Source of the DNA: a virus
Reading direction: 5' to 3' (one strand)
DNA: 64,000 bases
IMG/VR virus record: IMGVR_UViG_3300033145_002224
Location: 37,438 to 101,437 of that record
The position numbers were made by a program, and so were the translations under genes. Shown one piece after another: positions 1-64,000 of this stretch. The notes under the pieces were generated by a model. The model had not been told where the DNA came from. It did not search any database and was given only the letters and a program-made list of their open reading frames with translations. The stretch's first letter is position 1. Every line of letters begins with the position of its first letter.

Positions 1-757
1 TATATTCATGTTCAGAGGGTGGTATCCATCTACCAGACAAGCCACTTGCTAAGGAATGTGCAAATTCTCCAGCCACACCTTTGGGGCCCTCTTTAAATGC
101 ATCTATTATATTGGACCATTTTAATTTTGGAGGTGCTTCCCATTCTTTCTTTTTAGACTGGGCAGTTGCTATAGATGTATCACCTTGTTTATTAACTGCT
201 ATACCATCAACATTTTTATCTTTCCAATTAACTAGTATCCCCTGTGCTTCACGTAGACCTATTTCCTTAGAATAATATAATCTTCTAGCCACAGCACCTA
301 CCTTTGTTTTCTTATCATGTTCTACATTAGAAAGAATTTGTCTATTAGCCACGGTATCGCTTCCACCAGCCCATAAAGGCATAATATGATCTACATCATA
401 GAACCTACTGGATAAGCCACCACGCAAAAAAGCGTTCATCATAGAATCATATGAACCCCTTTCTGATTTAATAAGTTTCCCAGTTTGGGAACTATCAACT
501 GTATATTGTCCAGCACCTAAATGTGATGGTAGAGATGCAAAACGAGCAGAAGTTGTGGGTGCTACTGCTCCGGTTTGCTGAAACCCTGGTTGTGCTGGTG
601 CAAATTTATATCCCTTTGGAACACTACTAAACCTGTCTGTTGTAGGTAATAATGGAGCACCAGTTTTTGCACTAGCTTGTCCCGTACCAGCACTAAGACG
701 ACTCTGTATTACTGGTGACGGCTTTAACAGTGGATTTGTTTGAGTTTGTTGTGCCAT
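1..757 (-). CDS. Probable internal virion/ejection protein with embedded HNH-nuclease motif (runs off window edge)
   Basis: Not in ORF track. Manual translation from ATG at 757: MAQQTQTNPLLKPSP...YDVDHIMPLWAGGSDTVANRQILSNVEHDKKT..., open to position 1; directly follows the 704-aa gene. Confidence 0.75.
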   Translation of the reverse strand, partial: MAQQTQTNPLLKPSPVIQSRLSAGTGQASAKTGAPLLPTTDRFSSVPKGYKFAPAQPGFQQTGAVAPTTSARFASLPSHLGAGQYTVDSSQTGKLIKSERGSYDSMMNAFLRGGLSSRFYDVDHIMPLWAGGSDTVANRQILSNVEHDKKTKVGAVARRLYYSKEIGLREAQGILVNWKDKNVDGIAVNKQGDTSIATAQSKKKEWEAPPKLKWSNIIDAFKEGPKGVAGEFAHSLASGLSGRWIPPSEHEY

Positions 758-761
758 AATA

Positions 762-2876
762 TTAACCAGTTATACTATTCATGGCTTGGCCCCGTAACCA
801 ACTATCATAATCTACTAAAATGTCTGAGGCTAAATCATTATCATTCTTTTTTAAATCGTATATTTCTTTAAGAGGATGTTGTTCAATGTGACGAGAATAA
901 TTATCAAACAAGAAATCAAGCATATCATCACTTACTTTACCTTGGTTCTTTTTCTTAAATTTATCTTTTTCATCAACATCATATTCTGCTCCACGCGTAC
1001 TCCAGCCAGTTAGGTCCTTAAGGGTTTCACGTACACCTTGTATATTATAATTATCGCCAACCATATAATCATCCATTCCTCTCACTAGATTATTAATCAC
1101 TTTTGATGATAGTGCGATACCATCGGTCTCTGCTTCATCTTTTCCGCTAGATCCGATACTATTTAAAACTTCACTCATATCTCCCCAAAAACTTAAAAAT
1201 GAACCCTTAGAAGCTTCTTTACTAGCAAGTTGGGCTACTGATGAACCATACCTTGATTTAACAGCGTCACTACTATAACCCTCATCTACAGCTTGACCCA
1301 TAAGACCATAATAGTCTCCTAAATCATAAGCTCCTTCTTCTGGATTTATAGTAGAGAGTAAATCTGTATAGTATTTTATATCAGCACTACTTACTTTTGC
1401 ATCCTCAACTCCTATATTAGCAGTTTCAGCATTTGTTTTATTAGCATCAGCTATTGTTTTAAGTAAATTAGCCTGTGCTTGAGATAGGGCAAGATTATCT
1501 ACCATTCTATCATGTTGTAATTGTTCTTGTCCGGCGAGATTAGTATATAAATCTCCCAACATTCCTTTAAAATAATTATATTGCTCTGTCTTGATTGCCC
1601 CTTGTGTAGCTAATTCATCCTGATATTTAGTTATACCAATATTATATTGTTCTTGTGAGAATGATAAATCAGCATTATGTTGTTCAATTGATGTATTCAC
1701 ATAATCAACATAACGTTTTTCTTGTCGTCCCTTAAGCACGTATAGATAGTTCATATACTTATTCATTCTTTCGTTTACATGTGGATTAGCCATATCCATA
1801 CCAGCCATTTTATCTTTAGCTCCAGTTATCATACCATCTAATTGACCAAGATATTCATCACGACCACGCACATAGTCGGCTAAATCAGTTTTAAGTGTTG
1901 CTCCTCGTCTTTTAAGGTTGTTAAGATTACTTAATTGTTGTTCTAGCCCGCTTTCTTTATATATTGTATTTTTAAGATCTGCTAATTGGCCAGAAAGTAA
2001 TGCTCCATCTGGTAACCATTCTTCTGGTACACCTGGGAACATCTTTTTTAATTCTTCTTTATCTGACATTACCTGGAATGCAAAGGCAGACTGGCCTATG
2101 CCAGTATTTACAGCCTCATATAAGGTTTTCCACTTTTCTTGTTGTTCAGAGTCAAGTCCATCAAACCAAGTGTCATAATAGGATGAATAATCCATGGATG
2201 AGTCAGCATTTGAAGTTCCAACTGGAGCGGTATATCCTGCTGGTGCCTGTTGTGGGCCTATCATGTTTTGAGGTCCCATTTGGACGGTCGATGGTGCTAC
2301 TGTTTTAGTTGTTCTTGTCTCTACTGGATCTAAACCTTGAATATGTGGAACGACATTACCAGTTGCATCTACTATAAATTTACCCCTATATGGATCTCTT
2401 GGATCTACTTTGGGTTGTGCTCCGGGTCCGACTGTTAGTGGCGTCGGTTGTGGTTGCTCAGATATTGAGGTTGGTGGAGGCGGTAACATTGTCATAAATG
2501 TAGGATCCTGTTTTCTTTTCTCTTCTAATTGACCCATTTGCTCCATAAGCATTTGTTGATCTTGCTGTTGACCCTGTTGCGCCATACCAGCATCACTATA
2601 TGGCATTGGTGTTACATTTTGAGCTGACTGTTGACCTTCATTCGCGCCAAGAAAATCCCACATACCACCTTTACCGTCGTTTATAGCACGATTTCTATTG
2701 GTACGCCAAAGAGATTTCATTACAGAACGGGCTCTATCACGCTTTGTACTTCCTACTGGAGCATCAAGTGCTTCTTGCATTAACTTATTCAAGCGCTCAT
2801 TTCCCATTATAGCGCCCACCGTTATTGCTTTAGACTTTGCTTGACCTTTGTCTACTATTGGTACGTTATTTAACAT
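762..2876 (-). CDS. Putative internal virion (ejection) protein
   Basis: 704 aa, Q/P-rich N-terminus, helical/coiled-coil body; lies after tail genes as in podovirus-type genomes. Confidence 0.55.
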   Translation of the reverse strand: MLNNVPIVDKGQAKSKAITVGAIMGNERLNKLMQEALDAPVGSTKRDRARSVMKSLWRTNRNRAINDGKGGMWDFLGANEGQQSAQNVTPMPYSDAGMAQQGQQQDQQMLMEQMGQLEEKRKQDPTFMTMLPPPPTSISEQPQPTPLTVGPGAQPKVDPRDPYRGKFIVDATGNVVPHIQGLDPVETRTTKTVAPSTVQMGPQNMIGPQQAPAGYTAPVGTSNADSSMDYSSYYDTWFDGLDSEQQEKWKTLYEAVNTGIGQSAFAFQVMSDKEELKKMFPGVPEEWLPDGALLSGQLADLKNTIYKESGLEQQLSNLNNLKRRGATLKTDLADYVRGRDEYLGQLDGMITGAKDKMAGMDMANPHVNERMNKYMNYLYVLKGRQEKRYVDYVNTSIEQHNADLSFSQEQYNIGITKYQDELATQGAIKTEQYNYFKGMLGDLYTNLAGQEQLQHDRMVDNLALSQAQANLLKTIADANKTNAETANIGVEDAKVSSADIKYYTDLLSTINPEEGAYDLGDYYGLMGQAVDEGYSSDAVKSRYGSSVAQLASKEASKGSFLSFWGDMSEVLNSIGSSGKDEAETDGIALSSKVINNLVRGMDDYMVGDNYNIQGVRETLKDLTGWSTRGAEYDVDEKDKFKKKNQGKVSDDMLDFLFDNYSRHIEQHPLKEIYDLKKNDNDLASDILVDYDSWLRGQAMNSITG

Positions 2877-3462
2877 ATTGTTGTTTTAGATACTTAAATG
2901 GATTAATATACTTACCGTATAAATCACGAATTCTATAATCTAGATGGCTTCCAGTTCCTCCGTGCATGCTATATGTTTGGCCGGTATTACCCATGAGTCC
3001 TCCAATTTGACCAGCTTGAACCTGTTGGCCTGGTTTTACAAATGATTGATGTAGGTGGCTATAACGATGCTTTGCACCCTGTGGATCTGTGACAACAACA
3101 TAGTTGCCGAAACCAGAATCTCCCTGTTTTTTACCAGATACAACCTCACTAACTGTCCCGGCTGTTTTAAATGGGATTTGTGTTCCAATTTTATTAGCAA
3201 CATCTATCCCTGGATGAAATTGTTCGTATTTAGTCGAACCTCCATATGGTACTGTAGTTGTACCAAGGTTTGAAAAATAATCAGCACCAGTTGCTTGTGA
3301 TACATTTGGAAATTGTTGACCTACGTTTATAGATTTTTGAGGCTTTGCCTGTTGAGCTGGTTGCGGTTGCATTTTTGGTAATGATTTACCAAGATCATAA
3401 GCCGCTCCTACACCAGCTTTAAGAAGTTTATTAGCCTGATATGTTTGGTTTTCTTTAAGCAT
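2866..3462 (-). CDS. M23-family peptidase (virion-associated peptidoglycan hydrolase)
   Basis: HPGID (HxxxD), YSHL, GNTG and HLD motifs of M23/LytM. Confidence 0.9.
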   Translation of the reverse strand: MLKENQTYQANKLLKAGVGAAYDLGKSLPKMQPQPAQQAKPQKSINVGQQFPNVSQATGADYFSNLGTTTVPYGGSTKYEQFHPGIDVANKIGTQIPFKTAGTVSEVVSGKKQGDSGFGNYVVVTDPQGAKHRYSHLHQSFVKPGQQVQAGQIGGLMGNTGQTYSMHGGTGSHLDYRIRDLYGKYINPFKYLKQQYVK

Positions 3463-3466
3463 ATTT

Positions 3467-5902
3467 TTATGATTTAGTAAATCCTTGAGCTGTTAAATCT
3501 TCTGGTGTAAAGTATCCATAGGGTGTTTGATAATTATCATTTATATCAATTGTTAAGCCTCCCTTTTTCCATATACCACCACCCGATATTTGCGTTGATG
3601 GTGTTGGTGTACTACTTTGTTGATTCATTGCACTACTTGTAGCAGCAGCAGCTTCCGCTGCTTGACCAAGTCCTGTATCAGCGACACCACTAGATTGTTG
3701 ATTAGCTGGATTAATCGACCAGGCGCTAGAATCAGATGGGTCAGTTCCTGTTTGTTGATTAGCCTGAGCCGTAGCGGCTGCGGCTTGTCCCAATGCTGTA
3801 TTTTCTGGATTAATTGACCAAGCGCTAGAATCAGATGGGTCAGTGCCTGTTTGTTGCTGTGTTGTTGGTGCTGAGTCAAATGCGCCAGCCTGTGTATATT
3901 CAGCATATCGTTTTTCTTCTTCATTCTTTTTTTGTTCTAAAAGCTGATCGAGTTGATATGTTTTCTTAGATTCACTTATACCATATTTATTAGCATATAA
4001 ATTCTGATAAAGTGTACTCCTATAATTACCATTTTCATCAATCATTAAATCTCTATATGCTATAGCCTCTTGTTCACTTAAACCATATTTACTTACTAAA
4101 TTTTGTACATCAAAGAAACTAAGCACATCTTGGCTTGGCGTTAATCCCCAAGCAACCCTCTCCTCTGCTGTTAGTGCTGCTATTTCTTCTGGGGTAGCAT
4201 TAGCTAATAAGTGTTTTCGTCTAGCTTCTGTTTCTTGGCTGGCTTTACTCTCTCTAACGGTTTCGTCGCCTCTCCTTACGTCTTGTAAATATCTATCCTT
4301 AGCTTCTTGTAATAAACCACTATCACCAAGATTAGCCTGACCATAACCACTTGTTATTGAATTAATTTGATCCCACGCACTATATGCATTATCACTAAGC
4401 TGTATACCATATAATCGATTCATTTCTTGTCTAAATGTTTCCCACTCATGGTCTGCGATAGCTTTTTGTTGATCAGTTTGTGCTTCTAATTGTTTGGTAA
4501 GTACATCATGATAGGCTGATTTAATTTTTTCAGCCTCTTCTTGTGCCTCTGGAGATGTCCAATCAAATGGTTGTACAAGTGTTTGGAATACTTCACTTGG
4601 AAGTTGAAATATAGATAAGTCGAGTAATGATGTGTCTATATCACCAAGTTGTGGAGGTGGGGCTAGTTCCATATTACTACGTATTGCTTGTCCTTCTGCG
4701 GTAGCATGATACTCATTAGCTGTTTGAGTACTATGTATAACCTGCATATTGGCATATTCTGAATCGCCTCCCTTAACTAATTGTTTACGTTTTAAGTCTC
4801 TATAAATATCATTTGGACCATATCCACCATAAGCCAATGCATTAACATATAAACCTATTGTATTTGGATCATTAAGGGCTTCTTGTACTACATCTGGATC
4901 AATACCACTATCTGTCATCTCCTTGATTAAGCCTAGCCAGTGATCTACAACCTTAAATGAGGCTTGTTGCGCTTGAGCGTTATATTCTTGACCATATAGT
5001 CTACCAATATCTTCCTCAGAGACGTTATCTGGAGTATATGTACCGGCTTCATTTATGCCCTGTTCATTGCCAAGTAACTGAAAGTTGAATAAAGTAGAAT
5101 CTTGATTTGTTAAAGCTGTTGTTGGTAGTGTCGTAATTAACCCACTATCCATTGCTTCTTGAGGTGACATACCATATTTAGCTATAAAACCAGTCTCGTC
5201 TAAAAATGGTCTCATTGATTGGCTGTTTTTGTCTACTAACCAAATCGTTGAGGCATCCCCCGGAGCAGCTCCATTAGGATCATCATTAAATTTAACAAGA
5301 GCCTCATTCCCTTGAAAGAAAAAATCATTAGTTTTACCTGAAATATCAGTCTGTGCTTTCGCATCTTCTTGTGCTTTTTTTCTTGACATCTCCAAATCTT
5401 TTCTCAACACAGAGTCATCAAGATGACTCATATACATATCTATTTCTTGTTGATTTGCATCCCGGCCAAGGTAAAGTTGATAAAGATGATTTACTGCATT
5501 TTTGCCTATAGTTTCACTTTCCGTTGGTTGTTGCATTGGTGTTTTTGGGGTTGGAGCCGGAACTGGAGTAGGGGCAGGGGTTGGAGTCGGAACTGGAGTA
5601 GGGGCAGGGGTTGGAGTCGGTTGTTTTGGGGCATATCCTCTCGGCTTTTGCCAATTAACACCTGTAGAAGTTAATAATTTATTTATTTCTGCTTGTGATT
5701 TCCAATTAAAACTAGGTTTAGTACTAATTGGTTTACCGTCTGGTATGTCAGTTAAATGACTAGAATCAATATCGACAAAAGCACCACCGCCTAAAACCTC
5801 CATACTTGTTATATGCCTTTTAGTCCCATTATCAATAAAATAGATTACATTATTAGAGTTATCTCTTACTAATATTCCATTTGGTAATTTGGTTGTTGCC
5901 AT
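3467..5902 (-). CDS. Putative internal virion/ejection protein with Pro-Thr linker
   Basis: 811 aa; (PTPA/PTPV)n linker; LYQLYLGRDA motif (DUF4214-like); duplicated QQTGTDPSDSSAWSINP near C-terminus. Confidence 0.55.
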   Translation of the reverse strand: MATTKLPNGILVRDNSNNVIYFIDNGTKRHITSMEVLGGGAFVDIDSSHLTDIPDGKPISTKPSFNWKSQAEINKLLTSTGVNWQKPRGYAPKQPTPTPAPTPVPTPTPAPTPVPAPTPKTPMQQPTESETIGKNAVNHLYQLYLGRDANQQEIDMYMSHLDDSVLRKDLEMSRKKAQEDAKAQTDISGKTNDFFFQGNEALVKFNDDPNGAAPGDASTIWLVDKNSQSMRPFLDETGFIAKYGMSPQEAMDSGLITTLPTTALTNQDSTLFNFQLLGNEQGINEAGTYTPDNVSEEDIGRLYGQEYNAQAQQASFKVVDHWLGLIKEMTDSGIDPDVVQEALNDPNTIGLYVNALAYGGYGPNDIYRDLKRKQLVKGGDSEYANMQVIHSTQTANEYHATAEGQAIRSNMELAPPPQLGDIDTSLLDLSIFQLPSEVFQTLVQPFDWTSPEAQEEAEKIKSAYHDVLTKQLEAQTDQQKAIADHEWETFRQEMNRLYGIQLSDNAYSAWDQINSITSGYGQANLGDSGLLQEAKDRYLQDVRRGDETVRESKASQETEARRKHLLANATPEEIAALTAEERVAWGLTPSQDVLSFFDVQNLVSKYGLSEQEAIAYRDLMIDENGNYRSTLYQNLYANKYGISESKKTYQLDQLLEQKKNEEEKRYAEYTQAGAFDSAPTTQQQTGTDPSDSSAWSINPENTALGQAAAATAQANQQTGTDPSDSSAWSINPANQQSSGVADTGLGQAAEAAAATSSAMNQQSSTPTPSTQISGGGIWKKGGLTIDINDNYQTPYGYFTPEDLTAQGFTKS

Positions 5903-5911
5903 ATATTTTAA

Positions 5912-6067
5912 TTATTTTAAATTATCAATTAATTCTTTTAAAATTGCTTTTAACTCAAAGCTTCCAGCTACTTCTGCTTTAATTATTTGAGCCATATTAC
6001 CATTGGTTTCAATAATAATTTGTCGCATTTTAGATTCTTTTTTTTCTTCTTGTTTTTTATCGTCCAT
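5912..6067 (-). CDS. Small hypothetical protein (51 aa)
   Basis: Manual translation MDDKKQEEKKESKMRQIIIETNGN...ELIDNLK*; fills the intergenic gap. Confidence 0.6.
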   Translation of the reverse strand: MDDKKQEEKKESKMRQIIIETNGNMAQIIKAEVAGSFELKAILKELIDNLK

Positions 6068-6082
6068 AAAATTTATATTAAA

Positions 6083-8833
6083 TTATAATGCTTGCCAAAA
6101 ATCATAATATGAAATATCCATAGTTTTTGATGCACTTGTTCTTGTTTCTAGATAAGCAGTAAATAAATGGTCGGCATTAGAAGTCCCTGACGGTAGATTT
6201 GTAGTTATTGTTCCTTCGAGTACTCCATCGATATAAAATTTTGCACTTACACCAGGAACAAAATCTATTCTTAAACTATAATCTGTACCGGCAGAAATTG
6301 CTCCGAAATCAGAGGTTGTATAAGAAGAACCATCAGCGGTCAAACCATAAATATTCCCATTTTGAACCAAGAATGCTATTTTCATATCGTTTACAATTCC
6401 TCCTGCCTGCTCATTGCACTCTCCAGTACCAAAAAGTATTCTAGTATTAATAACCGCAGTAATTCTCATACCAATTTTAACACTTCTTTTTTTAGCCCAA
6501 GAAAAATCATTTTGATATAATGACCGTTTATATAAACAAACGTATTCGTATTGGTCAGCTCCAGTAATTAATTGAACAGAGTTTACACCCAACGAAAAGC
6601 TACCACCAGCACCGCCAATATCTTGTTCATATCCATCTATTGATTCAAATATCGTGAACCAATGAAAATCATTTCTTCTTAAACTGTTTGCTACAACATT
6701 ACCACTAGAATCAACTGAAAACAATGGAGAGCTGGCATTTGGTATATTGATTGTCCCAGCAGTAATAGCCCCACCGATTAAAGATATATCAGTTCCATCA
6801 TATTTAAAAACTTTAGTCGCGGAACTTCCAATTTCAAACTTTGGTTTTGAAGCGGAATAATCATAACCTAAAATGAAACCATTAGTTGCGTCCTGCCCAA
6901 AATCCGTCTTGCCGTAATTTATAATAACATCAGTGCTTGCCGCTACTGCGGTTAATCCTGTTGCTCCTACACTCCAATAATTAGTTGCTGTTCCAAATTT
7001 TCCGGAAGTAGCTTCTATATCTCCTTTAATTCTTAAACCATTTGTTGGGTCGTATTTTAAATATTTTGTAGCCTCTCCAATCGCTATGCCATATTTATCA
7101 GAACTATATCCTAAATATCCGTTTAAATTTCCTATTCTTAATTTAGTTGATAAATCAGTCCAAGGTTCGCCTGCGTGTGTAAATACTGATAAATAAGGTG
7201 CGTTGCTTTCGCTCGCGGTCATATACACTCCACCATCTCCTGATTGTTTATAATTAACAACTGTCGCTCCTTTTTTCCAAGCTGGATTAGCATCTGCGGA
7301 GTAGTCGCCAGCCTTATCCCTTGTAACATTATAAGGATTAATAGCAGCTGTGGGTGTCAGATAAACATAAAAATTCATATCTACCCCACTATTAGCTATC
7401 CAACCTGACGTTTTGGTATCATAACAATAATAATTTCCAGAATGAGTTGGAGATGATTGGTCGCCTACTGAAAAAACATAATCTTCGGGTGAACCATATT
7501 CAATGCTAATACAATAATTTGTTCCAGCAGTTAAAGTTATTCTGTTTGCTCCAGAAAAAGTAAATTCAGCGAGAGCTGGCGAATCTAATGAAAGGGTAGA
7601 AACATCAAGTGCGTCAGAAGTAGCCAGTGCAATACCAGTTGGTAAACTTGAAGTTCCATAAGTTCCAGAGTGTGCATAAATTTTAGCATAAGCGTTTCCT
7701 GTCGGAGATAAACTTTTATACATTAAAAATTTAGCACTTTCAAGAATGCCAGCAATGGCAATAAACGACTGACCCTGTGTTTTATTATTTTGGAGAGAAG
7801 CATCTTGACTTCCAAAATAATTATCAGCCACTATTGGGTCATTAGCAATAACTTCCATCCACTCATCATCTGTCCCGTCTTTAATTCTCAAAATATCACC
7901 TACCGCAAAAGTTGTTATTGCTTTTGTTGTTAAAGTGCTATCATCATCTGCCGTCATATCTTCATCTAAAACATCCCCGTCTAATACTGCGAAATTTCCG
8001 CCCATAACATTGACGACATCTTTTTGAAATACTGCTGTTCTTATCAACCCCCTACAAGCTATGTTGCCTACTTCCAATAAACTATCACTTAAATGGAAAC
8101 CTGCCCCGAATACCCCGCTTACATAATTGTCAGATTGTATTCTTTTATTATCGCCATCTATAAATATTTTGTTTGTTGTGCCTACATCTATCCGTTTATT
8201 TGCTCCGTCAATTACTATTTCATCTGAAGTTCCGACTGTTATTTTTTTATTTCCACCATCAAGAATTATTTCATTACTTGCTGAATACATTGTAGTTGCT
8301 CCTAAAGTAAATCCACCAATTGTACCGCTTTGAAATTTAGCATAACCAGTATTTAAAATATACGCATTTGCATTATCATTATCTGTATTAAAATCAGCTA
8401 CATCACATCCCCACCAACTATTACCATCAGTATCGACATGAAAAGAATTACCGGTAGTTTCATCCGGTATATCTAATTTACCGCCAATAATACCACCATC
8501 ACCAACATAAAGTTGCATACATTCTATATATCCATTCAATCCGTCTATAAGAAATCCATGTTTTTTAGGATTATAATTCTGAGATTTTATCCAATTACGA
8601 ATCCATAAATCACCCATTTGACCGGTTTGTATAGCACCTTCAGTTATCTGCCCCGGCGATTCGACACTACCTCCCGATACACCACCAACACCACCGCTAT
8701 CACCAGCAACGGAACTAGAGCTCCTAGCGGTATCACCAAGCCCACCACTGACAACACCACCTTCAGAACGCTCCAAACTGTCATTATAAGGGTTGTCAAT
8801 ATTTCCATAATTGTAATCATTTATGTTGCTCAT
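6083..8833 (-). CDS. Tail fibre/spike-like structural protein
   Basis: 916 aa, Gly/beta-rich repeats (GTIGGFTLG, IxIDGxNK), lectin-like C-terminus; follows the tail nozzle gene. Confidence 0.7.
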   Translation of the reverse strand: MSNINDYNYGNIDNPYNDSLERSEGGVVSGGLGDTARSSSSVAGDSGGVGGVSGGSVESPGQITEGAIQTGQMGDLWIRNWIKSQNYNPKKHGFLIDGLNGYIECMQLYVGDGGIIGGKLDIPDETTGNSFHVDTDGNSWWGCDVADFNTDNDNANAYILNTGYAKFQSGTIGGFTLGATTMYSASNEIILDGGNKKITVGTSDEIVIDGANKRIDVGTTNKIFIDGDNKRIQSDNYVSGVFGAGFHLSDSLLEVGNIACRGLIRTAVFQKDVVNVMGGNFAVLDGDVLDEDMTADDDSTLTTKAITTFAVGDILRIKDGTDDEWMEVIANDPIVADNYFGSQDASLQNNKTQGQSFIAIAGILESAKFLMYKSLSPTGNAYAKIYAHSGTYGTSSLPTGIALATSDALDVSTLSLDSPALAEFTFSGANRITLTAGTNYCISIEYGSPEDYVFSVGDQSSPTHSGNYYCYDTKTSGWIANSGVDMNFYVYLTPTAAINPYNVTRDKAGDYSADANPAWKKGATVVNYKQSGDGGVYMTASESNAPYLSVFTHAGEPWTDLSTKLRIGNLNGYLGYSSDKYGIAIGEATKYLKYDPTNGLRIKGDIEATSGKFGTATNYWSVGATGLTAVAASTDVIINYGKTDFGQDATNGFILGYDYSASKPKFEIGSSATKVFKYDGTDISLIGGAITAGTINIPNASSPLFSVDSSGNVVANSLRRNDFHWFTIFESIDGYEQDIGGAGGSFSLGVNSVQLITGADQYEYVCLYKRSLYQNDFSWAKKRSVKIGMRITAVINTRILFGTGECNEQAGGIVNDMKIAFLVQNGNIYGLTADGSSYTTSDFGAISAGTDYSLRIDFVPGVSAKFYIDGVLEGTITTNLPSGTSNADHLFTAYLETRTSASKTMDISYYDFWQAL

Positions 8834-10614
8834 TCTTTGTCTGGTCTGGATTCTTCCTCCTCACTTGTTTCAGTATAAATTATCGCCACCCTGGCTATTT
8901 TACACAATGATTTAGAATAATCTCTAAATGATAATTTAAGATTACGACACCTGGGGGGGGTGTTTTTGTCATTATCAGTATTATGAACTTTCAAAATTGT
9001 ACATCCTTTAATTGCGTCACCATTTAATTCATAATATTTTCCATTATCCAATGATATAAATGTTTTTATATTACTACCCCGCTCTGTCTCTATTATTATT
9101 TCAGTAGGATAACATATTTTTTCAAATTGTTTCGATAGTGTTATTTTACCAGTATCTATTCTAAATGGTATTTCTGTTTCATCTACAGTGTTATCATCTG
9201 TTGCCCCATTAAATAATTCAAATATTGGAAATTTTGTATTTGTACTTGTATATTCAAGTAAATCCGGATCAGATGATTCTAAATAGGTCGCAAATTGACT
9301 AGCCTTTATACCGGTATGGATAAACCAATTTTCTTGACGCATATTATATTCTAAACATACATCAGATAATGTTTTATCTTCTGAGCCATCATCTTTATAT
9401 AATGAAACATTACCAATTGCAAAAAACACACTTAATCCTCTTCTACCAGCAGCAGCATCCTCTAACCCAGATTTAGTAGCACCCTCAATATATTTTTGTA
9501 CTTTAGCTGACATTAATTTTGGACTCTCACCTGTTGTAGCATAAATTCCAGTATAGTGTACAAACCAAAGTGTTCCGAGTGCTTTTACCCAGCCAGTATC
9601 AGACACGCACCCTATTCCAAGATCATATGGCTTCAAATATGAATTATTCCAGGTAGAGATATTATTATTATTAGCCATTATCATTACATCACCAATATTC
9701 GTAAATATTTTTAATCTATCATTATCCCCACCGGCTAATTTAAAAGTATCATATTGCTTTACGGTTGTTCCGCTGGCCGGATTATCTGCCCAACGAAATA
9801 CCTTTGCCCCCGTATATGTATCGGCTACCCAAAGTTCGTCTGAACTATTTAATGGATTTGTTGTTGCTGCAACAGTTATATCATTTTCTGTTTTTGCTGA
9901 AATTGTTAATGTTTCTATTTTTGTACCACCTCTATATACATCAAGACTGTCAGTACTTCTAATATATTTAGTGTCTGTAACACTTAATGTGGTTACGGCT
10001 GCGTCATGGTCACCATCAACTAATGATATTAGCCCAACCGGGACAGATGACATCATAATTCCATTTTTATAACGTGTAGAGCCAACAGTATAATCACCCA
10101 AGTACATTTTATCTTTAAAATAATTAATCTTATATGCCTTAGGGGAATTATAAAGATGTCCAGTTGTTGTGTCAGAGTCAACCACAACTTCACCGGCAGA
10201 ATTAATATATCTATTATTATCGGTCCCATTAGTTATAAAGCAACAACTCTCTGCGATAACCGTATCTGTTTGAGCTGCTGTTAACCCAGTTCCTTTATCA
10301 GTTAACGCTTGCCATTCACTACTTGTATCAAGTTGATGTATTGCTACTGTATCGCTTAATTTAGACACACGGTACATTCCCTTATTTGAACTAGAATTAT
10401 TAAAATAGAATATACCATAATTAGCCTGCCAGGATTTGACATCACCCAACCTTACCGTTCCTGCTCTTTTTTCAATACTACCAATCGTTTTAGATCTAGC
10501 ATTTTCACAATGTTTTAGTTCCTGTTTTTTTCCAATATTATCAGCGACAAGAGTATTAACCCCATCAAAAAATCCTATCTCAAGGCGACGTATGTTCGAT
10601 TTTTCTTTAGCCAT
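8830..10614 (-). CDS. Tail nozzle/tubular protein B (P22 gp10-like stabilization protein)
   Basis: 594 aa beta-propeller-like; NAR...GSIEKRAGT and GIGCVS motifs; synteny. Confidence 0.7.
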   Translation of the reverse strand: MAKEKSNIRRLEIGFFDGVNTLVADNIGKKQELKHCENARSKTIGSIEKRAGTVRLGDVKSWQANYGIFYFNNSSSNKGMYRVSKLSDTVAIHQLDTSSEWQALTDKGTGLTAAQTDTVIAESCCFITNGTDNNRYINSAGEVVVDSDTTTGHLYNSPKAYKINYFKDKMYLGDYTVGSTRYKNGIMMSSVPVGLISLVDGDHDAAVTTLSVTDTKYIRSTDSLDVYRGGTKIETLTISAKTENDITVAATTNPLNSSDELWVADTYTGAKVFRWADNPASGTTVKQYDTFKLAGGDNDRLKIFTNIGDVMIMANNNNISTWNNSYLKPYDLGIGCVSDTGWVKALGTLWFVHYTGIYATTGESPKLMSAKVQKYIEGATKSGLEDAAAGRRGLSVFFAIGNVSLYKDDGSEDKTLSDVCLEYNMRQENWFIHTGIKASQFATYLESSDPDLLEYTSTNTKFPIFELFNGATDDNTVDETEIPFRIDTGKITLSKQFEKICYPTEIIIETERGSNIKTFISLDNGKYYELNGDAIKGCTILKVHNTDNDKNTPPRCRNLKLSFRDYSKSLCKIARVAIIYTETSEEEESRPDKE

Positions 10615-10617
10615 ATA

Positions 10618-11727
10618 TTATGCGTTTGCTTTTGGATCTATACTCCATGAATCCAAATTACTATCTTGCTTTATTGAAGTAACCTTTAACCTTTTAATTC
10701 CTTCAAGAAAATTTTTATAGAATTGATCTGCGTTAGATCTACTTAATTTTGGTGCTGCTCGATACAACATAAAATCTATCAAACAATAGAAGTTATTATT
10801 TGGTAAATCAACATTATCATAATAACTTGTTAGGGTTGTTGTTTTTGTCCTATATCTTATACCATAAATTGTAACCTCTGTTGGTGTCGGTGAAAAACCT
10901 ATATATCCACTTTTAAGATAGTATTTAGTTGTATTACTAGTTACGTCATCATAAACAGAAACATTTTTAACATCAATTTTACTAACCGGCATATCTATAC
11001 CATTATTATAAATTGATATGAGTTGACTAAAATTAGCCGGTAAGGCGTATTCCTTTGTACCGTCCGAAGTTGTTATTTCTTCTTCATCGTCAATTGTATA
11101 TGATGTATTTACTAAATTTAGTTCATTTTGAGCAATGCTATAAGCCTCATTAAGGTAAGTGAAAGCTTCAGCGTTTGTAATCAATTTCTTTTCCTTATTA
11201 TTTAATAATGAGAAGAATGTATCTAATATCTTTTTAACGGAATTTTCACCAAATCCAGCATATGGAATTGCGTTTGATGCTTGTGTGGCCTTATTTGTAG
11301 TAGAATTATAAAACACAAACCACCCAAATCCCGTAGTATTAGTAGTATCATATCCCTTACTATGTGTACTATCAGCCTGTATATCAACATAAGCGGTTAC
11401 CGGATCTGTTGCTGAAAATGTAGCAGTATCAGTATGAAAAAATCGTACTTGATTATATCTTATAATTGATACTTTTGTACTCTCACTGTGTGAAAACTTA
11501 GTATTTGCAGCAAGCGCGAGTGTATGTGTTGCTGCTGTCACGGTCGTAACTTTTACTATTTCTGTGGTTTCTGAGCCGAATTCACCTAATAATATATAAT
11601 CATCATCTGCAAAACCCTCACTATTTGTGATGATAATAGAATCGATTCCTGAGCTATAATTCGTACTTAAATACGAATATTTTGCGTTTGTAGACAAAAC
11701 CCTGTTGTCTGCGCGGAGTGTAATCAT
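10618..11727 (-). CDS. Head-to-tail adaptor/tail tubular protein A
   Basis: C-terminal YLNEAY...GTKEYALPANF...IGFSPTP pattern typical of podovirus adaptor proteins. Confidence 0.7.
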   Translation of the reverse strand: MITLRADNRVLSTNAKYSYLSTNYSSGIDSIIITNSEGFADDDYILLGEFGSETTEIVKVTTVTAATHTLALAANTKFSHSESTKVSIIRYNQVRFFHTDTATFSATDPVTAYVDIQADSTHSKGYDTTNTTGFGWFVFYNSTTNKATQASNAIPYAGFGENSVKKILDTFFSLLNNKEKKLITNAEAFTYLNEAYSIAQNELNLVNTSYTIDDEEEITTSDGTKEYALPANFSQLISIYNNGIDMPVSKIDVKNVSVYDDVTSNTTKYYLKSGYIGFSPTPTEVTIYGIRYRTKTTTLTSYYDNVDLPNNNFYCLIDFMLYRAAPKLSRSNADQFYKNFLEGIKRLKVTSIKQDSNLDSWSIDPKANA

Positions 11728-11749
11728 AAAATTTGCTATTATTACTTAT

Positions 11750-11767
11750 ATTATACCATAAGTACCC
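11750..11767 (-). promoter_or_regulatory. Conserved phage promoter motif GGGTACTTATGGTATAAT
   Basis: Extended -10 (TGnTATAAT) preceded by GGGTACTT; one of 5 copies; upstream of the 11727 gene. Confidence 0.75.
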
Positions 11768-11768
11768 T

Positions 11769-14272
11769 TTATCTTTCTCCAAGAACGTCTAAAACGTTAA
11801 TATTACCCATAATATTAAAATTATAGTACTCCATTAAAAGAGTTGAGGTACTTGAACTTGTAGAACTAGAGGTACTAGATGTTGTGCTGGAGCTAGTACT
11901 TGAGCTAGTAGAACTAGACGTAGAACTAGAAGTAGAGCTAGAGGTACTGGATGTTGTGCTGGAGCTAGTGCTTGAACTTGTGCTGGATGTTGTGCTAGAA
12001 CTTGTGCTGGATGTTGTGCTAGAACTGGTTGAACTAGACGTAGAACTAGAAGTAGAGCTAGAGGTGCTAGATGTTGTGCTGGAGCTAGTGCTTGAACTTG
12101 TACTGGATGTTGTGCTAGAACTTGTGCTAGAACTTGTGCTGGAACTTGTACTAGATGTTGTACTAGAACTTGTGCTGGATGTTGTACTAGAACTTGTGCT
12201 GGAACTGGTTGAACTAATAGAACTAGAAGTAGAGCTAGAAGTAGAGCTAGAAGTAGAGCTAGAAGTACTAGAAATTGAACTAGAGGTAGAGCTAGAGGTA
12301 CTAGAACTTGTTGAGCTTGTGGTGGAGCTAGAAGTACTAGAACTTGTAGAGCTAGAAGTAGAACTAGATGTAGAGCTAGAAGTACTAGAACTTGTAAAAC
12401 TAATAGAACTAGATGTAGAGCTAGAAGTACTAGAACTTGTAGAGCTAGAGGTAGAGCTAGAGGTAGAGCTAGAGGTAGAGCTCAATGAGCTAGAGGTAGA
12501 GGAACTAGTACTAGAACTTGTAGAGCTAGAGGTAGAGCTAGAGGTAGAGCTAGAGGTAGAGCTAGAGGTAGAGCTAGAGGTAGAGCTAGAGGTAGAGCTA
12601 GAGGTAGAGCTAGAGGTAGAGCTAGAGGTAGAGTAGAGGTAGAGCTAGAGGTAGAGCTAGAGGTAGAGCTAGAGGTAGAGCTCAATGAGCTAGAGGTAGA
12701 GGAACTAGTACTAGAACTTGTAGAGCTAGAGGTAGAGCTAGAGGTAGAGGAACTAGTACTAGAACTTGTAGAACTAGAGGTAGAGCTAGAGGTAGAGCTA
12801 GAGGTAGAGCTAGAGGTAGAGCTAGAGGTGCTTGAGCTTGTTGAACTCGTTGTAGAGCTAGAGGTGCTTGAACTTGTAGAGCTAGAGGTAGAGGATATTG
12901 AACTTGATGTCGATGAACTTGTTGAGCTAGACGTACTAGAAGAAGTCGTTGTCGTGCCGCCCTCCGAATAAGTTACTTCAAGCTTAGGTCTTCTAATTGG
13001 ATCTTCAGAAGTATCATCTGAAAAATAACAACCATTTTTATAACTAGTACTTGTGCCCGGTGCAGTATTACCAGCATCATAGGTTTGTTCCAGAACTCCA
13101 AACCAAGAGTTAGCATCTGGATTAATATTATCAAAAGAATCAAAATTAATTACATTATATTGACCAGTTGACCAAGAAGCAATATCTCCTAGATTGGTAC
13201 CACCTGGAATAGCTTGAGAATCAAAATCAGTAGTGTCTAAGGATTCTATGAGCGAACCAGCTTTTTGAATTTCAACACCCGCGCCACTATTTGTAACACC
13301 ATACAAATTAAGAGACGCTGAAATAATATTAACATCTGTTGCTAAATCGGTTGTATCAAAAGTAAAAAATGAACGCCAAATACTATACCGACCCTTACTG
13401 TCGGTTTCTGCACCTATTGCTTCCGCTTCACTAATATCATTACCATCAAAATAATCTGCATCACTATCATCTCTACAATTACTCCAACCAGTAGTATCAA
13501 GATTATAAACTACACCATCAGTTGTTTCTGAATAATAAGTATTTGTATCAATCAAAATTGGATATTGAGCTAAAATTAAATCATCCCTACCCTCTTTTGT
13601 CGGAATCTTGGTATAAAATAAATTTCCATCAATTTCTTCTAATGTATGTTCTATCGTTTTACATTTTTTATTATTACTATCTTTAAAATATGGATTATTA
13701 ATCCAAAATTTTATTTCTTCTTTTTCGTCAACAAATACAAATCGACCTCTTTCATTTGGAATATACTTATTTCCTTCTTTTTCATTTGAACAATGTAATC
13801 CTTTTAGGTATATTTGTTCTACTATTTTAAAATTTTCAATTAAATTAGTTACTTTAACAAAGTTTGTTAAACTAACAGCACTTACCCTGCTAATAAGTTC
13901 AATACCAGAATCTAATTGGTGCTTAATTTCTGTTTTTGATTCTTTTTGTAGAAAACTGACCTCATCATTTGTAATATATTCTACACTATCTAATTTTATT
14001 TCCTTAATTGACCCCTCAAATTGATGTTCATAATCATATCGTAAACCAAAATATTTTTCTAACTTTAAGTCTCGTCTAAATCCAGCACTAACTTTATTTT
14101 TATCAGAAATCCAATTACCATTACCATCATCTAAAAATTCTAAATCTATATTTTCCCATTTACCATCTTTATCATAATGTACGGGTGCACAACCACAAAC
14201 AAGTTTACTCACACCATTACCGAGGTCAAAGGTTTTGTTTCGTTCACTTCTGCTTGATATTATCTCAATCAT
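11769..14272 (-). CDS. Mucin-like virion protein (WapA/RHS-type N-domain + DNRLRE-like domain + ~370-aa Ser/Thr tract), split by a 1-nt frameshift near 12633
   Basis: ORFs 12482..14272 and 11769..12485 fuse into 834 aa if one C is restored in the repeat unit GAGTAGAGG; RSFFTFD...SASLNLY...RPKLEVTY is DNRLRE-like. Confidence 0.7.
11850..12955. repeat. Degenerate 12-bp tandem repeat encoding (TSSS)n, including perfect (GAGGTAGAGCTA)n
   Basis: Directly visible; perfect run at about 12520-12632. Confidence 0.95.
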
Positions 14273-14276
14273 TCGT

Positions 14277-14948
14277 TTATATAATGTTACTGTTAATTAT
14301 GTTCCAATCAAATCTTTTACTAATATTTTCAATGAATAAATCTATAAATGTTTCTCTACTAGTGATGCCAACTTCATCTAATCCAATAATAACATCAGAA
14401 ATATCTTTAATATCACCTTTTTTAAGCATCTTTTCAGTATCTAATCTATAAACATCTCTTGCTAAATTATAATCAATTTTAAATGACACTGGTAAAGCAT
14501 AGTAATCCCAACCATTTAACTCACAATGAAAAAACCCACAAAATTTTTTTAATTTATTATCGATCTTAATAAGTAAATCATTGTTTTTATAAATAATATT
14601 ATATTTTTGTAATTTTAATGTTCTAATAACATTAGCTATAAGGGCTTTTTCAACTATTTTTACTGGTAACACCCCCCTTGGAATATGCAAATCAATCTTT
14701 GCGGTATCTTTAAAGTAGCAAATTACTCCCGCCTCGGTGTGTTCGGGCACGGGAACCCTTATTACTTTAACGTTAGATGGTATCTTATCTATATATAAAT
14801 ACTTCTCTGGTTTATAATTACCAGTTAACATCAAGAACGTTGATTCTGGAAATCCACAAACAAATGTTGGTAAATTAAATTTAATATTATGGTCATCTGC
14901 GAATGACTTCGGTTCTATTTTATTATTTTTTATATATTGAATTTCCAT
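14277..14948 (-). CDS. Lipoate-protein ligase/biotin-ligase (BPL/LPL) fold protein
   Basis: AGVICY (cf. GGxVY) and NDLLI...KKFCG (cf. NDL...KKIxG) motifs. Confidence 0.6.
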   Translation of the reverse strand: MEIQYIKNNKIEPKSFADDHNIKFNLPTFVCGFPESTFLMLTGNYKPEKYLYIDKIPSNVKVIRVPVPEHTEAGVICYFKDTAKIDLHIPRGVLPVKIVEKALIANVIRTLKLQKYNIIYKNNDLLIKIDNKLKKFCGFFHCELNGWDYYALPVSFKIDYNLARDVYRLDTEKMLKKGDIKDISDVIIGLDEVGITSRETFIDLFIENISKRFDWNIINSNII

Positions 14949-15822
14949 CTTTTTTAAAAATTAAATAACTACTAAATAAAATTAATCCCATTCCAATCCC
15001 CTGAGTTAAATTAATAACTTGATTTAATATAAGAAATGATAATATCACGCCTAGAATAGGTTTTATATATGCTATAATTCCCACAGTAGATGGTATAAGT
15101 TTTTTCACACCATTATAAAACAACATAAATGCTATAAAAGTACAAACAATCCCCATATAAATAAGATTAGGGAGTGTGGTGGCATTAATTTGACTTAATG
15201 TTGTAGCGGGATTCTGTAAAAGCATTGTGCCAAAAAGTACAAATAAAAAAGTATAAAATAAAATTGTAAAAGGATTATATTTCTTAAATAAACTTTTTCC
15301 TATCATTGTATAAATAGCCCAACACATTGCTGCTATAAACATCAGGCCAACTCCCATAAAATTTATTCCCGCCAAGGCTAATTGAGGCAAAAAACCTATA
15401 ATAAACAATGAACCAGTTAACCCAAGAATTAAACTTAAAATCTTTCTTTTGCTAAATGATTCTTTCCAAAAAATTGCTGAAAATACTACTATCCAAACAG
15501 GGAAAGTAAAATAAACGCTAATTGCTGTCGGTATATGATTTAACGTTTTTATTCCTTGCCAAAATGCCAAAAGATGAATTAATAAAACAAATCCTAATAA
15601 TAATAAAATACCTATATCTTGTTTCTGAACCTTTAACCAACTCTTTTTAAATATTATTATAGTCAAAAACATCAAAACACTAGCAATTAAATATCTAACA
15701 CTTAAAAGTGTTATTGGACTTGCCCCTCCACGATATACAAATGTTCCGGCTATTTCTATTGTAGCCCAACATATTTGAGAACCAATAACACTTAAGGCAC
15801 CTATTAAAAATTTATTTTTCAT
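14923..15822 (-). CDS. EamA/DMT family transporter
   Basis: About 10 hydrophobic segments in two repeats; FPVWIVVFSAIFWKE and KPILGVILSFLILNQ EamA signatures. Confidence 0.9.
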   Translation of the reverse strand: MKNKFLIGALSVIGSQICWATIEIAGTFVYRGGASPITLLSVRYLIASVLMFLTIIIFKKSWLKVQKQDIGILLLLGFVLLIHLLAFWQGIKTLNHIPTAISVYFTFPVWIVVFSAIFWKESFSKRKILSLILGLTGSLFIIGFLPQLALAGINFMGVGLMFIAAMCWAIYTMIGKSLFKKYNPFTILFYTFLFVLFGTMLLQNPATTLSQINATTLPNLIYMGIVCTFIAFMLFYNGVKKLIPSTVGIIAYIKPILGVILSFLILNQVINLTQGIGMGLILFSSYLIFKKDGNSIYKK

Positions 15823-15850
15823 AATTTTAGTTATTAACTAATTATTTTTA

Positions 15851-16513
15851 TTATAATTCATCATTAATAGAACCCCAACCATCAATATCTAAAGAATCAC
15901 CAAGAACATCAAAATCTTCATATATATGTGAAATTGTTGATGTAGAACTAGAGGTACTAGAACTTGTACTAGAAGTTGTTGAACTTGATGTACTAGAACT
16001 TGTAGAGCTAGAGGTAGAACTAGAAGTAGAACTAGAGGTACTAGAACTTGTACTGGAACTGGTAGAACTAGTAGTCGAACTAGAGGTCGAGCTAGAAGTA
16101 CTAGAACTTGTACTTGAACTTGTTGAACTTGATGTACTAGAACTTGTAGAGCTAGAGGTAGAACTAGAAGTAGAACTAGAGGTACTAGAACTTGTAGAAC
16201 TAGTGGTCGAACTAGAAGTAGAGCTAGAAGTACTAGATGTTGTACTGGAACTAGTAGAGCTAGTAGTTGAACTAGAGGTGCTAGAACTAGTAGAACTAGT
16301 AGTTGAACTAGAGGTACTGGAACTAGTAGAGCTAGTAGTTGAACTACTAGTACTTGAACTTGTTGAACTAGTTGTAGAAGAACTAGTACTAGAGCTAGTT
16401 GTTGTTTCAAACGAAACACCCCAAAGATCTGTTTCCAAAATCAAACCATCTCCGTCATATCCTACACCGGAATCATCATATAATATTCTATTATCATCGT
16501 ATTGAAGCGCCAT
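15851..16513 (-). CDS. Small mucin-like Ser/Thr-rich structural protein
   Basis: N-terminal YDD..YDD..YDGDG motif, ~155-aa TSSS tract, short acidic C-terminus. Confidence 0.75.
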   Translation of the reverse strand: MALQYDDNRILYDDSGVGYDGDGLILETDLWGVSFETTTSSSTSSSTTSSTSSSTSSSTTSSTSSSTSSSTTSSTSSSTSSSTTSSTSSSTTSSTSSSTSSSTTSSTSSSTSSSTSSSTSSSTSSSTSSSTSSSTSSSTSSSTSSSTTSSTSSSTSSSTSSSTSSSTSSSTSSSTSSSTTSSTSSSTSSSTSTISHIYEDFDVLGDSLDIDGWGSINDEL

Positions 16514-16517
16514 TTAA

Positions 16518-17309
16518 TTAGTTTTTATATTCCATAAATCCTTGATACAAACTTATAGTATTTCCAACATCTGCACTCGCCCATTGAGCCGTAATTATTA
16601 CGTTCATATCAGCGGTTGTATTTATATCTGCTACAGCAATACTTCTGACTTCATCTCCAGTTGTATTTGGGTCACCAATTACCATGTGAATGTGCATTGC
16701 TCTCGCCCCAGAGGCTCCGATTGTTCTTTGAGTAGCGTTAGCGTTAATGTGCCAAGGCGTGTTAGCCGCTAATGTTTTTGTATCTGGACTTAATGTTACT
16801 TTTGTAACTCCGCCGACTTTTATTCTTATCGTTACCTCATCAGTATCCGTTGAACCTGTATTCGCCACAACGCCATCTGCATGAAATTTAAACAAATTTC
16901 CCGCGTCCAAACTGTTTGCCCCCATTTCACCTGTCCATAAAGTCGTTTCAATAATTGTATTTGCTACAGTAACAGTTGAAACTGCAACATCAGAAGTTCT
17001 ATCTATTGCTCTTTGTTTTCCATTATTTGTTATATAAAATTTATCTCCACTATATTCTATTGTCCCCGACTCTGGATTTGTCAAAAGTGTTCCGGCATCA
17101 AACTTTAAAGGTGCTGTTCCCGCCGATGCTGTTCCCGCTGCTAAATGTAATCTAGCTGTTTGCGCTTCAGTACCAATACCAACATTATCACTAGAATTAA
17201 CTGTGATTGTTTTTACTGTAGCACCTACGTCTACTGCTATAATTTTATGTAGGGTCGAATGAGATGGGCTGTCTAGCGCATCTGCTGCCCCCGGCTGTTC
17301 TAATGCCAT
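16518..17309 (-). CDS. Tail fibre-like structural protein
   Basis: NVGIGT...ARLHL motif common in phage fibres; beta-rich C-terminus. Confidence 0.65.
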   Translation of the reverse strand: MALEQPGAADALDSPSHSTLHKIIAVDVGATVKTITVNSSDNVGIGTEAQTARLHLAAGTASAGTAPLKFDAGTLLTNPESGTIEYSGDKFYITNNGKQRAIDRTSDVAVSTVTVANTIIETTLWTGEMGANSLDAGNLFKFHADGVVANTGSTDTDEVTIRIKVGGVTKVTLSPDTKTLAANTPWHINANATQRTIGASGARAMHIHMVIGDPNTTGDEVRSIAVADINTTADMNVIITAQWASADVGNTISLYQGFMEYKN

Positions 17310-17339
17310 ATGTTTATTATTAATTTATTAACTTATTTA

Positions 17340-20300
17340 TTATGTATCTTCTTGATAAACTCTACCTGCCACCCAATTACTACCATCATAATAATCAGAC
17401 ACATTTAATGTCTTTGTACCGGTTAGTGTAAATTCAGTATCTGCGGCAGTTGTACTATCATTATCTAACGCTTCCCACGTTGTAGAATCAAAATTATATA
17501 TTTGTAGATATACTGTTGATGCGCTTGGTGCTGTTGTGGATTTTCCCTTCCATATTAGTGTTGGTGCTTCTGTATTACTATCATGTTGATCTTTAAATAA
17601 AAATATTGCATTCTCACTTATAGCCGCCTGGGCTACATATACATCATTATCTGTTCTAACATTTATATAATCAGCACCACCGAATAAATTTTCTAGATCT
17701 GTTTCATCAGCTGGTAACGCAGCATAATTCCCCCTACTGTAATCTTCATCTGTTGGTAATGACGTAGATGAACTAGTAGAACTAGACGTAGAGGAACTAG
17801 TAGAACTAAGTGTATACGTAGTTGAACTAGAAGTAGAAGAACTTGTTGAACTAAATGTATGTGTAGTCGAGCTAGAAGTACTAGATGTAGTAGAACTAGA
17901 AGTAGAAGATGTTGTACTGGAGCTAGTAGAACTTGATGTACTGGAGCTAGTAGAACTTGATGTACTGGAGCTAGTAGAACTTGATGTACTAGAACTGGTA
18001 GAACTAGTTGTAGAGCTAGAGGTGCTAGATGTGGTAGAACTAGAGGTAGAGGATGTTGTACTAGAGCTAGTAGAACTTGAAGTAGAGCTAGAAGTAGAAC
18101 TAGAGGTAGAGCTAGAGGTAGAGCTAGAAGTAGAACTAGAGGTAGAGCTAGAGGTAGAACTAGAAGTGCTAGAACTTGTAGAGCTAGAGGTAGAACTAGA
18201 AGTAGAACTAGAGGTGCTTGAACTTGTTGAACTCGTTGTAGAGCTACTAGTACTAGAGGTTGTAGAACTAGAGGTAGAGCTAGAGGTGCTTGAACTTGTT
18301 GAACTCGTTGTAGAGCTACTAGTACTAGAGGTTGTAGAACTAGAGGTAGAGCTAGAGGTGGAAGATGTAGTACTAGATGTTGTGCTTGAACTTGTAGAGC
18401 TAGAGGTAGAGGATGTTGTAGAGCTAGAGGTAGAGCTGGAGGTACTAGACGATGTTGTTGTAGGTGCTGCGTTATGATGAATTCTAACCTCTGCTATACT
18501 GGCATTACAATTTGTTCCAGACACTTTATCAAAATAAAATTTAACTTCTAGAGCTTGAATTTTAGCCCATGTCCATCCGCCAGATGGGACATTAAGTGTT
18601 CGCCAGGTACTATAAGACCATCCTAGACTTGTATGATTAATTGTACAAAGTAAATCTATTAATCCATCTGTATAAAATTTTGCTATTAATGAATCATCAT
18701 TATTGCTAATAGCACCAGCAACTCTAACTTCAACATAACCTATATTAGACGCATCATCTATGGCGCTTGTTCCGCCACCTAATAAATAATTACTTGTATC
18801 ATTTCCACCAGTTGTGGTGGTTGCAGCATCTACTGTATCACTATTAAAAGCAAGGGCATCATCAGACCAGGCGCCGCCTGTGTCTGTTGGCCCATTATCT
18901 GAGGCATCAAAATAGTAATCTACGTATTCTAATGTAGTAATAGATGAAGTAGAACTAGAGGTAGAGCTAGAGGTGCTTGAGCTTGTTGAACTCGTTGTAG
19001 AGCTAGAGGTGCTCGAACTTGTACTTGAGCTTGTGCTTGAAGAAGTAGAACTAGAAGTAGTTGTAGTCGTACCACCAACAGCGTGAGTTATTTTTATATA
19101 TGGCTCATTACCATCCCAAATATCTACTCTCAATACATTCGCTCCGGTCGGAGTCACACCACTTATGTCTCCACTTAACCTAAAACCGACGATAGTATTT
19201 CCTGTCTTATTAATACAATCAAAATCAGTCAAGGAAAGTCCGACATCTATATCTGCTCCAGCAGTGGTAAAGTCTGTCAAATCACGACTACCAATAGATG
19301 TGCTTTCATAATCATTAAAATCCTCATCTACCATTGGGCTTTCAATATTGATATTATCTGTATGATTTAAAGCAACTAAATCATAACCATTAGTATTACC
19401 ACCTGTCGCATAAAGTCTAAACCAACAAACCGCAGCAGAAACAATGTCCCCGTCTGGAATAACGGCGGTATTATAATAAATTTCTCCACGTCTTACGTAA
19501 TAAGTCGCATACTTAGAATAATGTAGAGCATTACCCGAAAACCCAGCTCCCCTTGTGGCCGTTGTTGCATCTCTCGCTAGGGCTAAGGTCGCTTTATTGT
19601 CTGATTGATGACAAGAACTATTAGTACTATCATAATCAAAATCAGTAATAGTATCTGCTTTTACTGGATATTCTGCGTCTAACAAAAATTGTTTAGGTAA
19701 TATTTTTACTTGCCATAAATTACTATTATATTTTTTCCAAAATATTTTTATTTTTTGTATACTGAGTTCGTCTTTATCATGAATATAAGCTGAGCGTATC
19801 CAAGATTTTTTATCACTTGCTTCTTCTATTTTAAATCCATTCTCACTTTCAAAATATTCATTTTTATTCCACTCTGTCAACGACACCTTATTTTTAATAT
19901 TTAATTCTTTATCAGTATCAAATTTAAAAAGAACTGCTAACTGATGTTTCTCTGTTGGAGATTTACCTATTTTATCATAATTATCAATTATGATTTCTTT
20001 TTTAAACCCCTTACTTGAAAGTGTAATTTCAAAATGTATTCCATCACCAAAAGCATTTTCATATCTTATTGCATTACCAATTAACTTGCCTTTAACCGCA
20101 AATTGATTACGAAATACTTGCATATCAGAAAAGTCTTCTTTATTCACCCAAGCCAACATTTTTGGCTCATAATAAATTTTATGGTTAGAACCTCGGTAAA
20201 CATTATCAAATCTTATCAATTGTTTAGCATTGAAATCTTTTTGAATAAAAAGTTTATAAGAAGCTTTGGTCATTTGCCAATAGCTTCCCATATCTTCCAA

Positions 20301-20438
20301 TATTAAATTTACATCATTCCAACTATTATCAGTTCCTTTATAATGTAAATGTCCAGTACTAATTTTTGTATCACAAGTACCATCACCATTATCAAAAGTC
20401 TTACTATGATATTGTCTTTTGTTTAGTATTTCAATCAT
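17340..20438 (-). CDS. Large mucin-like virion protein (WapA/RHS-type N-domain, DNRLRE-like domain, two TSSS tracts)
   Basis: N-terminus paralogous to the 14272 gene (MIEI..R...KTFD.G.G...HY...W); Ser/Thr tracts at about 17760-18460 and 18935-19070. Confidence 0.75.
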   Translation of the reverse strand: MIEILNKRQYHSKTFDNGDGTCDTKISTGHLHYKGTDNSWNDVNLILEDMGSYWQMTKASYKLFIQKDFNAKQLIRFDNVYRGSNHKIYYEPKMLAWVNKEDFSDMQVFRNQFAVKGKLIGNAIRYENAFGDGIHFEITLSSKGFKKEIIIDNYDKIGKSPTEKHQLAVLFKFDTDKELNIKNKVSLTEWNKNEYFESENGFKIEEASDKKSWIRSAYIHDKDELSIQKIKIFWKKYNSNLWQVKILPKQFLLDAEYPVKADTITDFDYDSTNSSCHQSDNKATLALARDATTATRGAGFSGNALHYSKYATYYVRRGEIYYNTAVIPDGDIVSAAVCWFRLYATGGNTNGYDLVALNHTDNINIESPMVDEDFNDYESTSIGSRDLTDFTTAGADIDVGLSLTDFDCINKTGNTIVGFRLSGDISGVTPTGANVLRVDIWDGNEPYIKITHAVGGTTTTTSSSTSSSTSSSTSSSTSSSTTSSTSSSTSSSTSSSTSSITTLEYVDYYFDASDNGPTDTGGAWSDDALAFNSDTVDAATTTTGGNDTSNYLLGGGTSAIDDASNIGYVEVRVAGAISNNDDSLIAKFYTDGLIDLLCTINHTSLGWSYSTWRTLNVPSGGWTWAKIQALEVKFYFDKVSGTNCNASIAEVRIHHNAAPTTTSSSTSSSTSSSTTSSTSSSTSSSTTSSTTSSTSSSTSSSTTSSTSSSTTSSTSSSTSSSTSSSTTSSTSSSTTSSTSSSTSSSTSSSTSSSTSSSTSSSTSSSTSSSTSSSTSSSTSSSTSSSTSSSTSSSTTSSTSSSTTSSTSSSTTSSTSSSTSSSTSSSTSSSTSSSTSSSTSSSTTSSTSSSTTSSTSSSTTHTFSSTSSSTSSSTTYTLSSTSSSTSSSTSSSTSLPTDEDYSRGNYAALPADETDLENLFGGADYINVRTDNDVYVAQAAISENAIFLFKDQHDSNTEAPTLIWKGKSTTAPSASTVYLQIYNFDSTTWEALDNDSTTAADTEFTLTGTKTLNVSDYYDGSNWVAGRVYQEDT

Positions 20439-20451
20439 GTTTTACTATAAA

Positions 20452-21297
20452 TTAAATCGATAAATGATAATCATGCTCATCTCTAAAGAATTTAACCTTT
20501 GGAGAACCAACCTTACCCATTTGGTACCCTTTCATTTGGGCGTAGGACATATCATATCCCAAATAATGACCAGTTACGATTACTAATTTCTTATGATAAC
20601 TAATTATTTTATTCTTATAATCCACCATTTGCTCCTCAATAGTATCTGAAATCATGTCGTGTGTGTGTCCAGTAGCGAATACATCACACCTAAATGAACG
20701 TGATGCATCTATAGCGGCTTTCAATTTAGTGTGAGAAAATCTAGAACCAGTACTTCCATGAATAGCATAAACTGTATAATTCTGCTTTCCAACCTTAAAC
20801 CAACTCCATCTAGCAGAAAATAGATATGGCACATCTAAAAATCCACAAATTATTTTAGTTACATTAATAGATGTAGCATTAGAGATCCTGTCTTCATGAT
20901 TACCCTTAAGTAACCCAAGTAATAAACCAGCCTTTGCGACTGGTGCTAATAGACTTATAACTTCCTCCATTTGAGAATGTGGATTAAGTTTCTGTTGATA
21001 AACAGAGTCGCCTATAGAAGATGTCGTACCGCACTCCATCAAATCACCCATTCCAAGCACATATATACCCTTTTCTACACAATATTCTAGGTTAGCCTTA
21101 GCTTTATCCAATAATGTAGTAGGATAACCAAGGTGTAAATCTCCAAAAAACAATACTTCAGCATAATCTTTGCCTGGTCGGCACTTTAATGTGTGTTTAT
21201 TAATAGATACTGGCCTACCTGGTCTTAAACTTTTAACAACCACCTCCATTTGGTCTAAACCAGTTTGTTCTCGTTGAAAAATGCTTTGTTTTTTCAT
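20452..21297 (-). CDS. Calcineurin-like metallophosphoesterase
   Basis: GDLH, GDLME, GNHE, HG and GHTH motifs. Confidence 0.9.
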   Translation of the reverse strand: MKKQSIFQREQTGLDQMEVVVKSLRPGRPVSINKHTLKCRPGKDYAEVLFFGDLHLGYPTTLLDKAKANLEYCVEKGIYVLGMGDLMECGTTSSIGDSVYQQKLNPHSQMEEVISLLAPVAKAGLLLGLLKGNHEDRISNATSINVTKIICGFLDVPYLFSARWSWFKVGKQNYTVYAIHGSTGSRFSHTKLKAAIDASRSFRCDVFATGHTHDMISDTIEEQMVDYKNKIISYHKKLVIVTGHYLGYDMSYAQMKGYQMGKVGSPKVKFFRDEHDYHLSI

Positions 21298-21336
21298 TTT
21301 ATTGTTATTTTAATAATAATTTTGTTTAAATATTAT

Positions 21337-21381
21337 AAAAAAAGACAAATTAACGCGTAAACACGCACATAATTCGTCTTC
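21337..21381 (-). terminator. Terminator-like hairpin + U-tract
   Basis: AAGACGAATTA...TAATTTGTCTT followed by a T run. Confidence 0.55.
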
Positions 21382-21402
21382 ATATACATTTCATTTATTA
21401 AT

Positions 21403-21420
21403 ATTATACCATAAGTACCC
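21403..21420 (-). promoter_or_regulatory. Conserved phage promoter motif GGGTACTTATGGTATAAT
   Basis: Identical 18-mer to 11750-11767. Confidence 0.75.
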
Positions 21421-21440
21421 CTATTCTTTGCTAAAATTGC

Positions 21441-21842
21441 TTACTTTTGTCCCTTTAAACGTTTTCTTAGTAATTTTAATGATACCCCCCTTTCATATGG
21501 TAAATAAATCACTGGTAATCCATATAAAAAATCTTTTTTAAATTTAATCTTTCTATTATCACCTATAAAAATAACATCTGGATTATATCTTTTTATAGAC
21601 TCTATTTTATCAAAATCATTTGACTGCATATCTACATCATCAACATATTTATTAGCCATAACTATTTTAAATCTCTGATAAAATGGGACTATTGGTAAAT
21701 ATCCATTCTTTTCTTCTATATATTCATCGGTAGAAACGCATACAACTAATCTACTACATAAACTATTAGCCATTCTGAGTGACATTAGATGACCATATCC
21801 AAAAAGGTCAAAGCTTCCATAGAGCATTCCTATTTTATACAT
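21441..21842 (-). CDS. TagD-like cytidylyltransferase (CTP_transf_like)
   Basis: YGSFDLFGYGH (degenerate HxGH), VSTDE, GD and GVS motifs. Confidence 0.8.
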   Translation of the reverse strand: MYKIGMLYGSFDLFGYGHLMSLRMANSLCSRLVVCVSTDEYIEEKNGYLPIVPFYQRFKIVMANKYVDDVDMQSNDFDKIESIKRYNPDVIFIGDNRKIKFKKDFLYGLPVIYLPYERGVSLKLLRKRLKGQK

Positions 21843-22497
21843 GATTTTTATGATTATTAATTGGTATTGTTAGAGCTTCTTCCACCGACCAATTCCATCT
21901 ATTTATACGTTCACGAAGTGTAGATTTGTTTATACCTGTTTTTTCTGCCCATTGTTTCATACTTAAAGCCTGTTTATTAAAAATAAGTATATGATTATTT
22001 CTTCTGTTATTAGCTTGTTTTTTATATGTAGACCATTCACAGTTTTCTAAATAATAATTTTTATCATTATTTATTCTATCTATAGTCGTTTGTTTTTCTC
22101 CATATTTATTTATATGTTTTAGATAGTTTTTATACATATCATCTCTAAAATTCTCAAATTTTAACCACCTATCACAAACAATAATTCCTCGTCCACCATA
22201 GTTTTTGTATGCTTCATGTTTTTTATTAAAGCATCTAGTCTTCATATTTCTCCAAACTCTATAAAAACGAGTTTTATACATTCCATGTTTTTTCCCATTA
22301 ATATTATTACTTCTTATACATCCACAACTTTTAGTATTCCCATGTACCACATGTCCCTTACGAATTATTCTTTCTTTTCCACAATCACATTTAAAAAGCC
22401 AAAGATGATGACCATCGTTCCCAGTATTACTGAATCTAACTGCGGTTAATTTATTATATTTTTTTCCTGTAATATCTATGTTTTTATATTTATTCAT
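21835..22497 (-). CDS. HNH homing endonuclease-like protein
   Basis: CDCG, KSCGC, YGGRGI.VCDRW, TIDRINND..Y..ENC motifs; ATG at 22497 is a likelier start than the track's 22530. Confidence 0.85.
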   Translation of the reverse strand: MNKYKNIDITGKKYNKLTAVRFSNTGNDGHHLWLFKCDCGKERIIRKGHVVHGNTKSCGCIRSNNINGKKHGMYKTRFYRVWRNMKTRCFNKKHEAYKNYGGRGIIVCDRWLKFENFRDDMYKNYLKHINKYGEKQTTIDRINNDKNYYLENCEWSTYKKQANNRRNNHILIFNKQALSMKQWAEKTGINKSTLRERINRWNWSVEEALTIPINNHKNHV

Positions 22498-23122
22498 ATT
22501 TCCTTTGTTTAAATAATTTTTTACACACACTAGCTAGTTTCTTCTCGTCAATCTTGTGATTAACATACCGACCAAGCTCTTTTAATGGTTCATCTCCAAT
22601 ATAATCATCTGGATACATTACTGAAACATGTGGAATGTTATATTTATTAACCAAATAATATATATTACCAATTCTTGCCATGAAGTCTGCATAAATATTA
22701 ACCAGTGGCTCTGTCGGTGCTCCACCATAGGCTCTATCAGCTCTTTTTGCACTATTTGCTGAGTCCCAAACATCTCGTAAACAAATAATAACTAAGTCAA
22801 TTGGAAAATCTATTTTTATCCATGCCTCTAATGTTTTAGAAAGTCGTGGATCTTTAACAAAATCAATCCTGTCCGGCTGTAAATTTATTTCATCCCTTAT
22901 TTCTTTCGCCCTACTGAGCATAAAATCCATTGATAGCCAACGATTCAATTTATAACAACGCGGTCCGATATGTCTGTTAAGTTTTGAGAATTCAGCATCC
23001 TCAAGTCCAGCTCTAGACGTACCATACCATCTTACCTTCTCACCAAACTTCCCACCACATTCCCTTAATATTCGTGCTAGAATTGATGTTCCACTCCTCC
23101 CACTTCCAGTTATAAAAATCAT
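22490..23122 (-). CDS. Sulfotransferase-family protein
   Basis: ITGSGRSGTS PAPS-binding loop, KDPR, R-D...S motif. Confidence 0.8.
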   Translation of the reverse strand: MIFITGSGRSGTSILARILRECGGKFGEKVRWYGTSRAGLEDAEFSKLNRHIGPRCYKLNRWLSMDFMLSRAKEIRDEINLQPDRIDFVKDPRLSKTLEAWIKIDFPIDLVIICLRDVWDSANSAKRADRAYGGAPTEPLVNIYADFMARIGNIYYLVNKYNIPHVSVMYPDDYIGDEPLKELGRYVNHKIDEKKLASVCKKLFKQRKYE

Positions 23123-23643
23123 ACTTGTAAAATCCCTAATCCAGCCATACCATAATTAAGGGATATTTTATTAAGGCCCTCAAACTCAGGTGAATTCCAA
23201 AGATCTTTAACTCCATGTTTCTCAATGTTAATATCATGAAAAATAATAAAACCACCTTTCTCAACTAAAGAAGCATATAGTTCATAATCCCTTTTTACAC
23301 CCTCATAAGAATGGTCACCATCAATTAATAAAAAACTATATTTTTTATCATCTACAAACGATAGTGTCTCAATTTTACTAGAGTTGGCAACAACATTATT
23401 CCAATATGGTTTTAAGTCATCAGATAAAATATTTGTAAGTCGTGATTTTATATCAATAGACGTTAAAAGACCATGCTTATTTTCGTGCATGGCAGATAGT
23501 ATAACGCGTGTGCTTTGCCCTTTCATGACACCAATCTCTAAGACATAATCAGGTCTCATTTCAAGCGTCATTTCATAAAGTAAAAGAGTATATGGTCGCA
23601 TTGCTCTTCTCATTTTTTTCATCTCTAAAATTGTGTTGTTCAT
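23119..23643 (-). CDS. Class I SAM methyltransferase (Methyltransf_24-like)
   Basis: VLEIGV..G.S, IDGDHSYEGV..D, GGFIIFHD. Confidence 0.9.
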   Translation of the reverse strand: MNNTILEMKKMRRAMRPYTLLLYEMTLEMRPDYVLEIGVMKGQSTRVILSAMHENKHGLLTSIDIKSRLTNILSDDLKPYWNNVVANSSKIETLSFVDDKKYSFLLIDGDHSYEGVKRDYELYASLVEKGGFIIFHDINIEKHGVKDLWNSPEFEGLNKISLNYGMAGLGILQV

Positions 23644-24485
23644 AGTTTTAAATTATTTTCTTTTAAATATTGTTTAATTGTTAGGTCGTGTGGACTGGAA
23701 AATATTTCACCGTATTCCTCCGGTGTATATCTATTAGCCTCTTTTTCTAAGTGCCATAATTTAGTATTAAGATAATTGTCCCAGTTTTCTGCTATCTTCC
23801 ATTTCCAATGATCTAATCTCCATTGTCGTTTCTCCTGTGTTAGCATTGCAAGGTGAACATTAAGACGCATTACTCTTATCTTCTGTTTTTTTTCAATTGG
23901 ATATATGTGACATAATCCCTTATATGGTGTAAATGTTTGTTGTAAATCTGGCTTAAAAATACGTAGGTGGGTGTGCATGCATTCTTGACGAACAGTAAAC
24001 ATATCACCAAAAACATCAACTGGTTTCATGATTACAGCCTTTTTATCGTCCTGACCGGCTAATTGTTTTAATATAACTTCTACATGATCTGAGAACAGTT
24101 CATCAGAATCCGGGGCCATTACAATATCTATCTTCTCACCTCCTTTAATCAACCCAAGAATATGTTGTAACATAACCTCTCTAATTTCACCTTGTATAGT
24201 GTTGAAACGCTTAAAAAGCCCCCTTACTCGCGTTTCATGGGCATCTTTAGTCCATTTACCGCCTAAACTGTTTCGTACGTTAGAGTCAAATATTTCAACT
24301 CTTTTACTGTATTGTTTTTTATAGTTTTCAACTATCCTTCTTGTTTTTCTGTCCTCATTATCCAACATTATAATTATCCTATCTGTCCACTTTAATAATG
24401 CTGGAATTGTATGATGTAGAATATCACCACACCTCGAAACCATCATTGCTCCAACTATATTTTTTTTCTCTAAAAAGTTTCTCAT
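23640..24485 (-). CDS. GT-A fold glycosyltransferase-like protein
   Basis: DRIIIMLD and DSDE (DxD) motifs; cluster context. Confidence 0.65.
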   Translation of the reverse strand: MRNFLEKKNIVGAMMVSRCGDILHHTIPALLKWTDRIIIMLDNEDRKTRRIVENYKKQYSKRVEIFDSNVRNSLGGKWTKDAHETRVRGLFKRFNTIQGEIREVMLQHILGLIKGGEKIDIVMAPDSDELFSDHVEVILKQLAGQDDKKAVIMKPVDVFGDMFTVRQECMHTHLRIFKPDLQQTFTPYKGLCHIYPIEKKQKIRVMRLNVHLAMLTQEKRQWRLDHWKWKIAENWDNYLNTKLWHLEKEANRYTPEEYGEIFSSPHDLTIKQYLKENNLKL

Positions 24486-25594
24486 AAATTAAAAATCTTA
24501 GTCATTCTATCCTCATCACTTAGCCCCCTCTCATAAGGTAAAGATGGATTAGATAAAACTTTTTTTGGGTCTTCATTCGAAAATAGAACCCATCCAAAAT
24601 CAATTAGATATATTTTATTTGATAATTCCATTATATTAGCGTGTTTAATGTCTCTGTGTTCTATACCATTTTCTTCTAATTCTTTTAAAATTTCCCTTGC
24701 ATCATCCTTATATAGTGAGTGATCTATCCTTCTGTGTCTTCCAACATAATCCATTATTAAATAATTATCACCTACTTCTAATATATTTGGATAATGATCA
24801 TATTCTTTAAGCATTTTATATGCCCTTAATTCCCGGTCCTTAACCCAGTTATATTTAGGACGATATATTTTTTTAATATACTTTCTGTTTATTCTTTCTA
24901 CTATAGATGTTGTCGCTCGTTTAGTACCATCAATAATCAACCATGGACGAACACAAACAAAAACTCTTCTACCACCAAGCCAACCACTGTTAGAGCCATA
25001 ATCAGCTATGATATCAAAAATGGTGCATTCTTCTACCCAATGCTTAATATCTTCTTGTGTAGCTCCAACTATTCTGGCCATACCATCGTTAGCCGCACTT
25101 TCAAAAATCAACATATCACATTTTTTAGACACCTCAAAGAGTAAGTCTTTCGCGTATTTCATACCATGCTGTTTTACTATCCACATCCATTGGGATAACC
25201 ACACAATAACATCTACCTTCTCTAGGGATTTAACCCACTCTATGGTTATTTCTCCATTAATAAATTCTACATTATCTAATTTAAGGTGCTTGGCAGCCGC
25301 CCTGGCTACATCTATACTCTGATTATCATAATCGATACCAATAACCTTAGTAGCCTTACGCTGTGCTAATCCAAGAGAAATTCCACCAACACTACAACCT
25401 ATATCAAGGATCGTTTTATTTTTTGGCTTAATAATTCTTGCAATTTGTTTCATTCGTGCCAACGTATTACCTCTATGACGTTGATGGTGATCTAGGCCAG
25501 GAAACGGTAAATCATGATATAGTTTACCATCAGCAGTAGAGCTACCCGCAAAACTACGTCCTTTTATATTTTGTACTTCTTTTTCTAAACTCAT
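24482..25594 (-). CDS. Methyltransferase-kinase fusion (WbdD-like architecture)
   Basis: N-terminal ILDIGCSVG SAM motif; C-terminal HRDIKHAN and IDFG kinase motifs. Confidence 0.85.
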   Translation of the reverse strand: MSLEKEVQNIKGRSFAGSSTADGKLYHDLPFPGLDHHQRHRGNTLARMKQIARIIKPKNKTILDIGCSVGGISLGLAQRKATKVIGIDYDNQSIDVARAAAKHLKLDNVEFINGEITIEWVKSLEKVDVIVWLSQWMWIVKQHGMKYAKDLLFEVSKKCDMLIFESAANDGMARIVGATQEDIKHWVEECTIFDIIADYGSNSGWLGGRRVFVCVRPWLIIDGTKRATTSIVERINRKYIKKIYRPKYNWVKDRELRAYKMLKEYDHYPNILEVGDNYLIMDYVGRHRRIDHSLYKDDAREILKELEENGIEHRDIKHANIMELSNKIYLIDFGWVLFSNEDPKKVLSNPSLPYERGLSDEDRMTKIFNL

Positions 25595-26232
25595 TTATTT
25601 CTACTGTAAAATATCCACGTAGGGATATGTTTTATATATATTTTATCTTCGCCCTCACCTTTAGCTATTTTTTCTAAAAGTTCAATATCAAATTTATATC
25701 GCCGCTCCGGCCTGGCATTAAAATAACCATATTTATCAAAAAGTTCTTTTTTATATAAGAACCCTCCTAAATCACATTTTTGATGTTCTATCTTACATGT
25801 CTGAATTTTCTTATAATTTGGGTCTTTTGTACTCCTTATTTCAAAATCGGTTCCTAGTAAGGTGGCACTAGGAACTTTTTTATGCATGTCGACTAGTGTT
25901 TCTAAATGATTTGGATACCAAATATTATCTTCGTCATGCAAAATTATCCAATGCTCATCCCAATTTTGCCTTCTACTCTGATGATGATAAACGAAAGAAG
26001 CCATTATCCCTATATTCCTAGCATAACAACCCGACCAATATGTTCTAATACCTAGGTCTATCCAGTGGCGTTTTTTACCATCACAATACTTCTTAAATTC
26101 TTTTCTAACCCCTGGGTTATTATCATTTATTAATATATGTTCCCACTCTGTAAATGTTTGAGCATCAACAGATTTGATTAACTTCTTTAGATTTTTAACC
26201 TGCCAACAAGCAGATATTATTGTTATTTTCAT
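25591..26232 (-). CDS. GT2 glycosyltransferase
   Basis: IKSVDAQTFTEWEHILIND, ARNIG, DEDN. Confidence 0.85.
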   Translation of the reverse strand: MKITIISACWQVKNLKKLIKSVDAQTFTEWEHILINDNNPGVRKEFKKYCDGKKRHWIDLGIRTYWSGCYARNIGIMASFVYHHQSRRQNWDEHWIILHDEDNIWYPNHLETLVDMHKKVPSATLLGTDFEIRSTKDPNYKKIQTCKIEHQKCDLGGFLYKKELFDKYGYFNARPERRYKFDIELLEKIAKGEGEDKIYIKHIPTWIFYSRNK

Positions 26233-26738
26233 GTTTTTTTAACTAAGCCCATTCCGTCTCCCCAATCTAAGTTTACTTTGGGATAATTAATCTCAGTCCA
26301 AAATTGCCTTACACCTTCCCAGTGAACAGTATCATGCATAAATATATATCCACCAGTTTTAACAAATTTTTCATAGTTATAAAAATCAGCTTTAGCCATA
26401 TCATAACTATGATTGCCATCAACTATTAATATATCTATTTGTTTATTCCAGGTTTTATGAAAATCGATAGAATTAACACAATGAAAGACCCATCTATTCT
26501 TGTATTGCTCAGGCACCCTAGCACGATTACTACAATCTTTTATATCACAACTATGTAAAATACCTTTATTGTTTTGGTCTAAACCGGCCAAAAGTGTTCT
26601 TGTTGCAAACCCATTGCGCGTTCCAATTTCTAAAATTAATTCTGGTTTAGTATTTACTACAATTTCATACATTATAAGAGCCCATGGAGTTGTTTCTTTA
26701 TATATTTTTTTATTTTCTACTATTAGTGGATGGATCAT
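26229..26738 (-). CDS. Class I SAM methyltransferase (Methyltransf_24-like)
   Basis: ILEIGT..G, VDGNHSY, GGYIFMHD; paralogous to 23119..23643. Confidence 0.9.
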   Translation of the reverse strand: MIHPLIVENKKIYKETTPWALIMYEIVVNTKPELILEIGTRNGFATRTLLAGLDQNNKGILHSCDIKDCSNRARVPEQYKNRWVFHCVNSIDFHKTWNKQIDILIVDGNHSYDMAKADFYNYEKFVKTGGYIFMHDTVHWEGVRQFWTEINYPKVNLDWGDGMGLVKKT

Positions 26739-26749
26739 TTTATTATTAT

Positions 26750-27544
26750 TTATTTATAAACTTTTTCACCAGGTAATGGTATATTAGTTAATTTATGGAC
26801 CTTAGGGTATGGTTTTTTTTCTATAGCTTGATTCATTCGCGTTAGATGACCAAATCCCCATTTACGTGGAACAACTTTATAATTTCTATCTGGTGCATAA
26901 CCCATTTTATGACTACACCATAAATTTTTTGCCCAACTTCCATCCATTTTTAAATTTGTACGAACTTTATGTAAAAAACTCACATCATCCCATACTTTTT
27001 TAGGATTTAACATTCCCATCTTTTTAAAATCAGATGACAATTGTATTCTAAAATAAGCCGACAGGGCTTTTCTCGCTGGTGCTAAATCTTCATTACCAAG
27101 AGACCAGTTCATGTTTGGTATCCTCTCAATCCTTGTACCTATTCCAGCTTGTTCGGGATATTTTTCCATAAGATCTTGAAGCTGTATTATAACATCTGGA
27201 GTAATCTTTGGTATTCTTAAATCATCCTGAGCCATCACAAAATATTCGCTTGTAACATGTCTAAATCCAATATTATATGCAGCTGAAATAGTATTTTCTG
27301 TCCTATTAATAAGAACATCAACTTTTCCTTCTTTACACTTCCGCTCAAGCATTTCTATAGTACCATCAACACTTTCGTCATCAACAACAATTAGTCTTAT
27401 TTTATCTGGATATTCAACTCTATCATAAATATAATCTATTGTTTTTTCTGTATTATCCTTTCTATTCGCTGATAACATTATAATATCAATTTTTTTATGA
27501 GGATATCTATTTTTTGGATGAACTCTATATTTTTCTTCTATCAT
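26750..27544 (-). CDS. GT2 glycosyltransferase
   Basis: IVVDDESVDGT, AYNIG, QDD. Confidence 0.9.
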   Translation of the reverse strand: MIEEKYRVHPKNRYPHKKIDIIMLSANRKDNTEKTIDYIYDRVEYPDKIRLIVVDDESVDGTIEMLERKCKEGKVDVLINRTENTISAAYNIGFRHVTSEYFVMAQDDLRIPKITPDVIIQLQDLMEKYPEQAGIGTRIERIPNMNWSLGNEDLAPARKALSAYFRIQLSSDFKKMGMLNPKKVWDDVSFLHKVRTNLKMDGSWAKNLWCSHKMGYAPDRNYKVVPRKWGFGHLTRMNQAIEKKPYPKVHKLTNIPLPGEKVYK

Positions 27545-28866
27545 CGTTTTCTACTGACACAAATAATTGATGGTTTATTAACCCCAGGAACATTTTCCAA
27601 TCTTATTATTCTATGTCTTAGAATATCGTTAATAATTATCTCTAACATTTTTTTATTCAAGGATACTTTATGAGACCCATCTAATATTGTACGTGGATGT
27701 AATTCTCCATCTGGGACAATAAATGCCATAAGCCCTCCCGGCTTCAACACTCTAAACCATTCACCTAAAACGGCTTTAACATCAGAAAAATGTTCGAGGC
27801 AATGAGAGCTCACCAAGCCGTCTACCTCATCGTCATTATAAAACCATAAATCATCACCAATGTGAACAATATCAACATTATCATACGGCCTAATATCAAT
27901 ACCGATATTTTCTTCTTTTATTTTCCTCTTACCACAACCTATATCAAGAACAATGTCACCCTTACAATATTGTTTTAATTCTTCATGCTCCCTTTTTCTA
28001 ATTGAACCAAATGTTTTTCCGTTTGACTGTTCTTCATCTTTAGGAATAAAGCCACCCATCATTCCCCAATATTTAAGTCGTTTTTTATGTTCTGCTGTAT
28101 CAGCCGGATGGGTTAATTTAATTGGTGTATTTGTTTTTGGATCAATATCTGAATATGGTTTATGGTCTGCTTGATCAATCCTTTCTGGCGAATAAGTATA
28201 ATAATCTACAAAACCCTTGTCATAACCTTTATTATGTTGATAATAACCAACATGATCTGCGTAGAGATGTGTCGCCATCGCATATTTCTTTTTAAGTTGC
28301 CATAAATTTTGTACACAGGATCTGCTCTCCCAATGGTTCATACGACCAAATGGTCTGTCAAATTTATCAAGATCATCTTTCCTCATCATCCTGAACACTG
28401 ATGGCATACTTTTTAAGGTATCAACTAATTCACTATTTTCATCCCAATCAAGACGGCTTGTGCGTTGTATCCGCATACAGATTGCTCCATATTCTGGTTC
28501 ATACTTCTTGTAGAGGTGTAGTAGCCGCTCAAGCCAACATGGGGAAAGGTCTGGTGGGAATAAATCATCTTGTGTAGTAACAATATATTCACTTTTAGCG
28601 ATCTTAAAACCCTCGTTTAAGGCCTTGCATTGCCCCACATTCTTAGGAAGATAGATTACTTCATCTACATAACCGACTGTTTTAGCACGCTTTAATATGC
28701 CCCTTGTATTATCAGTAGAAGCATTATCAATTACTATCAACCTATGTGGATATCGCGTCCGTTCATAAATACTTTTAATAGTTTTTTCCAAGAAATTAGC
28801 GCGTTGATAAGTCACAAGAAGAATATCTATCTTCTCAAAACTATTTTTATGTAGTTTTTTTTCCAT
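27541..28866 (-). CDS. GT2 glycosyltransferase fused to SAM methyltransferase
   Basis: IDNASTDNT and QDD; C-terminal LDIGCG, HCLEH, RVLKPGG; likely start MEKK at 28866. Confidence 0.9.
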   Translation of the reverse strand: MEKKLHKNSFEKIDILLVTYQRANFLEKTIKSIYERTRYPHRLIVIDNASTDNTRGILKRAKTVGYVDEVIYLPKNVGQCKALNEGFKIAKSEYIVTTQDDLFPPDLSPCWLERLLHLYKKYEPEYGAICMRIQRTSRLDWDENSELVDTLKSMPSVFRMMRKDDLDKFDRPFGRMNHWESRSCVQNLWQLKKKYAMATHLYADHVGYYQHNKGYDKGFVDYYTYSPERIDQADHKPYSDIDPKTNTPIKLTHPADTAEHKKRLKYWGMMGGFIPKDEEQSNGKTFGSIRKREHEELKQYCKGDIVLDIGCGKRKIKEENIGIDIRPYDNVDIVHIGDDLWFYNDDEVDGLVSSHCLEHFSDVKAVLGEWFRVLKPGGLMAFIVPDGELHPRTILDGSHKVSLNKKMLEIIINDILRHRIIRLENVPGVNKPSIICVSRKR

Positions 28867-28867
28867 A

Positions 28868-29200
28868 TTATTTTTTAATATTAACGTCTTCGTCGTGGTC
28901 CTTATTAAGGTGAAAACCCATTTTAAGCCAAACAATATAACAATACGTAGCTATCTTAAGTAAATCTTTCTCACGTTTAAAGTTAATAAATCTTCCAATA
29001 TATTTAGCCATTGTTCCAAGCACCCAGTCAACCCCAGTCTCACCTGGCACAATCTCACATACCCAATCAGTCACCTCTTTATCCTCTTGATTCTTTAAAT
29101 GATATTTCGCTCCTCCGTGATTGAATTGGTTCTCTAGGAGTTTCGCAAACTTTTCCCAATTCTCTTGTTTCGTTTTTACATTTGTGTTGTAGATTTTCAT
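28868..29200 (-). CDS. Small all-helical phage protein (DUF3310-like)
   Basis: HGGAKY, KYIGR, DLLKIATY pattern. Confidence 0.5.
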   Translation of the reverse strand: MKIYNTNVKTKQENWEKFAKLLENQFNHGGAKYHLKNQEDKEVTDWVCEIVPGETGVDWVLGTMAKYIGRFINFKREKDLLKIATYCYIVWLKMGFHLNKDHDEDVNIKK

Positions 29201-30626
29201 ATAATATTGGTTCTAAAAAATTATAATATATTGAATAAGAATTATATTTTTTCCATACATGACGAAACTGCAAATCAGACTTATTACTCTTTAACTCACC
29301 AACTATTTTCTTTGCTAGACGATTTAATTCTTCATTATCTCGTCCGCTATAATGCAAACTTCTAGAAGATGTAAACGGATATGATAAAATAGCATCTTCA
29401 TTAACAGCGTCATATAAACATGGTAAATCAGAATTTAATACTAATAATTGTTTTGTTATACTAGCTTCAAGCAAAATATTAGAAGAAACTTCTGCCACAG
29501 TGGCTAATATCATTAAATTAGATATTTGCATTAATTCTGCACAGACCTGGTTGGGAACCTCTGACTCTATATGATATTCTTCATCAGCCAGTAAACTAGT
29601 AATAATAAATTCATTATTATTTAATCCCATCTTTTCTGCCATTTCTTGTTTTCTCTTTAAATCATCAACCCTTTTCCTTCCATTAGCATTTGCTATTATA
29701 AGAGCTACTTTATTACCAAGCCTCTTCAATTCTACAAATATTTTAATAACAGAATCTATTCCCTTCGCATCAAACCTAGTAGAGCAAATGGGATATGTTT
29801 GAATGATGTCACGATCCCAAAGATGAAATTTATTAACAATCATTTTTGTGACTGGATGCCAATCGAACATGAACGCAGGATCTTTTTCATTTTGGACAGT
29901 TCTAATCTGATCTGGTTCAACTTTAATTGCCTTACCAAATTTCCCAGCATCAGTATAGTTAAGATATACAAACCTAGCATTTGGCATTGAAAAGTCCATA
30001 TTATGTCCTACACCAGACCTGGCAAAATTTAGCCATGGGATATCTACTCCACACTCTCGAATTGCCTCTGAAAAAGTGACCGTATCTTGTAAAAAAAAGT
30101 CATGAGTGATTGCAATATCGTAATTACCAGTTAATTCTTCTCTAAACAAATTTATTAATTTTCTCTTAACCTCCTTATTAACTACCATTTTTTCTCTCTT
30201 AAATTTAGGTATAACTCTCTCTACGTTACAACCAAGATCTTCTTTTGTCAGTTTAGAATTTTCTTGTAAAAATACTGTCACATCATGACCATATTTTAAT
30301 AATATTTTAATTTGGTTTCTCACTGCCCTGGCTGGGCTATAACTCTGCGGCATTGAGTTGAAGTGACTTACAATAACTATTTTTAGCGGTTCTTTTTTAC
30401 CGATTATCTTTGGTGGCTTGATTATATCAACTGGCTTTTCGGCTTTAATTCCCATGCTTCTAACACAAGAATCGAGTGATGGAACGATATCGTCCTGGCC
30501 AAATTTTTGCCTAAAAACATAATGTTTTAAATTGTTTTCTTCCCTGGACTCATCTTTAGTTGTTAGTGTAATGAAATAAGAGTCTAGATCTTTAGCTTTT
30601 TTAATTGTCTCATCTAAGTTATTCAT
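29079..30626 (-). CDS. GT4 (GT-B) glycosyltransferase
   Basis: GHDVTV, R...KG, E.....LLEA motifs. Confidence 0.8.
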   Translation of the reverse strand: MNNLDETIKKAKDLDSYFITLTTKDESREENNLKHYVFRQKFGQDDIVPSLDSCVRSMGIKAEKPVDIIKPPKIIGKKEPLKIVIVSHFNSMPQSYSPARAVRNQIKILLKYGHDVTVFLQENSKLTKEDLGCNVERVIPKFKREKMVVNKEVKRKLINLFREELTGNYDIAITHDFFLQDTVTFSEAIRECGVDIPWLNFARSGVGHNMDFSMPNARFVYLNYTDAGKFGKAIKVEPDQIRTVQNEKDPAFMFDWHPVTKMIVNKFHLWDRDIIQTYPICSTRFDAKGIDSVIKIFVELKRLGNKVALIIANANGRKRVDDLKRKQEMAEKMGLNNNEFIITSLLADEEYHIESEVPNQVCAELMQISNLMILATVAEVSSNILLEASITKQLLVLNSDLPCLYDAVNEDAILSYPFTSSRSLHYSGRDNEELNRLAKKIVGELKSNKSDLQFRHVWKKYNSYSIYYNFLEPILYENLQHKCKNETRELGKVCETPREPIQSRRSEISFKESRG

Positions 30627-30747
30627 ATCATTGTTGTTACAAAATAAAACTTCTCAAAAAAACACGTAGGGTAATCGTGAAAAAACCTTTGTGCAATTAA
30701 GAGAAGTTTAATTTTATACACGATTAATTAAATAAATTTTCTATATT

Positions 30748-30939
30748 CTATTTATACTTTTTACCAGTCAAAACATAACCAGCTTTTTCTACTATTTGCT
30801 TTTTACCGATTAACCATCCAATAATAGATGTAACAACTGGCATTATAACTGTAATATTTTTGTCAAAACCAATGAGAACAAAAATACCAATTAAACCAAT
30901 AGCACCTAATAGCGCCATTAATAATTCGAATTTTGTCAT
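30748..30939 (-). CDS. Small 2-TM membrane protein (holin-like)
   Basis: Two hydrophobic segments and a basic C-terminus; next to a peptidase. Confidence 0.55.
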   Translation of the reverse strand: MTKFELLMALLGAIGLIGIFVLIGFDKNITVIMPVVTSIIGWLIGKKQIVEKAGYVLTGKKYK

Positions 30940-30943
30940 ACTG

Positions 30944-31969
30944 TTATTTAGTATTAATAATATTATAATTATCTAATAAATTCTCGTTTTTGTCAATCCT
31001 ACCAACCTTTATGGCCTCTGGTTTGGTCATCTCTAACCACAGAGAATTAACCTTCCCACAAAAAATCGAATCGAAGGACCAGAATCCATAGGCAAGACCC
31101 TTTATTTCTCTATTATTTGGTAGCCTACCGATTTTACCATATAACCAAACATTAAATGCAAAGGAACGCTCACGTAAGAAACTAGTCCATGTTCTCTTTT
31201 GTCCATAGTAATTATCTACTGCTAACTCTTTCTTTAAATCCAAACTGCACCAAAGGTCCCAGACAACCTTATTAAATATTTTATATGGAATTTTAAAATA
31301 TCCTTTATCACCCCAACCAATTCCCCAGCTATTTTTACACAATACATCTTCTTTAAAATCATCAAAACCTTTAATTTCTATAGCATGACCACCCGCACTA
31401 TTCCCCCAATCATCTAATGGCAACCTACCCTCAGCACCTGGCCGATTAAAGACGGAATACCAATTCATAGACATAACAATACTATTCTTATGTGTGGTTA
31501 GTGTTTGTCTAATATCATCAATCGTATTTTCTACTCTCCAATAACTATCTGATTTATGTTTCGCTGCATCACTATAAGCAATCTCTGGGATATATTTAAC
31601 ATCAATATATTCTTCCCAAGTCATTTCTGGGCCTGGTTCTGGCATAACTGTCTGATTACAGATTCCAACATTATTAACAATTTTAAAAGAATTTCTAGTA
31701 TAGCCACCATAACTCGTATTACCCTCAAGCTCCTTGGTTAGCGCCATAATAAACCTAGCTGAACCCTCACTATTTTCTTGTCGTTCTTTGTGGTGTGCCT
31801 GTGCCTGACTTGTACATGAGCCTCTAGAAAATTGATTATTTGGAGGGAATTGTTCCTCAATCTCAAAAACCTGTTTTTCTAAACTAACAGGTTGAGTAAT
31901 TCCGGCAATACGGAAATCGCGCCTATCTTTACGATCCCTTTTAGCGCCAAATGCAAAATTGTTATTCAT
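30944..31969 (-). CDS. Papain-like C1 cysteine peptidase (possible endolysin)
   Basis: NQ...GSCT, GGHAI, NSWG..WG..GY catalytic motifs. Confidence 0.9.
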   Translation of the reverse strand: MNNNFAFGAKRDRKDRRDFRIAGITQPVSLEKQVFEIEEQFPPNNQFSRGSCTSQAQAHHKERQENSEGSARFIMALTKELEGNTSYGGYTRNSFKIVNNVGICNQTVMPEPGPEMTWEEYIDVKYIPEIAYSDAAKHKSDSYWRVENTIDDIRQTLTTHKNSIVMSMNWYSVFNRPGAEGRLPLDDWGNSAGGHAIEIKGFDDFKEDVLCKNSWGIGWGDKGYFKIPYKIFNKVVWDLWCSLDLKKELAVDNYYGQKRTWTSFLRERSFAFNVWLYGKIGRLPNNREIKGLAYGFWSFDSIFCGKVNSLWLEMTKPEAIKVGRIDKNENLLDNYNIINTK

Positions 31970-31981
31970 ATATTTATTTAT

Positions 31982-32221
31982 TTACTTAAGTATCACCATC
32001 CCAACAACTCCCGACAAAAATGCTAATAATATAAATCCAACCATTCCGTAAACAATATTTTTTACCGGTCTAAATCTTTCGTTTGTAACAAATTTTTCGT
32101 CTGTACACTCAATAAAATCATCAAGCTTTTTCTCGATACGATTAACAGTAGCATCGGTAGATGAAAGTTTTGCTTCTAATTTTGCCATGTTTATTTTAAC
32201 ATTAGTTATATCTTCAGACAT
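31982..32221 (-). CDS. Coiled-coil + C-terminal TM protein (holin/XhlA-like)
   Basis: 79 aa; typical phage lysis-module architecture. Confidence 0.6.
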   Translation of the reverse strand: MSEDITNVKINMAKLEAKLSSTDATVNRIEKKLDDFIECTDEKFVTNERFRPVKNIVYGMVGFILLAFLSGVVGMVILK

Positions 32222-32293
32222 ATCTTTTATTATATATATGTGGCTTGTGCCGCCTAGGCAATAATATGCTCAGACGACACATTACCCGCTATA

Positions 32294-33202
32294 TTAACTC
32301 AGTAACGACGTTGAACTACTTGTACTAGATGAAGTTGAACTAGTTGTACTAGAACTTGTCGAACTACTCGTACTAGAGGTTGTTGAACTACTTGTACTGG
32401 AACTTGTTGAGCTAGACGTATATGTAGTCGAGCTAGAAGTACTAGAACTTGTTGAGCTAGACGTATATGTGGTCGAGCTAGAAGTAGAACTAGAAGTAGA
32501 AGAACTTGTACTGGAGCTTGTTGAGCTAGTAGTAGAGCTAGAGGTTGAGCTAGAAGTACTTGAAGTGGTTGAACTACTTGTACTAGAACTTGTAGAACTA
32601 GAGGTTGTAGTAAATTCTTCGTAGAAGTTAGCATTCCCCATTACAATTTTCCTTGCTTCACTAATCTCAAATAAATGCATTAACATCACATCACCCACAT
32701 CATTAGTACTAAGGTAAATAGGTAATAGTGTTTGTCTTGGAAAATGGCTATAATGAGTTGCCATTCTTCTACCATCGATCCAAAATTCAACTCTATCTAT
32801 CCGCCAACGAATTTCAAAATTAATCGCTCTATTTGTCCAGTCATCCTCCCATGTGATAGTTGTCTCTTCTTGTGCTGTAGCGGTAGCATCACCAGCTGAA
32901 CGTGCGGTAAGATGCCCACCATGTATCCTAAAATGGGCAAAATTACGAGTTGCGTGAGCCCTAGAATATAATCCAAAAATACGTTCATCAATTGCTGCTG
33001 GTGCATTTTCAAGTGTCATTTTAAGTGTCAGATTCCCAAACATCATAAAAAGACTAGTGGTTATAGCACCATCACGTAATCTAATTTTACCATCTATACA
33101 ACTTGGGTCACCAGTTATGATTTTTAACAAATCCTTATCAAAACCATAAATATATGGTTCATATGTAAAATGACCGAAGTCACTTACTGCTTTAGTATCC
33201 AT
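32294..33202 (-). CDS. Concanavalin/GH16-like beta-sandwich protein with C-terminal TSSS tract
   Basis: FEIRW..DRVEFWIDG motif; ~100-aa Ser/Thr tail at about 32300-32610. Confidence 0.7.
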   Translation of the reverse strand: MDTKAVSDFGHFTYEPYIYGFDKDLLKIITGDPSCIDGKIRLRDGAITTSLFMMFGNLTLKMTLENAPAAIDERIFGLYSRAHATRNFAHFRIHGGHLTARSAGDATATAQEETTITWEDDWTNRAINFEIRWRIDRVEFWIDGRRMATHYSHFPRQTLLPIYLSTNDVGDVMLMHLFEISEARKIVMGNANFYEEFTTTSSSTSSSTSSSTTSSTSSSTSSSTTSSTSSSTSSSTSSSTSSSTTYTSSSTSSSTSSSTTYTSSSTSSSTSSSTTSSTSSSTSSSTTSSTSSSTSSSTSLLS

Positions 33203-33207
33203 CTTAT

Positions 33208-33771
33208 TTATTTTTTATCTTCTGGAGTGGCCACTTCTTTAACAGTAGCTTTTTTAGGTTGCGCCTTCTTAGCTGTCCCGCTTGGACTTTTCGCTTTTGG
33301 AGGCGTTTCCTGTGTTTGCTCTTTATTAGTTTCATCTGTTTTTTCTTGATCATTACCTTTTTCAAGGATTTTAGCAAGAATCTTAACAACCTTTTCTTCA
33401 GCCATTTTAGTAGCCATATTTTCCAAGGCTCTCTTGGTTTCAGGCGTAATTTTAATAGCTGATTTAGGATTTAAACTCTTACCAACATGACCATATTTAA
33501 TTTCAGTAATGTCATGCTCAGGCTCTACACCCTTCCTAATATATGGATCTTTAGCGTCTTCATCTTCAGACAAAATAAAATCCATTTTAAAACCAGGGTG
33601 TTTTTGTAAAGCCTCGGCCATTTTCTCATCTTTAACCTTGAGTATGCCATTTTCAAACTTAGCATATACTCCAGAGACAGCAGTCCTGCCCGTTAACGGC
33701 TCAGCAGGAGTGCCAGGTGTAATAACAACGCGAAGATTCGCGTTTTTAGAAATAAATGTGTAATCCTTCAT
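33208..33771 (-). CDS. Hypothetical head-module protein
   Basis: 187 aa with Lys-rich tail; downstream of capsid. Confidence 0.55.
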   Translation of the reverse strand: MKDYTFISKNANLRVVITPGTPAEPLTGRTAVSGVYAKFENGILKVKDEKMAEALQKHPGFKMDFILSEDEDAKDPYIRKGVEPEHDITEIKYGHVGKSLNPKSAIKITPETKRALENMATKMAEEKVVKILAKILEKGNDQEKTDETNKEQTQETPPKAKSPSGTAKKAQPKKATVKEVATPEDKK

Positions 33772-33797
33772 ATTTTTATATAATTATTAAAGTTAAC

Positions 33798-33818
33798 GAG
33801 GGGAGTAAAACTCCCCTC
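33798..33818 (-). terminator. GC-rich hairpin
   Basis: GAGGGGAGT/ACTCCCCTC perfect inverted repeat; weak U-tract. Confidence 0.45.
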
Positions 33819-33828
33819 ATAACATTGT

Positions 33829-34596
33829 CTATTCTCTTTTATACTGCGCTTGTACGAAACCCGAAGCAGAATTTACAACTGTGCCATCTATACAGATAAC
33901 AAGTTCTTTTCCTTCTCCTGGAGTAACACCATTGTCCAAATCAATTTCCGTGTCGGTTGTATCTATTCCTGCATTGGAATAAATTTGTGTCTCAGTAGTT
34001 CCATCAACGGAATAAATTTTGACAATACCCGTGGCAGCTGTCAAATCAGCATAATAACTGAATAATTTCAGCACTATGCGATGAGATGCTGACATTGCAG
34101 CTGGGCCGCCAGCTAAACGGTCGTAAGCAATCCTCAACCTATACGAAGCAAGAGCGCTTGAATCTGACAAAACGTCAAATACAGTTTCTCCTTCCGCACT
34201 AGTTGAAGCAGTTACAGAACCATTAAACCAAACATCATCTGATGCGTCAGAACGAAGTGCATCTAAAACACGACATTCCCAGCCAGCAGCAGCATTAATA
34301 TAATCGCATACTTCACCGACTGTATCGTATGCACCTGCTGACAGATCACAAGTAGTTGCGTTACCGTCACTATCCGTGCAGGTAATATCACTAGAGGTGT
34401 CGCTCATAACAACTGTTGCTGTTGAGCTACCATTAGCGACATCTTTTATACGCAAGGCTACCATTTTATCGTTAGCTTTACGAAGAAGCTTTTCTTCTCC
34501 AGCTAAGTCACGCATCTGTAAAAAATCTTTTGAAGCCATTTTATTTACTTTACTGTTAGTTATACCCCTCAATAACCCGTGAGGTTTTCGGGCCAT
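33829..34596 (-). CDS. Putative capsid decoration/head protein
   Basis: Ala/Ser/Thr/Asp-rich beta protein immediately after the capsid gene; true start may be the internal MASKDF. Confidence 0.55.
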   Translation of the reverse strand: MARKPHGLLRGITNSKVNKMASKDFLQMRDLAGEEKLLRKANDKMVALRIKDVANGSSTATVVMSDTSSDITCTDSDGNATTCDLSAGAYDTVGEVCDYINAAAGWECRVLDALRSDASDDVWFNGSVTASTSAEGETVFDVLSDSSALASYRLRIAYDRLAGGPAAMSASHRIVLKLFSYYADLTAATGIVKIYSVDGTTETQIYSNAGIDTTDTEIDLDNGVTPGEGKELVICIDGTVVNSASGFVQAQYKRE

Positions 34597-34612
34597 AGAA
34601 TTGATCTACGGA

Positions 34613-34642
34613 GGGCGGTGATTTATTCGTGTCCCACCGCCC
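34613..34642 (-). terminator. Hairpin after capsid gene
   Basis: GGGCGGTG/CACCGCCC inverted repeat. Confidence 0.45.
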
Positions 34643-34668
34643 CGAAGGACTCTATGTCAATGTGTTAA

Positions 34669-37600
34669 TTAGGCAGTTACACCTTTGATCAAAGCACATT
34701 TAGGAGCCTGGATTCTTTGCAGACCACACTCTGTAATATACTCATCAACTTGACCATCTACGTCAGGAGCCTGGATGTTGGTCCGAAGCTTGGTGTCCCG
34801 ATTAGTTATGTACCGATATTTAAAGCAGTCCATGTCTAATAGGAAACCATATCCTGAGTAGTCTTCTACGAATAGCGGGTTGTGAATAAGGTTAATTTTC
34901 CCAAATGGGGTAACATATTCACCAATCTGCATGCCATAACTTCTTGCTAAAGGTTTCATTTGAATTTGACCTCTAGCGAATTCGTTAATAGCCTGCAAAA
35001 CCACACCACCACAGAATAATGTTTTTGTAGTGTCACCGTAAGTGAAACCTTCTCTAAGGAATGTGTTGAAGTCAGGAGCTGTTAACACACCACCTTGACT
35101 TTGAACATAAGAACCACCAGCATCGATGAATTCAAGTACGCCACCAGTAGCACGCCGAGGATGACCTTGGGTACCATTAGTGTCTGACTTTTTTTCACCC
35201 CACCAGAAAGCACGTTCAATCAAATTTGTTACTACTCACTATACTGTGAGCGGACCGATCATTTCTGCCGATCTCTGTATGTCGCCATACAGTTCAGACT
35301 ATATCACTTTCCATTAACGAATCTTCCATTACTATCTCTTTTTCGCTTCTTGGCGAAAACCGATACCTTTTCTTTATTCTCCTTCGTTCTTGGAATACCT
35401 CGTATAGTCGTTGAACCTGGAAATAAACTTTTATATTTTTCTATTCTATCCTGTTTTCTTTTTATATTAAAATACAGGCCATTAGCAATAAACGATTTCT
35501 TATTTATCCCAAATCTAGCAAATATCTTACCACTTTTCAGTTTTTCTTTCGTTATTTTACCAACCTGAATCCCTTTCTCTAACATGATTTTATGCAACTC
35601 ATATAACCATGTATCAGCAGCGCCTATACCTATCCTCATATCAAATACTTCATGCGAATTAACCATATGCCATCTACACATAGCAACCCAACCCTCACTA
35701 TCTAATAATCCAGAGAAAAATTCTAATTTATGAGAACGTTCCCATTCATTAAAATCAATTGGAATATTTTTTCTTCCTATCGTTTCTTCTAATAACCACT
35801 TATTCATTTTAACATCTGATAAAGTAACAAAATATACCTTTCTTTTTGCGCTAGTTAATCTTTTGGCAATTCCAATTGTTACTTTATTATCAGACAATTT
35901 TCTTAATGAGTTTGCGGTTTTAATTACAAAATCCTCATCTATTGCTTGTAATATAAAAGTTCTTTTATTTTTTGAGATGTGACCATCTCCTAAATAAACG
36001 CCTAAAATATAAGACGTAGCTTTAGTTTTATTGTACATATTTCCTTGGAAGCGGATTGTCTCCACTGACAACTTGTTGCTCTTGGGCATTGTCAGATACT
36101 GAGAGTTTCCCGCAATTTAGAGATATTTACCTATATCATTACTGATATAGGGGACATTGATCTATCCAGAGCGTGCTCGGTTCCTTTTTTGGCACGGAGA
36201 TAAGGAAGTTCCTTACCACCATAGAGTTTAAGTTCTCTTTCAGTGCCAGATACTGCGATTGAAGTCCGGAAAATTTGAGTATAATTACTTTCTTTCGAAC
36301 TCCGGGTTGTGTTCACGTTGCGTGCACCAGCATTTTCCTCATTTACATTACCAACGATGTAAAGACCATCGCCATCAGCCATAGCGGCCTCAGCTGTGGT
36401 ACCAAAACCACGATCATTTGCACCAATAGTAAGTGAACTAACACCTGCGATAGCATTTACTCTAAAGTTTTCACCAGTTCTTGCGTTCTTTACAACATCA
36501 CCAGGGGTGAAGATGTAACCTGAACTAGAACCAGCTCCAGATACTGTTAGAGTAATTGCACCAGTCGCGTGAGCGCCAGTTACTTTTGCATAACGTCCGC
36601 CATAAAAATCTTCGAACCAAGAAAATTCGGGATTATTAGCAGAATTTTTCATCATGCTTGAACCTTTCCAAACTCCATCAGCATATGTTTTACCTACATT
36701 TGTAAGTAAAGATACTAATGGATGCTTGTTAGCAAATTTTGTTACTACTCAAATCGAGCGGTTGAATCATTTCTGTTCAACTCTATATGTCTCCATATAG
36801 ATCGGACTATATCATCATCCCGTAGGATGCATAACCTTTAGTCTCTGAACGTTTCCTAATAATTTCTTTTTTGTACATCTTTTAATATTTCAATTGCTTT
36901 TTTTAGTTTTTTCTGCTTTCTTTCTATCGTAAAGAATAATCCATTGTTAATAAAATCACGAGCATTTATCTTAAATCTAACCATCGTGACAGAACCATTT
37001 TTAGTATAGTCTGGTGGCATTATTTCTGGTTTATTAATTCTAATTTTCAGCTTCTCTAAAAATTTTTTGAATTCCCAGATCCAACCATCAGTTCCCTTAC
37101 CGATACCAATGGTTACCCTAGGATTTATTCTATTCTTATAAACCAATGAAATATAACCATCTCCATCCATTATACCGGCTATAAACCATTTTTTTATAGA
37201 TAAATCTGCATCCCATATAAAATATGGTATATGATGTTTTTTACTAGTTTGAGATTCGAAATAATCTTTATATTTAGTAAAACCAACACCAACACAATAT
37301 TTTGTTATTTGGTTTCCAGAATTAAATCCACTTCCTTCTTGATCGTATTTATTAACATTACCATTACAATTTGGTAATATTTTTTTTAAACACTGCAATG
37401 TAAAAGAAGCAAAATCTTTATCTATAACTTGCAATTGAAATGTACAATTTTTTGTAGGCTTTATTCTACTTGTTATTGATGCATCAGTAAGATACACCCC
37501 AAAAAGATAAGCCAGTTCCTTACTAGGATTCTCGATGCTGATTGACTCTAAACTCATATTTTTACACTTAGGTAATGAATTAATTAAAAAGTTGTTCCAG

Positions 37601-37807
37601 CAATTTGTTATGTTTTATATCCCCACATTACTGTGAGGTAGAGCCTAACGCGAGGGTTCGCTCTAAGAGAAAAATCTTGTCAACAACGTCCACAATCAGT
37701 CTACCCTCGGCAAGGGATACGGCTGTACTACGAGCTCCATTGCTGGAGTCATCGGCAATCGTACCTCTGTCGTGGGTAGGCTCAGTATAATATGGAAATT
37801 GAGCCAT
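34669..37807 (-). CDS. Major capsid protein (SU10/DUF5309-like), 422 aa from 3 exons: 37807-37660, 36732-36164, 35220-34669
   Basis: Exons join in frame (148+569+552=1269 nt): ...KIFLLE-P-NKHPL... and ...EHALD-IERAFWWG...; NYTQIF and YVTPFG motifs; follows scaffold gene. Confidence 0.9.
35221..36163 (-). mobile_element. Group I intron 2 in capsid gene (943 nt)
   Basis: Exon ends GGAU; IGS UCAAU-GUCC gives P10/P1 with U.G; P AAUUGCGGGAA, Q AAUCCGC, R UCAACGACUA, S GAUAUAGUC; terminal G. Confidence 0.92.
35304..36089 (-). CDS. LAGLIDADG homing endonuclease (intron 2)
   Basis: YILGVYLGDG and FFSGLLDSEG motifs. Confidence 0.92.
   Translation of the reverse strand: MPKSNKLSVETIRFQGNMYNKTKATSYILGVYLGDGHISKNKRTFILQAIDEDFVIKTANSLRKLSDNKVTIGIAKRLTSAKRKVYFVTLSDVKMNKWLLEETIGRKNIPIDFNEWERSHKLEFFSGLLDSEGWVAMCRWHMVNSHEVFDMRIGIGAADTWLYELHKIMLEKGIQVGKITKEKLKSGKIFARFGINKKSFIANGLYFNIKRKQDRIEKYKSLFPGSTTIRGIPRTKENKEKVSVFAKKRKRDSNGRFVNGK
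36733..37659 (-). mobile_element. Group I intron 1 in capsid gene (927 nt)
   Basis: IGS GUUAGGCUCUA complementary to the ligated exons; P AAUUGCUGGAA, Q AAUCAGCA, R UCAGAGACUA, S GAUAUAGUCC; terminal G. Confidence 0.92.
36856..37557 (-). CDS. LAGLIDADG homing endonuclease (intron 1)
   Basis: YLFGVYLTDA and FIAGIMDGDG motifs. Confidence 0.92.
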   Translation of the reverse strand: MSLESISIENPSKELAYLFGVYLTDASITSRIKPTKNCTFQLQVIDKDFASFTLQCLKKILPNCNGNVNKYDQEGSGFNSGNQITKYCVGVGFTKYKDYFESQTSKKHHIPYFIWDADLSIKKWFIAGIMDGDGYISLVYKNRINPRVTIGIGKGTDGWIWEFKKFLEKLKIRINKPEIMPPDYTKNGSVTMVRFKINARDFINNGLFFTIERKQKKLKKAIEILKDVQKRNY

Positions 37808-37865
37808 AGTTTTATCTTAACTGTTTATTAATTTTTAATGTCCAATAACCTATGGCCAATCAAAA

Positions 37866-38753
37866 CTAAAATTGATTTGGTGTCGGATTTCCACTAACTA
37901 GGTTATCAATAACATCCTTATCATCGATGACAGCAGCGTTCTGAGATACACCTCCAGCGGCATTGGCAGCTACATCTTTAGCCGCCTCAGCTTTTTTAGT
38001 GTCATCATCAGTCTTTTGCTTCTCTAAAATCGCGTCAGCTTTCACTGTTTTATACGCAATTTTAATGTCATCTTGGTCAGGATTTTCTTCTAACCATTTA
38101 GCAATACCTTCAGCATAATCCTCGAAATCTTTGGTATTTTCAATAAAATTATCAACATCCTGTTTAAAGTCGCGCAATTGATTGCTATCATTTAGCGTCT
38201 TTTGCAACTCCTCTTTAACAGAGGTGATTTTTTTATCAAACTCCTCACTAAGTTCTCCACGAACTTTAGCTTCGACCTCTTTTGGATCGGCTTTCTCGTA
38301 TTTTTCGTCTCCCATATCTTTTTTTACTTTGTCATGAGCCTCGGTTACCTTTTGAGCATCGTCGGCATCTAATTTGCCTTCGAGCACAGACTTTGCGACT
38401 TGAGGATCTATCTTGCCGTCTACAAGCGCCTGCAATAATTCAGGCTGCTTTTCAAGGTTATCTAGAACCGGTTCGATGTTACGAATAAATGTTCGTAAAT
38501 CACCCAGTTCAGAACCCTGTTCGCCAAGCTTCTTCTCAAGCTCTTCTCTCTGAGTTTTGATATCTTCATATTCTTTGGGGTCAATGACCGGAGTCTTTTC
38601 CCCACCGTCTGATTGCTCATTGGACTGAGCGGCTCCTTCTTTAGGCTCCCCTGCGCCAGAATTATTGGCATCAGGACCAGATTGGATTAAATCGTCTGAG
38701 CTACCCGATGTTGATTTATCATCACCGGACTCATTTTTTTGTTCTTCAGACAT
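37866..38753 (-). CDS. Capsid scaffolding protein
   Basis: Acidic coiled coil with ELEKKLGEQGSELGDLR; directly upstream of capsid gene. Confidence 0.8.
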   Translation of the reverse strand: MSEEQKNESGDDKSTSGSSDDLIQSGPDANNSGAGEPKEGAAQSNEQSDGGEKTPVIDPKEYEDIKTQREELEKKLGEQGSELGDLRTFIRNIEPVLDNLEKQPELLQALVDGKIDPQVAKSVLEGKLDADDAQKVTEAHDKVKKDMGDEKYEKADPKEVEAKVRGELSEEFDKKITSVKEELQKTLNDSNQLRDFKQDVDNFIENTKDFEDYAEGIAKWLEENPDQDDIKIAYKTVKADAILEKQKTDDDTKKAEAAKDVAANAAGGVSQNAAVIDDKDVIDNLVSGNPTPNQF

Positions 38754-38980
38754 AAAATGTTCTTCATATTTAATTAATTAAAAAGTAGCTATTTTTTAAT
38801 CTTATCTGCTCTTCGTTTAGTTAATTCTTCGGTAATTTTACCTAGATTAATCTTAGACTCAGATTCTTTCATGTTAGAGAGAGTATCCCTAATCATGCCA
38901 GATAAGTTTTCTGTTTGAGCAATTGATGCTCGTTCTTCTTTTGTTAAAGACATACCTTCATATTTTAAATTTATTATATT

Positions 38981-39586
38981 TTAAGCGCTTGTTTCCATTA
39001 AACCACTTTTTCTTTGACCACGTTTCTTTCGTCTATTCATAACTGTTTTTTTAACTCCATGCATACTCATATCTGGTTTACCTGGCCTAGCCGGTCTTGT
39101 CGGCATACTTGGTCTAGTTGGTCTAGCCGGTCTTGTTGGCCTAGCTGGTAAATTTGGAATATTTGGTCTCTCTGGCCTTGCTGGCCTAGATGGTCTTATT
39201 GGTCTAGTTACACCAGTTTGAACCTTTTGTGCTCCTGGTGGCGCTAATTTTGTTTTATTTGGGTATGGGACTGGTTGAGGTTTATACTCTCCAGTAGTTT
39301 CATTAAAATTAGGAGAACCACCTGGATATTTTTTATTAACTGGTTTAGTTATGGGTGTTGGCCTGCTAAGTTGAATTGGTACTTCGATTGGCGCAGTTTT
39401 CATATCACCAATCCCTTTTTTGATTTTAGGCATACTTGGCATCTTGGGCATATTTGCCTTGGTTGATGCAATACGCGATTTTACCTCATCACCAATACTA
39501 CTAACCTTTTTCTTAATTGTAGACATTTTATCTTTTAATATTTTATTTTTTTGTGTCCCTCCGGGGAGCTTATAATTTCCTAACAT
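38981..39586 (-). CDS. Basic Pro/Arg-rich low-complexity protein
   Basis: (RPx)n repeats, Lys-rich. Confidence 0.6.
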   Translation of the reverse strand: MLGNYKLPGGTQKNKILKDKMSTIKKKVSSIGDEVKSRIASTKANMPKMPSMPKIKKGIGDMKTAPIEVPIQLSRPTPITKPVNKKYPGGSPNFNETTGEYKPQPVPYPNKTKLAPPGAQKVQTGVTRPIRPSRPARPERPNIPNLPARPTRPARPTRPSMPTRPARPGKPDMSMHGVKKTVMNRRKKRGQRKSGLMETSA

Positions 39587-39594
39587 ATTATTAA

Positions 39595-39738
39595 TTAATT
39601 TTTAATTAAACGTTTACACAAATATTTACGCTTTTTGCGTTTCACACCACCAACATCAACACGCATTCGCCCCTCTACTAAAGATGTTGCTGTGGTTCTT
39701 GGCTTATTATCATGAATTGATTCAAGTGTACAACCCAT
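39595..39738 (-). CDS. 47-aa mini-protein resembling the capsid N-arm, with basic tail
   Basis: Manual translation MGCTLESIHDNKPRTTATSLVEGRMRVDVGGVKRKKRKYLCKRLIKN*; abuts the upstream stop codon. Confidence 0.7.
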   Translation of the reverse strand: MGCTLESIHDNKPRTTATSLVEGRMRVDVGGVKRKKRKYLCKRLIKN

Positions 39739-39739
39739 A

Positions 39740-40057
39740 CTATTTTTTAATAATACCAATCTTTGTAATCTCTAAATCAAAAGTTTCACGATTACGCCTT
39801 TCTTTGGACATATTTATATGATCTCTTTGAGAATGACTGGTTATTTTAGCACGAATAACAAGTAATAAGTCATCACCAACCTCAGAACCAGACAATTCTG
39901 GCACCTGCTTGTTGTTTAACCACATACTTGGATAACTAATTTCACGCTTACTAATAACTGGTTTAGACTCATTATTCTTGATTTTTTCTCCAGCGTCATG
40001 CATCTTAACCTTATTAAGAGAATCGGTTAAAATGTCTCTTTTAGAGTTTTTTGCCAT
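39740..40057 (-). CDS. Hypothetical head-module protein
   Basis: 105-aa ORF downstream of a promoter-motif copy. Confidence 0.6.
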   Translation of the reverse strand: MAKNSKRDILTDSLNKVKMHDAGEKIKNNESKPVISKREISYPSMWLNNKQVPELSGSEVGDDLLLVIRAKITSHSQRDHINMSKERRNRETFDLEITKIGIIKK

Positions 40058-40077
40058 ATATTTATTATTATGCTTTA

Positions 40078-40095
40078 ATTATATCAAAAGTACCC
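40078..40095 (-). promoter_or_regulatory. Conserved phage promoter motif GGGTACTTTTGATATAAT
   Basis: Motif copy upstream of the scaffold/capsid gene run. Confidence 0.75.
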
Positions 40096-40111
40096 CTTGA
40101 TTTAACTAACT

Positions 40112-40417
40112 TTACTTATTTTTCTTTTTTTCCTCTTTTTCACCACCCTTTTTAAGCCTTTCTCTCTCCTCGTTCACATAAACAATAATATCCCAAATAC
40201 CAGCACGAATACCTTGGGTTCTAGCCATTAAAGTAGGTTCTTTAAATGGGTCAGTCGACCGTAACCCATCGTCAGTTGCCTGAGAACGTATAGCCACATA
40301 CCTTAGTATGGCATACCATTGACGAGTATCACTTAACTCTAATAGAAGTGATTTCATCTCATTATCAGACATTGTGTCTAAATTTTCATCATTTTTAGAT
40401 TTTTTTTCTTCTTTCAT
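40112..40417 (-). CDS. Small post-portal hypothetical protein
   Basis: 101 aa, W..I...ARTQG pattern; synteny after portal. Confidence 0.6.
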   Translation of the reverse strand: MKEEKKSKNDENLDTMSDNEMKSLLLELSDTRQWYAILRYVAIRSQATDDGLRSTDPFKEPTLMARTQGIRAGIWDIIVYVNEERERLKKGGEKEEKKKNK

Positions 40418-40437
40418 AATATTAATTTTATTATTAA

Positions 40438-40605
40438 TTAGAATGGAGTATATTTACGTAAACCACGCTGTTCTTTAGGTAAGTATTTATCATATTTCTT
40501 ACCCTGCCTTAAATTAGCTGGTAATTTTTTCCAAACATCTAGAACTCCTTTTAGGGTAGAAAATATTACCTCTCGTTTTTTACTTTTATCAACTTTTTTA
40601 CTCAT
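40438..40605 (-). CDS. Small basic hypothetical protein (55 aa)
   Basis: Manual translation MSKKVDKSKKREVIF...KYTPF*; fills the gap after portal. Confidence 0.5.
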   Translation of the reverse strand: MSKKVDKSKKREVIFSTLKGVLDVWKKLPANLRQGKKYDKYLPKEQRGLRKYTPF

Positions 40606-40609
40606 TTAT

Positions 40610-42682
40610 TTAGTTTTTCTTACCCTGAATAGAAAATGCACGCTTAGCAAGTTCTGAGGCAGGATCAGATGTATTATTAATAGGTATATTAGTATTTGTT
40701 TTACCACCACGATTAAATCCACGTGGATTACTGGTTGGAGCTACACCCTTCGGTGTGGGAGGCATCCCACCAGCCTGTAACAAATTAATTGGACCAGCTG
40801 CCTCAGCAAATGGTGATTGACCACCATCACCCTTTTTACCCATCATCCCCATAACCGCATCAAGCACGTGTGGAGGAATCTGAGACGTTTTCATTTCTGG
40901 ACCACCAGCTAACATTTCAGCTGGACCACCAGGCGCCATCCCAGGCTCTTCTTCACCGGGCATACCCGTCATCCCAGGCTCCTCTTCCTCACTCTTGGAA
41001 ACCGCATCTAAACTCCAGTTCCAATCATACAACATCTTAGCTGTTAATTTACGAGGATCAATAAATGGTAATGTAATTAATAATTGGAACAGATCCATGT
41101 CCTGTTTCTTCTTAATATCATTCTGACCAGCAATTGACGGTAGTACAGTCGCTCTATAGTCAAACATACCCTTAAGATCATCTTTCTCAATAAGTGGAAA
41201 TAATTCTTTCCCATCATCACCAATAACCCTAATGGTCATATCAATTGTAAAAAATTGCCGCTGCATATCAATCCAATAACGCATTAATCTACTATACCCA
41301 TCTCCGAGGTGATTAATGAATAAACGAACACGCTCCAGGGTAGACTCACGTAAATGCCTTACTTCCGTAGCACTAGTACCCCCACCAGCCCCAACACCCA
41401 TTGAAAAATCATCAACACCAGAAGCGTATCTCATATCACCTTTGAGGAGTTCCTCTTCTTTATATGCACTAGCTTTGACATCAGTAAATTGCACTTCCTT
41501 AACTCCATTCGGATCAGTAGAATAAATAATACCGAAGGGCCGTGTGACTAATTCATCCTTACGTATATTGGCAAGAGGATTAACAACCCACATCTTATGA
41601 ATATTTAAAGTCGCGGCATCTAAGCGCTGATTCTTAACCATGTTAAGCATAAGTTGTGGATTCTCTAAAATCAACGGAATCCCATAACCCTCAAACTCAC
41701 CAGGAACCTTTAAGTATGGAATCTCAATAAATGGAGCTTCTTTAAAATCAAATACAATAGGTATAGAACCGCCACGAAGAATCGGAACTTCATTCACCAT
41801 AACCGCATACTCGTCATCAAATGGTCGAGTCCACTCAAAAATCTCATACATATTAAGATCGTCATCAGCTTGATTTTTATATCTCTCCATGCTCAAATTC
41901 GAACCAACCTGACCATAGTCAGCACCTTTATTAGTTTTCTCATGAGCAAACTTGACAGTATTCCTAATTGACCCATAGTCTTCTAGGTCACCACCCGGTC
42001 TGGCTAAAGCTAATTTTAATCGTTTCGGTTCAGCCATCGGATACCTACGCTTTATCTCAGCGCCAGAAAGTACTAAACGCTTAAACCAAAACTGTTTACT
42101 CTCCCTTGGAATATTGTGCCAATCGTACCATAAACTATAATTATCTACCCACTCAGCGTACGGAGCATCATAAAATACTTGCTCTCTTTCTTCCCACTTC
42201 AATTTCTTATCTAACAAATCTTCTGAATTAAGGAATTTATGTGTACGCTTGTCTTTCTTCCAACTAACCTGCATAAAACCGGTGCCATATACCATGGACG
42301 CATGCGTTATCATTTCAGAGGTGGTGTCCATATTGGCTAATTCCCAACTATAATCCATTAGTTGTTGTAATTTTGGAGCTTTCGCCTGGTCTCCCTCAGT
42401 ACGACCCTGTACTGTAAACTCTGGCCTTGCATCCAGAATCCTTGGTTTTAATGTTTCAACCACCGCATGAATATATGGGACAGAAATATTAGCCTGCCAA
42501 CTATCAATCTGCGAAGCACGATCACTGTTGTCAGCAATATAAAGCTTATACGACCGATCAAGCCGTGGTTTAATACATGATTTAAAATAATCCCTTGCGT
42601 CGTTAAGTTGGAGATTAAATTTAGCCATCATTCTAATCTCTTTTTTACTAAAGTCACTAGGATTATATTGTTCATTAGCCAT
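40610..42682 (-). CDS. Portal protein (P22/SU10-like)
   Basis: 690 aa; YGTG..V.W, EFEGYG, NQRLD, ASGV, TSATEV; follows TerL. Confidence 0.9.
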   Translation of the reverse strand: MANEQYNPSDFSKKEIRMMAKFNLQLNDARDYFKSCIKPRLDRSYKLYIADNSDRASQIDSWQANISVPYIHAVVETLKPRILDARPEFTVQGRTEGDQAKAPKLQQLMDYSWELANMDTTSEMITHASMVYGTGFMQVSWKKDKRTHKFLNSEDLLDKKLKWEEREQVFYDAPYAEWVDNYSLWYDWHNIPRESKQFWFKRLVLSGAEIKRRYPMAEPKRLKLALARPGGDLEDYGSIRNTVKFAHEKTNKGADYGQVGSNLSMERYKNQADDDLNMYEIFEWTRPFDDEYAVMVNEVPILRGGSIPIVFDFKEAPFIEIPYLKVPGEFEGYGIPLILENPQLMLNMVKNQRLDAATLNIHKMWVVNPLANIRKDELVTRPFGIIYSTDPNGVKEVQFTDVKASAYKEEELLKGDMRYASGVDDFSMGVGAGGGTSATEVRHLRESTLERVRLFINHLGDGYSRLMRYWIDMQRQFFTIDMTIRVIGDDGKELFPLIEKDDLKGMFDYRATVLPSIAGQNDIKKKQDMDLFQLLITLPFIDPRKLTAKMLYDWNWSLDAVSKSEEEEPGMTGMPGEEEPGMAPGGPAEMLAGGPEMKTSQIPPHVLDAVMGMMGKKGDGGQSPFAEAAGPINLLQAGGMPPTPKGVAPTSNPRGFNRGGKTNTNIPINNTSDPASELAKRAFSIQGKKN

Positions 42683-42706
42683 ATTTTTTAAATTATTTTG
42701 TTATCT

Positions 42707-44161
42707 TTAATAAGCAAAACCTACCGGTAAATACTTTTCGTAATTTAATTGATCAAGTGGTTTATCATGAAGGATTTTAAATCCCTGGAATGCTATTCCG
42801 CCAGCAATGATACAATCATCATGATAGCCCTCCATTGAAACTGGATTACCATTGTCGTCATAAACGAACACAGACATTTCATCAATTAATTCTTTACTAT
42901 GAATAGTTAAAGTTTTATCTCTCATAGCTTGTGCAAAATCATCAATCAATAATGGTTTTGTTACTTTTGTTGTTTTCCATCCAATCTTATCTGAAGATTT
43001 TTGAGAAATTGTTTCAAACTTCTCTTGTCTAAAATACATCGTTGGATAAATATGTTGTCTCAAACAAGTAACAGTAGTTAAACCATGATTATTTATTTCT
43101 ACTACCATTAATGCATCGTTAAACCAACGACCCCACTTATTTAATTTATTAGCAAATATATCTGGTGGGAGTAAACCACGATACATTGCTACTTCTTCAC
43201 CTGTTTTTCTATCCCAAATAATAGCAACTGAATAGTCTCCACCTTCAACACCCTCAGCTACGTCAACACCTACAACATATAATCCATCTTTCTGAGGTGG
43301 TTTGTACACACGTATACCATCTATATCTTGAACAATAAAGTCATCTTCGCCAACTTTTACTTTATCACCTAATTTTAAAATATTCTCACGCTGCTTTTTT
43401 AAAACATTAACATCAAATACGGGACGACCTGATGCTAAGAACTCTAAACCATATTCTTGAGCAAACCTAAGTGGGTTATTCATCCTATTCCTGATTTTGT
43501 CGATTTCCTCTTCTGTATATCCCCACCACCAGCCATACTCTTTCTTAGTGTATCCATTATCCTTTGCCATCCATGTCCTATGGTAAACATCACCAACACC
43601 ATTGGGTGTAGACTCAATTACAATCCTTCCATCAATCGGTACAGAGGCCTCAAGGGCTGTCATCTTATCTAATTGCTTATCCCAAAATGCTAACTCTGTA
43701 CAAAGTACATTATTTAAAGTATATCCACGCCCGACATTCTCAGTAGATGGCAATACTATAATTTTTGAATTGATCTTCGGGAAACTGATTTCATATTTTG
43801 AATTATAATGGAGCGTTGGTCGTATCTCTTCCGGTGTAGTATTATAAAAAGTTTTAACCTTATCAAGGAGCTCTGCTGTAAGATCAGAGTTATATCCAAT
43901 CAACGCTGTATTGGTTCCTGGATTCGTAATTGTATTATGATAAAAATAACCAGTCACAGCCGTAGAGAACCCGATCTGCCGACTTTTCAAAATGATTACC
44001 CTATTAGATGTATTTATAGCATTAAACAAATCCTTCTGCGCTTCATTTAAAATAAATGGTATCAGTCCCGGTTTCTTTCCTTTAATCCTACAAAAATTTT
44101 CCAGGTACATCTTCGGATCTTTCATAATCCTAAGAAGCTTTTCCTTACTCATGTTATTCAT
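42707..44161 (-). CDS. terL: Terminase large subunit
   Basis: LKSRQIGFS Walker A, TELAFW Walker B, IESTPNG, GVDVAEG..GDYS, HDD nuclease motifs. Confidence 0.97.
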   Translation of the reverse strand: MNNMSKEKLLRIMKDPKMYLENFCRIKGKKPGLIPFILNEAQKDLFNAINTSNRVIILKSRQIGFSTAVTGYFYHNTITNPGTNTALIGYNSDLTAELLDKVKTFYNTTPEEIRPTLHYNSKYEISFPKINSKIIVLPSTENVGRGYTLNNVLCTELAFWDKQLDKMTALEASVPIDGRIVIESTPNGVGDVYHRTWMAKDNGYTKKEYGWWWGYTEEEIDKIRNRMNNPLRFAQEYGLEFLASGRPVFDVNVLKKQRENILKLGDKVKVGEDDFIVQDIDGIRVYKPPQKDGLYVVGVDVAEGVEGGDYSVAIIWDRKTGEEVAMYRGLLPPDIFANKLNKWGRWFNDALMVVEINNHGLTTVTCLRQHIYPTMYFRQEKFETISQKSSDKIGWKTTKVTKPLLIDDFAQAMRDKTLTIHSKELIDEMSVFVYDDNGNPVSMEGYHDDCIIAGGIAFQGFKILHDKPLDQLNYEKYLPVGFAY

Positions 44162-44705
44162 ATAAGCTCCTTCCTATCTCTTCTTCTTCTATCCGTTTTT
44201 CCTTTTCTTTCTCTGGGGTTTTCGGAACCTTAACTTTATATTCTTCAATTTCTCCCTCAATAACCTGATCTCTTTTACCATCACTCTTTTCATTGGATAA
44301 TTTCAATAAAAGTTCCTCCCAACCCTTTCCAACCTCAGCAGATTCCTCATAACTATCAAGCCCAAGCGCCTTTAACAATGTCTGATAACCCCTTAATCTA
44401 TCACCATCCTTGGGTGCTGTATCACATATACCCTTTATACCACCAACTATATAATCTAAACTAACATCACTTCTAGCCAATGCTTCATGAAACTCTTTTC
44501 TGATTGATAATTTATCAAGGGTACGATAAACCTCTGTAACCGTTTTTAAACCAACCATATCCCGAAGCTTTGTAGGATCACTTGTAACCTGCATCGCCTT
44601 CAACAATAAATTCTGTTGGAAAACATTATTACGATAATAACTTCTATCACCATTAATAAAGACAACTGGTTTAAGTTTTTTCTTTTTTGGTTCCTCTTCC
44701 TTCAT
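44154..44705 (-). CDS. Probable terminase small subunit
   Basis: Overlaps TerL start; helical, size typical of TerS. Confidence 0.6.
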   Translation of the reverse strand: MKEEEPKKKKLKPVVFINGDRSYYRNNVFQQNLLLKAMQVTSDPTKLRDMVGLKTVTEVYRTLDKLSIRKEFHEALARSDVSLDYIVGGIKGICDTAPKDGDRLRGYQTLLKALGLDSYEESAEVGKGWEELLLKLSNEKSDGKRDQVIEGEIEEYKVKVPKTPEKEKEKRIEEEEIGRSLYE

Positions 44706-45324
44706 TTTTTTTACGAACTTTCACGTATGGTATGAAAGAATAACTTAATATAAAATCATAAACCGTTCCGTGTTCTTCATTATAACAATTTACATAATTA
44801 ATCATATAATCCAAAAACTCAGTATACTTCATTTTCTTATCATCCGCATATTGAAGTAATTCTAGCCGCTCCGGCATTTGATAAACAACCACCAAATATT
44901 CTAACGCAACTGTTTTATATGGATATTTATAATCATCTTTAAATGGATCACCATCATCAAAACCTGGAAAAAAATCATCTAAATATGTAATTATTTTACT
45001 GAGAAAATCATTCCTAGTAATTAGTTTAGTATCTATACCAACATAGTGTCTAAAGAATTTAGCAAATCCACCATCTACCTGAATACCATTGCGTCCTAAT
45101 TGGAGACGTCTCTTACCATCAAAACAAAATCTTCTATACAACCAAACCATCTTTACTAAATAACTAAATGTCATGTCATAAAAACTATGTGTCGTTTCTC
45201 TAGCCTGAGTAATATACTCATCTAGATTAGAACCATCTGAAACACTTATTTTATCTATTCTACAATGCTTAAAGGATGGACCAGATGTAAACACGTCTTC
45301 ATATTGCTTTGAATAATTTTTCAT
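44671..45324 (-). CDS. Hypothetical protein
   Basis: 217-aa ORF in operon. Confidence 0.6.
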   Translation of the reverse strand: MKNYSKQYEDVFTSGPSFKHCRIDKISVSDGSNLDEYITQARETTHSFYDMTFSYLVKMVWLYRRFCFDGKRRLQLGRNGIQVDGGFAKFFRHYVGIDTKLITRNDFLSKIITYLDDFFPGFDDGDPFKDDYKYPYKTVALEYLVVVYQMPERLELLQYADDKKMKYTEFLDYMINYVNCYNEEHGTVYDFILSYSFIPYVKVRKKNEGRGTKKEKT

Positions 45325-45327
45325 TTT

Positions 45328-45738
45328 TTATTGTCTTAATATATCTTGACCAAGGTTTTTATATTTATCCATCAAGCCAGCATTCTCTTCTCCCATTTGA
45401 GGTGGCTGTCCTGGTTGTCCTGGTTGAAGTGGCTGTCCCGATTGTCCTGACACCATCTGATCTGGTGTCTCCTGCGTAAGCCCATTAAAAGCAAATTCAA
45501 ACAATTCGTGTAAATCAGGATCTTGTAATCTCAACTTTTCTAAGAAACCACGGATAGATGCCAAATCTTCCATATTTACACCCATCTCTTTCATAATAGA
45601 AAACATTTGCTGCATCATCTTGGATTTGGCCTCAGCCAATGTATTGGCATTAATCAATTCTTTCGAATTTAAATCACGTTGTTTGCTTTCTACCCTTTCA
45701 AATTCCTGGTCTAATTTTTTTCTATAATCTTGTTCCAT
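45328..45738 (-). CDS. Hypothetical protein
   Basis: 136 aa with QPG repeats. Confidence 0.6.
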   Translation of the reverse strand: MEQDYRKKLDQEFERVESKQRDLNSKELINANTLAEAKSKMMQQMFSIMKEMGVNMEDLASIRGFLEKLRLQDPDLHELFEFAFNGLTQETPDQMVSGQSGQPLQPGQPGQPPQMGEENAGLMDKYKNLGQDILRQ

Positions 45739-45742
45739 ATAA

Positions 45743-48700
45743 TTATTTTTTTAGTTTTTTCTTAAGTTCTTTAGACGTATATTCTATATTTAAAGGATAC
45801 ATTGGCACACCCATCATTGACATTAGGGTACGCATAGTTCTCTGTGTCGCTGGCTCATAACCGGTCGCGCCTATAGGTGTCTTCCCCTCTTTAGCCATAC
45901 CAACTTGACGCCAACGGAAACTTGGAACATATTTAAGTGCTGCTTCTGGTGTCGCCAATCCAGCCACACCAGCGCTTGGCGGTATAACAGCCTCGGCCAT
46001 AGTCCGTCCAGCATATCCCATTTTTTCTAAACCGCTTGCATCATTCGGCCAAAGTTGCTGATCAAACATTCCACGAGGGTTTGATTCACGCAATATAGCT
46101 GGTTGGATAAAATAATCAAACATTACCTGTCCTTCTGGAGTTTTAAAAAATGGTAGTTTATCCATAGCAGCGGCTACACCACTAGACAATGTATTCTCAT
46201 ATCTCCGTTCACTTGGTTGGAACATATTCATTGTATAATATGGAACCATATTAGCCACATTGGCGTAAACTGGATGATCCTCAAAAAATGGCAACTTAAT
46301 CATTCCGTTACGGTTATACCACTCATGATATGGTGATTCTAAGGCATACTTCTCTAGGGGTGATTTTCGACCAGAAAATTCACTCATTAAAAACGTCATC
46401 TTATTAAACGCTGCTGGATTATTTATGACAGTCTTGCCAGTTTTAACTGCCATACCATACATAAAACTATTACCAGTTAAATCTATATATTTTTTGTCAA
46501 CCCTCGCTACCCACGTAGAGTTATCAGATACCTGTGGGCACCAAACCTTATTTTTATATTTTATTTTTGTAATTTTACTCCTTTTAATTTGTCTATAACA
46601 CCTTATATTAACATTAACCGTACAACATTTATTATCTCTTTTTAAAATTGTTACAGAATATCCAAGCATCAAACAAAGAACTTGAAACGTATCTAATGTT
46701 TCATTATAATTTTGTATAAACACTATGCGACCATCTTTATTTATACTACCATCAGCTAGAATTAATATATCAAACAACAACCTTAGTTGTTCTCTTGTAA
46801 GTTTATTCAAAAAATCTATTGTTAATTTTTTATCAGGTGCAAATTTCCTCATTATTTCACGATACTTTGTACCAAAATAGAATTGATAACAATCATAATT
46901 AGCCATCTTAACATTTTCCTTTTTTTGAATTTGTACACTGTTTGTTACACATAATCTTTTACGTAATTTTTTTATTCTATCAACACCGCCTGGCCTAGCT
47001 TGAGTTAAAACAAAAGAAGAAAAATCGCCATCTTTTCTTTTACTAACATAACTACCCTCTGTCACAAACCATCCTACTAACTCTACAATATCATCAGAAA
47101 TTATTTTTTTATTAATACCATCATAACCATGTTCAGCCCCAGTCACAATAGACCACCTCTCTCCAAGTCTTTCAATTCCATCCGTCTTTATTTTTTTGAC
47201 TATCCACTTACCATATCCACGTTTCCTTTTCCCATTTTTAATCCCCAATTCTATATTTTCTTTTTTGGCAACAATGCAATCATGATTTGGTGTAGCTGAA
47301 ATATTTATAGAACGACCATTAATATTATATAATTCACCATCATAATCATACTCAAAAACATTTTCAAGTATTTTCCACTCCATAGTTTTCTTTTCCATAT
47401 TATAACTCGCCACGTCCTCACCAATATTTAATTCTGTATAATGTTTCCATCCACGTTTAGTTAATATTTCCGTATCTACAGTACGACAAGCAAATGGAGC
47501 ACCAAACACTGGCATTGAACGTAATACTTTTACAGCAGCTGGCATTGCTCCATAATTCATGTAAATTTCATTAACAACTTCAGTAGCTTTATCTGGTGAT
47601 AATTTCCAAAGATGTTCTTTCGGTACATATGTTATTTCATCTGGAGCAATCCTTATTGCACGACTTAGTGTCAAAAGTTCTCTTTCTGTCATCCCAACAT
47701 TTGTAAGTTGGACAGCTGTACCGAGTTTATAAGCAGCATCAATCCTCTGGTATTTATTCATTGGTTGTGTTAAGTACCAATGTAAAAATCTAGCACCAGT
47801 ACTTTTATCACCAGCCTTTTCTATTTTTCTAAGCCACTCTGGAAAATAACCACCAAAAGATGATTGTTCATAAATTTCATCACCAATAAACGTACTGGGT
47901 AATTTATTAACATCATTAGATAAATTTAAACTAACTATATCTGATTTCACATCGGTCTTTTTTCCTATATCTTCAACTGTCTCACCAACAACCTTAGCGT
48001 CTGCACCCTCACCAGCCTTATGTATTGTTTTTTTCTTTGGTCTACCAAATAATTCAATACTTCTAAGTTCACCCCTAGTTGTACCATAGGTTTTTGGAAA
48101 CGTAGATGGAGCACTATCAATATAGTGGACCCACTCATCATTCTTTAAAATCTTTTCTAAAAACTTCTCATCAACTTTTCCATTTAAAATATTCCAAGCA
48201 CCTTTAACATTTCCAAAATAACCAGGTCTAGTTATATTAAGACCAGCCATTAATCCCATTGTAAGGTTACCAACCGTAGCATTTGTATAGGCAGAAATAT
48301 TACCACCAATTTTTGCTATTTTAAATAACTTAATAAAACGATCATATTCTTTAAGTGTATTATAACCAACCTTTTTATCACCAACTTTTATATTTTTAAA
48401 TGATTCGACTACTTTATCATACCAATCTGTACCAGTCTTTCCAATCATTTTATCCATTTCTTCACGAAGTACTACCATAACATCCTTCACTAATTTATCG
48501 GTGGTAGCCTCACCAGCCATCGCACCAGTTACATCACTGGCTGTAAATTTATCAGCAATTTTAGAATTACGTGTTGCTATATCAGCACCCTCATCTATAG
48601 ATGATAATAATGTATTTCTAACTCGTGTAGCAACATCATCAACCTTCCCGGTCGTCGCACCAATCATTCTAATAGCTCCTTTTATTTTTTCAATGTCAAC

Positions 48701-49561
48701 TGGATCAGTCCCCTTTAATACCTCAAAGGCATCATCTAGTCTAGCGGCCTGCATCCAATCTTGATTACTATATTTAAAACCAGTAATTAAAGCATTACCC
48801 CACTCACTCTTTTTTAAAAATTCCTCTGTCTGTTCTCCCCATTTTATTTTTTCAGCTCTTTTACCAAGAATATTATCCACACTCCTACCAACTAATGTGT
48901 CATATTGTCTAGCTGCCACAGCTGCTTTTTCTGTTAATTTAGCTGTATCTACGCCCGGTATAACTCTTCCAACACTAGCAGCTTTTTTAAGAGCACTAGA
49001 GCTAACCCCCTTAGCAGCACCTGTTAATCCCTTTTGAGATAAACCATACGCTACCCTAGGAATAGTAGCACTAGCGCCAAGTGTAGCCCAGGCAATTGGA
49101 TCAAATGCAATATCTAAAGCAAGTCCAAGTGGCATTGAAGCCACTGTGGGCATATTATAACTACGTAAGATATCTCCGAAGACACCCCTTTCTTTAATGT
49201 TTGCCCAAATATTAGACAAACCACTTTCAGTACCTTTACCAAGCATAGCCTCAACACCACCAACGATACCATAAAGCGGCGCAGATAAACCATGTATACC
49301 TCGCATTAACACATTTTCTTTATTTTCACCAACACCAGGCTCCTTTGGATCACGCTCGGGATACCACCTTGCCTTCTGATAGTCACTAGAGGCCTTATCA
49401 CGTTGTAATTTTATCTCCTTTAAATCTAATTGAGTTTGAAGATCACTCATTGACGGCTTAACGTTCGGTGTGTAGGCTGTTTTTGAAGTTTTTAGTTGAC
49501 TTTCAAGCGTTTTTTGTATTTCTGAGTACTTATCGAGTTCAATTTTGTTGTTTCTTGCCAT
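45743..49561 (-). CDS. Large virion/ejection-type protein containing an intein
   Basis: 1272 aa; GLALDIAFDPIAW and NYG...PF..F motifs typical of phage internal/polyvalent proteins. Confidence 0.65.
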   Translation of the reverse strand: MARNNKIELDKYSEIQKTLESQLKTSKTAYTPNVKPSMSDLQTQLDLKEIKLQRDKASSDYQKARWYPERDPKEPGVGENKENVLMRGIHGLSAPLYGIVGGVEAMLGKGTESGLSNIWANIKERGVFGDILRSYNMPTVASMPLGLALDIAFDPIAWATLGASATIPRVAYGLSQKGLTGAAKGVSSSALKKAASVGRVIPGVDTAKLTEKAAVAARQYDTLVGRSVDNILGKRAEKIKWGEQTEEFLKKSEWGNALITGFKYSNQDWMQAARLDDAFEVLKGTDPVDIEKIKGAIRMIGATTGKVDDVATRVRNTLLSSIDEGADIATRNSKIADKFTASDVTGAMAGEATTDKLVKDVMVVLREEMDKMIGKTGTDWYDKVVESFKNIKVGDKKVGYNTLKEYDRFIKLFKIAKIGGNISAYTNATVGNLTMGLMAGLNITRPGYFGNVKGAWNILNGKVDEKFLEKILKNDEWVHYIDSAPSTFPKTYGTTRGELRSIELFGRPKKKTIHKAGEGADAKVVGETVEDIGKKTDVKSDIVSLNLSNDVNKLPSTFIGDEIYEQSSFGGYFPEWLRKIEKAGDKSTGARFLHWYLTQPMNKYQRIDAAYKLGTAVQLTNVGMTERELLTLSRAIRIAPDEITYVPKEHLWKLSPDKATEVVNEIYMNYGAMPAAVKVLRSMPVFGAPFACRTVDTEILTKRGWKHYTELNIGEDVASYNMEKKTMEWKILENVFEYDYDGELYNINGRSINISATPNHDCIVAKKENIELGIKNGKRKRGYGKWIVKKIKTDGIERLGERWSIVTGAEHGYDGINKKIISDDIVELVGWFVTEGSYVSKRKDGDFSSFVLTQARPGGVDRIKKLRKRLCVTNSVQIQKKENVKMANYDCYQFYFGTKYREIMRKFAPDKKLTIDFLNKLTREQLRLLFDILILADGSINKDGRIVFIQNYNETLDTFQVLCLMLGYSVTILKRDNKCCTVNVNIRCYRQIKRSKITKIKYKNKVWCPQVSDNSTWVARVDKKYIDLTGNSFMYGMAVKTGKTVINNPAAFNKMTFLMSEFSGRKSPLEKYALESPYHEWYNRNGMIKLPFFEDHPVYANVANMVPYYTMNMFQPSERRYENTLSSGVAAAMDKLPFFKTPEGQVMFDYFIQPAILRESNPRGMFDQQLWPNDASGLEKMGYAGRTMAEAVIPPSAGVAGLATPEAALKYVPSFRWRQVGMAKEGKTPIGATGYEPATQRTMRTLMSMMGVPMYPLNIEYTSKELKKKLKK
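46469..47488 (-). mobile_element. Intein with LAGLIDADG endonuclease (340 aa)
   Basis: N-junction PFA|CRTVDTEILTKRGWK, block B ATPNH, LVGWFVTEG and LILADG, C-junction VWCPQV...TGN|S. Confidence 0.93.
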
Positions 49562-49622
49562 ATTTTGTGAAAAAAATGCAAAAATATAACAATTTCTGCA
49601 TGAAACATTAATTTATATCTAT

Positions 49623-49640
49623 ATTTTAGCAAAAGTACCC
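49623..49640 (-). promoter_or_regulatory. Promoter motif variant GGGTACTTTTGCTAAAAT
   Basis: Upstream of the 49561 gene and terminase operon. Confidence 0.7.
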
Positions 49641-49651
49641 CACGTTTTAAT

Positions 49652-49736
49652 AAAAAAAAGCAAACCCCAATTTCTGGAATCCGCTTTTTAGGTCAGGCGA
49701 AATCAGAACCATAGCCAATGACGACTATAAGCTCTA
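49652..49736 (-). ncRNA. Candidate ~85-nt small RNA (hairpin + intrinsic terminator)
   Basis: Starts just after promoter motif 49742-49759; hairpin AGAGCUUAUAGUCG/UGGCUAUGGUUCU; terminator GCGGAUUCCA...UGGGGUUUGC followed by U8. Confidence 0.55.
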
Positions 49737-49741
49737 TTAAT

Positions 49742-49759
49742 ATTATATCAAAAGTACCC
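49742..49759 (-). promoter_or_regulatory. Conserved phage promoter motif GGGTACTTTTGATATAAT
   Basis: Identical to 40078-40095. Confidence 0.75.
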
Positions 49760-49769
49760 GTATAAAGCA

Positions 49770-50335
49770 AAGAGCCCCATCCAGTACTAAGACGTGAATG
49801 GGGCCCCTGTTGTTGATCCCTCATGCTTATCGGGGGTCTAACATATATGCAATGCTGACTCCCGCCCCTCAACAAGTATTAATTGGATTTCACCGAATTA
49901 AATCCCGACTTGCAAAATTAACTATAACATAATTAGACATGTTGAGGGGTACGTTCCACCTATTGGTTGTGAACGCTGTATGAGCCCAATATGTTATAAT
50001 CTACAATCTCTCGCCGAGGGGCGGGAGCACTATTATAATAATATAAACATGATTCACACTATGGAAAGAGACTATCACATGCCGCCTTTCAAGTTCCACT
50101 ACCCGACACTTCTGTCGAAATAGCTTTAACAAGTCCAGCAAGCACCCAATATCAACTTTCAACATACATCCCACCGCACTAGTCCCCATTCAAGGGTTCA
50201 TTAAGTTACGTTTGGAGATTTAACGGGATGCGAACCTCACCGACTGCCTCACAGAATTAGCCTGGCCTTACCCTTACCGGGTTCGAGGTGAGTACCTTAT
50301 CCGTGCGTTGCGAATTGTTCAGCCACATAATGCAA
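49770..50335 (-). ncRNA. Candidate large structured non-coding RNA(s)
   Basis: GC-enriched, no credible ORF; 19-bp helix 50010-50028/49858-49876 with G.U pairs on the minus strand, plus nested helices. Confidence 0.6.
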
Positions 50336-50365
50336 ATCAGGTTTATATTATTATTTTATAATGTA

Positions 50366-50599
50366 CTATACTATTTTAGGCCAACTCCATGTGCCTGGCG
50401 CATTATCCCCTTCTAAAACATTTTTAGCGAAGAATATACCACCTGTATTACTCATTACGAATAAATCACACTTAATTGGATCATCTCCATTATCATATAC
50501 TTCTTGCACTATTGCTGGTGATTCAATTGGATCGTATTCTCCATCCGCACTACCGCGGTGCTTATAGATTACAACCCTACCCATTGATGGTTTTTTCAT
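50366..50599 (-). CDS. Conserved small phage hypothetical protein
   Basis: PSMGRVVIY...PAIV...GTWSWP pattern. Confidence 0.75.
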   Translation of the reverse strand: MKKPSMGRVVIYKHRGSADGEYDPIESPAIVQEVYDNGDDPIKCDLFVMSNTGGIFFAKNVLEGDNAPGTWSWPKIV

Positions 50600-50641
50600 T
50601 TCTTTTTAATTATTTTTTTAATTTTAATATCGAAATAGACA

Positions 50642-51214
50642 TTAGCGTATATAGGCAAATTCCTTAAAGTATTTTTTTTCTCCCTCACATCTTGCTTTTA
50701 TCGCCCCCTTCCTTGTTTTATGGGTACCTAAACTTATTTGTTTAGAATTAACCATTATATAAGCCCTCCAATTATTATTTATTTTATTAAAACAATATCC
50801 GTCGCTCGGTTTATTCATTATATTTTGTTGGTGTGTACAATACCTTAAATTCTGTTTACGGTTATCAAGCGGGTTATAGTTTTTATGGTCTATAATAAAA
50901 TTTTCTTTTTTGCCCAAAATGAATATATGTAAATAAATTTTATTTGAGGCTACATGACCAGTATTTTTAATCGTCCATTTATGTTTTTTAACTTTTTCTA
51001 CATTGTCTAAATCAATCTTGGCCCTAGCAACTTCTTCACATTTTCTATTATATAGAATAATCTCAGCATAATCACTATATTTTATTATTTCATTTTTATC
51101 ATATATGGTTCTTTTTAGTAGTTTTCCATGTCTTTGTATTTGGTGTCCATGTTTACTACAGTAACCATGTGAATTATGTTTTCTCTTACAATTTTTTACT
51201 TTACAAATTTTCAT
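50642..51214 (-). CDS. HNH endonuclease with AP2-like C-terminus
   Basis: IDHKNYNPLDNRKQNLR; WRAYI...ISLG. Confidence 0.9.
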   Translation of the reverse strand: MKICKVKNCKRKHNSHGYCSKHGHQIQRHGKLLKRTIYDKNEIIKYSDYAEIILYNRKCEEVARAKIDLDNVEKVKKHKWTIKNTGHVASNKIYLHIFILGKKENFIIDHKNYNPLDNRKQNLRYCTHQQNIMNKPSDGYCFNKINNNWRAYIMVNSKQISLGTHKTRKGAIKARCEGEKKYFKEFAYIR

Positions 51215-51447
51215 AAATCTTTATCACGACAAATACTAAAATAGGCTTCTGCAAAAGGGCAACTATCACCACAATATGAATGCTTACGAATTATCTTAAC
51301 TACTAATTGTCTAAAGTCTACAATATCGTTTTTATTCCCGTGCGTACACCGAAACGCCATAACTTCTTTCATTAATTCTTGACAAAGATTTTTATGCTTA
51401 CTTTTTTTATAGGGCCAAATATCAGCCGCATACTTCTTTTTTCTCAT
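51211..51447 (-). CDS. Hypothetical protein
   Basis: Short ORF in tandem array; start uncertain. Confidence 0.45.
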   Translation of the reverse strand: MRKKKYAADIWPYKKSKHKNLCQELMKEVMAFRCTHGNKNDIVDFRQLVVKIIRKHSYCGDSCPFAEAYFSICRDKDL

Positions 51448-51613
51448 TATATTGTTTAACAAATTGTTCTATCTCTAGTTTACCGCCACAACGAAAACAT
51501 TTAATTTCAGAATCAGGATACTCAGACCAGTTCTCACTACTTTTACCTTTGTCATGTTTAACATTCTTACTACACTTAGGACAAATCAATTTTAATTTAA
51601 AATCTTTACCCAT
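51422..51613 (-). CDS. Zn-ribbon protein
   Basis: CPKC...CFRC. Confidence 0.6.
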   Translation of the reverse strand: MGKDFKLKLICPKCSKNVKHDKGKSSENWSEYPDSEIKCFRCGGKLEIEQFVKQYNEKKEVCG

Positions 51614-51618
51614 ATAAT

Positions 51619-51885
51619 TTAATTAACAATTTTTAAAGCATCACCTAATTCATCCTCAAACCCATTACTACTAGATAATCTAAGCCAAACATTAATAGCA
51701 AACCTTATTGTATCTTTTATTTCCCTAGACATTTTATACTCTGGGTCACCCCCAACAGGATATGTTTCAAGTTCGGTCATTGCTCGCTCAATAAGCTTAA
51801 TTTTAAACGGAGCTTTTATAATTTTTATATACTCATCTAATGCATATAACATGCATATTTGAGTGGAGAATTTAATAATTTTCAT
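51619..51885 (-). CDS. Hypothetical protein
   Basis: 88-aa ORF. Confidence 0.5.
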   Translation of the reverse strand: MKIIKFSTQICMLYALDEYIKIIKAPFKIKLIERAMTELETYPVGGDPEYKMSREIKDTIRFAINVWLRLSSSNGFEDELGDALKIVN

Positions 51886-51902
51886 TTAATTTAATTTATT
51901 CG

Positions 51903-51973
51903 CACCGGGCAGAGGTATCGCACCCCTGACTTAAGGTTTGGAATCTTATATGATACTATTTCACCAGCCCGGT
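51903..51973 (-). tRNA. trnW: tRNA-Trp (CCA), atypical T-loop
   Basis: Acceptor ACCGGGC/GCCCGGT, anticodon loop TTCCAAA, T-arm AGGGG-TGCGATA-CCTCT; no encoded CCA tail. Confidence 0.75.
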
Positions 51974-52003
51974 TTAACTTAAAAACTGAGCTGATGTACT
52001 TGT

Positions 52004-52165
52004 TTAATCTGTTTCATTGAGCTTAATATCCGAACGTCTAAATAACCTTCGCATACGACCAAATCCTTGATTAACACGACGTGTTTTGTCCCCTTCGCAT
52101 GTTCCAAGACCTCTACCGGTCTTTGGTCCAGCACCCTGGGGTCCCGTTTTGTCATATCCTGGCAT
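52004..52165 (-). CDS. DUF5320-like small Gly/Arg-rich protein (53 aa)
   Basis: Manual translation MPGYDKTGPQGAGPKTGRGLGTC... matches the MP.GD.TGP.G.GP.TGRG.G.C family pattern; GGTGGTG SD-like site. Confidence 0.8.
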   Translation of the reverse strand: MPGYDKTGPQGAGPKTGRGLGTCEGDKTRRVNQGFGRMRRLFRRSDIKLNETD

Positions 52166-52192
52166 ATTCTCACCACCTTTCTAGTTTTAAGT

Positions 52193-52546
52193 TTATTTTT
52201 CTCTTAATATTATATTATTTTTATGTGTTAACAACTCATCATCCTTCCACCTTGTTGGCTTTTTTATTTCAATACCATCACCTAATAAAATATGTATGAT
52301 AACATCCCTTTTAATTCCCTTTGCTATGTCTAATAATGATTTTAAAAATGTACACCCCTGTGAAATATATTTATCATCTTTTGTTTTTTTAACAAAACTA
52401 CCAATACAGTTATATTTACTAGTTGAATCTCCGTTTTTACATTTATATCCAAAAAATTTATAACCCCCATCTTCCCACAAAAACCCAGGTGCAGGTATTT
52501 TATCAATAAATTTTTCAACAATTATATTTACTTCTTCTTTTTCCAC
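52193..52546 (-). CDS. Hypothetical protein
   Basis: 117-aa ORF. Confidence 0.5.
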   Translation of the reverse strand: MEKEEVNIIVEKFIDKIPAPGFLWEDGGYKFFGYKCKNGDSTSKYNCIGSFVKKTKDDKYISQGCTFLKSLLDIAKGIKRDVIIHILLGDGIEIKKPTRWKDDELLTHKNNIILREK

Positions 52547-52734
52547 TTTACTTTAATTTAATGGGGATGCGCGGTTTTTACATCCCCTATTTTTTTACAT
52601 TATTTTTATTACCTTCCTTAAACACCCATCTCTCAAACCAAACCTCATTAATGGATTTGATTTTCAATAATTTTTTAATTAGTTTTTTTTCGTCTTTATC
52701 CGTTGTGTGTATTATGAATTGTATTTGATTCACT

Positions 52735-52941
52735 TTAAGCCTCCTCTACTATTCTTACCGGAAAACCGCCATTTATATTAATATTCATAAATGCACTTAT
52801 ATTAAAATACAAAAATGAACAACAATGAAATAACCACCCAAAATAATCCCATCTCCAACTCTTTACCGCTACACAACTATCATTATCATCATCGTCTACT
52901 TTAACGGGCCAAAAATCGAATATTATACCTTTTTTAATCAT
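52735..52941 (-). CDS. Hypothetical protein
   Basis: 68 aa; overlaps HU stop. Confidence 0.5.
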   Translation of the reverse strand: MIKKGIIFDFWPVKVDDDDNDSCVAVKSWRWDYFGWLFHCCSFLYFNISAFMNININGGFPVRIVEEA

Positions 52942-53242
52942 TTGTTTTTATTCCCATCATATAAGTCCTGAGCTTATAACCTGGTTTAAATTTAATTTGA
53001 TTCCTGCCAGGAATAATAATTCGCTGGCCAGGATTTTTAGCATCGTTTGCAAACCTGTCTTTGCCATCATGTAATTTAAAAATACCCCAATCTGGCACCT
53101 CACAAACACCTTTTTTTCTAATATTAGCTATTATAACCTTTAAAAACCCATAATATACGGTTTTAACCACCTCTGGCTCCATATAATTACTTTTTTCGCT
53201 AAGTTCACGCCAAAATTCAGTTTTTTGTCTATTTGACATCAT
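52934..53242 (-). CDS. HU/IHF-like DNA-binding protein
   Basis: VPDWGIF...NPGQRIIIPGR.QIKFKPG HU-arm pattern. Confidence 0.85.
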   Translation of the reverse strand: MMSNRQKTEFWRELSEKSNYMEPEVVKTVYYGFLKVIIANIRKKGVCEVPDWGIFKLHDGKDRFANDAKNPGQRIIIPGRNQIKFKPGYKLRTYMMGIKTND

Positions 53243-53462
53243 ATAGTCAAGATTAAGTTCTGGTAGATGGATCTATAAATAAATCCACTTAATACACTTT
53301 TAACTAATATTAGCCCCAAAAATACTTAAAGGATACAAGAAAGTAGTAGTGGAATACGAAAATCAGATAAAAACCCTACCAGAACTCGATTCTGCTATAT
53401 AAATTTGCTGTTTTCAGCCGAATAAGGGGGCAGCCGCCTAACCCTGGAAATAAGTATAAACG

Positions 53463-53535
53463 TTATCCACAATACTCAGCTATAATCAGTATAGCAAATC
53501 ATAGGACACTTGTCAAGTGGATAACTTATGGATAA
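53463..53535 (-). promoter_or_regulatory. Sigma70 promoter flanked by DnaA-box-like 9-mers
   Basis: -35 TTGACA (53511-16), 17-bp spacer, TGcTATACT (-10 at 53488-93); TTATCCACA at 53463-71; near-boxes at 53516-24 and 53527-35. Confidence 0.75.
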
Positions 53536-53569
53536 AAAAAACGGGAGCGAGCTACATTTGTCGCTCCCG
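53533..53569 (-). terminator. Intrinsic terminator
   Basis: CGGGAGCGA/TCGCTCCCG stem followed by T9. Confidence 0.85.
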
Positions 53570-53728
53570 ACCTGATTGTTGCTTAAACAAAACAGGATTT
53601 TTTAGGTACTGTTGCCAGTTTTTTTTTGCCACGAAATGTGAACAGTTATATAAACAGCGGTCTGAACCACAATACCTTTTTTTGCCACAATTCGGGCAAT
53701 CACTCAATTGGTACTTTCTTGGCCTCAT
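53552..53728 (-). CDS. Small Cys-rich (Zn-finger-like) protein, 58 aa
   Basis: Manual translation MRPRKYQLSDCPNCGKKRYCGSDRCLYNCSH...; AAGGAG SD. Confidence 0.55.
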   Translation of the reverse strand: MRPRKYQLSDCPNCGKKRYCGSDRCLYNCSHFVAKKNWQQYLKNPVLFKQQSGRERQM

Positions 53729-54038
53729 TTACACGCTCCTTTCGGCGAGCCTCCCAAACCATTTTTAATTCACCATTAACAACTTCAAAAAAAGCAATCG
53801 GATTTTTGTTATAATCCATAAGTGCGGCAGCAATAGGTTTGTCGCCCTTTTTAAAATCAAAGGCAAGAAATTCTACAGCAACGCAATGTTGAAATACTGC
53901 CACCCTTTTTGGATGATTTTTATACTTGATTACCAAGTCTTTAAAACCTTGTAAATCATCCGCCCTAGCCAACTGACTACAAAGGCCTAAGCTTAAAAAT
54001 GCAATCAGCATTACAATTACTATAGTTAATCTATTCAT
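53700..54038 (-). CDS. Secreted/membrane-anchored hypothetical protein
   Basis: Signal peptide ending ARA; AGGAGG SD. Confidence 0.65.
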   Translation of the reverse strand: MNRLTIVIVMLIAFLSLGLCSQLARADDLQGFKDLVIKYKNHPKRVAVFQHCVAVEFLAFDFKKGDKPIAAALMDYNKNPIAFFEVVNGELKMVWEARRKERVNEAKKVPIE

Positions 54039-54255
54039 CTTGCCTCCTTTTTAGCCAATATGCTTGTTTATTCCAAAAATTGTTTAAAAGAAATTCAATA
54101 ATTTCATCGGGCAACATATTCGTAAAAAGTCTATGATAAAGGTCGTGGTACTTGCCGTCAACAATGGCTATATTATTCGGTAAATTTGAGCCACCCCGGC
54201 TACTTGGTATTATGTGATGTCTTGTTCTTCTTTTGTGTTTCTTCCTTTTTGCCAT
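54031..54255 (-). CDS. Minimal HNH-motif protein
   Basis: TRHHIIPSSRGGSN..NNI......H..YH. Confidence 0.75.
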   Translation of the reverse strand: MAKRKKHKRRTRHHIIPSSRGGSNLPNNIAIVDGKYHDLYHRLFTNMLPDEIIEFLLNNFWNKQAYWLKRRQDE

Positions 54256-54412
54256 AATATGGCCTCCGTTTTCCACCGTGATCACGATAATAGCTGACTA
54301 TTTCTTTTGGTATATCCCTAATATCCGGCATTCTTGTTTTCTTAATTTTTTGATATGCCCGATAAATCCATAATCCGATAAAAAACAATCCTATCAATAG
54401 CCAAATTTTCAT
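54200..54412 (-). CDS. Small membrane-anchored protein (paralog of 56911..57096)
   Basis: N-terminal TM; IPKEIVSYY...GKRRPYY; AGGAGGT SD. Confidence 0.7.
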   Translation of the reverse strand: MKIWLLIGLFFIGLWIYRAYQKIKKTRMPDIRDIPKEIVSYYRDHGGKRRPYYGKKEETQKKNKTSHNTK

Positions 54413-54666
54413 TTCAATTACCTCCTTTTTAGGTTGTAAGGAACTTATTTACTAATAATAATGGTTAAATTGAGGCTAGGTGTTTTCATCCTGCCTGATG
54501 GTTTTTATTTAGGTTTAGTCCCGTGTGGTATCCACTCCACACAACTTTTTTTTATTTAACCATTGTTATTAATAAACAAGAAAATAGTAGCCCGTCCCAG
54601 AGTAAGGCTACCAATTTAATCAATTAAGATTATTAGGTTTTTCTCTACTGGGACGAGCGAGATGTG

Positions 54667-55443
54667 TTAAAAGGATATATGGATGTCCTTTTTTTTACCA
54701 AAGAACTGGGCTTTTGGACTACCGATTTTGGATGGCGGAAAACCTTTCATTTGTGCGTAACTAAGCTGATAGCCAAGATAGTGGCCTGTAATGGTAAGAT
54801 ATTGCTTTTTATAGGCAATGGTTTTGTTTCGCATATTGATATATTGCCTTTCAATCGCAATAGAGGCCAGATCGTGCACATGGGCCATAAACACAGCATC
54901 GCAGTCAAAATAGTGTGAAATATCGGTTATCGCCTTTAATTTGGTATAAACAAATCTTGAACCACTAGCACCGTGAAGCGTATAAATGGAATATTTCATA
55001 TCCCCAACATTTAAAAGATGCCAACAGGCAGATGATAGAAACGGTACCCTGAGTGTACCAGCCATAATTTTAGCGATATTCACGCCAGAGCTTTTGTAAA
55101 TTCTATCTTCATGATTACCGGAATGTAATCCGAGTATCAAGCCGGCATCAGCTAAGGATCTAAGATATTCCACAACATCTTCCATTTGTCTTTGGGGTTC
55201 AAGTTTTTGTGCATACACACTATCTCCGATTGAACCTGTAATTCCACACTCCAACAAATCACCCATTAATATCACATAGATGTGCTTTTCCAGACAATAG
55301 TCCAACATTTTTGTTGCCTCATCTATAAGACAAGTTGGGTGGCCATAGTGCCAATCTCCAAAAAATACGATAGACGCATAATCTTTTTTCCCAGTCTTCA
55401 ACAACTTACGATTTAACTTAACGGGTCTGCCTTGTCTAAGCAT
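54667..55443 (-). CDS. Calcineurin-like metallophosphoesterase (paralog of 20452..21297)
   Basis: GDWH, GDLLE, GNHE, HG and AHVH motifs; AGGAGGTG SD. Confidence 0.9.
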   Translation of the reverse strand: MLRQGRPVKLNRKLLKTGKKDYASIVFFGDWHYGHPTCLIDEATKMLDYCLEKHIYVILMGDLLECGITGSIGDSVYAQKLEPQRQMEDVVEYLRSLADAGLILGLHSGNHEDRIYKSSGVNIAKIMAGTLRVPFLSSACWHLLNVGDMKYSIYTLHGASGSRFVYTKLKAITDISHYFDCDAVFMAHVHDLASIAIERQYINMRNKTIAYKKQYLTITGHYLGYQLSYAQMKGFPPSKIGSPKAQFFGKKKDIHISF

Positions 55444-55456
55444 TTTAAATCACCTC

Positions 55457-55585
55457 CTATGGGTATGGTGGTTTGGAGCGTTCACCCCTACCACACTCGC
55501 AATCTTCACAATCGCATGGTTTATCTTTCTTTTCACAATCATCTTTATCCTTGTCACAATCCTTACAACCCTTATCCTTATCCAT
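55457..55585 (-). CDS. Metallothionein-like Cys/Asp/Lys-rich peptide (42 aa)
   Basis: Manual translation MDKDKGCKDCDKDKDDCEKKDKPCDCEDCECGRGERSKPPYP*; AGGAGGTG SD. Confidence 0.7.
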   Translation of the reverse strand: MDKDKGCKDCDKDKDDCEKKDKPCDCEDCECGRGERSKPPYP

Positions 55586-55606
55586 CTTAACACCTCCTAT
55601 TAAATT

Positions 55607-55789
55607 TTAAAAAGAACCATCGAATACCGGTTCCGGCATCCATATATAAACTAAAACAATAAACATTAAAACAAGAGCGATCATATTATAAGCCACCCCA
55701 TTCATGGCGGTAGAGAGAATACAGGCAACTATATTCTTAATCAGCACCACTATTATAACCACCGCGAATATTGTCATTAATAATTCCAT
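55607..55789 (-). CDS. Small 2-TM membrane protein, probably leaderless
   Basis: ATG 6 nt after TGcTATACT -10 (55796-55801), with TTGATT -35 at 17-bp spacing. Confidence 0.6.
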   Translation of the reverse strand: MELLMTIFAVVIIVVLIKNIVACILSTAMNGVAYNMIALVLMFIVLVYIWMPEPVFDGSF

Positions 55790-56632
55790 ATTTACAGTAT
55801 AGCATAAGTTGGACTTCAAATCAATATCAAATCCTAATATTTAATAATATAAAAAATCTGTCGATTAAAGGGTGGTTTTTACCAGATAGGGGTCCCATCC
55901 CTAGACCCCCCCCCACGGTTAGTTTGTAGGGGCTATAATGCCCTTTTTAGAGGTTTAAGGGTCTAGAGGTGATAATATACCATAATAATAACTATAACTC
56001 ACTGTATAGGGCTAAAAGCGTTAAAAAACGTCTAGGGAGTGGGTGGGTACCTTACCTACCTTCCATTACAATATCTAGGAGTCCCAAACAAGAGTACTCC
56101 CCCCATCCCTCGCGCCACGTATTAATACCTATTTATTATATATTATTTATTTTTAATCTATAAGTATATGCGTAAGCCTATTTATATCATCAAGGACGCT
56201 GTCACTCAGGAAGAACTGGCCTGTGAGGCTAACTACCTAGTGTTCCAGCGTAAGCTATCAGTGTATGTTGGGGAGGGAGTAGCTGTCTATACGTTAACAG
56301 AAACCACCATAGTAATAAGATAGTATAATAGTAATGGTTATAGTAGTGGAGTGTGTGTAGAATATGTGCTAAATCACCCTTACAATTATGTAAAATCACC
56401 TCTGAATTATCCAAATCACCATAATCCACCTCTAAAATTCACCCCTGAATAATTAAAACCATAAAATACCTACTTATTATAATATATATATTGTTTATTA
56501 CATTCTAGAGAGTGGCGGACTGTGCTCTGCTATTAAGTGGTTTGTTAACTGCTAATTAATATATACTAGTCAATATATTATCTCTCTAGAATATAGTAAA
56601 TAATCACCTCTAAATAACTAACACACAAACAT

Positions 56633-56911
56633 ATGAACTTCATAACTAAAACACTTAAAAAACACATACTTCATACACCTCTAACTATTAAACAACAAAA
56701 AACATTTAGAACAATACTAAAATATACATACACACCAATTATTAAAACATACTATATCTTATATCACCTACCTAAAACACTATACTACAAAACCTACACA
56801 CTCTACTTTATTATCTACAACTTCATACTTAAACAAATACTAAAAAACAAAAACAAACAACTTAATAAACTTAAATACTTCACTGGTGAACACAAACATA
56901 GGAGGCTATAA
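56633..56911 (+). CDS. Hypothetical basic protein
   Basis: First ORF of the plus arm; strongly biased composition. Confidence 0.45.
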   Translation: MNFITKTLKKHILHTPLTIKQQKTFRTILKYTYTPIIKTYYILYHLPKTLYYKTYTLYFIIYNFILKQILKNKNKQLNKLKYFTGEHKHRRL

Positions 56912-57096
56912 TGAATAAAATACTCAACATTCTATACATACTATATCTTTTCATCCTTAAACTTCCAATCTACTTATTTACCAAATTAAGAAAACCACCT
57001 CAACCACCCCTCCACATAACCATCCCAAAAGATATAATAACCCACTACAAAACCAATGACGGTAAAAGAAAACCTACCTACAAAAGGAGGACATAA
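56911..57096 (+). CDS. Small membrane-anchored protein (paralog of 54200..54412)
   Basis: N-terminal hydrophobic segment; IPKDIITHY...GKRKPTY; AGGAGG SD. Confidence 0.7.
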   Translation: MNKILNILYILYLFILKLPIYLFTKLRKPPQPPLHITIPKDIITHYKTNDGKRKPTYKRRT

Positions 57097-57284
57097 TGAG
57101 TAAAACTATATACTGCTCAGATTGTATTCGTTGTAAAGAATGTGAAGAAAAAGATAGCAAGAGTATTAAACCACTCTTAACACCACTCAAAAATAATGTT
57201 GTTAAAACTAACATAGGTTCTGAAATATACTGCGGTAGATTTCTTCCTAAACAACCTATGATAACTTCTATCTTTGCATTCTAA
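57096..57284 (+). CDS. Cys-rich small protein
   Basis: CSDCIRCKEC...YCGRF; AGGAGG SD. Confidence 0.65.
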   Translation: MSKTIYCSDCIRCKECEEKDSKSIKPLLTPLKNNVVKTNIGSEIYCGRFLPKQPMITSIFAF

Positions 57285-57452
57285 TCATAGTCTCTTTGAG
57301 AGTTCGGACTTTAACTGAAACTCTCTCCACTTCTTTAACTATTAATTTATATATTTTAACACCTCTAAATACCTATTTATTATAATTATTAATTAATAAT
57401 AAACCTTAGTTAGTCCAGACATTATCGCTACCTAAGGATATTAAATAAACGT

Positions 57453-57593
57453 ATGGGAGAACAAGAAATCAACACAAAGCTTAACAATCTAGCTTTCTCT
57501 TTCAGTAGCCGTACTTTCACGAGCCTTGGAAAACTGCTGGGTGCTAAGCCAATTTCATTCTTTCTTACCAACGCTGATAGCAAAGCGAACTAA
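57453..57593 (+). CDS. Small hypothetical protein (46 aa)
   Basis: MGEQEINTKLNNLAFSF...DSKAN*, followed by a hairpin. Confidence 0.45.
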   Translation: MGEQEINTKLNNLAFSFSSRTFTSLGKLLGAKPISFFLTNADSKAN

Positions 57594-57842
57594 GATAGCA
57601 TTCTATGCTATCTTGTATGTTTTATCCAAAAACATACGACACTTTTATCAACATCAAAGTCTTTGTGCTATTCATATCCTGCAAGGCGAGAATAGATAAT
57701 ATGAGTATCGTGTCATCATATATGGCATAACTAACAGCAAAGACTAGGCACTGTCCTACTACTAATTCACATACTATAAACCTAAACTTTGCGTACTTAA
57801 CAAGTGCATAGCATTTTCGGTACGTAAAGAGATTTCAATCGT

Positions 57843-58250
57843 ATGCCAGAATCAAACGAGCAAGCACAGGCAATCCAAAACCTGTTCAACTCAATGAACG
57901 CTCTTGACTTAAGAGTTTTCATCAAAAAAGCCACCGCTACTTCAGTCATCACCCAGCTAAACCAACAGATAGATATGCAAGCAGGTATGGACGAACAAAT
58001 CAAAATGAACATAAAAGCTATGTTCCAATCAATCGTAACCACCGCACTCAGCCCTAAAGCCCTCAGCCTTTCATTCTTCAACCAAGAAGCAGGCAAACGC
58101 CAATTCGTAGACAGACGAACAGAGGGTGTAGACTCTTCAAACCAACCACTTTGGATTTGGTCAGCAGGCAAACTCTTCAGGGACTTAAACACAACCGCCC
58201 CAGCCACACCAGCTCCTTCTTCAGCCCCAGCTCCAGTCGCATCAGCTTAA
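57843..58250 (+). CDS. Hypothetical protein, probably highly expressed
   Basis: 135 aa with Ala/Pro tail; own terminator. Confidence 0.75.
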   Translation: MPESNEQAQAIQNLFNSMNALDLRVFIKKATATSVITQLNQQIDMQAGMDEQIKMNIKAMFQSIVTTALSPKALSLSFFNQEAGKRQFVDRRTEGVDSSNQPLWIWSAGKLFRDLNTTAPATPAPSSAPAPVASA

Positions 58251-58279
58251 ATCCCCATACCAACGCAAATACGCAAACT

Positions 58280-58309
58280 AAGCACGGACGCATTGTTCGT
58301 GCTTTTTTT
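58280..58309 (+). terminator. Intrinsic terminator
   Basis: AAGCACGGAC/GTTCGTGCTT followed by a T run. Confidence 0.85.
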
Positions 58310-58364
58310 GTGGTCTAAACCTAACTATTAACACCTTTAAATAAACTATTTAGGATACAAATAT

Positions 58365-58619
58365 ATGAACATTTACAAAATAGAATTCTATAAAAACAAA
58401 ATACAAATATTAAAACAAATAACAACAATAGAAAGCATAAACGCCGTAGAAGCTGAACTAGACTTTAAAGAAATACACCCAAATAGAACAATAACAAATA
58501 TTGAAATACTAGAATCAAACACAGAGGGAGATTACTATTTTAACAAAGCCCACTTATCACACCCACCACCTCTAAACATACTAAAAAAACTAAATAAACA
58601 ACCATTATGCAATATATAA
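58365..58619 (+). CDS. Hypothetical protein
   Basis: 84-aa ORF. Confidence 0.55.
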   Translation: MNIYKIEFYKNKIQILKQITTIESINAVEAELDFKEIHPNRTITNIEILESNTEGDYYFNKAHLSHPPPLNILKKLNKQPLCNI

Positions 58620-58815
58620 AATACTATATATGGTACTTCTCACTCCTATCACTTAAACCACTCACAAATATGACACTCAATAAAATACACGAAACAGCAT
58701 ACGCACTATCACTAATGACCCCAAAACAAATCAAAGAACTATGGCATATTTGCCTTAAATAAACAAAATAAAACTACATTTAAATAACTAACAAATAACA
58801 AAACAAACAAACTAT

Positions 58816-59889
58816 ATGAAAAAAATACATCATTATAGTGGAGTAACACTAGGTTGCGACCCAGAATTCTTCTTCTCACAAAACGGAAAAATAAAAGGAT
58901 CAGAGAAAATACTCCCCAAAGAAGGACTACACATACCATTTAGAGGAAAAACCAAAATAACAATAGACGGAGTACAAGCAGAATTAAACCCAACACCAAG
59001 CATATGTAGACAAAGCCTAGCATATACACTTGCAGCATGTTTCTATGAACTAAAAAAAGCAACAAAAAACGATAAAAAATTAGAATGCGATTTTTCACAA
59101 GGAATAAAAGTCCTACCAATAGAAATGAAAACACTTAGCAAAGAAGCCAAAGAATTAGGCTGTTCACCATCAAAAAATGCCTACTCAAAGAAAAACAAAA
59201 TATCATTTAAAGGAGCAGCAAAACAAATGTATCGCTCAGCCGGTGGACACATACATTTAGGTGCAGACCATAACAGCTCAATTCATTTAAAAAAAGCCAT
59301 AAAATCACCAGACCGACTAATTCCACTACTAGACATATTAGTAGGAAACACTTGTGTACTAATAGATAGAGACGAAAACAACATAAAAAGAAGAAAAACA
59401 TACGGAAAAGCAGGAGAATATAGAACACCAAAACACGGAATAGAATACAGAACACTATCAAACTTTTGGCTACAATCATATCCACTCATGTCATTTGTAA
59501 CGGGACTATCAAGAATGGCAACTATTATAGTCGCAAACAACGTTGACAAACAATTTACTAAAGCAACAAAAAAAGTATTAATCAAAAGAGCAATCAATAA
59601 TAATGACTACAAACTAGCACTAAAAAACTTCAAACAAATACAACCAATCATTGAAAAAATAAACCCAAACGCTTTAACCTACTTCCCACTAGCCAAAGAA
59701 AACATGAAAGATTTCCTATACTTTATTAAAAAAAGAAAAAACTACTGGTTTAAAGAAAATATACTAAAACACTGGATTAAATGTCACGAAGGATCACTAG
59801 GAGACGGCTGGGAAAGATTCCTAGAAAACACAGTAAACCCAGAAAGATTACTATATGAACGCACCCACCCATTTAAAGTAAACAACTAA
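58816..59889 (+). CDS. phiEco32-like COOH-NH2 ligase (type 2)
   Basis: LGCDPEF, DGVQAE, GC.P, RSAGGHIH, RR..YGKAGEYR, EYRTLSNFW. Confidence 0.92.
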   Translation: MKKIHHYSGVTLGCDPEFFFSQNGKIKGSEKILPKEGLHIPFRGKTKITIDGVQAELNPTPSICRQSLAYTLAACFYELKKATKNDKKLECDFSQGIKVLPIEMKTLSKEAKELGCSPSKNAYSKKNKISFKGAAKQMYRSAGGHIHLGADHNSSIHLKKAIKSPDRLIPLLDILVGNTCVLIDRDENNIKRRKTYGKAGEYRTPKHGIEYRTLSNFWLQSYPLMSFVTGLSRMATIIVANNVDKQFTKATKKVLIKRAINNNDYKLALKNFKQIQPIIEKINPNALTYFPLAKENMKDFLYFIKKRKNYWFKENILKHWIKCHEGSLGDGWERFLENTVNPERLLYERTHPFKVNN

Positions 59890-60075
59890 GAATATTATAA
59901 CCGTATAAAACATAATCACACATATTCACCCACACACTAAAAACAAAACACAATATACAAATATTAACAAGCCAACAAAGATAAAGGTCCGTTCCAGAGA
60001 TTACAGTTATCTCGTAAGAGAACCCCACCCAAATCTTCGGCCTATAATATAACTATATAGGAGCATACGTCTCCA

Positions 60076-60552
60076 ATGTCAAATATTCTTAGTTACATTA
60101 AATTACTAACTTCAAATAATTTTACTAACAATAAACTACAAATATCCATGAAAAACACTAAAACACCACCCAAAAAAAAGACAATCAACAAACTTAACCT
60201 AAAATACATCGTTGCAGTCTACGGTTCACTTAAAAAGGGAAAATTCAATGACTTCAACAAAATATTCCCAAATAAAACAAAATTTCTAGGAAAAGACACA
60301 ATCATAGGACAACTATACCAAAAAAACAATATATCATACCCATTTCTAGGAAAAGGAAATAACAAAGTAAACGTAGAACTATATGAACTATCACTTGACG
60401 AATTCCTAATAACAAACAACATGGAATTAGGAGCCGGTTACGAACCAAAAATGTATAGAACACTAGAAAACAACATACAAACAATCACCTGGGAATTCAC
60501 ACGTCATGAACTAACCAAAGAACAGGGATTTAATAAAATAGATATATACTAA
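60076..60552 (+). CDS. Gamma-glutamylcyclotransferase (AIG2-like)
   Basis: VAVYGSLKKG, YP, VELY; start probably at internal MKNT. Confidence 0.85.
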   Translation: MSNILSYIKLLTSNNFTNNKLQISMKNTKTPPKKKTINKLNLKYIVAVYGSLKKGKFNDFNKIFPNKTKFLGKDTIIGQLYQKNNISYPFLGKGNNKVNVELYELSLDEFLITNNMELGAGYEPKMYRTLENNIQTITWEFTRHELTKEQGFNKIDIY

Positions 60553-60556
60553 AAAT

Positions 60557-60874
60557 ATGTCACCAGCATTACATAAAAGAATATATAACGACACAAACAA
60601 CAACCCACACAACCAATACAACTCAGACGAAATATATATAATATGCCCAACATGCAAAAGACAATGCCACACACTAAATATGTCTGCTAAAGCCACAGTT
60701 GAAGGTTCATTTGACCCAAACACAGGATTTGACGTAATAGACGCCAACCACTACACACAAACAACCTTTGAATGTTTCTACTGTAACAACATAATTCCCC
60801 TAAAAGAAATACTAATACAACTAAACATAGATAAAGAACAATACAAACAAGGCTTTGCCCTATGTAAAACATAA
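60557..60874 (+). CDS. Zn-ribbon protein
   Basis: CPTC...CFYC. Confidence 0.65.
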   Translation: MSPALHKRIYNDTNNNPHNQYNSDEIYIICPTCKRQCHTLNMSAKATVEGSFDPNTGFDVIDANHYTQTTFECFYCNNIIPLKEILIQLNIDKEQYKQGFALCKT

Positions 60875-60879
60875 AACAT

Positions 60880-61053
60880 ATGAAAAACCATACATGCAAC
60901 TGTCCAAAATGCGATCAAAACAAAAATAAAAAACAAGCACACATAACAACAGAAGAGGGTCGTTATAAAATAAATTGTACTGCTTGCGGATACACTGATT
61001 ATCTTAAAATAGCAAGTAAACACACACTTAAAGGTCAAACTACTATAATATAA
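60880..61053 (+). CDS. Zn-ribbon protein (57 aa)
   Basis: Manual translation MKNHTCNCPKC...CTACGY... Confidence 0.6.
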   Translation: MKNHTCNCPKCDQNKNKKQAHITTEEGRYKINCTACGYTDYLKIASKHTLKGQTTII

Positions 61054-61073
61054 CTTAATTAATAAACAAACAT

Positions 61074-61679
61074 ATGCCACGAACAATAACATGCCCAAAC
61101 TGCAACACAGAAATAGAACATGTTAACTACAATTGTCTAGTAAAAGAACACGGCCGATTTTACCCACCACAACAAAACGGAAACTACGGAGAACATGAAA
61201 CAACTGATTCAGGAGACTCATCAAACTTCTCATATGAATGTCCAGAATGTGAATACAAACTAGCAAATAACGATTCACAAATGATAAAACTATATAACGC
61301 TAACAACATAAATAACAAAAAACCAAAACAACCACCACCACTAAGACAAAATCAAAAACACATCAAAGATGCAGTACAACACAAAATAACAAATACAATA
61401 GAAGTAAACAACCCATATCCACCATCATTAATAGAAAAAGAACCACCCCTAAAAGCAAAGGCAGCAATAAATCCACACAACAAACTTACACCAGAAGAAC
61501 AAGATAAATTTAACAACACAATCATTACAATCTGTCCTGATTGCAATCACTATAATATAATTAACAAAACTGATATAAATCGTCCAATGCATCTTGGAAT
61601 CAAACCAATAATTAATTGCGTTAAATGTAATAAAGAATTCAACGCACTGGACTATTTACTAATCAAAAAAGAATACTAA
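61074..61679 (+). CDS. Double Zn-ribbon protein
   Basis: CPNC/CPEC and CPDC/CVKC pairs. Confidence 0.7.
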   Translation: MPRTITCPNCNTEIEHVNYNCLVKEHGRFYPPQQNGNYGEHETTDSGDSSNFSYECPECEYKLANNDSQMIKLYNANNINNKKPKQPPPLRQNQKHIKDAVQHKITNTIEVNNPYPPSLIEKEPPLKAKAAINPHNKLTPEEQDKFNNTIITICPDCNHYNIINKTDINRPMHLGIKPIINCVKCNKEFNALDYLLIKKEY

Positions 61680-61680
61680 T

Positions 61681-63237
61681 ATGCCTACAAAAAAGAAAAA
61701 AGAACCAAAAAAAGAATTCAACTTCAAAATAGGAGCAGACCCAGAATTCTTAATACTACTACACTCAACAAGACTACAAGCACAAACAATACTAAATATG
61801 ATATTTGAAGATACAACAGCAAAAGAATTCGGATACGACATAAAAGGAGGTAATATAGGCTGGGACGGCTCAGCCGGTACAGCTGAATTAAGACCAAAAC
61901 CAGAAAAATCACCACAACTAGTAGTAAACAATATCCACGCAATGTTGAAAGAATTCGTCTCAAGAGCAAACATATTTGAACTAACAACACTATCAAAGGG
62001 AGCACCAACAGGAGGACACATACACCTACAAAACATAAACAATAGACCAACACAACACATACATAACCAAGTTATGTCATTCTACTGGCCATTAATGCTA
62101 GGCGAAGATAAAATAAACCTATATGAAAGACTAGAAATAGGATATGGAAAAATTGAAGACTTTAAAGAAAAAAACAACAACAAAACATACGAACTAAGAG
62201 TACCCTCAGCAGAATGGCTAACAACTCCAAAAATAACAAACGCCACACTAGCATATCTGGCAACAATTTGGCATGAAATACACTTCAACCAAACAAATCT
62301 AAATAAATTCAAAGATATAATACACAATAACACCAAACAAGGAAATGCAATTCAAGAATTAGCACTAAGTGAATTCCAAAACATAACAAAATATATCATA
62401 ACCCAAATCAAACGAGCAATCAAAACATTTGAAATGTATCCAGCCTACAAAAAAGAAATAGACTATATAATGAACTACAAAAAAGTAATCCAAGACAAAA
62501 AAGACGTACAATACAACATGTTAAAAGGCTGGAAACTATACTCCCGCAAACAACCAAACAAACAAACCATATTAAAAACAAACACAAAACAAATTGAAAC
62601 ATCAAAAATAAACCTAGACACATTCTATAATATGATAGAAATACCATGCAACGACGATATGAACGTAAGCATGTACGCAGATACAATAAAAGATAAAATA
62701 TTCAATTTAGGCTGGAAACTCAATAACAACTACCACCTATTCGGCCTACGTAAAGGACTAAACAAATACATAGCAACAAACTTCAATATAGAATTCCTTA
62801 AAGGTTATAAATTAATAAACACTCTTGACGACTTTGACGTCATATATAGAATCATACGTAAAATGCTACACAAATGGAACCACAACCACTTACCAAAAAA
62901 TCCACAAGAAATAAACAAAATCACAAAAACAAAAGAAAACGAAAAAAACATAATCATAGGAATTCCATATGAAGATAGACAAAAAAGAATCACAAAAAAT
63001 CTTATTGAACTAATATACAATATAGAAAAAGAAACAAACAAAAAGAAAACAATAAACATACACAATCTAATAAATAACCAAATAAACGAAGATAAAAAAA
63101 CTAGTATAATATTAAAGGTCTATAAAAAATCAAAACCAACCAACGAGCAACCACAAACTCAAACAGCAACAATGACAGACAGAATATACGTATCACCACA
63201 AACGCCTAACAACCCACTATCATTCTCAAATGAATAA
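61681..63237 (+). CDS. Second COOH-NH2 ligase/amidoligase-family protein
   Basis: IGADPEF, DG...AELRP, GGHIH, YELR. Confidence 0.85.
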   Translation: MPTKKKKEPKKEFNFKIGADPEFLILLHSTRLQAQTILNMIFEDTTAKEFGYDIKGGNIGWDGSAGTAELRPKPEKSPQLVVNNIHAMLKEFVSRANIFELTTLSKGAPTGGHIHLQNINNRPTQHIHNQVMSFYWPLMLGEDKINLYERLEIGYGKIEDFKEKNNNKTYELRVPSAEWLTTPKITNATLAYLATIWHEIHFNQTNLNKFKDIIHNNTKQGNAIQELALSEFQNITKYIITQIKRAIKTFEMYPAYKKEIDYIMNYKKVIQDKKDVQYNMLKGWKLYSRKQPNKQTILKTNTKQIETSKINLDTFYNMIEIPCNDDMNVSMYADTIKDKIFNLGWKLNNNYHLFGLRKGLNKYIATNFNIEFLKGYKLINTLDDFDVIYRIIRKMLHKWNHNHLPKNPQEINKITKTKENEKNIIIGIPYEDRQKRITKNLIELIYNIEKETNKKKTINIHNLINNQINEDKKTSIILKVYKKSKPTNEQPQTQTATMTDRIYVSPQTPNNPLSFSNE

Positions 63238-63258
63238 TAAATAAATAACAAAAAATAA

Positions 63259-64000
63259 ATGTGCGGAATAATATCCTACTTTAATATCAACGACAATAAA
63301 AACCAAATCAACAACGCTATTATTACACAATTCCAAGAACAACGCTCAAGAGGAACAGAGGGTTTTGGTATAATTATAATAAACCCAAAAACACTAAAAA
63401 TAAAACTACTTAGAGCAACACACGAAGCACAAGCAATATTCCACTTAATGACAAACCCAGCAAAAATGATAATGTTTCACCATAGAAATCCAACAAGCAG
63501 TATAAACAATATAAACCAAACACATCCAATATCAGTAAACAATGAAACATTAAAATACAAATATCTAGTATTACACAATGGAGTCATTATGAATAGCATA
63601 CAAAGACAACAAGTACATAACAACCTAAAATTCCTATATACAACATACTATAAAAACAAAAACAAAACATTAAACGCACCAAAATACAAATTCAACGATA
63701 GTGAAACATTAGCAATAGACCTAGCCAGATTTATAGAAAGAAAAACAAATAAAATCAAAGCATATGGAGCAGCAACATTTATAGTACTACAAATAAACAA
63801 AAAAACTAACACAGCAAAACAAATATTCTTCGGACAAAATGATAAAAACGCACTAAATATAGCAAAATCTAGAAACTTGATTAGATTAAGCTCAACCGGA
63901 CCAGGTAATAAAGTAAAAGAAAATATAATGTATCACTTTGATTTCAAAGACTTCATTATAAGAAAAAGAAAATGTATAATTGATAGCACAAACCCAAATA
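63259..64000 (+). CDS. Class II (Ntn) glutamine amidotransferase (partial)
   Basis: Not in ORF track: MCGII...RG.EGFG...HHR.PT...HP...HNG...DSE. Confidence 0.9.
   Translation, partial: MCGIISYFNINDNKNQINNAIITQFQEQRSRGTEGFGIIIINPKTLKIKLLRATHEAQAIFHLMTNPAKMIMFHHRNPTSSINNINQTHPISVNNETLKYKYLVLHNGVIMNSIQRQQVHNNLKFLYTTYYKNKNKTLNAPKYKFNDSETLAIDLARFIERKTNKIKAYGAATFIVLQINKKTNTAKQIFFGQNDKNALNIAKSRNLIRLSSTGPGNKVKENIMYHFDFKDFIIRKRKCIIDSTNPN

Follow-up and report, generated by a model that had tools for sequence, protein, structure and literature searches.

Serine/threonine tracts that co-vary with a glycosyltransferase cluster suggest virion self-glycosylation in a phage with an SU10-type capsid

Virion self-glycosylation is a kind of system already known from giant viruses and mycobacteriophages. 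Giant viruses (Mimivirus, chloroviruses) decorate the virus surface by means of a virus-encoded, host-independent, multi-enzyme glycan machinery. The locus described here resembles theirs in seemingly providing its own multi-enzyme glycan machinery for the virus surface, but giant viruses infect eukaryotes, possess their own nucleotide-sugar pathways and use folded acceptors rather than low-complexity tracts. Among phages, virion glycosylation has been described for the mycobacteriophages Che8, Corndog and Myrna (Freeman et al. 2023, Cell Host Microbe 31:1216, as presented in PMC12619734 and PMC12363180). According to these accounts, the phage glycosyltransferases (GTs) adjoin structural genes and the glycans, proposed to form a surface shield, are carried by C-terminal parts of virion proteins. 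In our locus the GT genes likewise adjoin structural genes, the enzyme cluster (21441–30626, about 9 kb) lying between SU10-type capsid and adaptor genes, and the glycans would again be carried by C-terminal protein parts and could form a shield. However, in the same accounts the acceptors are the C-termini of capsid and tail-tube subunits, whereas here separate proteins bear tracts of 46–372 residues and the capsid protein is tail-less; the cluster is also much larger than the mycobacteriophage one, with about 12 enzymes and methyl, phosphate and CDP-alcohol chemistry. A tblastn search of 50,697 phage records (INPHARED) at E 1e-5, performed with the GT4-like enzyme only, gave no match and thus no homology to Che8 or Corndog; the phage itself is uncultured and has no cultured relative.

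Streptococcal and staphylococcal serine-rich repeat proteins (SRRPs; GtfA/GtfB) offer a second parallel, which the original prediction had invoked. They also have Ser-rich repeats hundreds of residues long, with genes beside the acceptor for one GT-B of the GT4 family and for several enzymes of GT-A type, and they are glycosylated in the cytoplasm before deployment, as we propose here. The weak PDB matches include GalT1 of the Fap1 pathway. Nevertheless, the SRRP repeat is made of SxSx dipeptides while the unit here is TSSS in the context of a phage particle, and a Pfam scan of the ORFs of the block revealed no GtfB partner or second GT-B gene, no accessory Sec genes and no LPxTG anchor. The analogy holds for the mode of working, a Ser-rich acceptor beside GT4 and GT-A enzymes, and fails for membership.

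The features of the locus are collected in Table 1. Positions refer to the window, i.e. the whole stretch of 64,000 nucleotides that was analysed, and all genes of the block lie on the same strand.

Table 1. Tract genes, enzyme genes and boundaries of the block
Feature	Position	Strand	Remarks
SU10-type major capsid gene, interrupted	34669–36655	-	upstream boundary of block
302-aa protein	32294–33202	-	jelly-roll N-domain (residues 1–190) and C-terminal (TSSS)n tail
Putative lysis cassette	30748–32221	-	outside glycan system
79-aa protein with C-terminal TM segment	31982–32221	-	putative lysis cassette
Papain-like C1 peptidase	30944–31969	-	putative lysis cassette
63-aa two-TM protein	30748–30939	-	putative lysis cassette
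GT4-family GT-B glycosyltransferase	29079–30626	-	extra N-terminal domain of ~80 aa; hallmark of type A cassette
DUF3310-like small ORF	28868–29200	-	between GT2-methyltransferase gene and GT4 gene
GT2 fused to class I SAM methyltransferase	27541–28935	-	Pfam, homologues
GT2 glycosyltransferase	26750–27544	-	paralogue of GT2 domain of 27541–28935
Methyltransf_24/CmcI-like O-methyltransferase	26229–26738	-	
GT2 glycosyltransferase	25591–26232	-	
Methyltransferase-kinase fusion, 370 aa	24482–25594	-	Methyltransf_31 (58–131), Pkinase/RIO1 (235–341)
Weak GT-A-like protein	23640–24485	-	E 0.0018, below cut-off
Methyltransf_24/CmcI-like O-methyltransferase	23119–23643	-	
P-loop protein, weak Sulfotransfer_3 match	22490–23122	-	21.4 bits against cut-off of 27; residues 2–71 only
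TagD-like cytidylyltransferase	21441–21842	-	glycerol-3-phosphate/ethanolamine-phosphate cytidylyltransferase family
Calcineurin-like metallophosphoesterase	20452–21297	-	weak match
1032-aa fibre-like protein	17340–20438	-	two (TSSS)n tracts
220-aa protein	15851–16513	-	nearly all (TSSS)n tract: residues 34–195, 162 aa, nt 15929–16414
Split tract gene	11769–14272	-	ORFs 12482–14272 (596 aa) and 11769–12485; 372-residue (TSSS)n tract, nt 11841–12955
SU10-type head-tail adaptor	10618–11727	-	downstream boundary of block

The claim that four genes of the structural region carry Ser/Thr tracts of up to about 370 residues was confirmed. The four genes are read as five ORFs and their (TSSS)n tracts, defined as runs with at most 2 consecutive non-S/T residues, are 96–98% S/T. 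These five ORFs, which all peak at 100% S/T in a 30-aa window, are the only ones to reach 70% S/T over 30 aa among the 235 ORFs of at least 60 aa in the 101,437-bp genome. The tail of the 302-aa protein covers residues 198–302 (105 aa, 96% S/T, nt 32297–32611), and the tracts of the 1032-aa protein cover residues 457–502 (46 aa, nt 18933–19070) and 660–896 (237 aa, nt 17751–18461). In the split gene, the tract of the 596-aa ORF runs over residues 440–547 (108 aa) before the frame slips into LPLA repeats; past the slip, the TSSS reading continues for 264 further residues in the frame of ORF 11769–12485. The slip corresponds to a 1-nt deletion at about 12632–12643, where one 12-nt unit (TCTACCTCTAGC) of a perfect run has lost its G, and the two ORFs are therefore one gene. 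Both Ser codon families are used within the tracts (AGY 262, TCN 323), and the DNA repeats are only 65–85% alike as against 96–98% S/T in the peptide, which argues for selection at the peptide level. No TM or anchor segment and no PHROG or Pfam structural match was found for the tract proteins, and the capsid exon 34669–35223 does not end in an S/T tail. The position of the genes between those of capsid and adaptor suggests that the tract proteins are part of the virion; the gene of the 302-aa protein comes third after that of the major capsid protein in all relatives.

The enzyme tally that had been predicted (one GT4, three GT2 and one further GT-A enzyme, four methyltransferase domains, a kinase, a sulfotransferase and a cytidylyltransferase) turned out to be correct, the GT-A and sulfotransferase assignments being weak calls. 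The GT4-like enzyme scores weakly by HMM (E 0.004), with PF00534 present in its homologues. Its fold is that of GT-B/GT4 enzymes and singles out no protein-modifying member: BshA, MshA and a Rickettsia GT head the matches, TarM, with its DUF1975-type insertion, is tied at Z 15.4, and WaaG is matched equally well. The GT2 enzymes look generic, with chondroitin synthase, TarP and DPMS as best matches; the true start of the GT2-methyltransferase gene is probably near 28866, as suggested by its homologues. The best solved relative of the methyltransferase-kinase fusion is the O-antigen chain terminator WbdD (E 1e-13), although the phmmer alignment covers the methyltransferase part only and the kinase call lies 0.3 bits under the Pfam cut-off. 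In WbdD of E. coli O9a (PDB 4azs, 4uw0) the kinase domain likewise comes after an N-terminal SAM methyltransferase, but that protein is about 700 aa long with a coiled-coil ruler and a membrane-binding end, whereas the phage protein ends directly after the kinase domain and has neither. TagD is the best solved relative of the cytidylyltransferase, and in relatives the GT-A-like protein is fused to a further C-terminal domain. Sulfate caps would depend on the weakly called sulfotransferase-like protein, which is unique to this phage, no homologue having been found in relatives. All cluster enzymes are soluble, without TM segments, and no priming phosphoglycosyltransferase, flippase, polymerase or ABC exporter was found among the ORFs of the block, as would be expected if a soluble acceptor is modified in the cytoplasm. 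An EamA-type membrane transporter is also encoded within the block, with a homologue in none of the relatives compared.

Co-occurrence of tracts and GTs had been set beforehand as a refutation test, and the prediction survived it. In the phage group (portal proteins about 60–63% identical), tracts occur together with a GT cluster in about 10 phages, both are missing from one 89-kb relative (G008), and no phage combines the presence of one with the lack of the other. Two types were distinguished: TSSS tails accompanied by homologues of the GT4-like, GT2-methyltransferase and GT2 core enzymes (type A, 7–8 phages, with the core homologues seen in seven contigs), and Pro-containing (SPSV/SPSI)n tails accompanied by a non-homologous GT2/methyltransferase cassette (type B, 3 phages). 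Concordance between tract type and cassette type is perfect. Type B phages do not group as a clade (AU p 3e-6 for the jelly-roll domain, 0.03 for the capsid protein and 2e-5 for a 255-aa neighbour), and three changes of tract/cassette type are needed on the trees. One sister pair, L046 (type A) and L047 (type B), diverges exactly at the junction between domain and tail; on either flank of the cluster, recombination junctions coincide exactly with tract boundaries. In G008, which has the same gene order, a folded C-terminal extension replaces the tract, and the interval from the lysis genes to the adaptor lacks about 18 kb of enzyme and tract-fibre genes; its whole record contains no window above 60% S/T, no GT2 and no match to any cassette enzyme. 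These comparisons amount to just 2–3 independent contrasts, with which a sign test cannot reach significance.

At 7 loci with tail-less or folded-tail jelly-roll homologues, no ORF of at least 60 aa matched a seed enzyme. Their 100 ORFs of at least 110 aa gave 33 Pfam families, and the 25 of these that were listed include no glycosyl- or methyltransferase. Of the metagenome loci picked by the GT4-like enzyme, 19 extend 3 kb or more upstream, and 16 of these carry a TSSS ORF; in addition, at least 11 short contigs begin inside a TSSS tract. Three GT4-like loci lack a tract in the DNA at hand, namely L088, with 18 kb in which the gene comes after replication genes, L092 and the distant L118; none occurs within 10.7 kb in L057.

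Pairing of Pro-containing tracts with particular enzymes extends to an unrelated phage with an HK97-type capsid (L126, 41.5 kb). There, two (SxSPSAS)n tract proteins are encoded directly after the capsid gene, and genes for GT-A enzymes, methyltransferases and heptose-type nucleotide sugars come next. A single family, marked by a DxH motif, comprises the GT-A enzymes that go with Pro-containing tracts (types B and C). For its most fully tested member (331 aa), the best solved matches are all polypeptide GalNAc-transferases, which start mucin-type O-glycans (GALNT1, 2, 4, 7, 9, 10 and 12; best E 8e-7), and the alignment spans the Gal/GalNAc-T motif. The likeness to the animal enzymes (CAZy GT27), namely the DxH motif and Pro-containing Ser tracts as acceptors, concerns types B and C only, and these phage enzymes differ in being short (270–330 aa) and without a ricin-type lectin domain. 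The family is absent from the phage of the window, whose GT2 enzymes belong to another one.

Together, these results suggest that the phage glycosylates its own virion fibres on purpose-built tracts, a best reading drawn from gene content to which we give a probability of about 0.6. That the tracts are purpose-built acceptors is supported by their co-occurrence, joint absence and joint type switching with the GT clusters, and stays a prediction as far as the attachment of sugar is concerned.

It is rather unlikely that the enzymes instead remodel a glycan of the host envelope (lipopolysaccharide, capsule or a teichoic-acid-like polymer), for example in superinfection block or release, the tracts being unmodified flexible spacers that travel along in one exchangeable cassette. 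Such a target would agree with the relatives of the enzymes: polymer- or lipid-linked glycans are the substrates of WbdD, TagD, TarP, chondroitin synthase and DPMS, and the first three normally do not act on proteins. However, no priming, flipping, polymerising or exporting function and no membrane-bound glycan enzyme was found among the ORFs of the block. The EamA-type transporter would suit it as well, yet is not conserved in any relative; the GT4-like gene beside replication genes in L088 counts in its favour. Against it, the cluster studied here lies among the late structural genes and shares their strand. As tail, lysis genes, enzyme cluster and fibre genes are contiguous, one cassette exchange could move them all without functional coupling. 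Against simple co-travelling speak the recombination junctions placed exactly at tract boundaries on both cluster sides, and the pairing, on two unrelated backbones, of Pro-containing tracts with the DxH family, whose tested 331-aa member best resembles polypeptide GalNAc-transferases.

Modification of the tracts mainly by other means, either by general O-glycosylation of the host or by direct phosphorylation by the phage kinase, opposed by the metallophosphoesterase, appears improbable. Ser/Thr tracts would be ideal kinase substrates and the block does encode a Pkinase/RIO-like domain and a calcineurin-like phosphoesterase; however, just 3 type A cassettes include the kinase fusion and no relative compared has the phosphoesterase, while the GT4-like, GT2-methyltransferase and GT2 core is always present. 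WbdD, the best relative of the fusion, phosphorylates sugars. Moreover, the pairing of distinct GT cassettes with distinct tract types would be left unexplained. Hypermodification of the phage's DNA, of the kind found in T-even and other phages with glycosylated bases, with tracts that are unrelated to the enzymes, seems very improbable. Although phage GTs often act on DNA (literature as cited in PMC12619734) and another GT2 is encoded elsewhere in the genome, outside the window, the cluster lies between capsid and adaptor genes, its methyltransferases are CmcI/sugar-O-methyltransferase-like and WbdD-like, and no base-modifying enzyme was found among the ORFs of the block; nor would DNA modification account for enzymes and tracts being jointly present or absent and switching type in step.

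If the phage does glycosylate its own fibres, the block 11769–33202 could be a self-contained virion glycosylation module, for which we infer the sugar on the tracts, the initiating enzyme, the order of steps, the location in the virion and the biological role as follows. Late in infection, the four proteins would be made with their long disordered (TSSS)n tracts as acceptors, and soluble phage enzymes would attach O-glycans to the Ser/Thr hydroxyls while the proteins are still in the cytoplasm, ahead of assembly. For adding the first sugar, the best candidate is the conserved GT4-family enzyme, a retaining GT-B. The GT2 enzymes would then extend the chain, the CmcI-like and fused methyltransferases would O-methylate sugars, the WbdD-like methyltransferase-kinase would phosphorylate and methylate chain ends, and the TagD-like enzyme would provide a CDP-activated alcohol phosphate. 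The resulting glycan-covered fibres, perhaps of the bottle-brush form first predicted, might be located on the head and neck region, anchored by the ConA-like jelly roll and by fibre-like N- and C-domains, where a hydrated glycan coat could shield the disordered tracts and modulate adsorption.

The folded parts of the tract proteins had been described as lectin-like, in keeping with an adhesin role, which they may have. This description is upheld for the 302-aa protein by fold and for the tract protein of a relative by a Pfam Laminin_G_3 match, but not for the 596-aa and 1032-aa proteins, which gave only an unconfirmed Atlas lead to CBM96. The predicted model of the 302-aa protein N-domain (pLDDT 86) adopts a ConA-like/GH16-like beta-jelly-roll fold, with a Foldseek match to 3d6e (TM 0.73, E 1e-8). 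A GH16 hydrolase was ruled out, as the catalytic ExDxxE motif is missing: the equivalent strand reads R-I-D-R-V-E, and relatives have R, K, S or W at the nucleophile position. On the model, the domain is therefore predicted to be a binding or anchoring module. The 430-aa N-domain of the split tract gene is paralogous to that of the 1032-aa protein. At its C-terminus, the latter has a domain with 46% identity to the one located after an SPSI tract in a type B phage.

The record is a 101,437-bp IMG/VR phage genome rated complete by CheckV, and the window covers its bases 37438-101437. The interrupted capsid gene and the adaptor of this phage are of the SU10 type (Pfam, PHROGs), and the relatives of its portal in cultured phages are all distant (27% identity). 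According to the original prediction, four structural-region genes carry tracts of 100-370 residues that are almost pure Ser/Thr. This observation holds. The tracts are (TSSS)n stretches of 105, 46+237, 162 and 372 residues (96-98% Ser/Thr), and no other ORF in the genome contains a 30-residue window above 70% Ser/Thr. Serine is encoded in the tracts by both codon families (262 AGY and 323 TCN codons) and similarity among the DNA repeats is no more than 65-85%, indicating that the peptide, not the DNA repeat, is what is conserved. The longest tract gene consists of two ORFs (12482-14272 and 11769-12485). A single G is missing from one 12-nt unit near 12632-12643, within a perfect run of TCTACCTCTAGC; after this deletion the Ser/Thr reading goes on for 264 residues in the next frame, and the gene ends with a short C-terminal peptide resembling that of the 220-aa protein. 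An assembly error, a recent mutation or a switch could each account for the deletion.

Features of the tract and enzyme region. All genes of the finding lie on the minus strand and are listed 5' to 3' along it; the last row refers to the whole record.
Feature	Position	Remarks
Major capsid gene	34669-36655	two coding parts, split by a LAGLIDADG-like ORF (35304-36089)
255-aa gene
187-aa gene
302-aa tract gene	32294-33202
Small lysis cassette
Enzyme cluster, with GT4-like enzyme	29079-30626 (GT4-like enzyme)
231-aa ORF	21835-22530	weak HTH matches; breaks up the enzyme cluster
Metallophosphoesterase	20452-21297
1032-aa tract gene	17340-20438
263-aa gene
220-aa tract gene	15851-16513
EamA/DMT transporter	within 14277-15822	10-TM, 299 aa, E 4e-38; flanked by tract genes
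223-aa gene	within 14277-15822
Long tract gene	11769-14272
Adaptor	10618-11727
Fifth GT2 match	20104-20409 (record)	E 2e-16; plus (opposite) strand, other genome arm, outside the window

The enzymes attributed to the cluster (one GT4, three GT2 and one further GT-A enzyme, four methyltransferase domains, a kinase, a sulfotransferase and a cytidylyltransferase) were correctly recognized, the further GT-A enzyme and the sulfotransferase being weak calls. The GT4 call is weak by HMM and is secured by PF00534 in homologues and by a GT-B/GT4 fold (model pLDDT 84). Membrane segments were found in none of the cluster enzymes. The best solved relative of the methyltransferase-kinase fusion is WbdD (E 1e-13), the chain terminator of the O9a O-antigen, which has a coiled-coil that the phage fusion lacks. 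The cytidylyltransferase matches TagD and ethanolamine-phosphate cytidylyltransferase (E 2e-14), and a LicD-type transferase (PF04991) is absent from the genome. Judged by their relatives, the GT2 enzymes of the window are generic. HPAT/GT95 (PF23452) had no match in this genome or in four relatives, a search in which the control also matched nowhere. Homologues of the 231-aa ORF are scattered over unrelated sites in three relatives' genomes (G001, G002 and G003), a pattern consistent with a mobile gene resembling an endonuclease.

We compared relatives whose portals are 58-71% identical over the best aligned segment. Every one of these that covers the region has a homologue of the 302-aa gene as the third gene behind the capsid gene, and in each case the product has a Ser-rich tract at its end. 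Seven phages (type A: the window, the genomes G001 and G005, and the contigs L046, L050, L052 and L055) combine TSSS-type tails with homologues of the GT4-like/GT2-methyltransferase/GT2 core. In three others (type B: G002, G003 and contig L047), the tails are of the (SPSV/SPSI)n kind and the cluster, not homologous to that of type A, comprises three GT2 enzymes and several methyltransferases. Type B does not form a clade in any of three gene trees (AU p 3e-6, 0.03 and 2e-5), and the distribution of the two types requires three changes; only 2-3 contrasts are independent, fewer than a sign test needs. L046 (type A) and L047 (type B) are sisters, and their divergence starts exactly at the start of the tail. 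The distal fibre genes obey the same rule of tract and type. In L047, a protein of the Laminin_G_3 family bears an SPSI tract, after which comes a C-domain that shares 46% identity with the one in the 1032-aa protein of the window, and the 98.6-kb relative G001 has, adjoining its adaptor gene, a 3664-aa ORF (G001:41418-52412, locus L029) with eight Ser/Thr tracts between folded domains, an architecture like beads on a string.

The original prediction had called for a test of co-occurrence of tracts and glycosyltransferase clusters. Wherever the region is readable, both are present or both are absent, a rule that comes from the relatives described so far and from loci with neither. Among the latter is G008, an 89-kb genome of the same group with the same gene order (portal 63%, capsid 80% and nozzle 49% identical). 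Its jelly-roll protein is extended by folded repeats, only about 5 kb separate the jelly-roll gene from the adaptor gene, and its whole record contains no Ser/Thr-rich window, no GT2 and no match to any cassette enzyme. Together with six loci whose homologues are tail-less or have folded tails, the G008 locus (L133) makes up seven control loci. None of their ORFs of at least 60 aa matched the seed enzymes, and of the 33 Pfam families in the controls' 100 ORFs of at least 110 aa, the 25 listed include no glycosyl- or methyltransferase family.

Loci were also selected by the GT4-like enzyme, the hallmark of type A. At least 139 homologues were identified, 47-77% identical to it and located on contigs of up to 104 kb. 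No homologue was found in cultured phages (tblastn, 50,697 phage records), and occurrences in MAGs are limited to three, on small contigs. Among the metagenome loci, 19 extend at least 3 kb upstream of the gene; in 15 of these a TSSS ORF lies upstream, and in one more downstream. Some of the metagenome loci duplicate IMG/VR contigs. The exceptions are L088, where the gene follows replication genes, L092, a rearranged locus with 4 kb of upstream sequence, and L118, where identity is 41%. In contig L057 a type A cassette directly follows an HK97-type capsid gene, and there is no tract in its 10.7 kb.

A third combination was found on an unrelated backbone, the 41.5-kb phage L126, which has an HK97-type capsid. 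Its capsid gene is immediately followed by genes for two (SxSPSAS)n tract proteins, the tracts being about 200 and about 500 residues long; next come GT-A enzymes and methyltransferases named by eye from the translations. The same region (L126:11773-19747), again by eye from translations, holds a SIS isomerase, a GHMP kinase and a nucleotidyltransferase, which we take to be a heptose-type nucleotide-sugar set, and presumably a UDP-sugar dehydrogenase-like gene and an oxidoreductase. With E values of 1e-22 to 1e-38, the L126 GT-A enzymes group with the type B ones in a single DxH family. Among solved structures, the top matches of a 331-aa type B member of this family are polypeptide GalNAc-transferases without exception, and the alignment covers the Gal/GalNAc-T motif; a 274-aa member matches two such enzymes more weakly. 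Hence, given the DxH family in both type B and L126, Pro-containing Ser tracts pair with relatives of mucin-type O-glycan starters, and the Pro-free TSSS tracts pair with the GT4-like cassette. Animal polypeptide GalNAc-transferases favour Ser/Thr near Pro.

Read from sequence, the most economical explanation would be a phage-encoded cytoplasmic O-glycosylation with the tracts as acceptors, the products of which would be glycan-covered fibres on the particle. Tails, cluster and fibre genes are contiguous, and this linkage is the main caveat: something other than coupling between enzyme and substrate could make them travel together as a unit. Functional coupling is argued for by the match of tract chemistry to enzyme family across unrelated backbones, by junctions at tract boundaries on both sides of the cluster, and by the lack of lipid-carrier machinery. 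Taking O-glycosylation of the tracts one step further, tailed phages may possess "glyco-serotype" cassettes that can be exchanged and that match acceptor chemistry to the initiating enzyme (TSSS with GT4, SPSx or SxSPSAS with the GalNAc-transferase-like GT-A family). We hold this joint reading tentatively, at a probability of about 35%. By swapping cassettes, in the way bacteria exchange O-antigen loci, a phage would then give its whole particle, head fibre and distal fibres included, another mucin-like glycan coat.

Virus-encoded glycosylation of virions is established for giant viruses. It is also established as a phage-encoded process in mycobacteriophages (Freeman et al. 2023, as cited in PMC12619734 and PMC12363180). 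Unlike in those systems, the candidate acceptors here are dedicated mucin-like tracts on separate proteins, and the cassette is far larger and exchangeable. The chief interest lies in the matched acceptor/enzyme cassettes and in the GalNAc-transferase-like enzymes of the relatives. If the glyco-serotype reading is true, tailed phages would gain their first example of a mucin-like glycoprotein coat, and the enzymes that initiate mucin-type O-glycosylation in eukaryotes would have a counterpart in a prokaryotic virus. Widespread uncultured phages of about 90-100 kb would devote about a fifth of their genome to glycan-covered fibres, extending phage virion glycosylation beyond a few actinobacteriophages to environmental phages. 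A long Ser-rich tract beside a matched glycosyltransferase cassette would become a sequence rule for glycosylated phage proteins, and the compact acceptor/enzyme pairs could be offered for glyco-engineering.

The N-domain of the 302-aa protein is, by structural modelling, a ConA-like/GH16-like jelly roll, and the GH16 nucleophile is missing. A direct search with residues 1-190 found no homologue, while an HMM of the domain gave 348 representatives; neither the protein nor its relatives have a PHROGs family. About half of the representatives are tail-less (some of them cut at contig ends), many have folded C-terminal extensions, and a minority carry Ser-rich tails of TSSS, T-rich, SPSx or SASPSASES chemistry. 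From this variety of C-terminal ends, the domain looks like an anchor displaying a variable C-terminal module. A divergent N-domain is common to the 1032-aa protein and the 596-aa product of ORF 12482-14272. For that of the 1032-aa protein, CBM96 was an Atlas lead that was not borne out by Pfam at E 5 or by a genome search with PF24517; the lead for its C-domain was AF_1625_C.

The EamA transporter and the 223-aa gene have no homologue among the relatives compared, and their segment is the lowest-GC part of the window (28%). A membrane transporter in a phage structural block is unusual. The metallophosphoesterase homologue of L092 (L092:170-1948) has 592 aa, compared to 281 aa in the window, and by eye from the translation appears to contain what we assume to be an intein-like insertion, the middle of which resembles a homing endonuclease. 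At least 11 short contigs have their start within a tract, and contigs starting or ending in a Ser/Thr tract include L071, L074, L078, L085, L087, L098, L109, L114, L116, L122, L062, L045 and L125. So many such ends indicate that the tracts break short-read assemblies, and the phage group is thus systematically fragmented in metagenomes and public data.

Follow-up and report, generated by a model that had tools for sequence, protein, structure and literature searches.

The virus sequence analyzed here carries, in its sole capsid gene, an insertion (intron 1) that is very likely a working, mobile group I intron, in which cleavage would take place after C37660 and in which selection acting at the protein level would keep this C. 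The intron lies within a 64,000-nt stretch of DNA that was analyzed as a whole and is referred to below as the window. Group I introns almost universally have a U·G wobble at their 5' splice site, a textbook recognition element; members with C·G are rare but accepted. This wobble is the sole conserved group I feature missing from intron 1: the base at position -1, C37660, forms a Watson-Crick pair with G37644.

The capsid gene and the position of the intron 1 junction

The source record is a 101,437-bp virus genome, rated 100% complete, in which the capsid gene is present in a single copy. The gene encodes an SU10-type major capsid protein (Pfam PF17236) on the minus strand and is composed of three exons and two group I introns (Table 1), the two insertions spanning 927 nt (intron 1) and 943 nt (intron 2) and each harboring a LAGLIDADG-type ORF. 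Since this is the only copy in the genome, both insertions must leave the mRNA, in line with the claim of an earlier, sequence-only reading of this DNA that capsid synthesis depends on splicing. Protein homologs were identified by searching exon 2 against 1.8 billion representative proteins. One of them, P0001, is a full-length, uninterrupted homolog of 417 aa (61% identical), with residues 1-49 aligning to exon 1 and residues 51-234 to exon 2 (61% identity); P0002 is a lone exon-2-like protein. The Pfam SU10_MCP model is matched at positions 31-119 by exon 2 (E 1.8e-13, 51.1 bits) and at positions 120-292 by exon 3 (E 3.2e-27, 96.3 bits), in both cases with a cut-off of 24.1 bits. Positions 119|120 of the model abut exactly at the exon 2-exon 3 junction and hence the second junction is exact. 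With blastn against phage records, the gene matched only Lysinibacillus phages and Roseobacter phage CRP-7, through 47-nt stretches of the core. A further ORF of the window (32294-33214, minus strand), located downstream of the head genes, terminates in an extended tract of (T/S)SSS repeats and would encode a mucin-like, Ser/Thr-rich virion protein.

Exon 1 ends in ...CUC UUA GAG C, with the final C at 37660, and is followed by the intron 5' end GAACCCUCGCG. At the other boundary the intron ends in ...AACAAAAUUUG, with G36733 as its last base, and exon 2 opens with CUAAC; the 3' tail of intron 1, UAGUAACAAAAUUUG, matches the tail UAGUAACAAAUUUG of intron 2. In the window, K-I-F-L-L-E is encoded as far as 37661 and N-K-H-P starts at 36730, and the predicted ligated junction, ...UUAGAGC-CUAACAAG (as a 20-mer, UUAGAGCCUAACAAGCAUCC), reads GAG-CCU-AAC-AAG-CAU-CCA, that is, E-P-N-K-H-P in frame with exon 2. 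Comparison with intronless capsid homologs, which the sequence-only reading had proposed as a check, returned the same protein: all 13 IMG/VR loci that are intronless at this position (64-71% identical) read DKI(F/M)LLE-P-NKHP, with CCU, CCG or CCA as the Pro codon; P0001 reads ...DKIFLLEPNKHPLV... and P0030 is the same there, while P0003 and P0007 retain LLEP. The Pro is invariant in the 13 loci and in P0001, P0003, P0006, P0007 and P0030, and is found in all homologs more than 60% identical; the distant homolog P0010 has Ala (LLDADSHP). The sequence GAG-CCU-AAC can be obtained from the window by one route, which joins C37660 to C36732-U36731. Because the homologs demand Pro and only GAGC + CUAAC supplies it, the -1 base is C, paired with G37644. 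To judge by these protein alignments, the intron 1 junction is thus fixed by its homologs, independently of the RNA model.

The RNA model places the junction at the same position. The guide GUUAGGCUCUA is the exact reverse complement of the ligated UAGAGC + CUAAC over 11 contiguous nt, its P10 portion (37649-37645) making 5/5 Watson-Crick pairs with exon 2 bases 36732-36728. When the first 60 intron bases were shuffled 20,000 times, 0 shuffles yielded an 11-nt complement spanning the junction, the maximum being 10 nt, in 5 cases. The 11 contiguous pairs between guide and junction reported in the sequence-only reading were therefore correct in both coordinates and pairing, as were the restored E-P-N-K-H-P frame and the C of the last exon position with its G partner. 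In the window P1 stops at the cleavage pair, the next bases being a G opposite a G, and the same is seen in a related intron, L034 (see below); relatives with U·G add two A-U pairs.

A search for other in-phase boundaries led to the rejection of 5' sites after U37666, C37669 and U37672, all of which would delete or change invariant residues, and of 3' sites at G36745, G36748 and G36750, where invariant residues are lost or changed or an in-frame UGA is met. Among the in-phase alternatives there is no U-ending 5' site that gives the conserved protein. A separate observation concerns the local fold of the minus strand at 37645-37667, where CUUAG/UUAGG and GCGA-ACCC-UCGC can form a rival structure that would sequester the guide sequence. 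In RNAfold predictions on an isolated 58-nt 5' piece, the rival hairpin (CUUAG/UUAGG + GCGA/UCGC) reaches -18.4 kcal/mol versus -15.8 kcal/mol for P1, being 2.6 kcal/mol more stable in this isolated piece; it is absent in L034, where P1 is the minimum-energy fold.

The alternative helix raises the question of whether the true 5' site could be a canonical U·G elsewhere, after U37666 paired with G37645 in CUUAG/UUAGG, which on joining to CUAAC would give ...IFL-S-NKHP. The phase of this position agrees with a 3' site at G36733, and in the isolated 5' piece the helix belongs to the fold of lowest energy. The reading is nonetheless extremely improbable: Leu-Glu would be lost and Pro changed to Ser in an LLEPNKHP motif that is invariant in 13 loci and 2 library proteins, exon 1 encodes L-L-E precisely to 37661, just 2 exon bases would be paired 5' of the wobble with P10 one base out of register, and L034 lacks such an alternative, its own minimum-energy fold being P1. 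The chance that ligation joins GAG to GCUAAC is practically negligible. This joining, with cleavage after G37661, an intron ending in U36734 and the product GAGCCUAAC, would read E-A-N-K-H-P; it is in frame, and the Ala of P0010 (LLDADSHP) offers a precedent. It would, however, break two rules where the preferred junction breaks one, having a non-G terminal base as well as G at -1, and would disrupt the 11-nt guide complementarity; relatives more than 60% identical all have Pro and the 3' site follows the homologous G of ...AAUUUG in intron 2 and relatives. Cleavage after C37660 and ligation after G36733 thus remain the preferred junction.

Ribozyme core and endonuclease ORF

The positions of the exons, introns and ribozyme elements are listed in Table 1. 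Because the P2-P9 anatomy is complete, including the P3-P8 pseudoknot, the P4-P6 domain and a P7 with the G-binding G-C pair, and compensatory changes occur in relatives, the membership of intron 1 in group I is well supported. For the analysis of core covariation, related introns were gathered via their endonuclease and ten were aligned. Across the aligned introns, 97% of the cells in P7, P8 and P9 are paired and 8/18 pairs show changes on both sides; 0/500 shuffles equaled this result, and slid registers gave 26-44% paired. P9 itself covaries, and compensatory changes among related introns were also found in P2, P3, P4 and P6, those in P6, which encloses most of the ORF, being seen in L034, L042, L037 and L035. 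Between introns 1 and 2, P9.1 shows compensatory differences as well (GUUGAA/UUCAAC vs GAUCGG/UCGGUC). The group I identity put forward in the sequence-only reading is borne out by these helices, by the R and S elements, by the terminal G and by the compensatory changes in 10 relatives. An Rfam search returned no group I match at the gathering threshold or with E up to 10, which is probably due to the 700-nt ORF splitting the core.

Table 1. Capsid exons, introns and ribozyme elements in the window.
Feature	Position	Strand	Details
Capsid exon 1	37660..37807	(-)	ATG 37807-37805; 49 codons plus C37660, first base of the split Pro codon
P1 5' strand UAGAGC	37660..37665	(-)	6/6 Watson-Crick with 37644-37639; predicted 5' splice site between 37660 and 37659
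Intron 1	37659..36733	(-)	927 nt
Internal guide sequence GUUAGGCUCUA	37639..37649	(-)	37644-37639, P1; 37649-37645, P10
P2 hairpin CCUCACA-GUAA-UGUGGGG	37621..37638	(-)	7-bp helix; compensatory changes in 10 relatives
P3 5' strand CAUAAC	37607..37612	(-)	pairs with GUUAUG 36835-36830; covaries in relatives
P4-P5 domain	37536..37602	(-)	A-rich J4/5 and J5/4
P4	37602-37597 with 37541-37536	(-)	UGCUGG with UCAGCA; compensatory pair UGCAAG/UUUGCA in L036
P5	37592-37588 with 37549-37545	(-)	ACUUU with AGAGU
LAGLIDADG-type homing-endonuclease ORF, intron 1	36856..37557	(-)	233 aa plus stop
P6 3' strand UUAUUAGG	36855..36862	(-)	8/8 pairs with CCUAGUAA at 37527-37520
P7/P3'/P8 core	36804..36845	(-)	R element GUUCAGAGACUAAAGG, S element GAUAUAGUCC
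P7	G36845 and 36843-36839 with 36809-36804	(-)	G + GACUA with UAGUCC; formed by R and S elements
P8	36829-36816	(-)	CAUCC/GGAUG
Peripheral 3' hairpins	36748..36800	(-)	P9 36800-36783 (GAGA loop), P9.1 36781-36761, P9.2 36758-36748
Intron 1 terminal G (omega G)	36733	(-)	predicted 3' splice site between 36733 and 36732
Capsid exon 2	36164..36732	(-)	CU finishes the Pro codon, then 189 codons NKHPLV...HALD
Intron 2	35221..36163	(-)	related group I intron; U36164·G36155, omega G35221
LAGLIDADG-type ORF, intron 2	36038..35307	(-)	weak Pfam match, under cut-off
Capsid exon 3	34669..35220	(-)	183 codons plus stop

The ORF of intron 1 starts in the P5 loop, runs through P5', P4' and P6, and has its stop codon within the P6 3' strand. 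Its match to Pfam LAGLIDADG_3 (E 6.9e-4, 20.3 bits) falls under the cut-off of 22.5; the homolog retains its motifs GVYLTDASI and IAGIMDGDGY, and homologs were found at 13+5 loci. Both intron ORFs of the gene overlap strands of the ribozyme core, that of intron 2 also reading through R, P3' and P8 and stopping at the S element. In intron 2, P1 is formed by GGAU/GUCC and P10 by AUUGA/UCAAU, and the U·G pair that the sequence-only reading had ascribed to this intron was located at U36164·G36155.

The P2 18-mer CCUCACAGUAAUGUGGGG (37621-37638) has exact matches in 15 unrelated IMG/VR contigs, where it is followed by a T-run and resembles an intrinsic terminator. All 15 are unrelated hairpin-plus-T-run terminators, and the recurrence is read not as homology but as independent arrival at a stable hairpin with a GUAA loop.

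A second C-G intron and relatives at neighboring sites

The relative L034, which stems from a different metagenome, encodes an endonuclease 67-68% identical to that of the window. Its intron has the 5' end ...UUAGAGC|GGAGAGAUUUGGCUCUA-P2 (UUAGAGC|GG...GGCUCUA) and the 3' end ...GGUAAACG|CUAAUAAACAUCC (...AAACG|CUAAU), with insertion point, P1 and C-G pair identical to those of the window. The endonuclease tree groups the two with 100/100 support at the tip of a long stem, ~0.5 substitutions per site apart; judging from this tree, the C|CU insertion arose once and then persisted. The C-G lineage comprises the 2 members found here (window and L034), a search of IMG/VR for more with the pattern GGCUCUACC..A.AGUAAUGU having returned 0 matches. 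The second introns of L040 and L034 (NPEF/KWFED region) are left out of all counts.

Since L034 has diverged and yet shows an identical C-G at an identical position, the C-G site is very probably a functional natural variant, and the same fact argues against sequencing error and recent decay. The sequence-only reading had likewise described a naturally functional variant, and this part of it stands; natural C·G sites in group I introns had been published in 1995. The site could alternatively be a defect, with intron 1 decaying or poorly spliced, or with C37660 being an assembly or sequencing error for T. The sequence does come from a metagenome assembly, and three related introns have A for the terminal G, showing that these assemblies do contain unusual bases at splice sites. 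A defect is nevertheless very unlikely, given that T at 37660 would place Ser where all close homologs have Pro, that the C recurs independently in L034, which shares a long stem with the window in the endonuclease tree, and that the endonuclease ORF, all core helices and the other exons are intact in a single-copy capsid gene.

Other relatives (L038/39, L040, L041, L042, L043 (= L018) and L049/50) carry sister introns inserted 2 nt downstream, at GAA CCU|A..., where ACCU pairs with GGGU and the U·G falls on the freely variable third position of this Pro codon. These sister introns resemble intron 1 in harboring a homologous LAGLIDADG ORF (41-44% identity), a P1 loop with the P10 guide, a GUAA-capped P2 and P3-P9, and in targeting Glu-Pro-Asn codons; they differ in being inserted at CCU|AAx with U·G, in contrast to the C|CU insertion with C-G of the window lineage. 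Closer to the N-terminus, introns occupy a look-alike site, YYTEP|THD (GAACCU|ACA), in L035 and L037, also with U·G, and in L036, with an ambiguity described below, so that ACCU/GGGU with U·G is found in seven Glu-Pro-site introns (L035, L037, L038/39, L040, L041, L042 and L043) and also in L049/50. Elsewhere in capsid genes U·G is likewise present, in window intron 2, in introns b and c of L018 and in both L016 introns.

Several further observations were made on this intron family. The N-terminal half of the capsid family (L016, L018, L034-L046; window 34669-37807) is an intron hot spot, with at least 6 sites and up to 3 introns per gene; the insertion sites are YYTEP|THD, LLE-P|NKHP (in two registers), PLVTL|LTN, NPEF|KWFED, NYT|QIF and HALD|IERAF. 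Most of these introns carry LAGLIDADG ORFs and one has a reverse-strand ORF (L018 4506-5309). A single endonuclease/intron family occupies two different sites within this gene (L035-L037 and L048 vs L038-L043). Both sites encode Glu-Pro and contain the motif GAACCU|A(A)CA, a resemblance suggestive of ectopic transposition from one to the other. In L041:2292-2500 and L043:2328-2500, the P10 guide (GUUUAUU / ACUUAUU) can pair with an internal segment (AAUAAGC / GAUAAGU) that lies in a long P2-P3 insert and is reminiscent of an exon 2 mimic; this pairing covaries between L041 and L043. Three relatives, L042:2394-3232, L043 (= L018):2328-3207 and L036:2397-3298, apparently have a terminal A instead of G (tails ...CAUAUA|AACAAAC, ...AAAUA|AAUAAG and ...CAGAGA|ACACAU), at junctions that follow from the consensus protein sequence together with guide complementarity over 9-11 nt; their G-binding pair in P7 is unchanged. 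L049/50, near L043, has a normal terminal G, and in L036 a 1-nt shift of both sites would result in C-G at -1 and a terminal G with the protein unaltered.

A broader and rather unlikely reading is that this capsid-intron family tolerates non-canonical bases at both splice sites, perhaps aided by the long continuous P1+P10 or by a LAGLIDADG maturase, so that introns could shift by 1-2 nt inside a homing site. Snapshots of such sliding would be the window and L034 (C-G, 2-nt shift), L036 (1-nt ambiguity) and L042/L043 (terminal A, G-binding pair unchanged).

Predicted splicing at the C-G site and comparison with known introns

In the Tetrahymena ribozyme, docking, rate and fidelity all drop when this position holds C-G, and efficient capsid production via a C-G site is therefore not self-evident. 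We infer splicing at the C-G site, its rate and the protein-level cause of the C. In the proposed mechanism, the guide would pair with the last six exon 1 bases (P1) and the first five exon 2 bases (P10); an exogenous G would then attack after C37660 in a 6-bp, all-Watson-Crick P1, and the 5-bp P10 would align exon 2, so that ligation after G36733 would restore the codon C|CU. Compensation for the C-G could possibly come from the long continuous guide, from the location of the cleavage pair at the helix end, or from the LAGLIDADG protein acting as maturase. Selection on the protein would hold the C in place: a U would restore the wobble but make Ser of the invariant Pro of LLEPNKHP. The usual arrangement is insertion after a synonymous third-position U, whereas the window lineage sits after the first codon position, 2 nt upstream.

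A different explanation for the retention of the C, also advanced in the sequence-only reading as a slow-splicing timer, is that the C-G pair is an adaptive brake on the first splicing step, timing or limiting capsid production. In model ribozymes a C-G pair slows the first step, and the pair persists in two diverged phages. The Pro codon, however, fully accounts for this persistence, and the same capsid protein is produced by relatives that have no intron here (13 loci) or have a U·G intron displaced by 2 nt, which makes a timing role unneeded; intron 2 of the same gene is canonical, and nothing regulatory was found around the site. A brake is thus highly unlikely, and the timer was set aside, nothing in the sequence or the relatives speaking for it once the C is explained by the Pro codon. 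Protein-level retention of the C in a functional intron is the reading retained here.

Natural exceptions to U·G show how much flexibility a ribozyme has where the exon base is imposed by the host protein, and an exception in a gene required at hundreds of copies per virion amounts to a natural test of the cost of C-G and of its compensation. The system has built-in controls in the canonical intron of the same gene, the sister lineage with U·G at a distance of 2 nt, and relatives lacking the intron. For phage annotation it carries a warning, as splice-site finders demanding U at -1 would mis-join the capsid gene.

Phage group I introns with homing endonucleases include those of T4 td, nrdB and nrdD, of the SPO1 DNA polymerase gene and of staphylococcal phages, and C·G 5' splice sites reportedly occur in fungal mitochondrial cox1 group I introns. 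Introns in capsid genes are known from Tuc2009 and from mycobacteriophage LittleE, where the intron splices during late expression and the end of exon 1 in U and of the intron in G were regarded by the authors as group I hallmarks (PMC3706429). Like intron 1, the T4, SPO1, staphylococcal, Tuc2009 and LittleE introns are of the self-splicing type, carry a homing-endonuclease ORF and reside in an essential phage gene. They differ in that in the described phage introns exon 1 terminates in U (explicitly so for LittleE, PMC3706429), whereas intron 1 has C, and the window capsid gene has two introns, with relatives carrying as many as three, spread over at least six sites. A shallow search of the searchable literature returned no example of a phage group I intron with a C·G 5' splice site.

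The title of Hur & Waring (1995, Nucleic Acids Res 23:4466) reports a group I C·G 5' splice site and raises the issue of 'post-translational' selection. As far as that title indicates, those introns share with intron 1 a C as last exon base, paired with a guide G in place of U·G, and differ in residing in a mitochondrial respiratory gene rather than in a bacteriophage capsid gene. In the same manner, intron 1 has C at -1, a guide G as its partner and, as the presumable cause of the C, the first base of an invariant Pro codon at this position. Unlike the fungal cox1 introns, intron 1, for which splicing is predicted here, is of the compact bacterial/phage type with P9.1 and P9.2. Phage capsid-gene group I introns and C·G sites are both known already, and what intron 1 adds is a C-G case in a phage capsid gene.

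Follow-up and report, generated by a model that had tools for sequence, protein, structure and literature searches.

The longest and most G+C-rich ORF-free stretch in the 101-kb phage genome considered here is an 804-nt gap (49562–50365), with a GC content of 0.40 (locally 0.42–0.475) compared with 0.34 for the genome, and it raises the question of whether an RNA is encoded in it and, if so, of what kind. The gap lies in the window, the whole stretch of 64,000 nt that was analysed, which corresponds to bases 37438–101437 of a 101,437-bp IMG/VR virus record rated 100% complete; from position 1 to ~58,000 of the window, the genes are on the minus strand. An earlier reading of the sequence (the original prediction) placed in this gap an unclassified structured RNA, or possibly two, on the minus strand. 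The answer developed here is that the most conspicuous non-coding stretch of the genome contains a real, strand-specific and well-defined fold, and that the element formed by it is larger and more modular than was first described, with a folding signal that is uneven across it.

Hidden ORFs in the gap were considered and rejected: all six frames are dense in stops, and neither Pfam nor PHROG gives a signal for the longest ORFs. The gene upstream of the element, a 77-aa gene (50366–50599, minus; phrog_2293), has stand-alone homologues of 71–105 aa that align through to its last residues. Because this gene is complete, the RNA is neither an intron within it nor its decayed tail, and a split gene was ruled out on the same ground. 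Downstream lies a 1272-aa virion-type gene (45743–49561, minus) that has its own promoter and whose product is complete at the N-terminus, since the proteins of relatives align from residue 1. Residues ~692–1031 of the 1272-aa protein are skipped by all relatives, and weak LAGLIDADG and intein-splicing matches fall in the same segment; the weak matches and the absence from relatives are consistent with an intein.

The element (50354–49766, minus) is ~590 nt long, begins 12 nt past the stop codon of the 77-aa gene, and is made up of three consecutive stem-closed modules (D1, D2, and D3), and this division into more than one unit is compatible with the early suggestion of one or two RNAs. D1 (50354–50035, 320 nt) consists of a closing stem followed by two arms. 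Its stem is formed by an inverted repeat, I1, that was missing from the original prediction and that closes the whole 5′ half of the element: the 5′ arm (AUAAUAAUAUAAACCUGAUUUGCAUUAUG, 50326–50354, minus) and the 3′ arm (CAUAGUGUGAAUCAUGUUUAUAUUAUUAU, 50035–50063, minus) are 29 nt long and 86% complementary as DNA, and in the minus-strand RNA 28 of the 29 positions pair (25 Watson-Crick and 3 G.U, with 1 C.U mismatch) at a pair probability of 0.99. Enclosed by this stem is a G-rich interior of 262 nt (50064–50325, minus; GC 0.43–0.475), which in MFE and ensemble folds forms arm A (50319–50161, minus), with predicted CGCAC/GUGCG, GGAU/AUCC, and CUCACC/GGUGAG helices and small hairpins, and arm B (50160–50064, minus), a predicted long irregular hairpin with the tip CGACA-GAAG-UGUCG. 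Taken by itself, the D1 interior folds no better than shuffled sequences (z +0.2 to −0.7), and the small helices inside D1 are therefore individually predictions only.

D2 (49858–50028, minus; 171 nt) is Y-shaped in MFE and ensemble folds. It is closed by a helix of 19 bp (50028–50010 with 49876–49858; 15 Watson-Crick and 4 G.U) that had been recognized at the outset, several G.U pairs included, together with the inner helix and hairpins within it. The closing helix opens onto a three-way junction, from which one branch extends as a long arm of 4+3+12+6 bp (the 12-bp helix being GAUUAUAACAUA/UAUGUUAUAGUU and the 6-bp helix UUGGGC/GUCUAA) plus an apical hairpin, GCGUUC/GAACGU; the other branch is a hairpin, GGAUUU/AAAUCC (49905–49885). 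Helix probabilities in D2 are 0.75–0.98, and the D2 helices hold 10 G.U and no A.C positions. D3 (49766–49856, minus) comprises a small hairpin and a 14-bp G+C-rich hairpin (GGGGCCCCAU.../...AUGGGGCUC; 49808–49795 with 49783–49770; probability 0.95), followed by CUCUUUGCUUUAUA, and it directly abuts a promoter copy at 49759. A terminator consensus scan does not call the D3 hairpin, which has a loop of more than 8 nt and a weak U tract. In relatives, a terminator-then-promoter layout is found in front of the homologue of the 1272-aa gene; here, the D3 hairpin occupies the terminator position, and D3 is likely the end of the upstream transcription unit.

All of the minus-strand helices named in the original prediction are present as complementary sequence. 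The CUCACC/GGUGAG, CGACA/UGUCG, and 14-bp hairpin helices all occur in the MFE fold, at pair probabilities of at least 0.95; the GCAUCCCG/UGGGAUGU helix is complementary as described, but its probability in the ensemble is ~0. The proposal of a switch, in which an internal ACCCCUCAACA would compete for the 3′ arm of the 19-bp helix, fared similarly: the complementarity is real, but at equilibrium the alternative pairing has a probability of ~0 versus the 19-bp helix, and on the folding model the switch is without thermodynamic support. The complementarity in question is inverted repeat I6, between the internal-loop segment CCCCUCAACAUGU (49937–49949, minus), which is unpaired in D2, and part of the D2 3′ arm (49877–49865), over 13 nt at 92%. 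A further complementarity, I15, links 50192–50184 with the 5′ arm of the terminator hairpin (49803–49795), and several loops of the element contain short palindromes.

Folding statistics distinguish the two strands. The minus strand of the 566-nt stretch originally singled out folds at −188.8 kcal/mol (z −3.9), compared with −141.1 kcal/mol (z −1.3) for the plus strand, and 50340–49765 has a minus-strand z of −4.6 and a plus-strand z of −1.6. The bulk of the thermodynamic signal comes from D2 (50030–49856; z −7.3 minus, −3.8 plus) and the D1 closing stem; D1 with both arms (50360–50030) folds at −105.1 kcal/mol (z −4.05) on the minus and −72.3 kcal/mol (z −2.86) on the plus strand. With pair probabilities of 0.9–0.99 for the main helices, the ensemble is well defined. 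Seven long helices contain 70 Watson-Crick, 16 G.U, and 0 A.C positions; given the base composition, 16 G.U out of 16 with no A.C would arise by chance with a probability of ~2e-4, a count that is biased in that the helices were delimited on the minus-strand fold, except for two pairs that came from the repeat search: I1, which forms the closing arms of D1, and I5, which forms the outer arms of D2. Because the 16 G.U pairs become mismatches on the other strand, they explain the strand difference of 48 kcal/mol. Together, the G.U pattern, the strand bias, the pair probabilities, and the stops favour a structure selected in a transcript over a DNA palindrome; the plus-strand z at D2 and the D1 stem is itself above chance, and a DNA-level origin of the repeats may still be considered. 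With strand-specific folding and no coding signal, the description of the region as non-coding and structured holds.

The original prediction had also been unable to assign a family, and a cmscan against all 4227 Rfam families agreed, finding nothing at gathering or at E ≤ 10 in the window, in a 1.3-kb region, or in two pieces of 276–321 nt. Neither tRNA nor tmRNA was found in the element by ARAGORN (default, relaxed, and with introns allowed); an intron-containing tRNA was rejected in particular, as the search that allowed introns did not turn up tRNA halves either. A resemblance to RNase P RNA was likewise rejected, as there was no Rfam match and the best local alignment of the element to E. 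coli rnpB scored 19, compared with 18.5 ± 2.0 for shuffles, which is the level of chance.

The element is predicted to be transcribed as the last part of a longer unit. The best promoter-like site in the scan (11/12) is a σ70 promoter, TTGACA-17-TATACT with TG, at 53488–53516 (minus), and no terminator-like site was found in the scan between it and position 50300; from the sequence, it is the probable start of a 3.7-kb unit that ends with D1-D2-D3. The predicted order of this unit is an HU-like gene (52934–53242, minus; Bac_DNA_binding), ORFans, a DUF5320 gene, tRNA-Trp, ORFans, an HNH endonuclease, the 77-aa gene, and D1-D2-D3. A hairpin and T run (53570–53533, minus) precede the promoter, and a leader of ~245 nt separates it from the HU-like gene. 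The tRNA-Trp (51902–51973; identified by ARAGORN, on the same strand as the element) sits 1.5 kb upstream of the element in the same predicted unit, in keeping with the setting of known large phage RNAs, often near tRNAs, that the original prediction had cited. Just upstream of the tRNA, a 53-aa ORF (52004–52165, minus) encodes a DUF5320 protein (PF17253, E 9e-12) and accounts for a G+C-rich patch at 51974–52192. As the σ70 promoter is near consensus, the host would be one that uses canonical σ70 promoters. The Bacteroidota-type motif TAnnTTTG shows no enrichment, with 92 occurrences in the window against 92 expected, and promoters of that type were rejected, the motif here being that of an extended −10 promoter.

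A second type of promoter marks the 3′ limit of the element. The window has five copies of GGGTACTTwTGnTATAAT (11757, 21410, 40085, 49630, and 49749; minus), each of which precedes a structural gene or a small RNA unit, and variants of it (TACTTATGATATAAT and TACTTGTGGTATATT) precede the homologous gene in relatives. The copy next to D3 (GGGTACTTTTGATATAAT, 49742–49759, minus) combines an upstream element with an extended −10. No copy precedes D1 or D2; a candidate in front of D2 was rejected as a poor match to the five true copies. Outside the element, the promoter at 49759 is followed by a promoter-to-terminator unit (49650–49741, minus) for a predicted small RNA of ~85 nt, which has a hairpin of at least 7 bp and a strong terminator (terminator-like site at 49689–49655) and a fold z of −3.3 for the minus strand, compared with −1.4 for the plus strand. 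After it comes a second promoter copy (49640–49623) that serves the 1272-aa gene; this promoter duplication, which drives the small RNA unit, was seen as a direct-repeat family in the repeat search. Relatives have a single promoter and no small RNA unit.

Comparison with relatives bears on the spread of the element. In a comparison set of 80 loci around terminase homologues (53–71% identity), synteny is conserved: the HU-like gene lies directly next to the 1272-aa gene homologue, and two small genes and the terminase follow. In the present genome, these two neighbours are separated by an insertion of 3.4 kb (49562–52933) that relatives lack and that holds ORFans, the tRNA-Trp, the HNH gene, the 77-aa gene, and the element, which is therefore part of a lineage-specific island. 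The equivalent gap in relatives is 100–150 nt with one small terminator, and analogous RNAs in such gaps were sought and rejected, as the gaps hold opposite-strand genes or plain terminator-promoter spacers.

Searches for homologues of the element gave none by blastn against GenBank phages and plasmids, none by blastn and nhmmer in 119 loci (80 terminase-linked, 8 HNH-linked, and 31 linked to the 77-aa gene), and none by BLAST and a D2 covariance model (R1, which scores 216 bits on its own genome) in 50 whole related records, nine of them at least 90% complete. Exact 16–20-mers yielded only chance matches in coding DNA in IMG/VR and JGI metagenomes, and the terminal-repeat pattern of D2 yielded 13 unrelated matches in GTDB genomes (an actinomycete repeat and a Ruminococcus palindrome). 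In the genome of the actinomycete Yinghuangia seranimata (L143–L155), there are at least 12 copies of a ~160-bp repeat that looks MITE-like, has CTCCCGCCCCTC / GAGGGGCGGGAG at its ends, and shares with D2 only the 12-mer. The second-closest viral homologue of the 77-aa gene, in L096, is followed by at least 350 nt (3217–3565) that are ORF-free to the contig end and have no sequence similarity to D1 or D2. No close relatives of the 1272-aa gene were found in IMG/VR and JGI, and the closest phages in the collections have ~70% terminase identity, apart from a 100%-identical fragment (L009); the phage lineage is under-sampled.

The explanation that best accommodates these results, and that is put forward tentatively, is that the element is the structured non-coding 3′ end of a tRNA-containing operon, from which D1 and D2 may be excised at their long stems. 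The operon would start at the σ70 promoter at 53516–53488, and its transcript would fold into D1, D2, and D3. RNase III would then cut the closing stems and free D1 and D2 from the polycistronic RNA, a release paralleling that of the tRNA from the same transcript by RNase P; one or two stable phage RNAs, separated from the upstream messages, would result, and D3 would end the operon as a terminator. In rRNA operons, as in the early transcripts of phages, comparable long helices are cut by RNase III. By sequence, both stems are of this type (~20 bp or more, flanking a domain, in a longer transcript): D1 has 28 paired positions and D2 19 bp, with no promoter in front of either and no terminator upstream. 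Since their size and form fit the substrates of the double-strand-specific RNase III, excision would be the most likely fate of the two domains. Here as elsewhere, the transcription, processing, stability, and any function of D1 and D2 are what we infer from the model.

What counts against excision from an operon is in large part what would be expected of selfish or relic DNA, a somewhat unlikely alternative in which D1 and D2 are two adjacent inverted-repeat-bounded insertions (MITE-like, or remnants of mobile cassettes that came in together with the HNH endonuclease) without RNA-level function, their hairpins being by-products of the inverted repeats at their ends. The collections searched yielded no homologue, hence neither covariation nor conservation lends support to an RNA; the stability of the D1 interior does not exceed the level of shuffled sequence; and D2 and the D1 stem score above chance on the plus strand too, as DNA palindromes would. 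Inverted repeats flank both D1 (29 nt) and D2 (19 nt); the two lie in a variable island that has a homing-type HNH gene next to them and that relatives lack, and the whole 3.4-kb island could be recent, neutral cargo. However, no second copy exists in the genome, in IMG/VR, or in GTDB genomes, and no target-site duplication flanking the element is evident in the sequence, both of which a MITE would be expected to have; the G+C content of the element is above that of the surrounding phage DNA. Further, the 16 transition-type non-Watson-Crick positions of the long helices are without exception G.U on the transcribed strand, with no A.C among them, a pattern that neutral decay of a palindrome would not give and that therefore counts against selfish DNA.

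Two further readings accept the fold and differ in what it would do; both are unlikely. One is that the element is a purely cis-acting 3′ UTR, whose long hairpins and terminator would keep the early/middle operon and the late promoter apart and would govern, through RNase III sites, how stable the upstream messages are, in the manner of retroregulation, any free-standing RNA product being irrelevant. Its position fits, directly after the last ORF and with a terminator-like hairpin abutting a conserved promoter; long perfect-to-wobble stems suit RNase III, and the complementarities I6 and I15 could give alternative folds. Those alternative pairings, however, have a probability of ~0 at equilibrium, and relatives insulate with one small terminator, which leaves ~500 extra structured nucleotides unexplained. 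The other, which is to be regarded as doubtful to a like extent, is that D1 and D2 are the founding members of an unseen class of stable phage RNAs, stem-closed modules set free from a tRNA-bearing operon and with an infection function of their own, orphans by virtue of sparse sampling. They might, for example, act as a sponge or decoy that occupies an RNA-binding factor of host defence or RNA processing, or build an RNA-only assembly.

The resemblance to GOLLD and ROOL suggested in the original prediction extends to setting and size, but not to the models of these families. That the element is a ROOL/GOLLD-type ornate RNA that has diverged very far, or an analogue of these RNAs, which self-assemble into RNA-only cages, is improbable. 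Its phage setting, with a tRNA-Trp 1.5 kb upstream in the same unit, its length of ~590 nt, close to the 574 positions of the ROOL model (RF03087), its end-to-end closing helix, and the short palindromes in several loops would suit such an RNA. Against this, cmscan with all 4227 families gave no match to GOLLD in the element at E ≤ 10; the ROOL model, whose gathering score is 99.1 bits, found nothing at E ≤ 10, whether in the region or genome-wide, a negative that rests mainly on the direct cmscan, as the control genomes also gave nothing in the whole-genome search; and the element has three tandem closed modules, not one multi-pseudoknotted domain. The accession RF01998 is that of group-II-D1D4-1 and not of GOLLD.

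Least probable is that D1 is a degenerate ORF-less group I intron: group I introns do occur in the capsid gene of this phage, and the terminase genes of relatives are interrupted, the 262 nt of the D1 interior are the size of a small group I intron, and GGGACUA (50187–50181) / UAGUCUC (50073–50067) and CGCAC/GUGCG could form P7-like and P3-like helices in the right order, but the group I model (RF00028) finds nothing in D1 at E ≤ 10, although in this genome it does detect the core of capsid intron 1 (36783–36943, minus; 29.2 bits, E 6e-7), D1 aligns with neither capsid intron, whereas the two introns align well with one another, no gene is interrupted, both flanking genes being complete, the P7-like helix has a probability of ~0 and a 7-bp complementarity is expected by chance in 276 nt, and the J3/4 and J6/7 junctions would be of atypical length. 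In the capsid gene itself (region 34669–37807), the coding sequence is broken up by two related group I introns that contain endonuclease ORFs and in which R elements (GUUCAGAGACUAAA / GUUCAACGACUAUA) and S elements (GAUAUAGUCC / GAUAUAGUCU) were identified by eye; both introns are missed at the Rfam gathering threshold, and RF00028 recovers, with a score below threshold, no more than the 3′ core of intron 1. In relatives, the gene for the terminase large subunit is in two to five pieces, 0.7–1.3 kb apart, in seven loci (L052, L054, L056, L067, L068, L070, and L072), the last of which also has intein-like matches; the phage group is unusually rich in introns and inteins.

With these alternatives weighed, the reading as the processed 3′ end of a tRNA-containing operon is retained, and the element is, on the model given above, a plausible new non-coding RNA. 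As a singleton in an uncultured phage, it is an orphan candidate and not yet evidence of a new RNA family. Large structured phage RNAs such as ROOL and GOLLD are abundant and elaborately folded, and each independent example from another genomic setting helps in narrowing down their role.

Several known systems share features with the element. Phages and prophages carry the genes for ROOL and GOLLD, in many cases close to tRNA islands, and the structures of these RNAs have been studied by cryo-EM (PMC12286853). The element is, like them, large (~600 nt), non-coding, heavily base-paired, phage-encoded, and near a tRNA gene; unlike them, it has tandem modules in place of a single multi-pseudoknotted fold, matches no Rfam family, and has no homologues among the sequences searched. 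Miniature inverted-repeat elements, such as Correia or ERIC-type repeats, are similar in being units of 170–320 bp with inverted repeats of 19–29 bp that give hairpins if transcribed, and differ from the present modules, which are single-copy in the collections searched, have no target-site duplication, and carry strand-specific imperfections that are exclusively G.U.

In phage T4, the tRNA cluster encodes two stable RNAs, species 1 and species 2 (rnaC and rnaD), of ~120–140 nt, that adjoin the tRNAs. The RNAs proposed here are also non-coding, belong to a tRNA-bearing transcription unit, and would presumably be released by processing. In contrast to the T4 RNAs, the modules are 171 and 320 nt long and lie 1.5 kb downstream of a single tRNA, and their long closing stems suggest processing by RNase III rather than RNase P. 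T7 RNase III sites are single short hairpins of ~50–60 nt, whereas the stems predicted here enclose 135–262 nt of structure. Two stem-closed domains and a tRNA in one unit make a concrete, testable prediction, that of excision by RNase III. The predicted stems share with the RNase III stems of rRNA operons and of T7 early and lambda transcripts the form of long-range helices of ~20–30 bp that flank a domain, with wobbles and one mismatch, and, like those stems, they would lie within a polycistronic transcript, between coding units.
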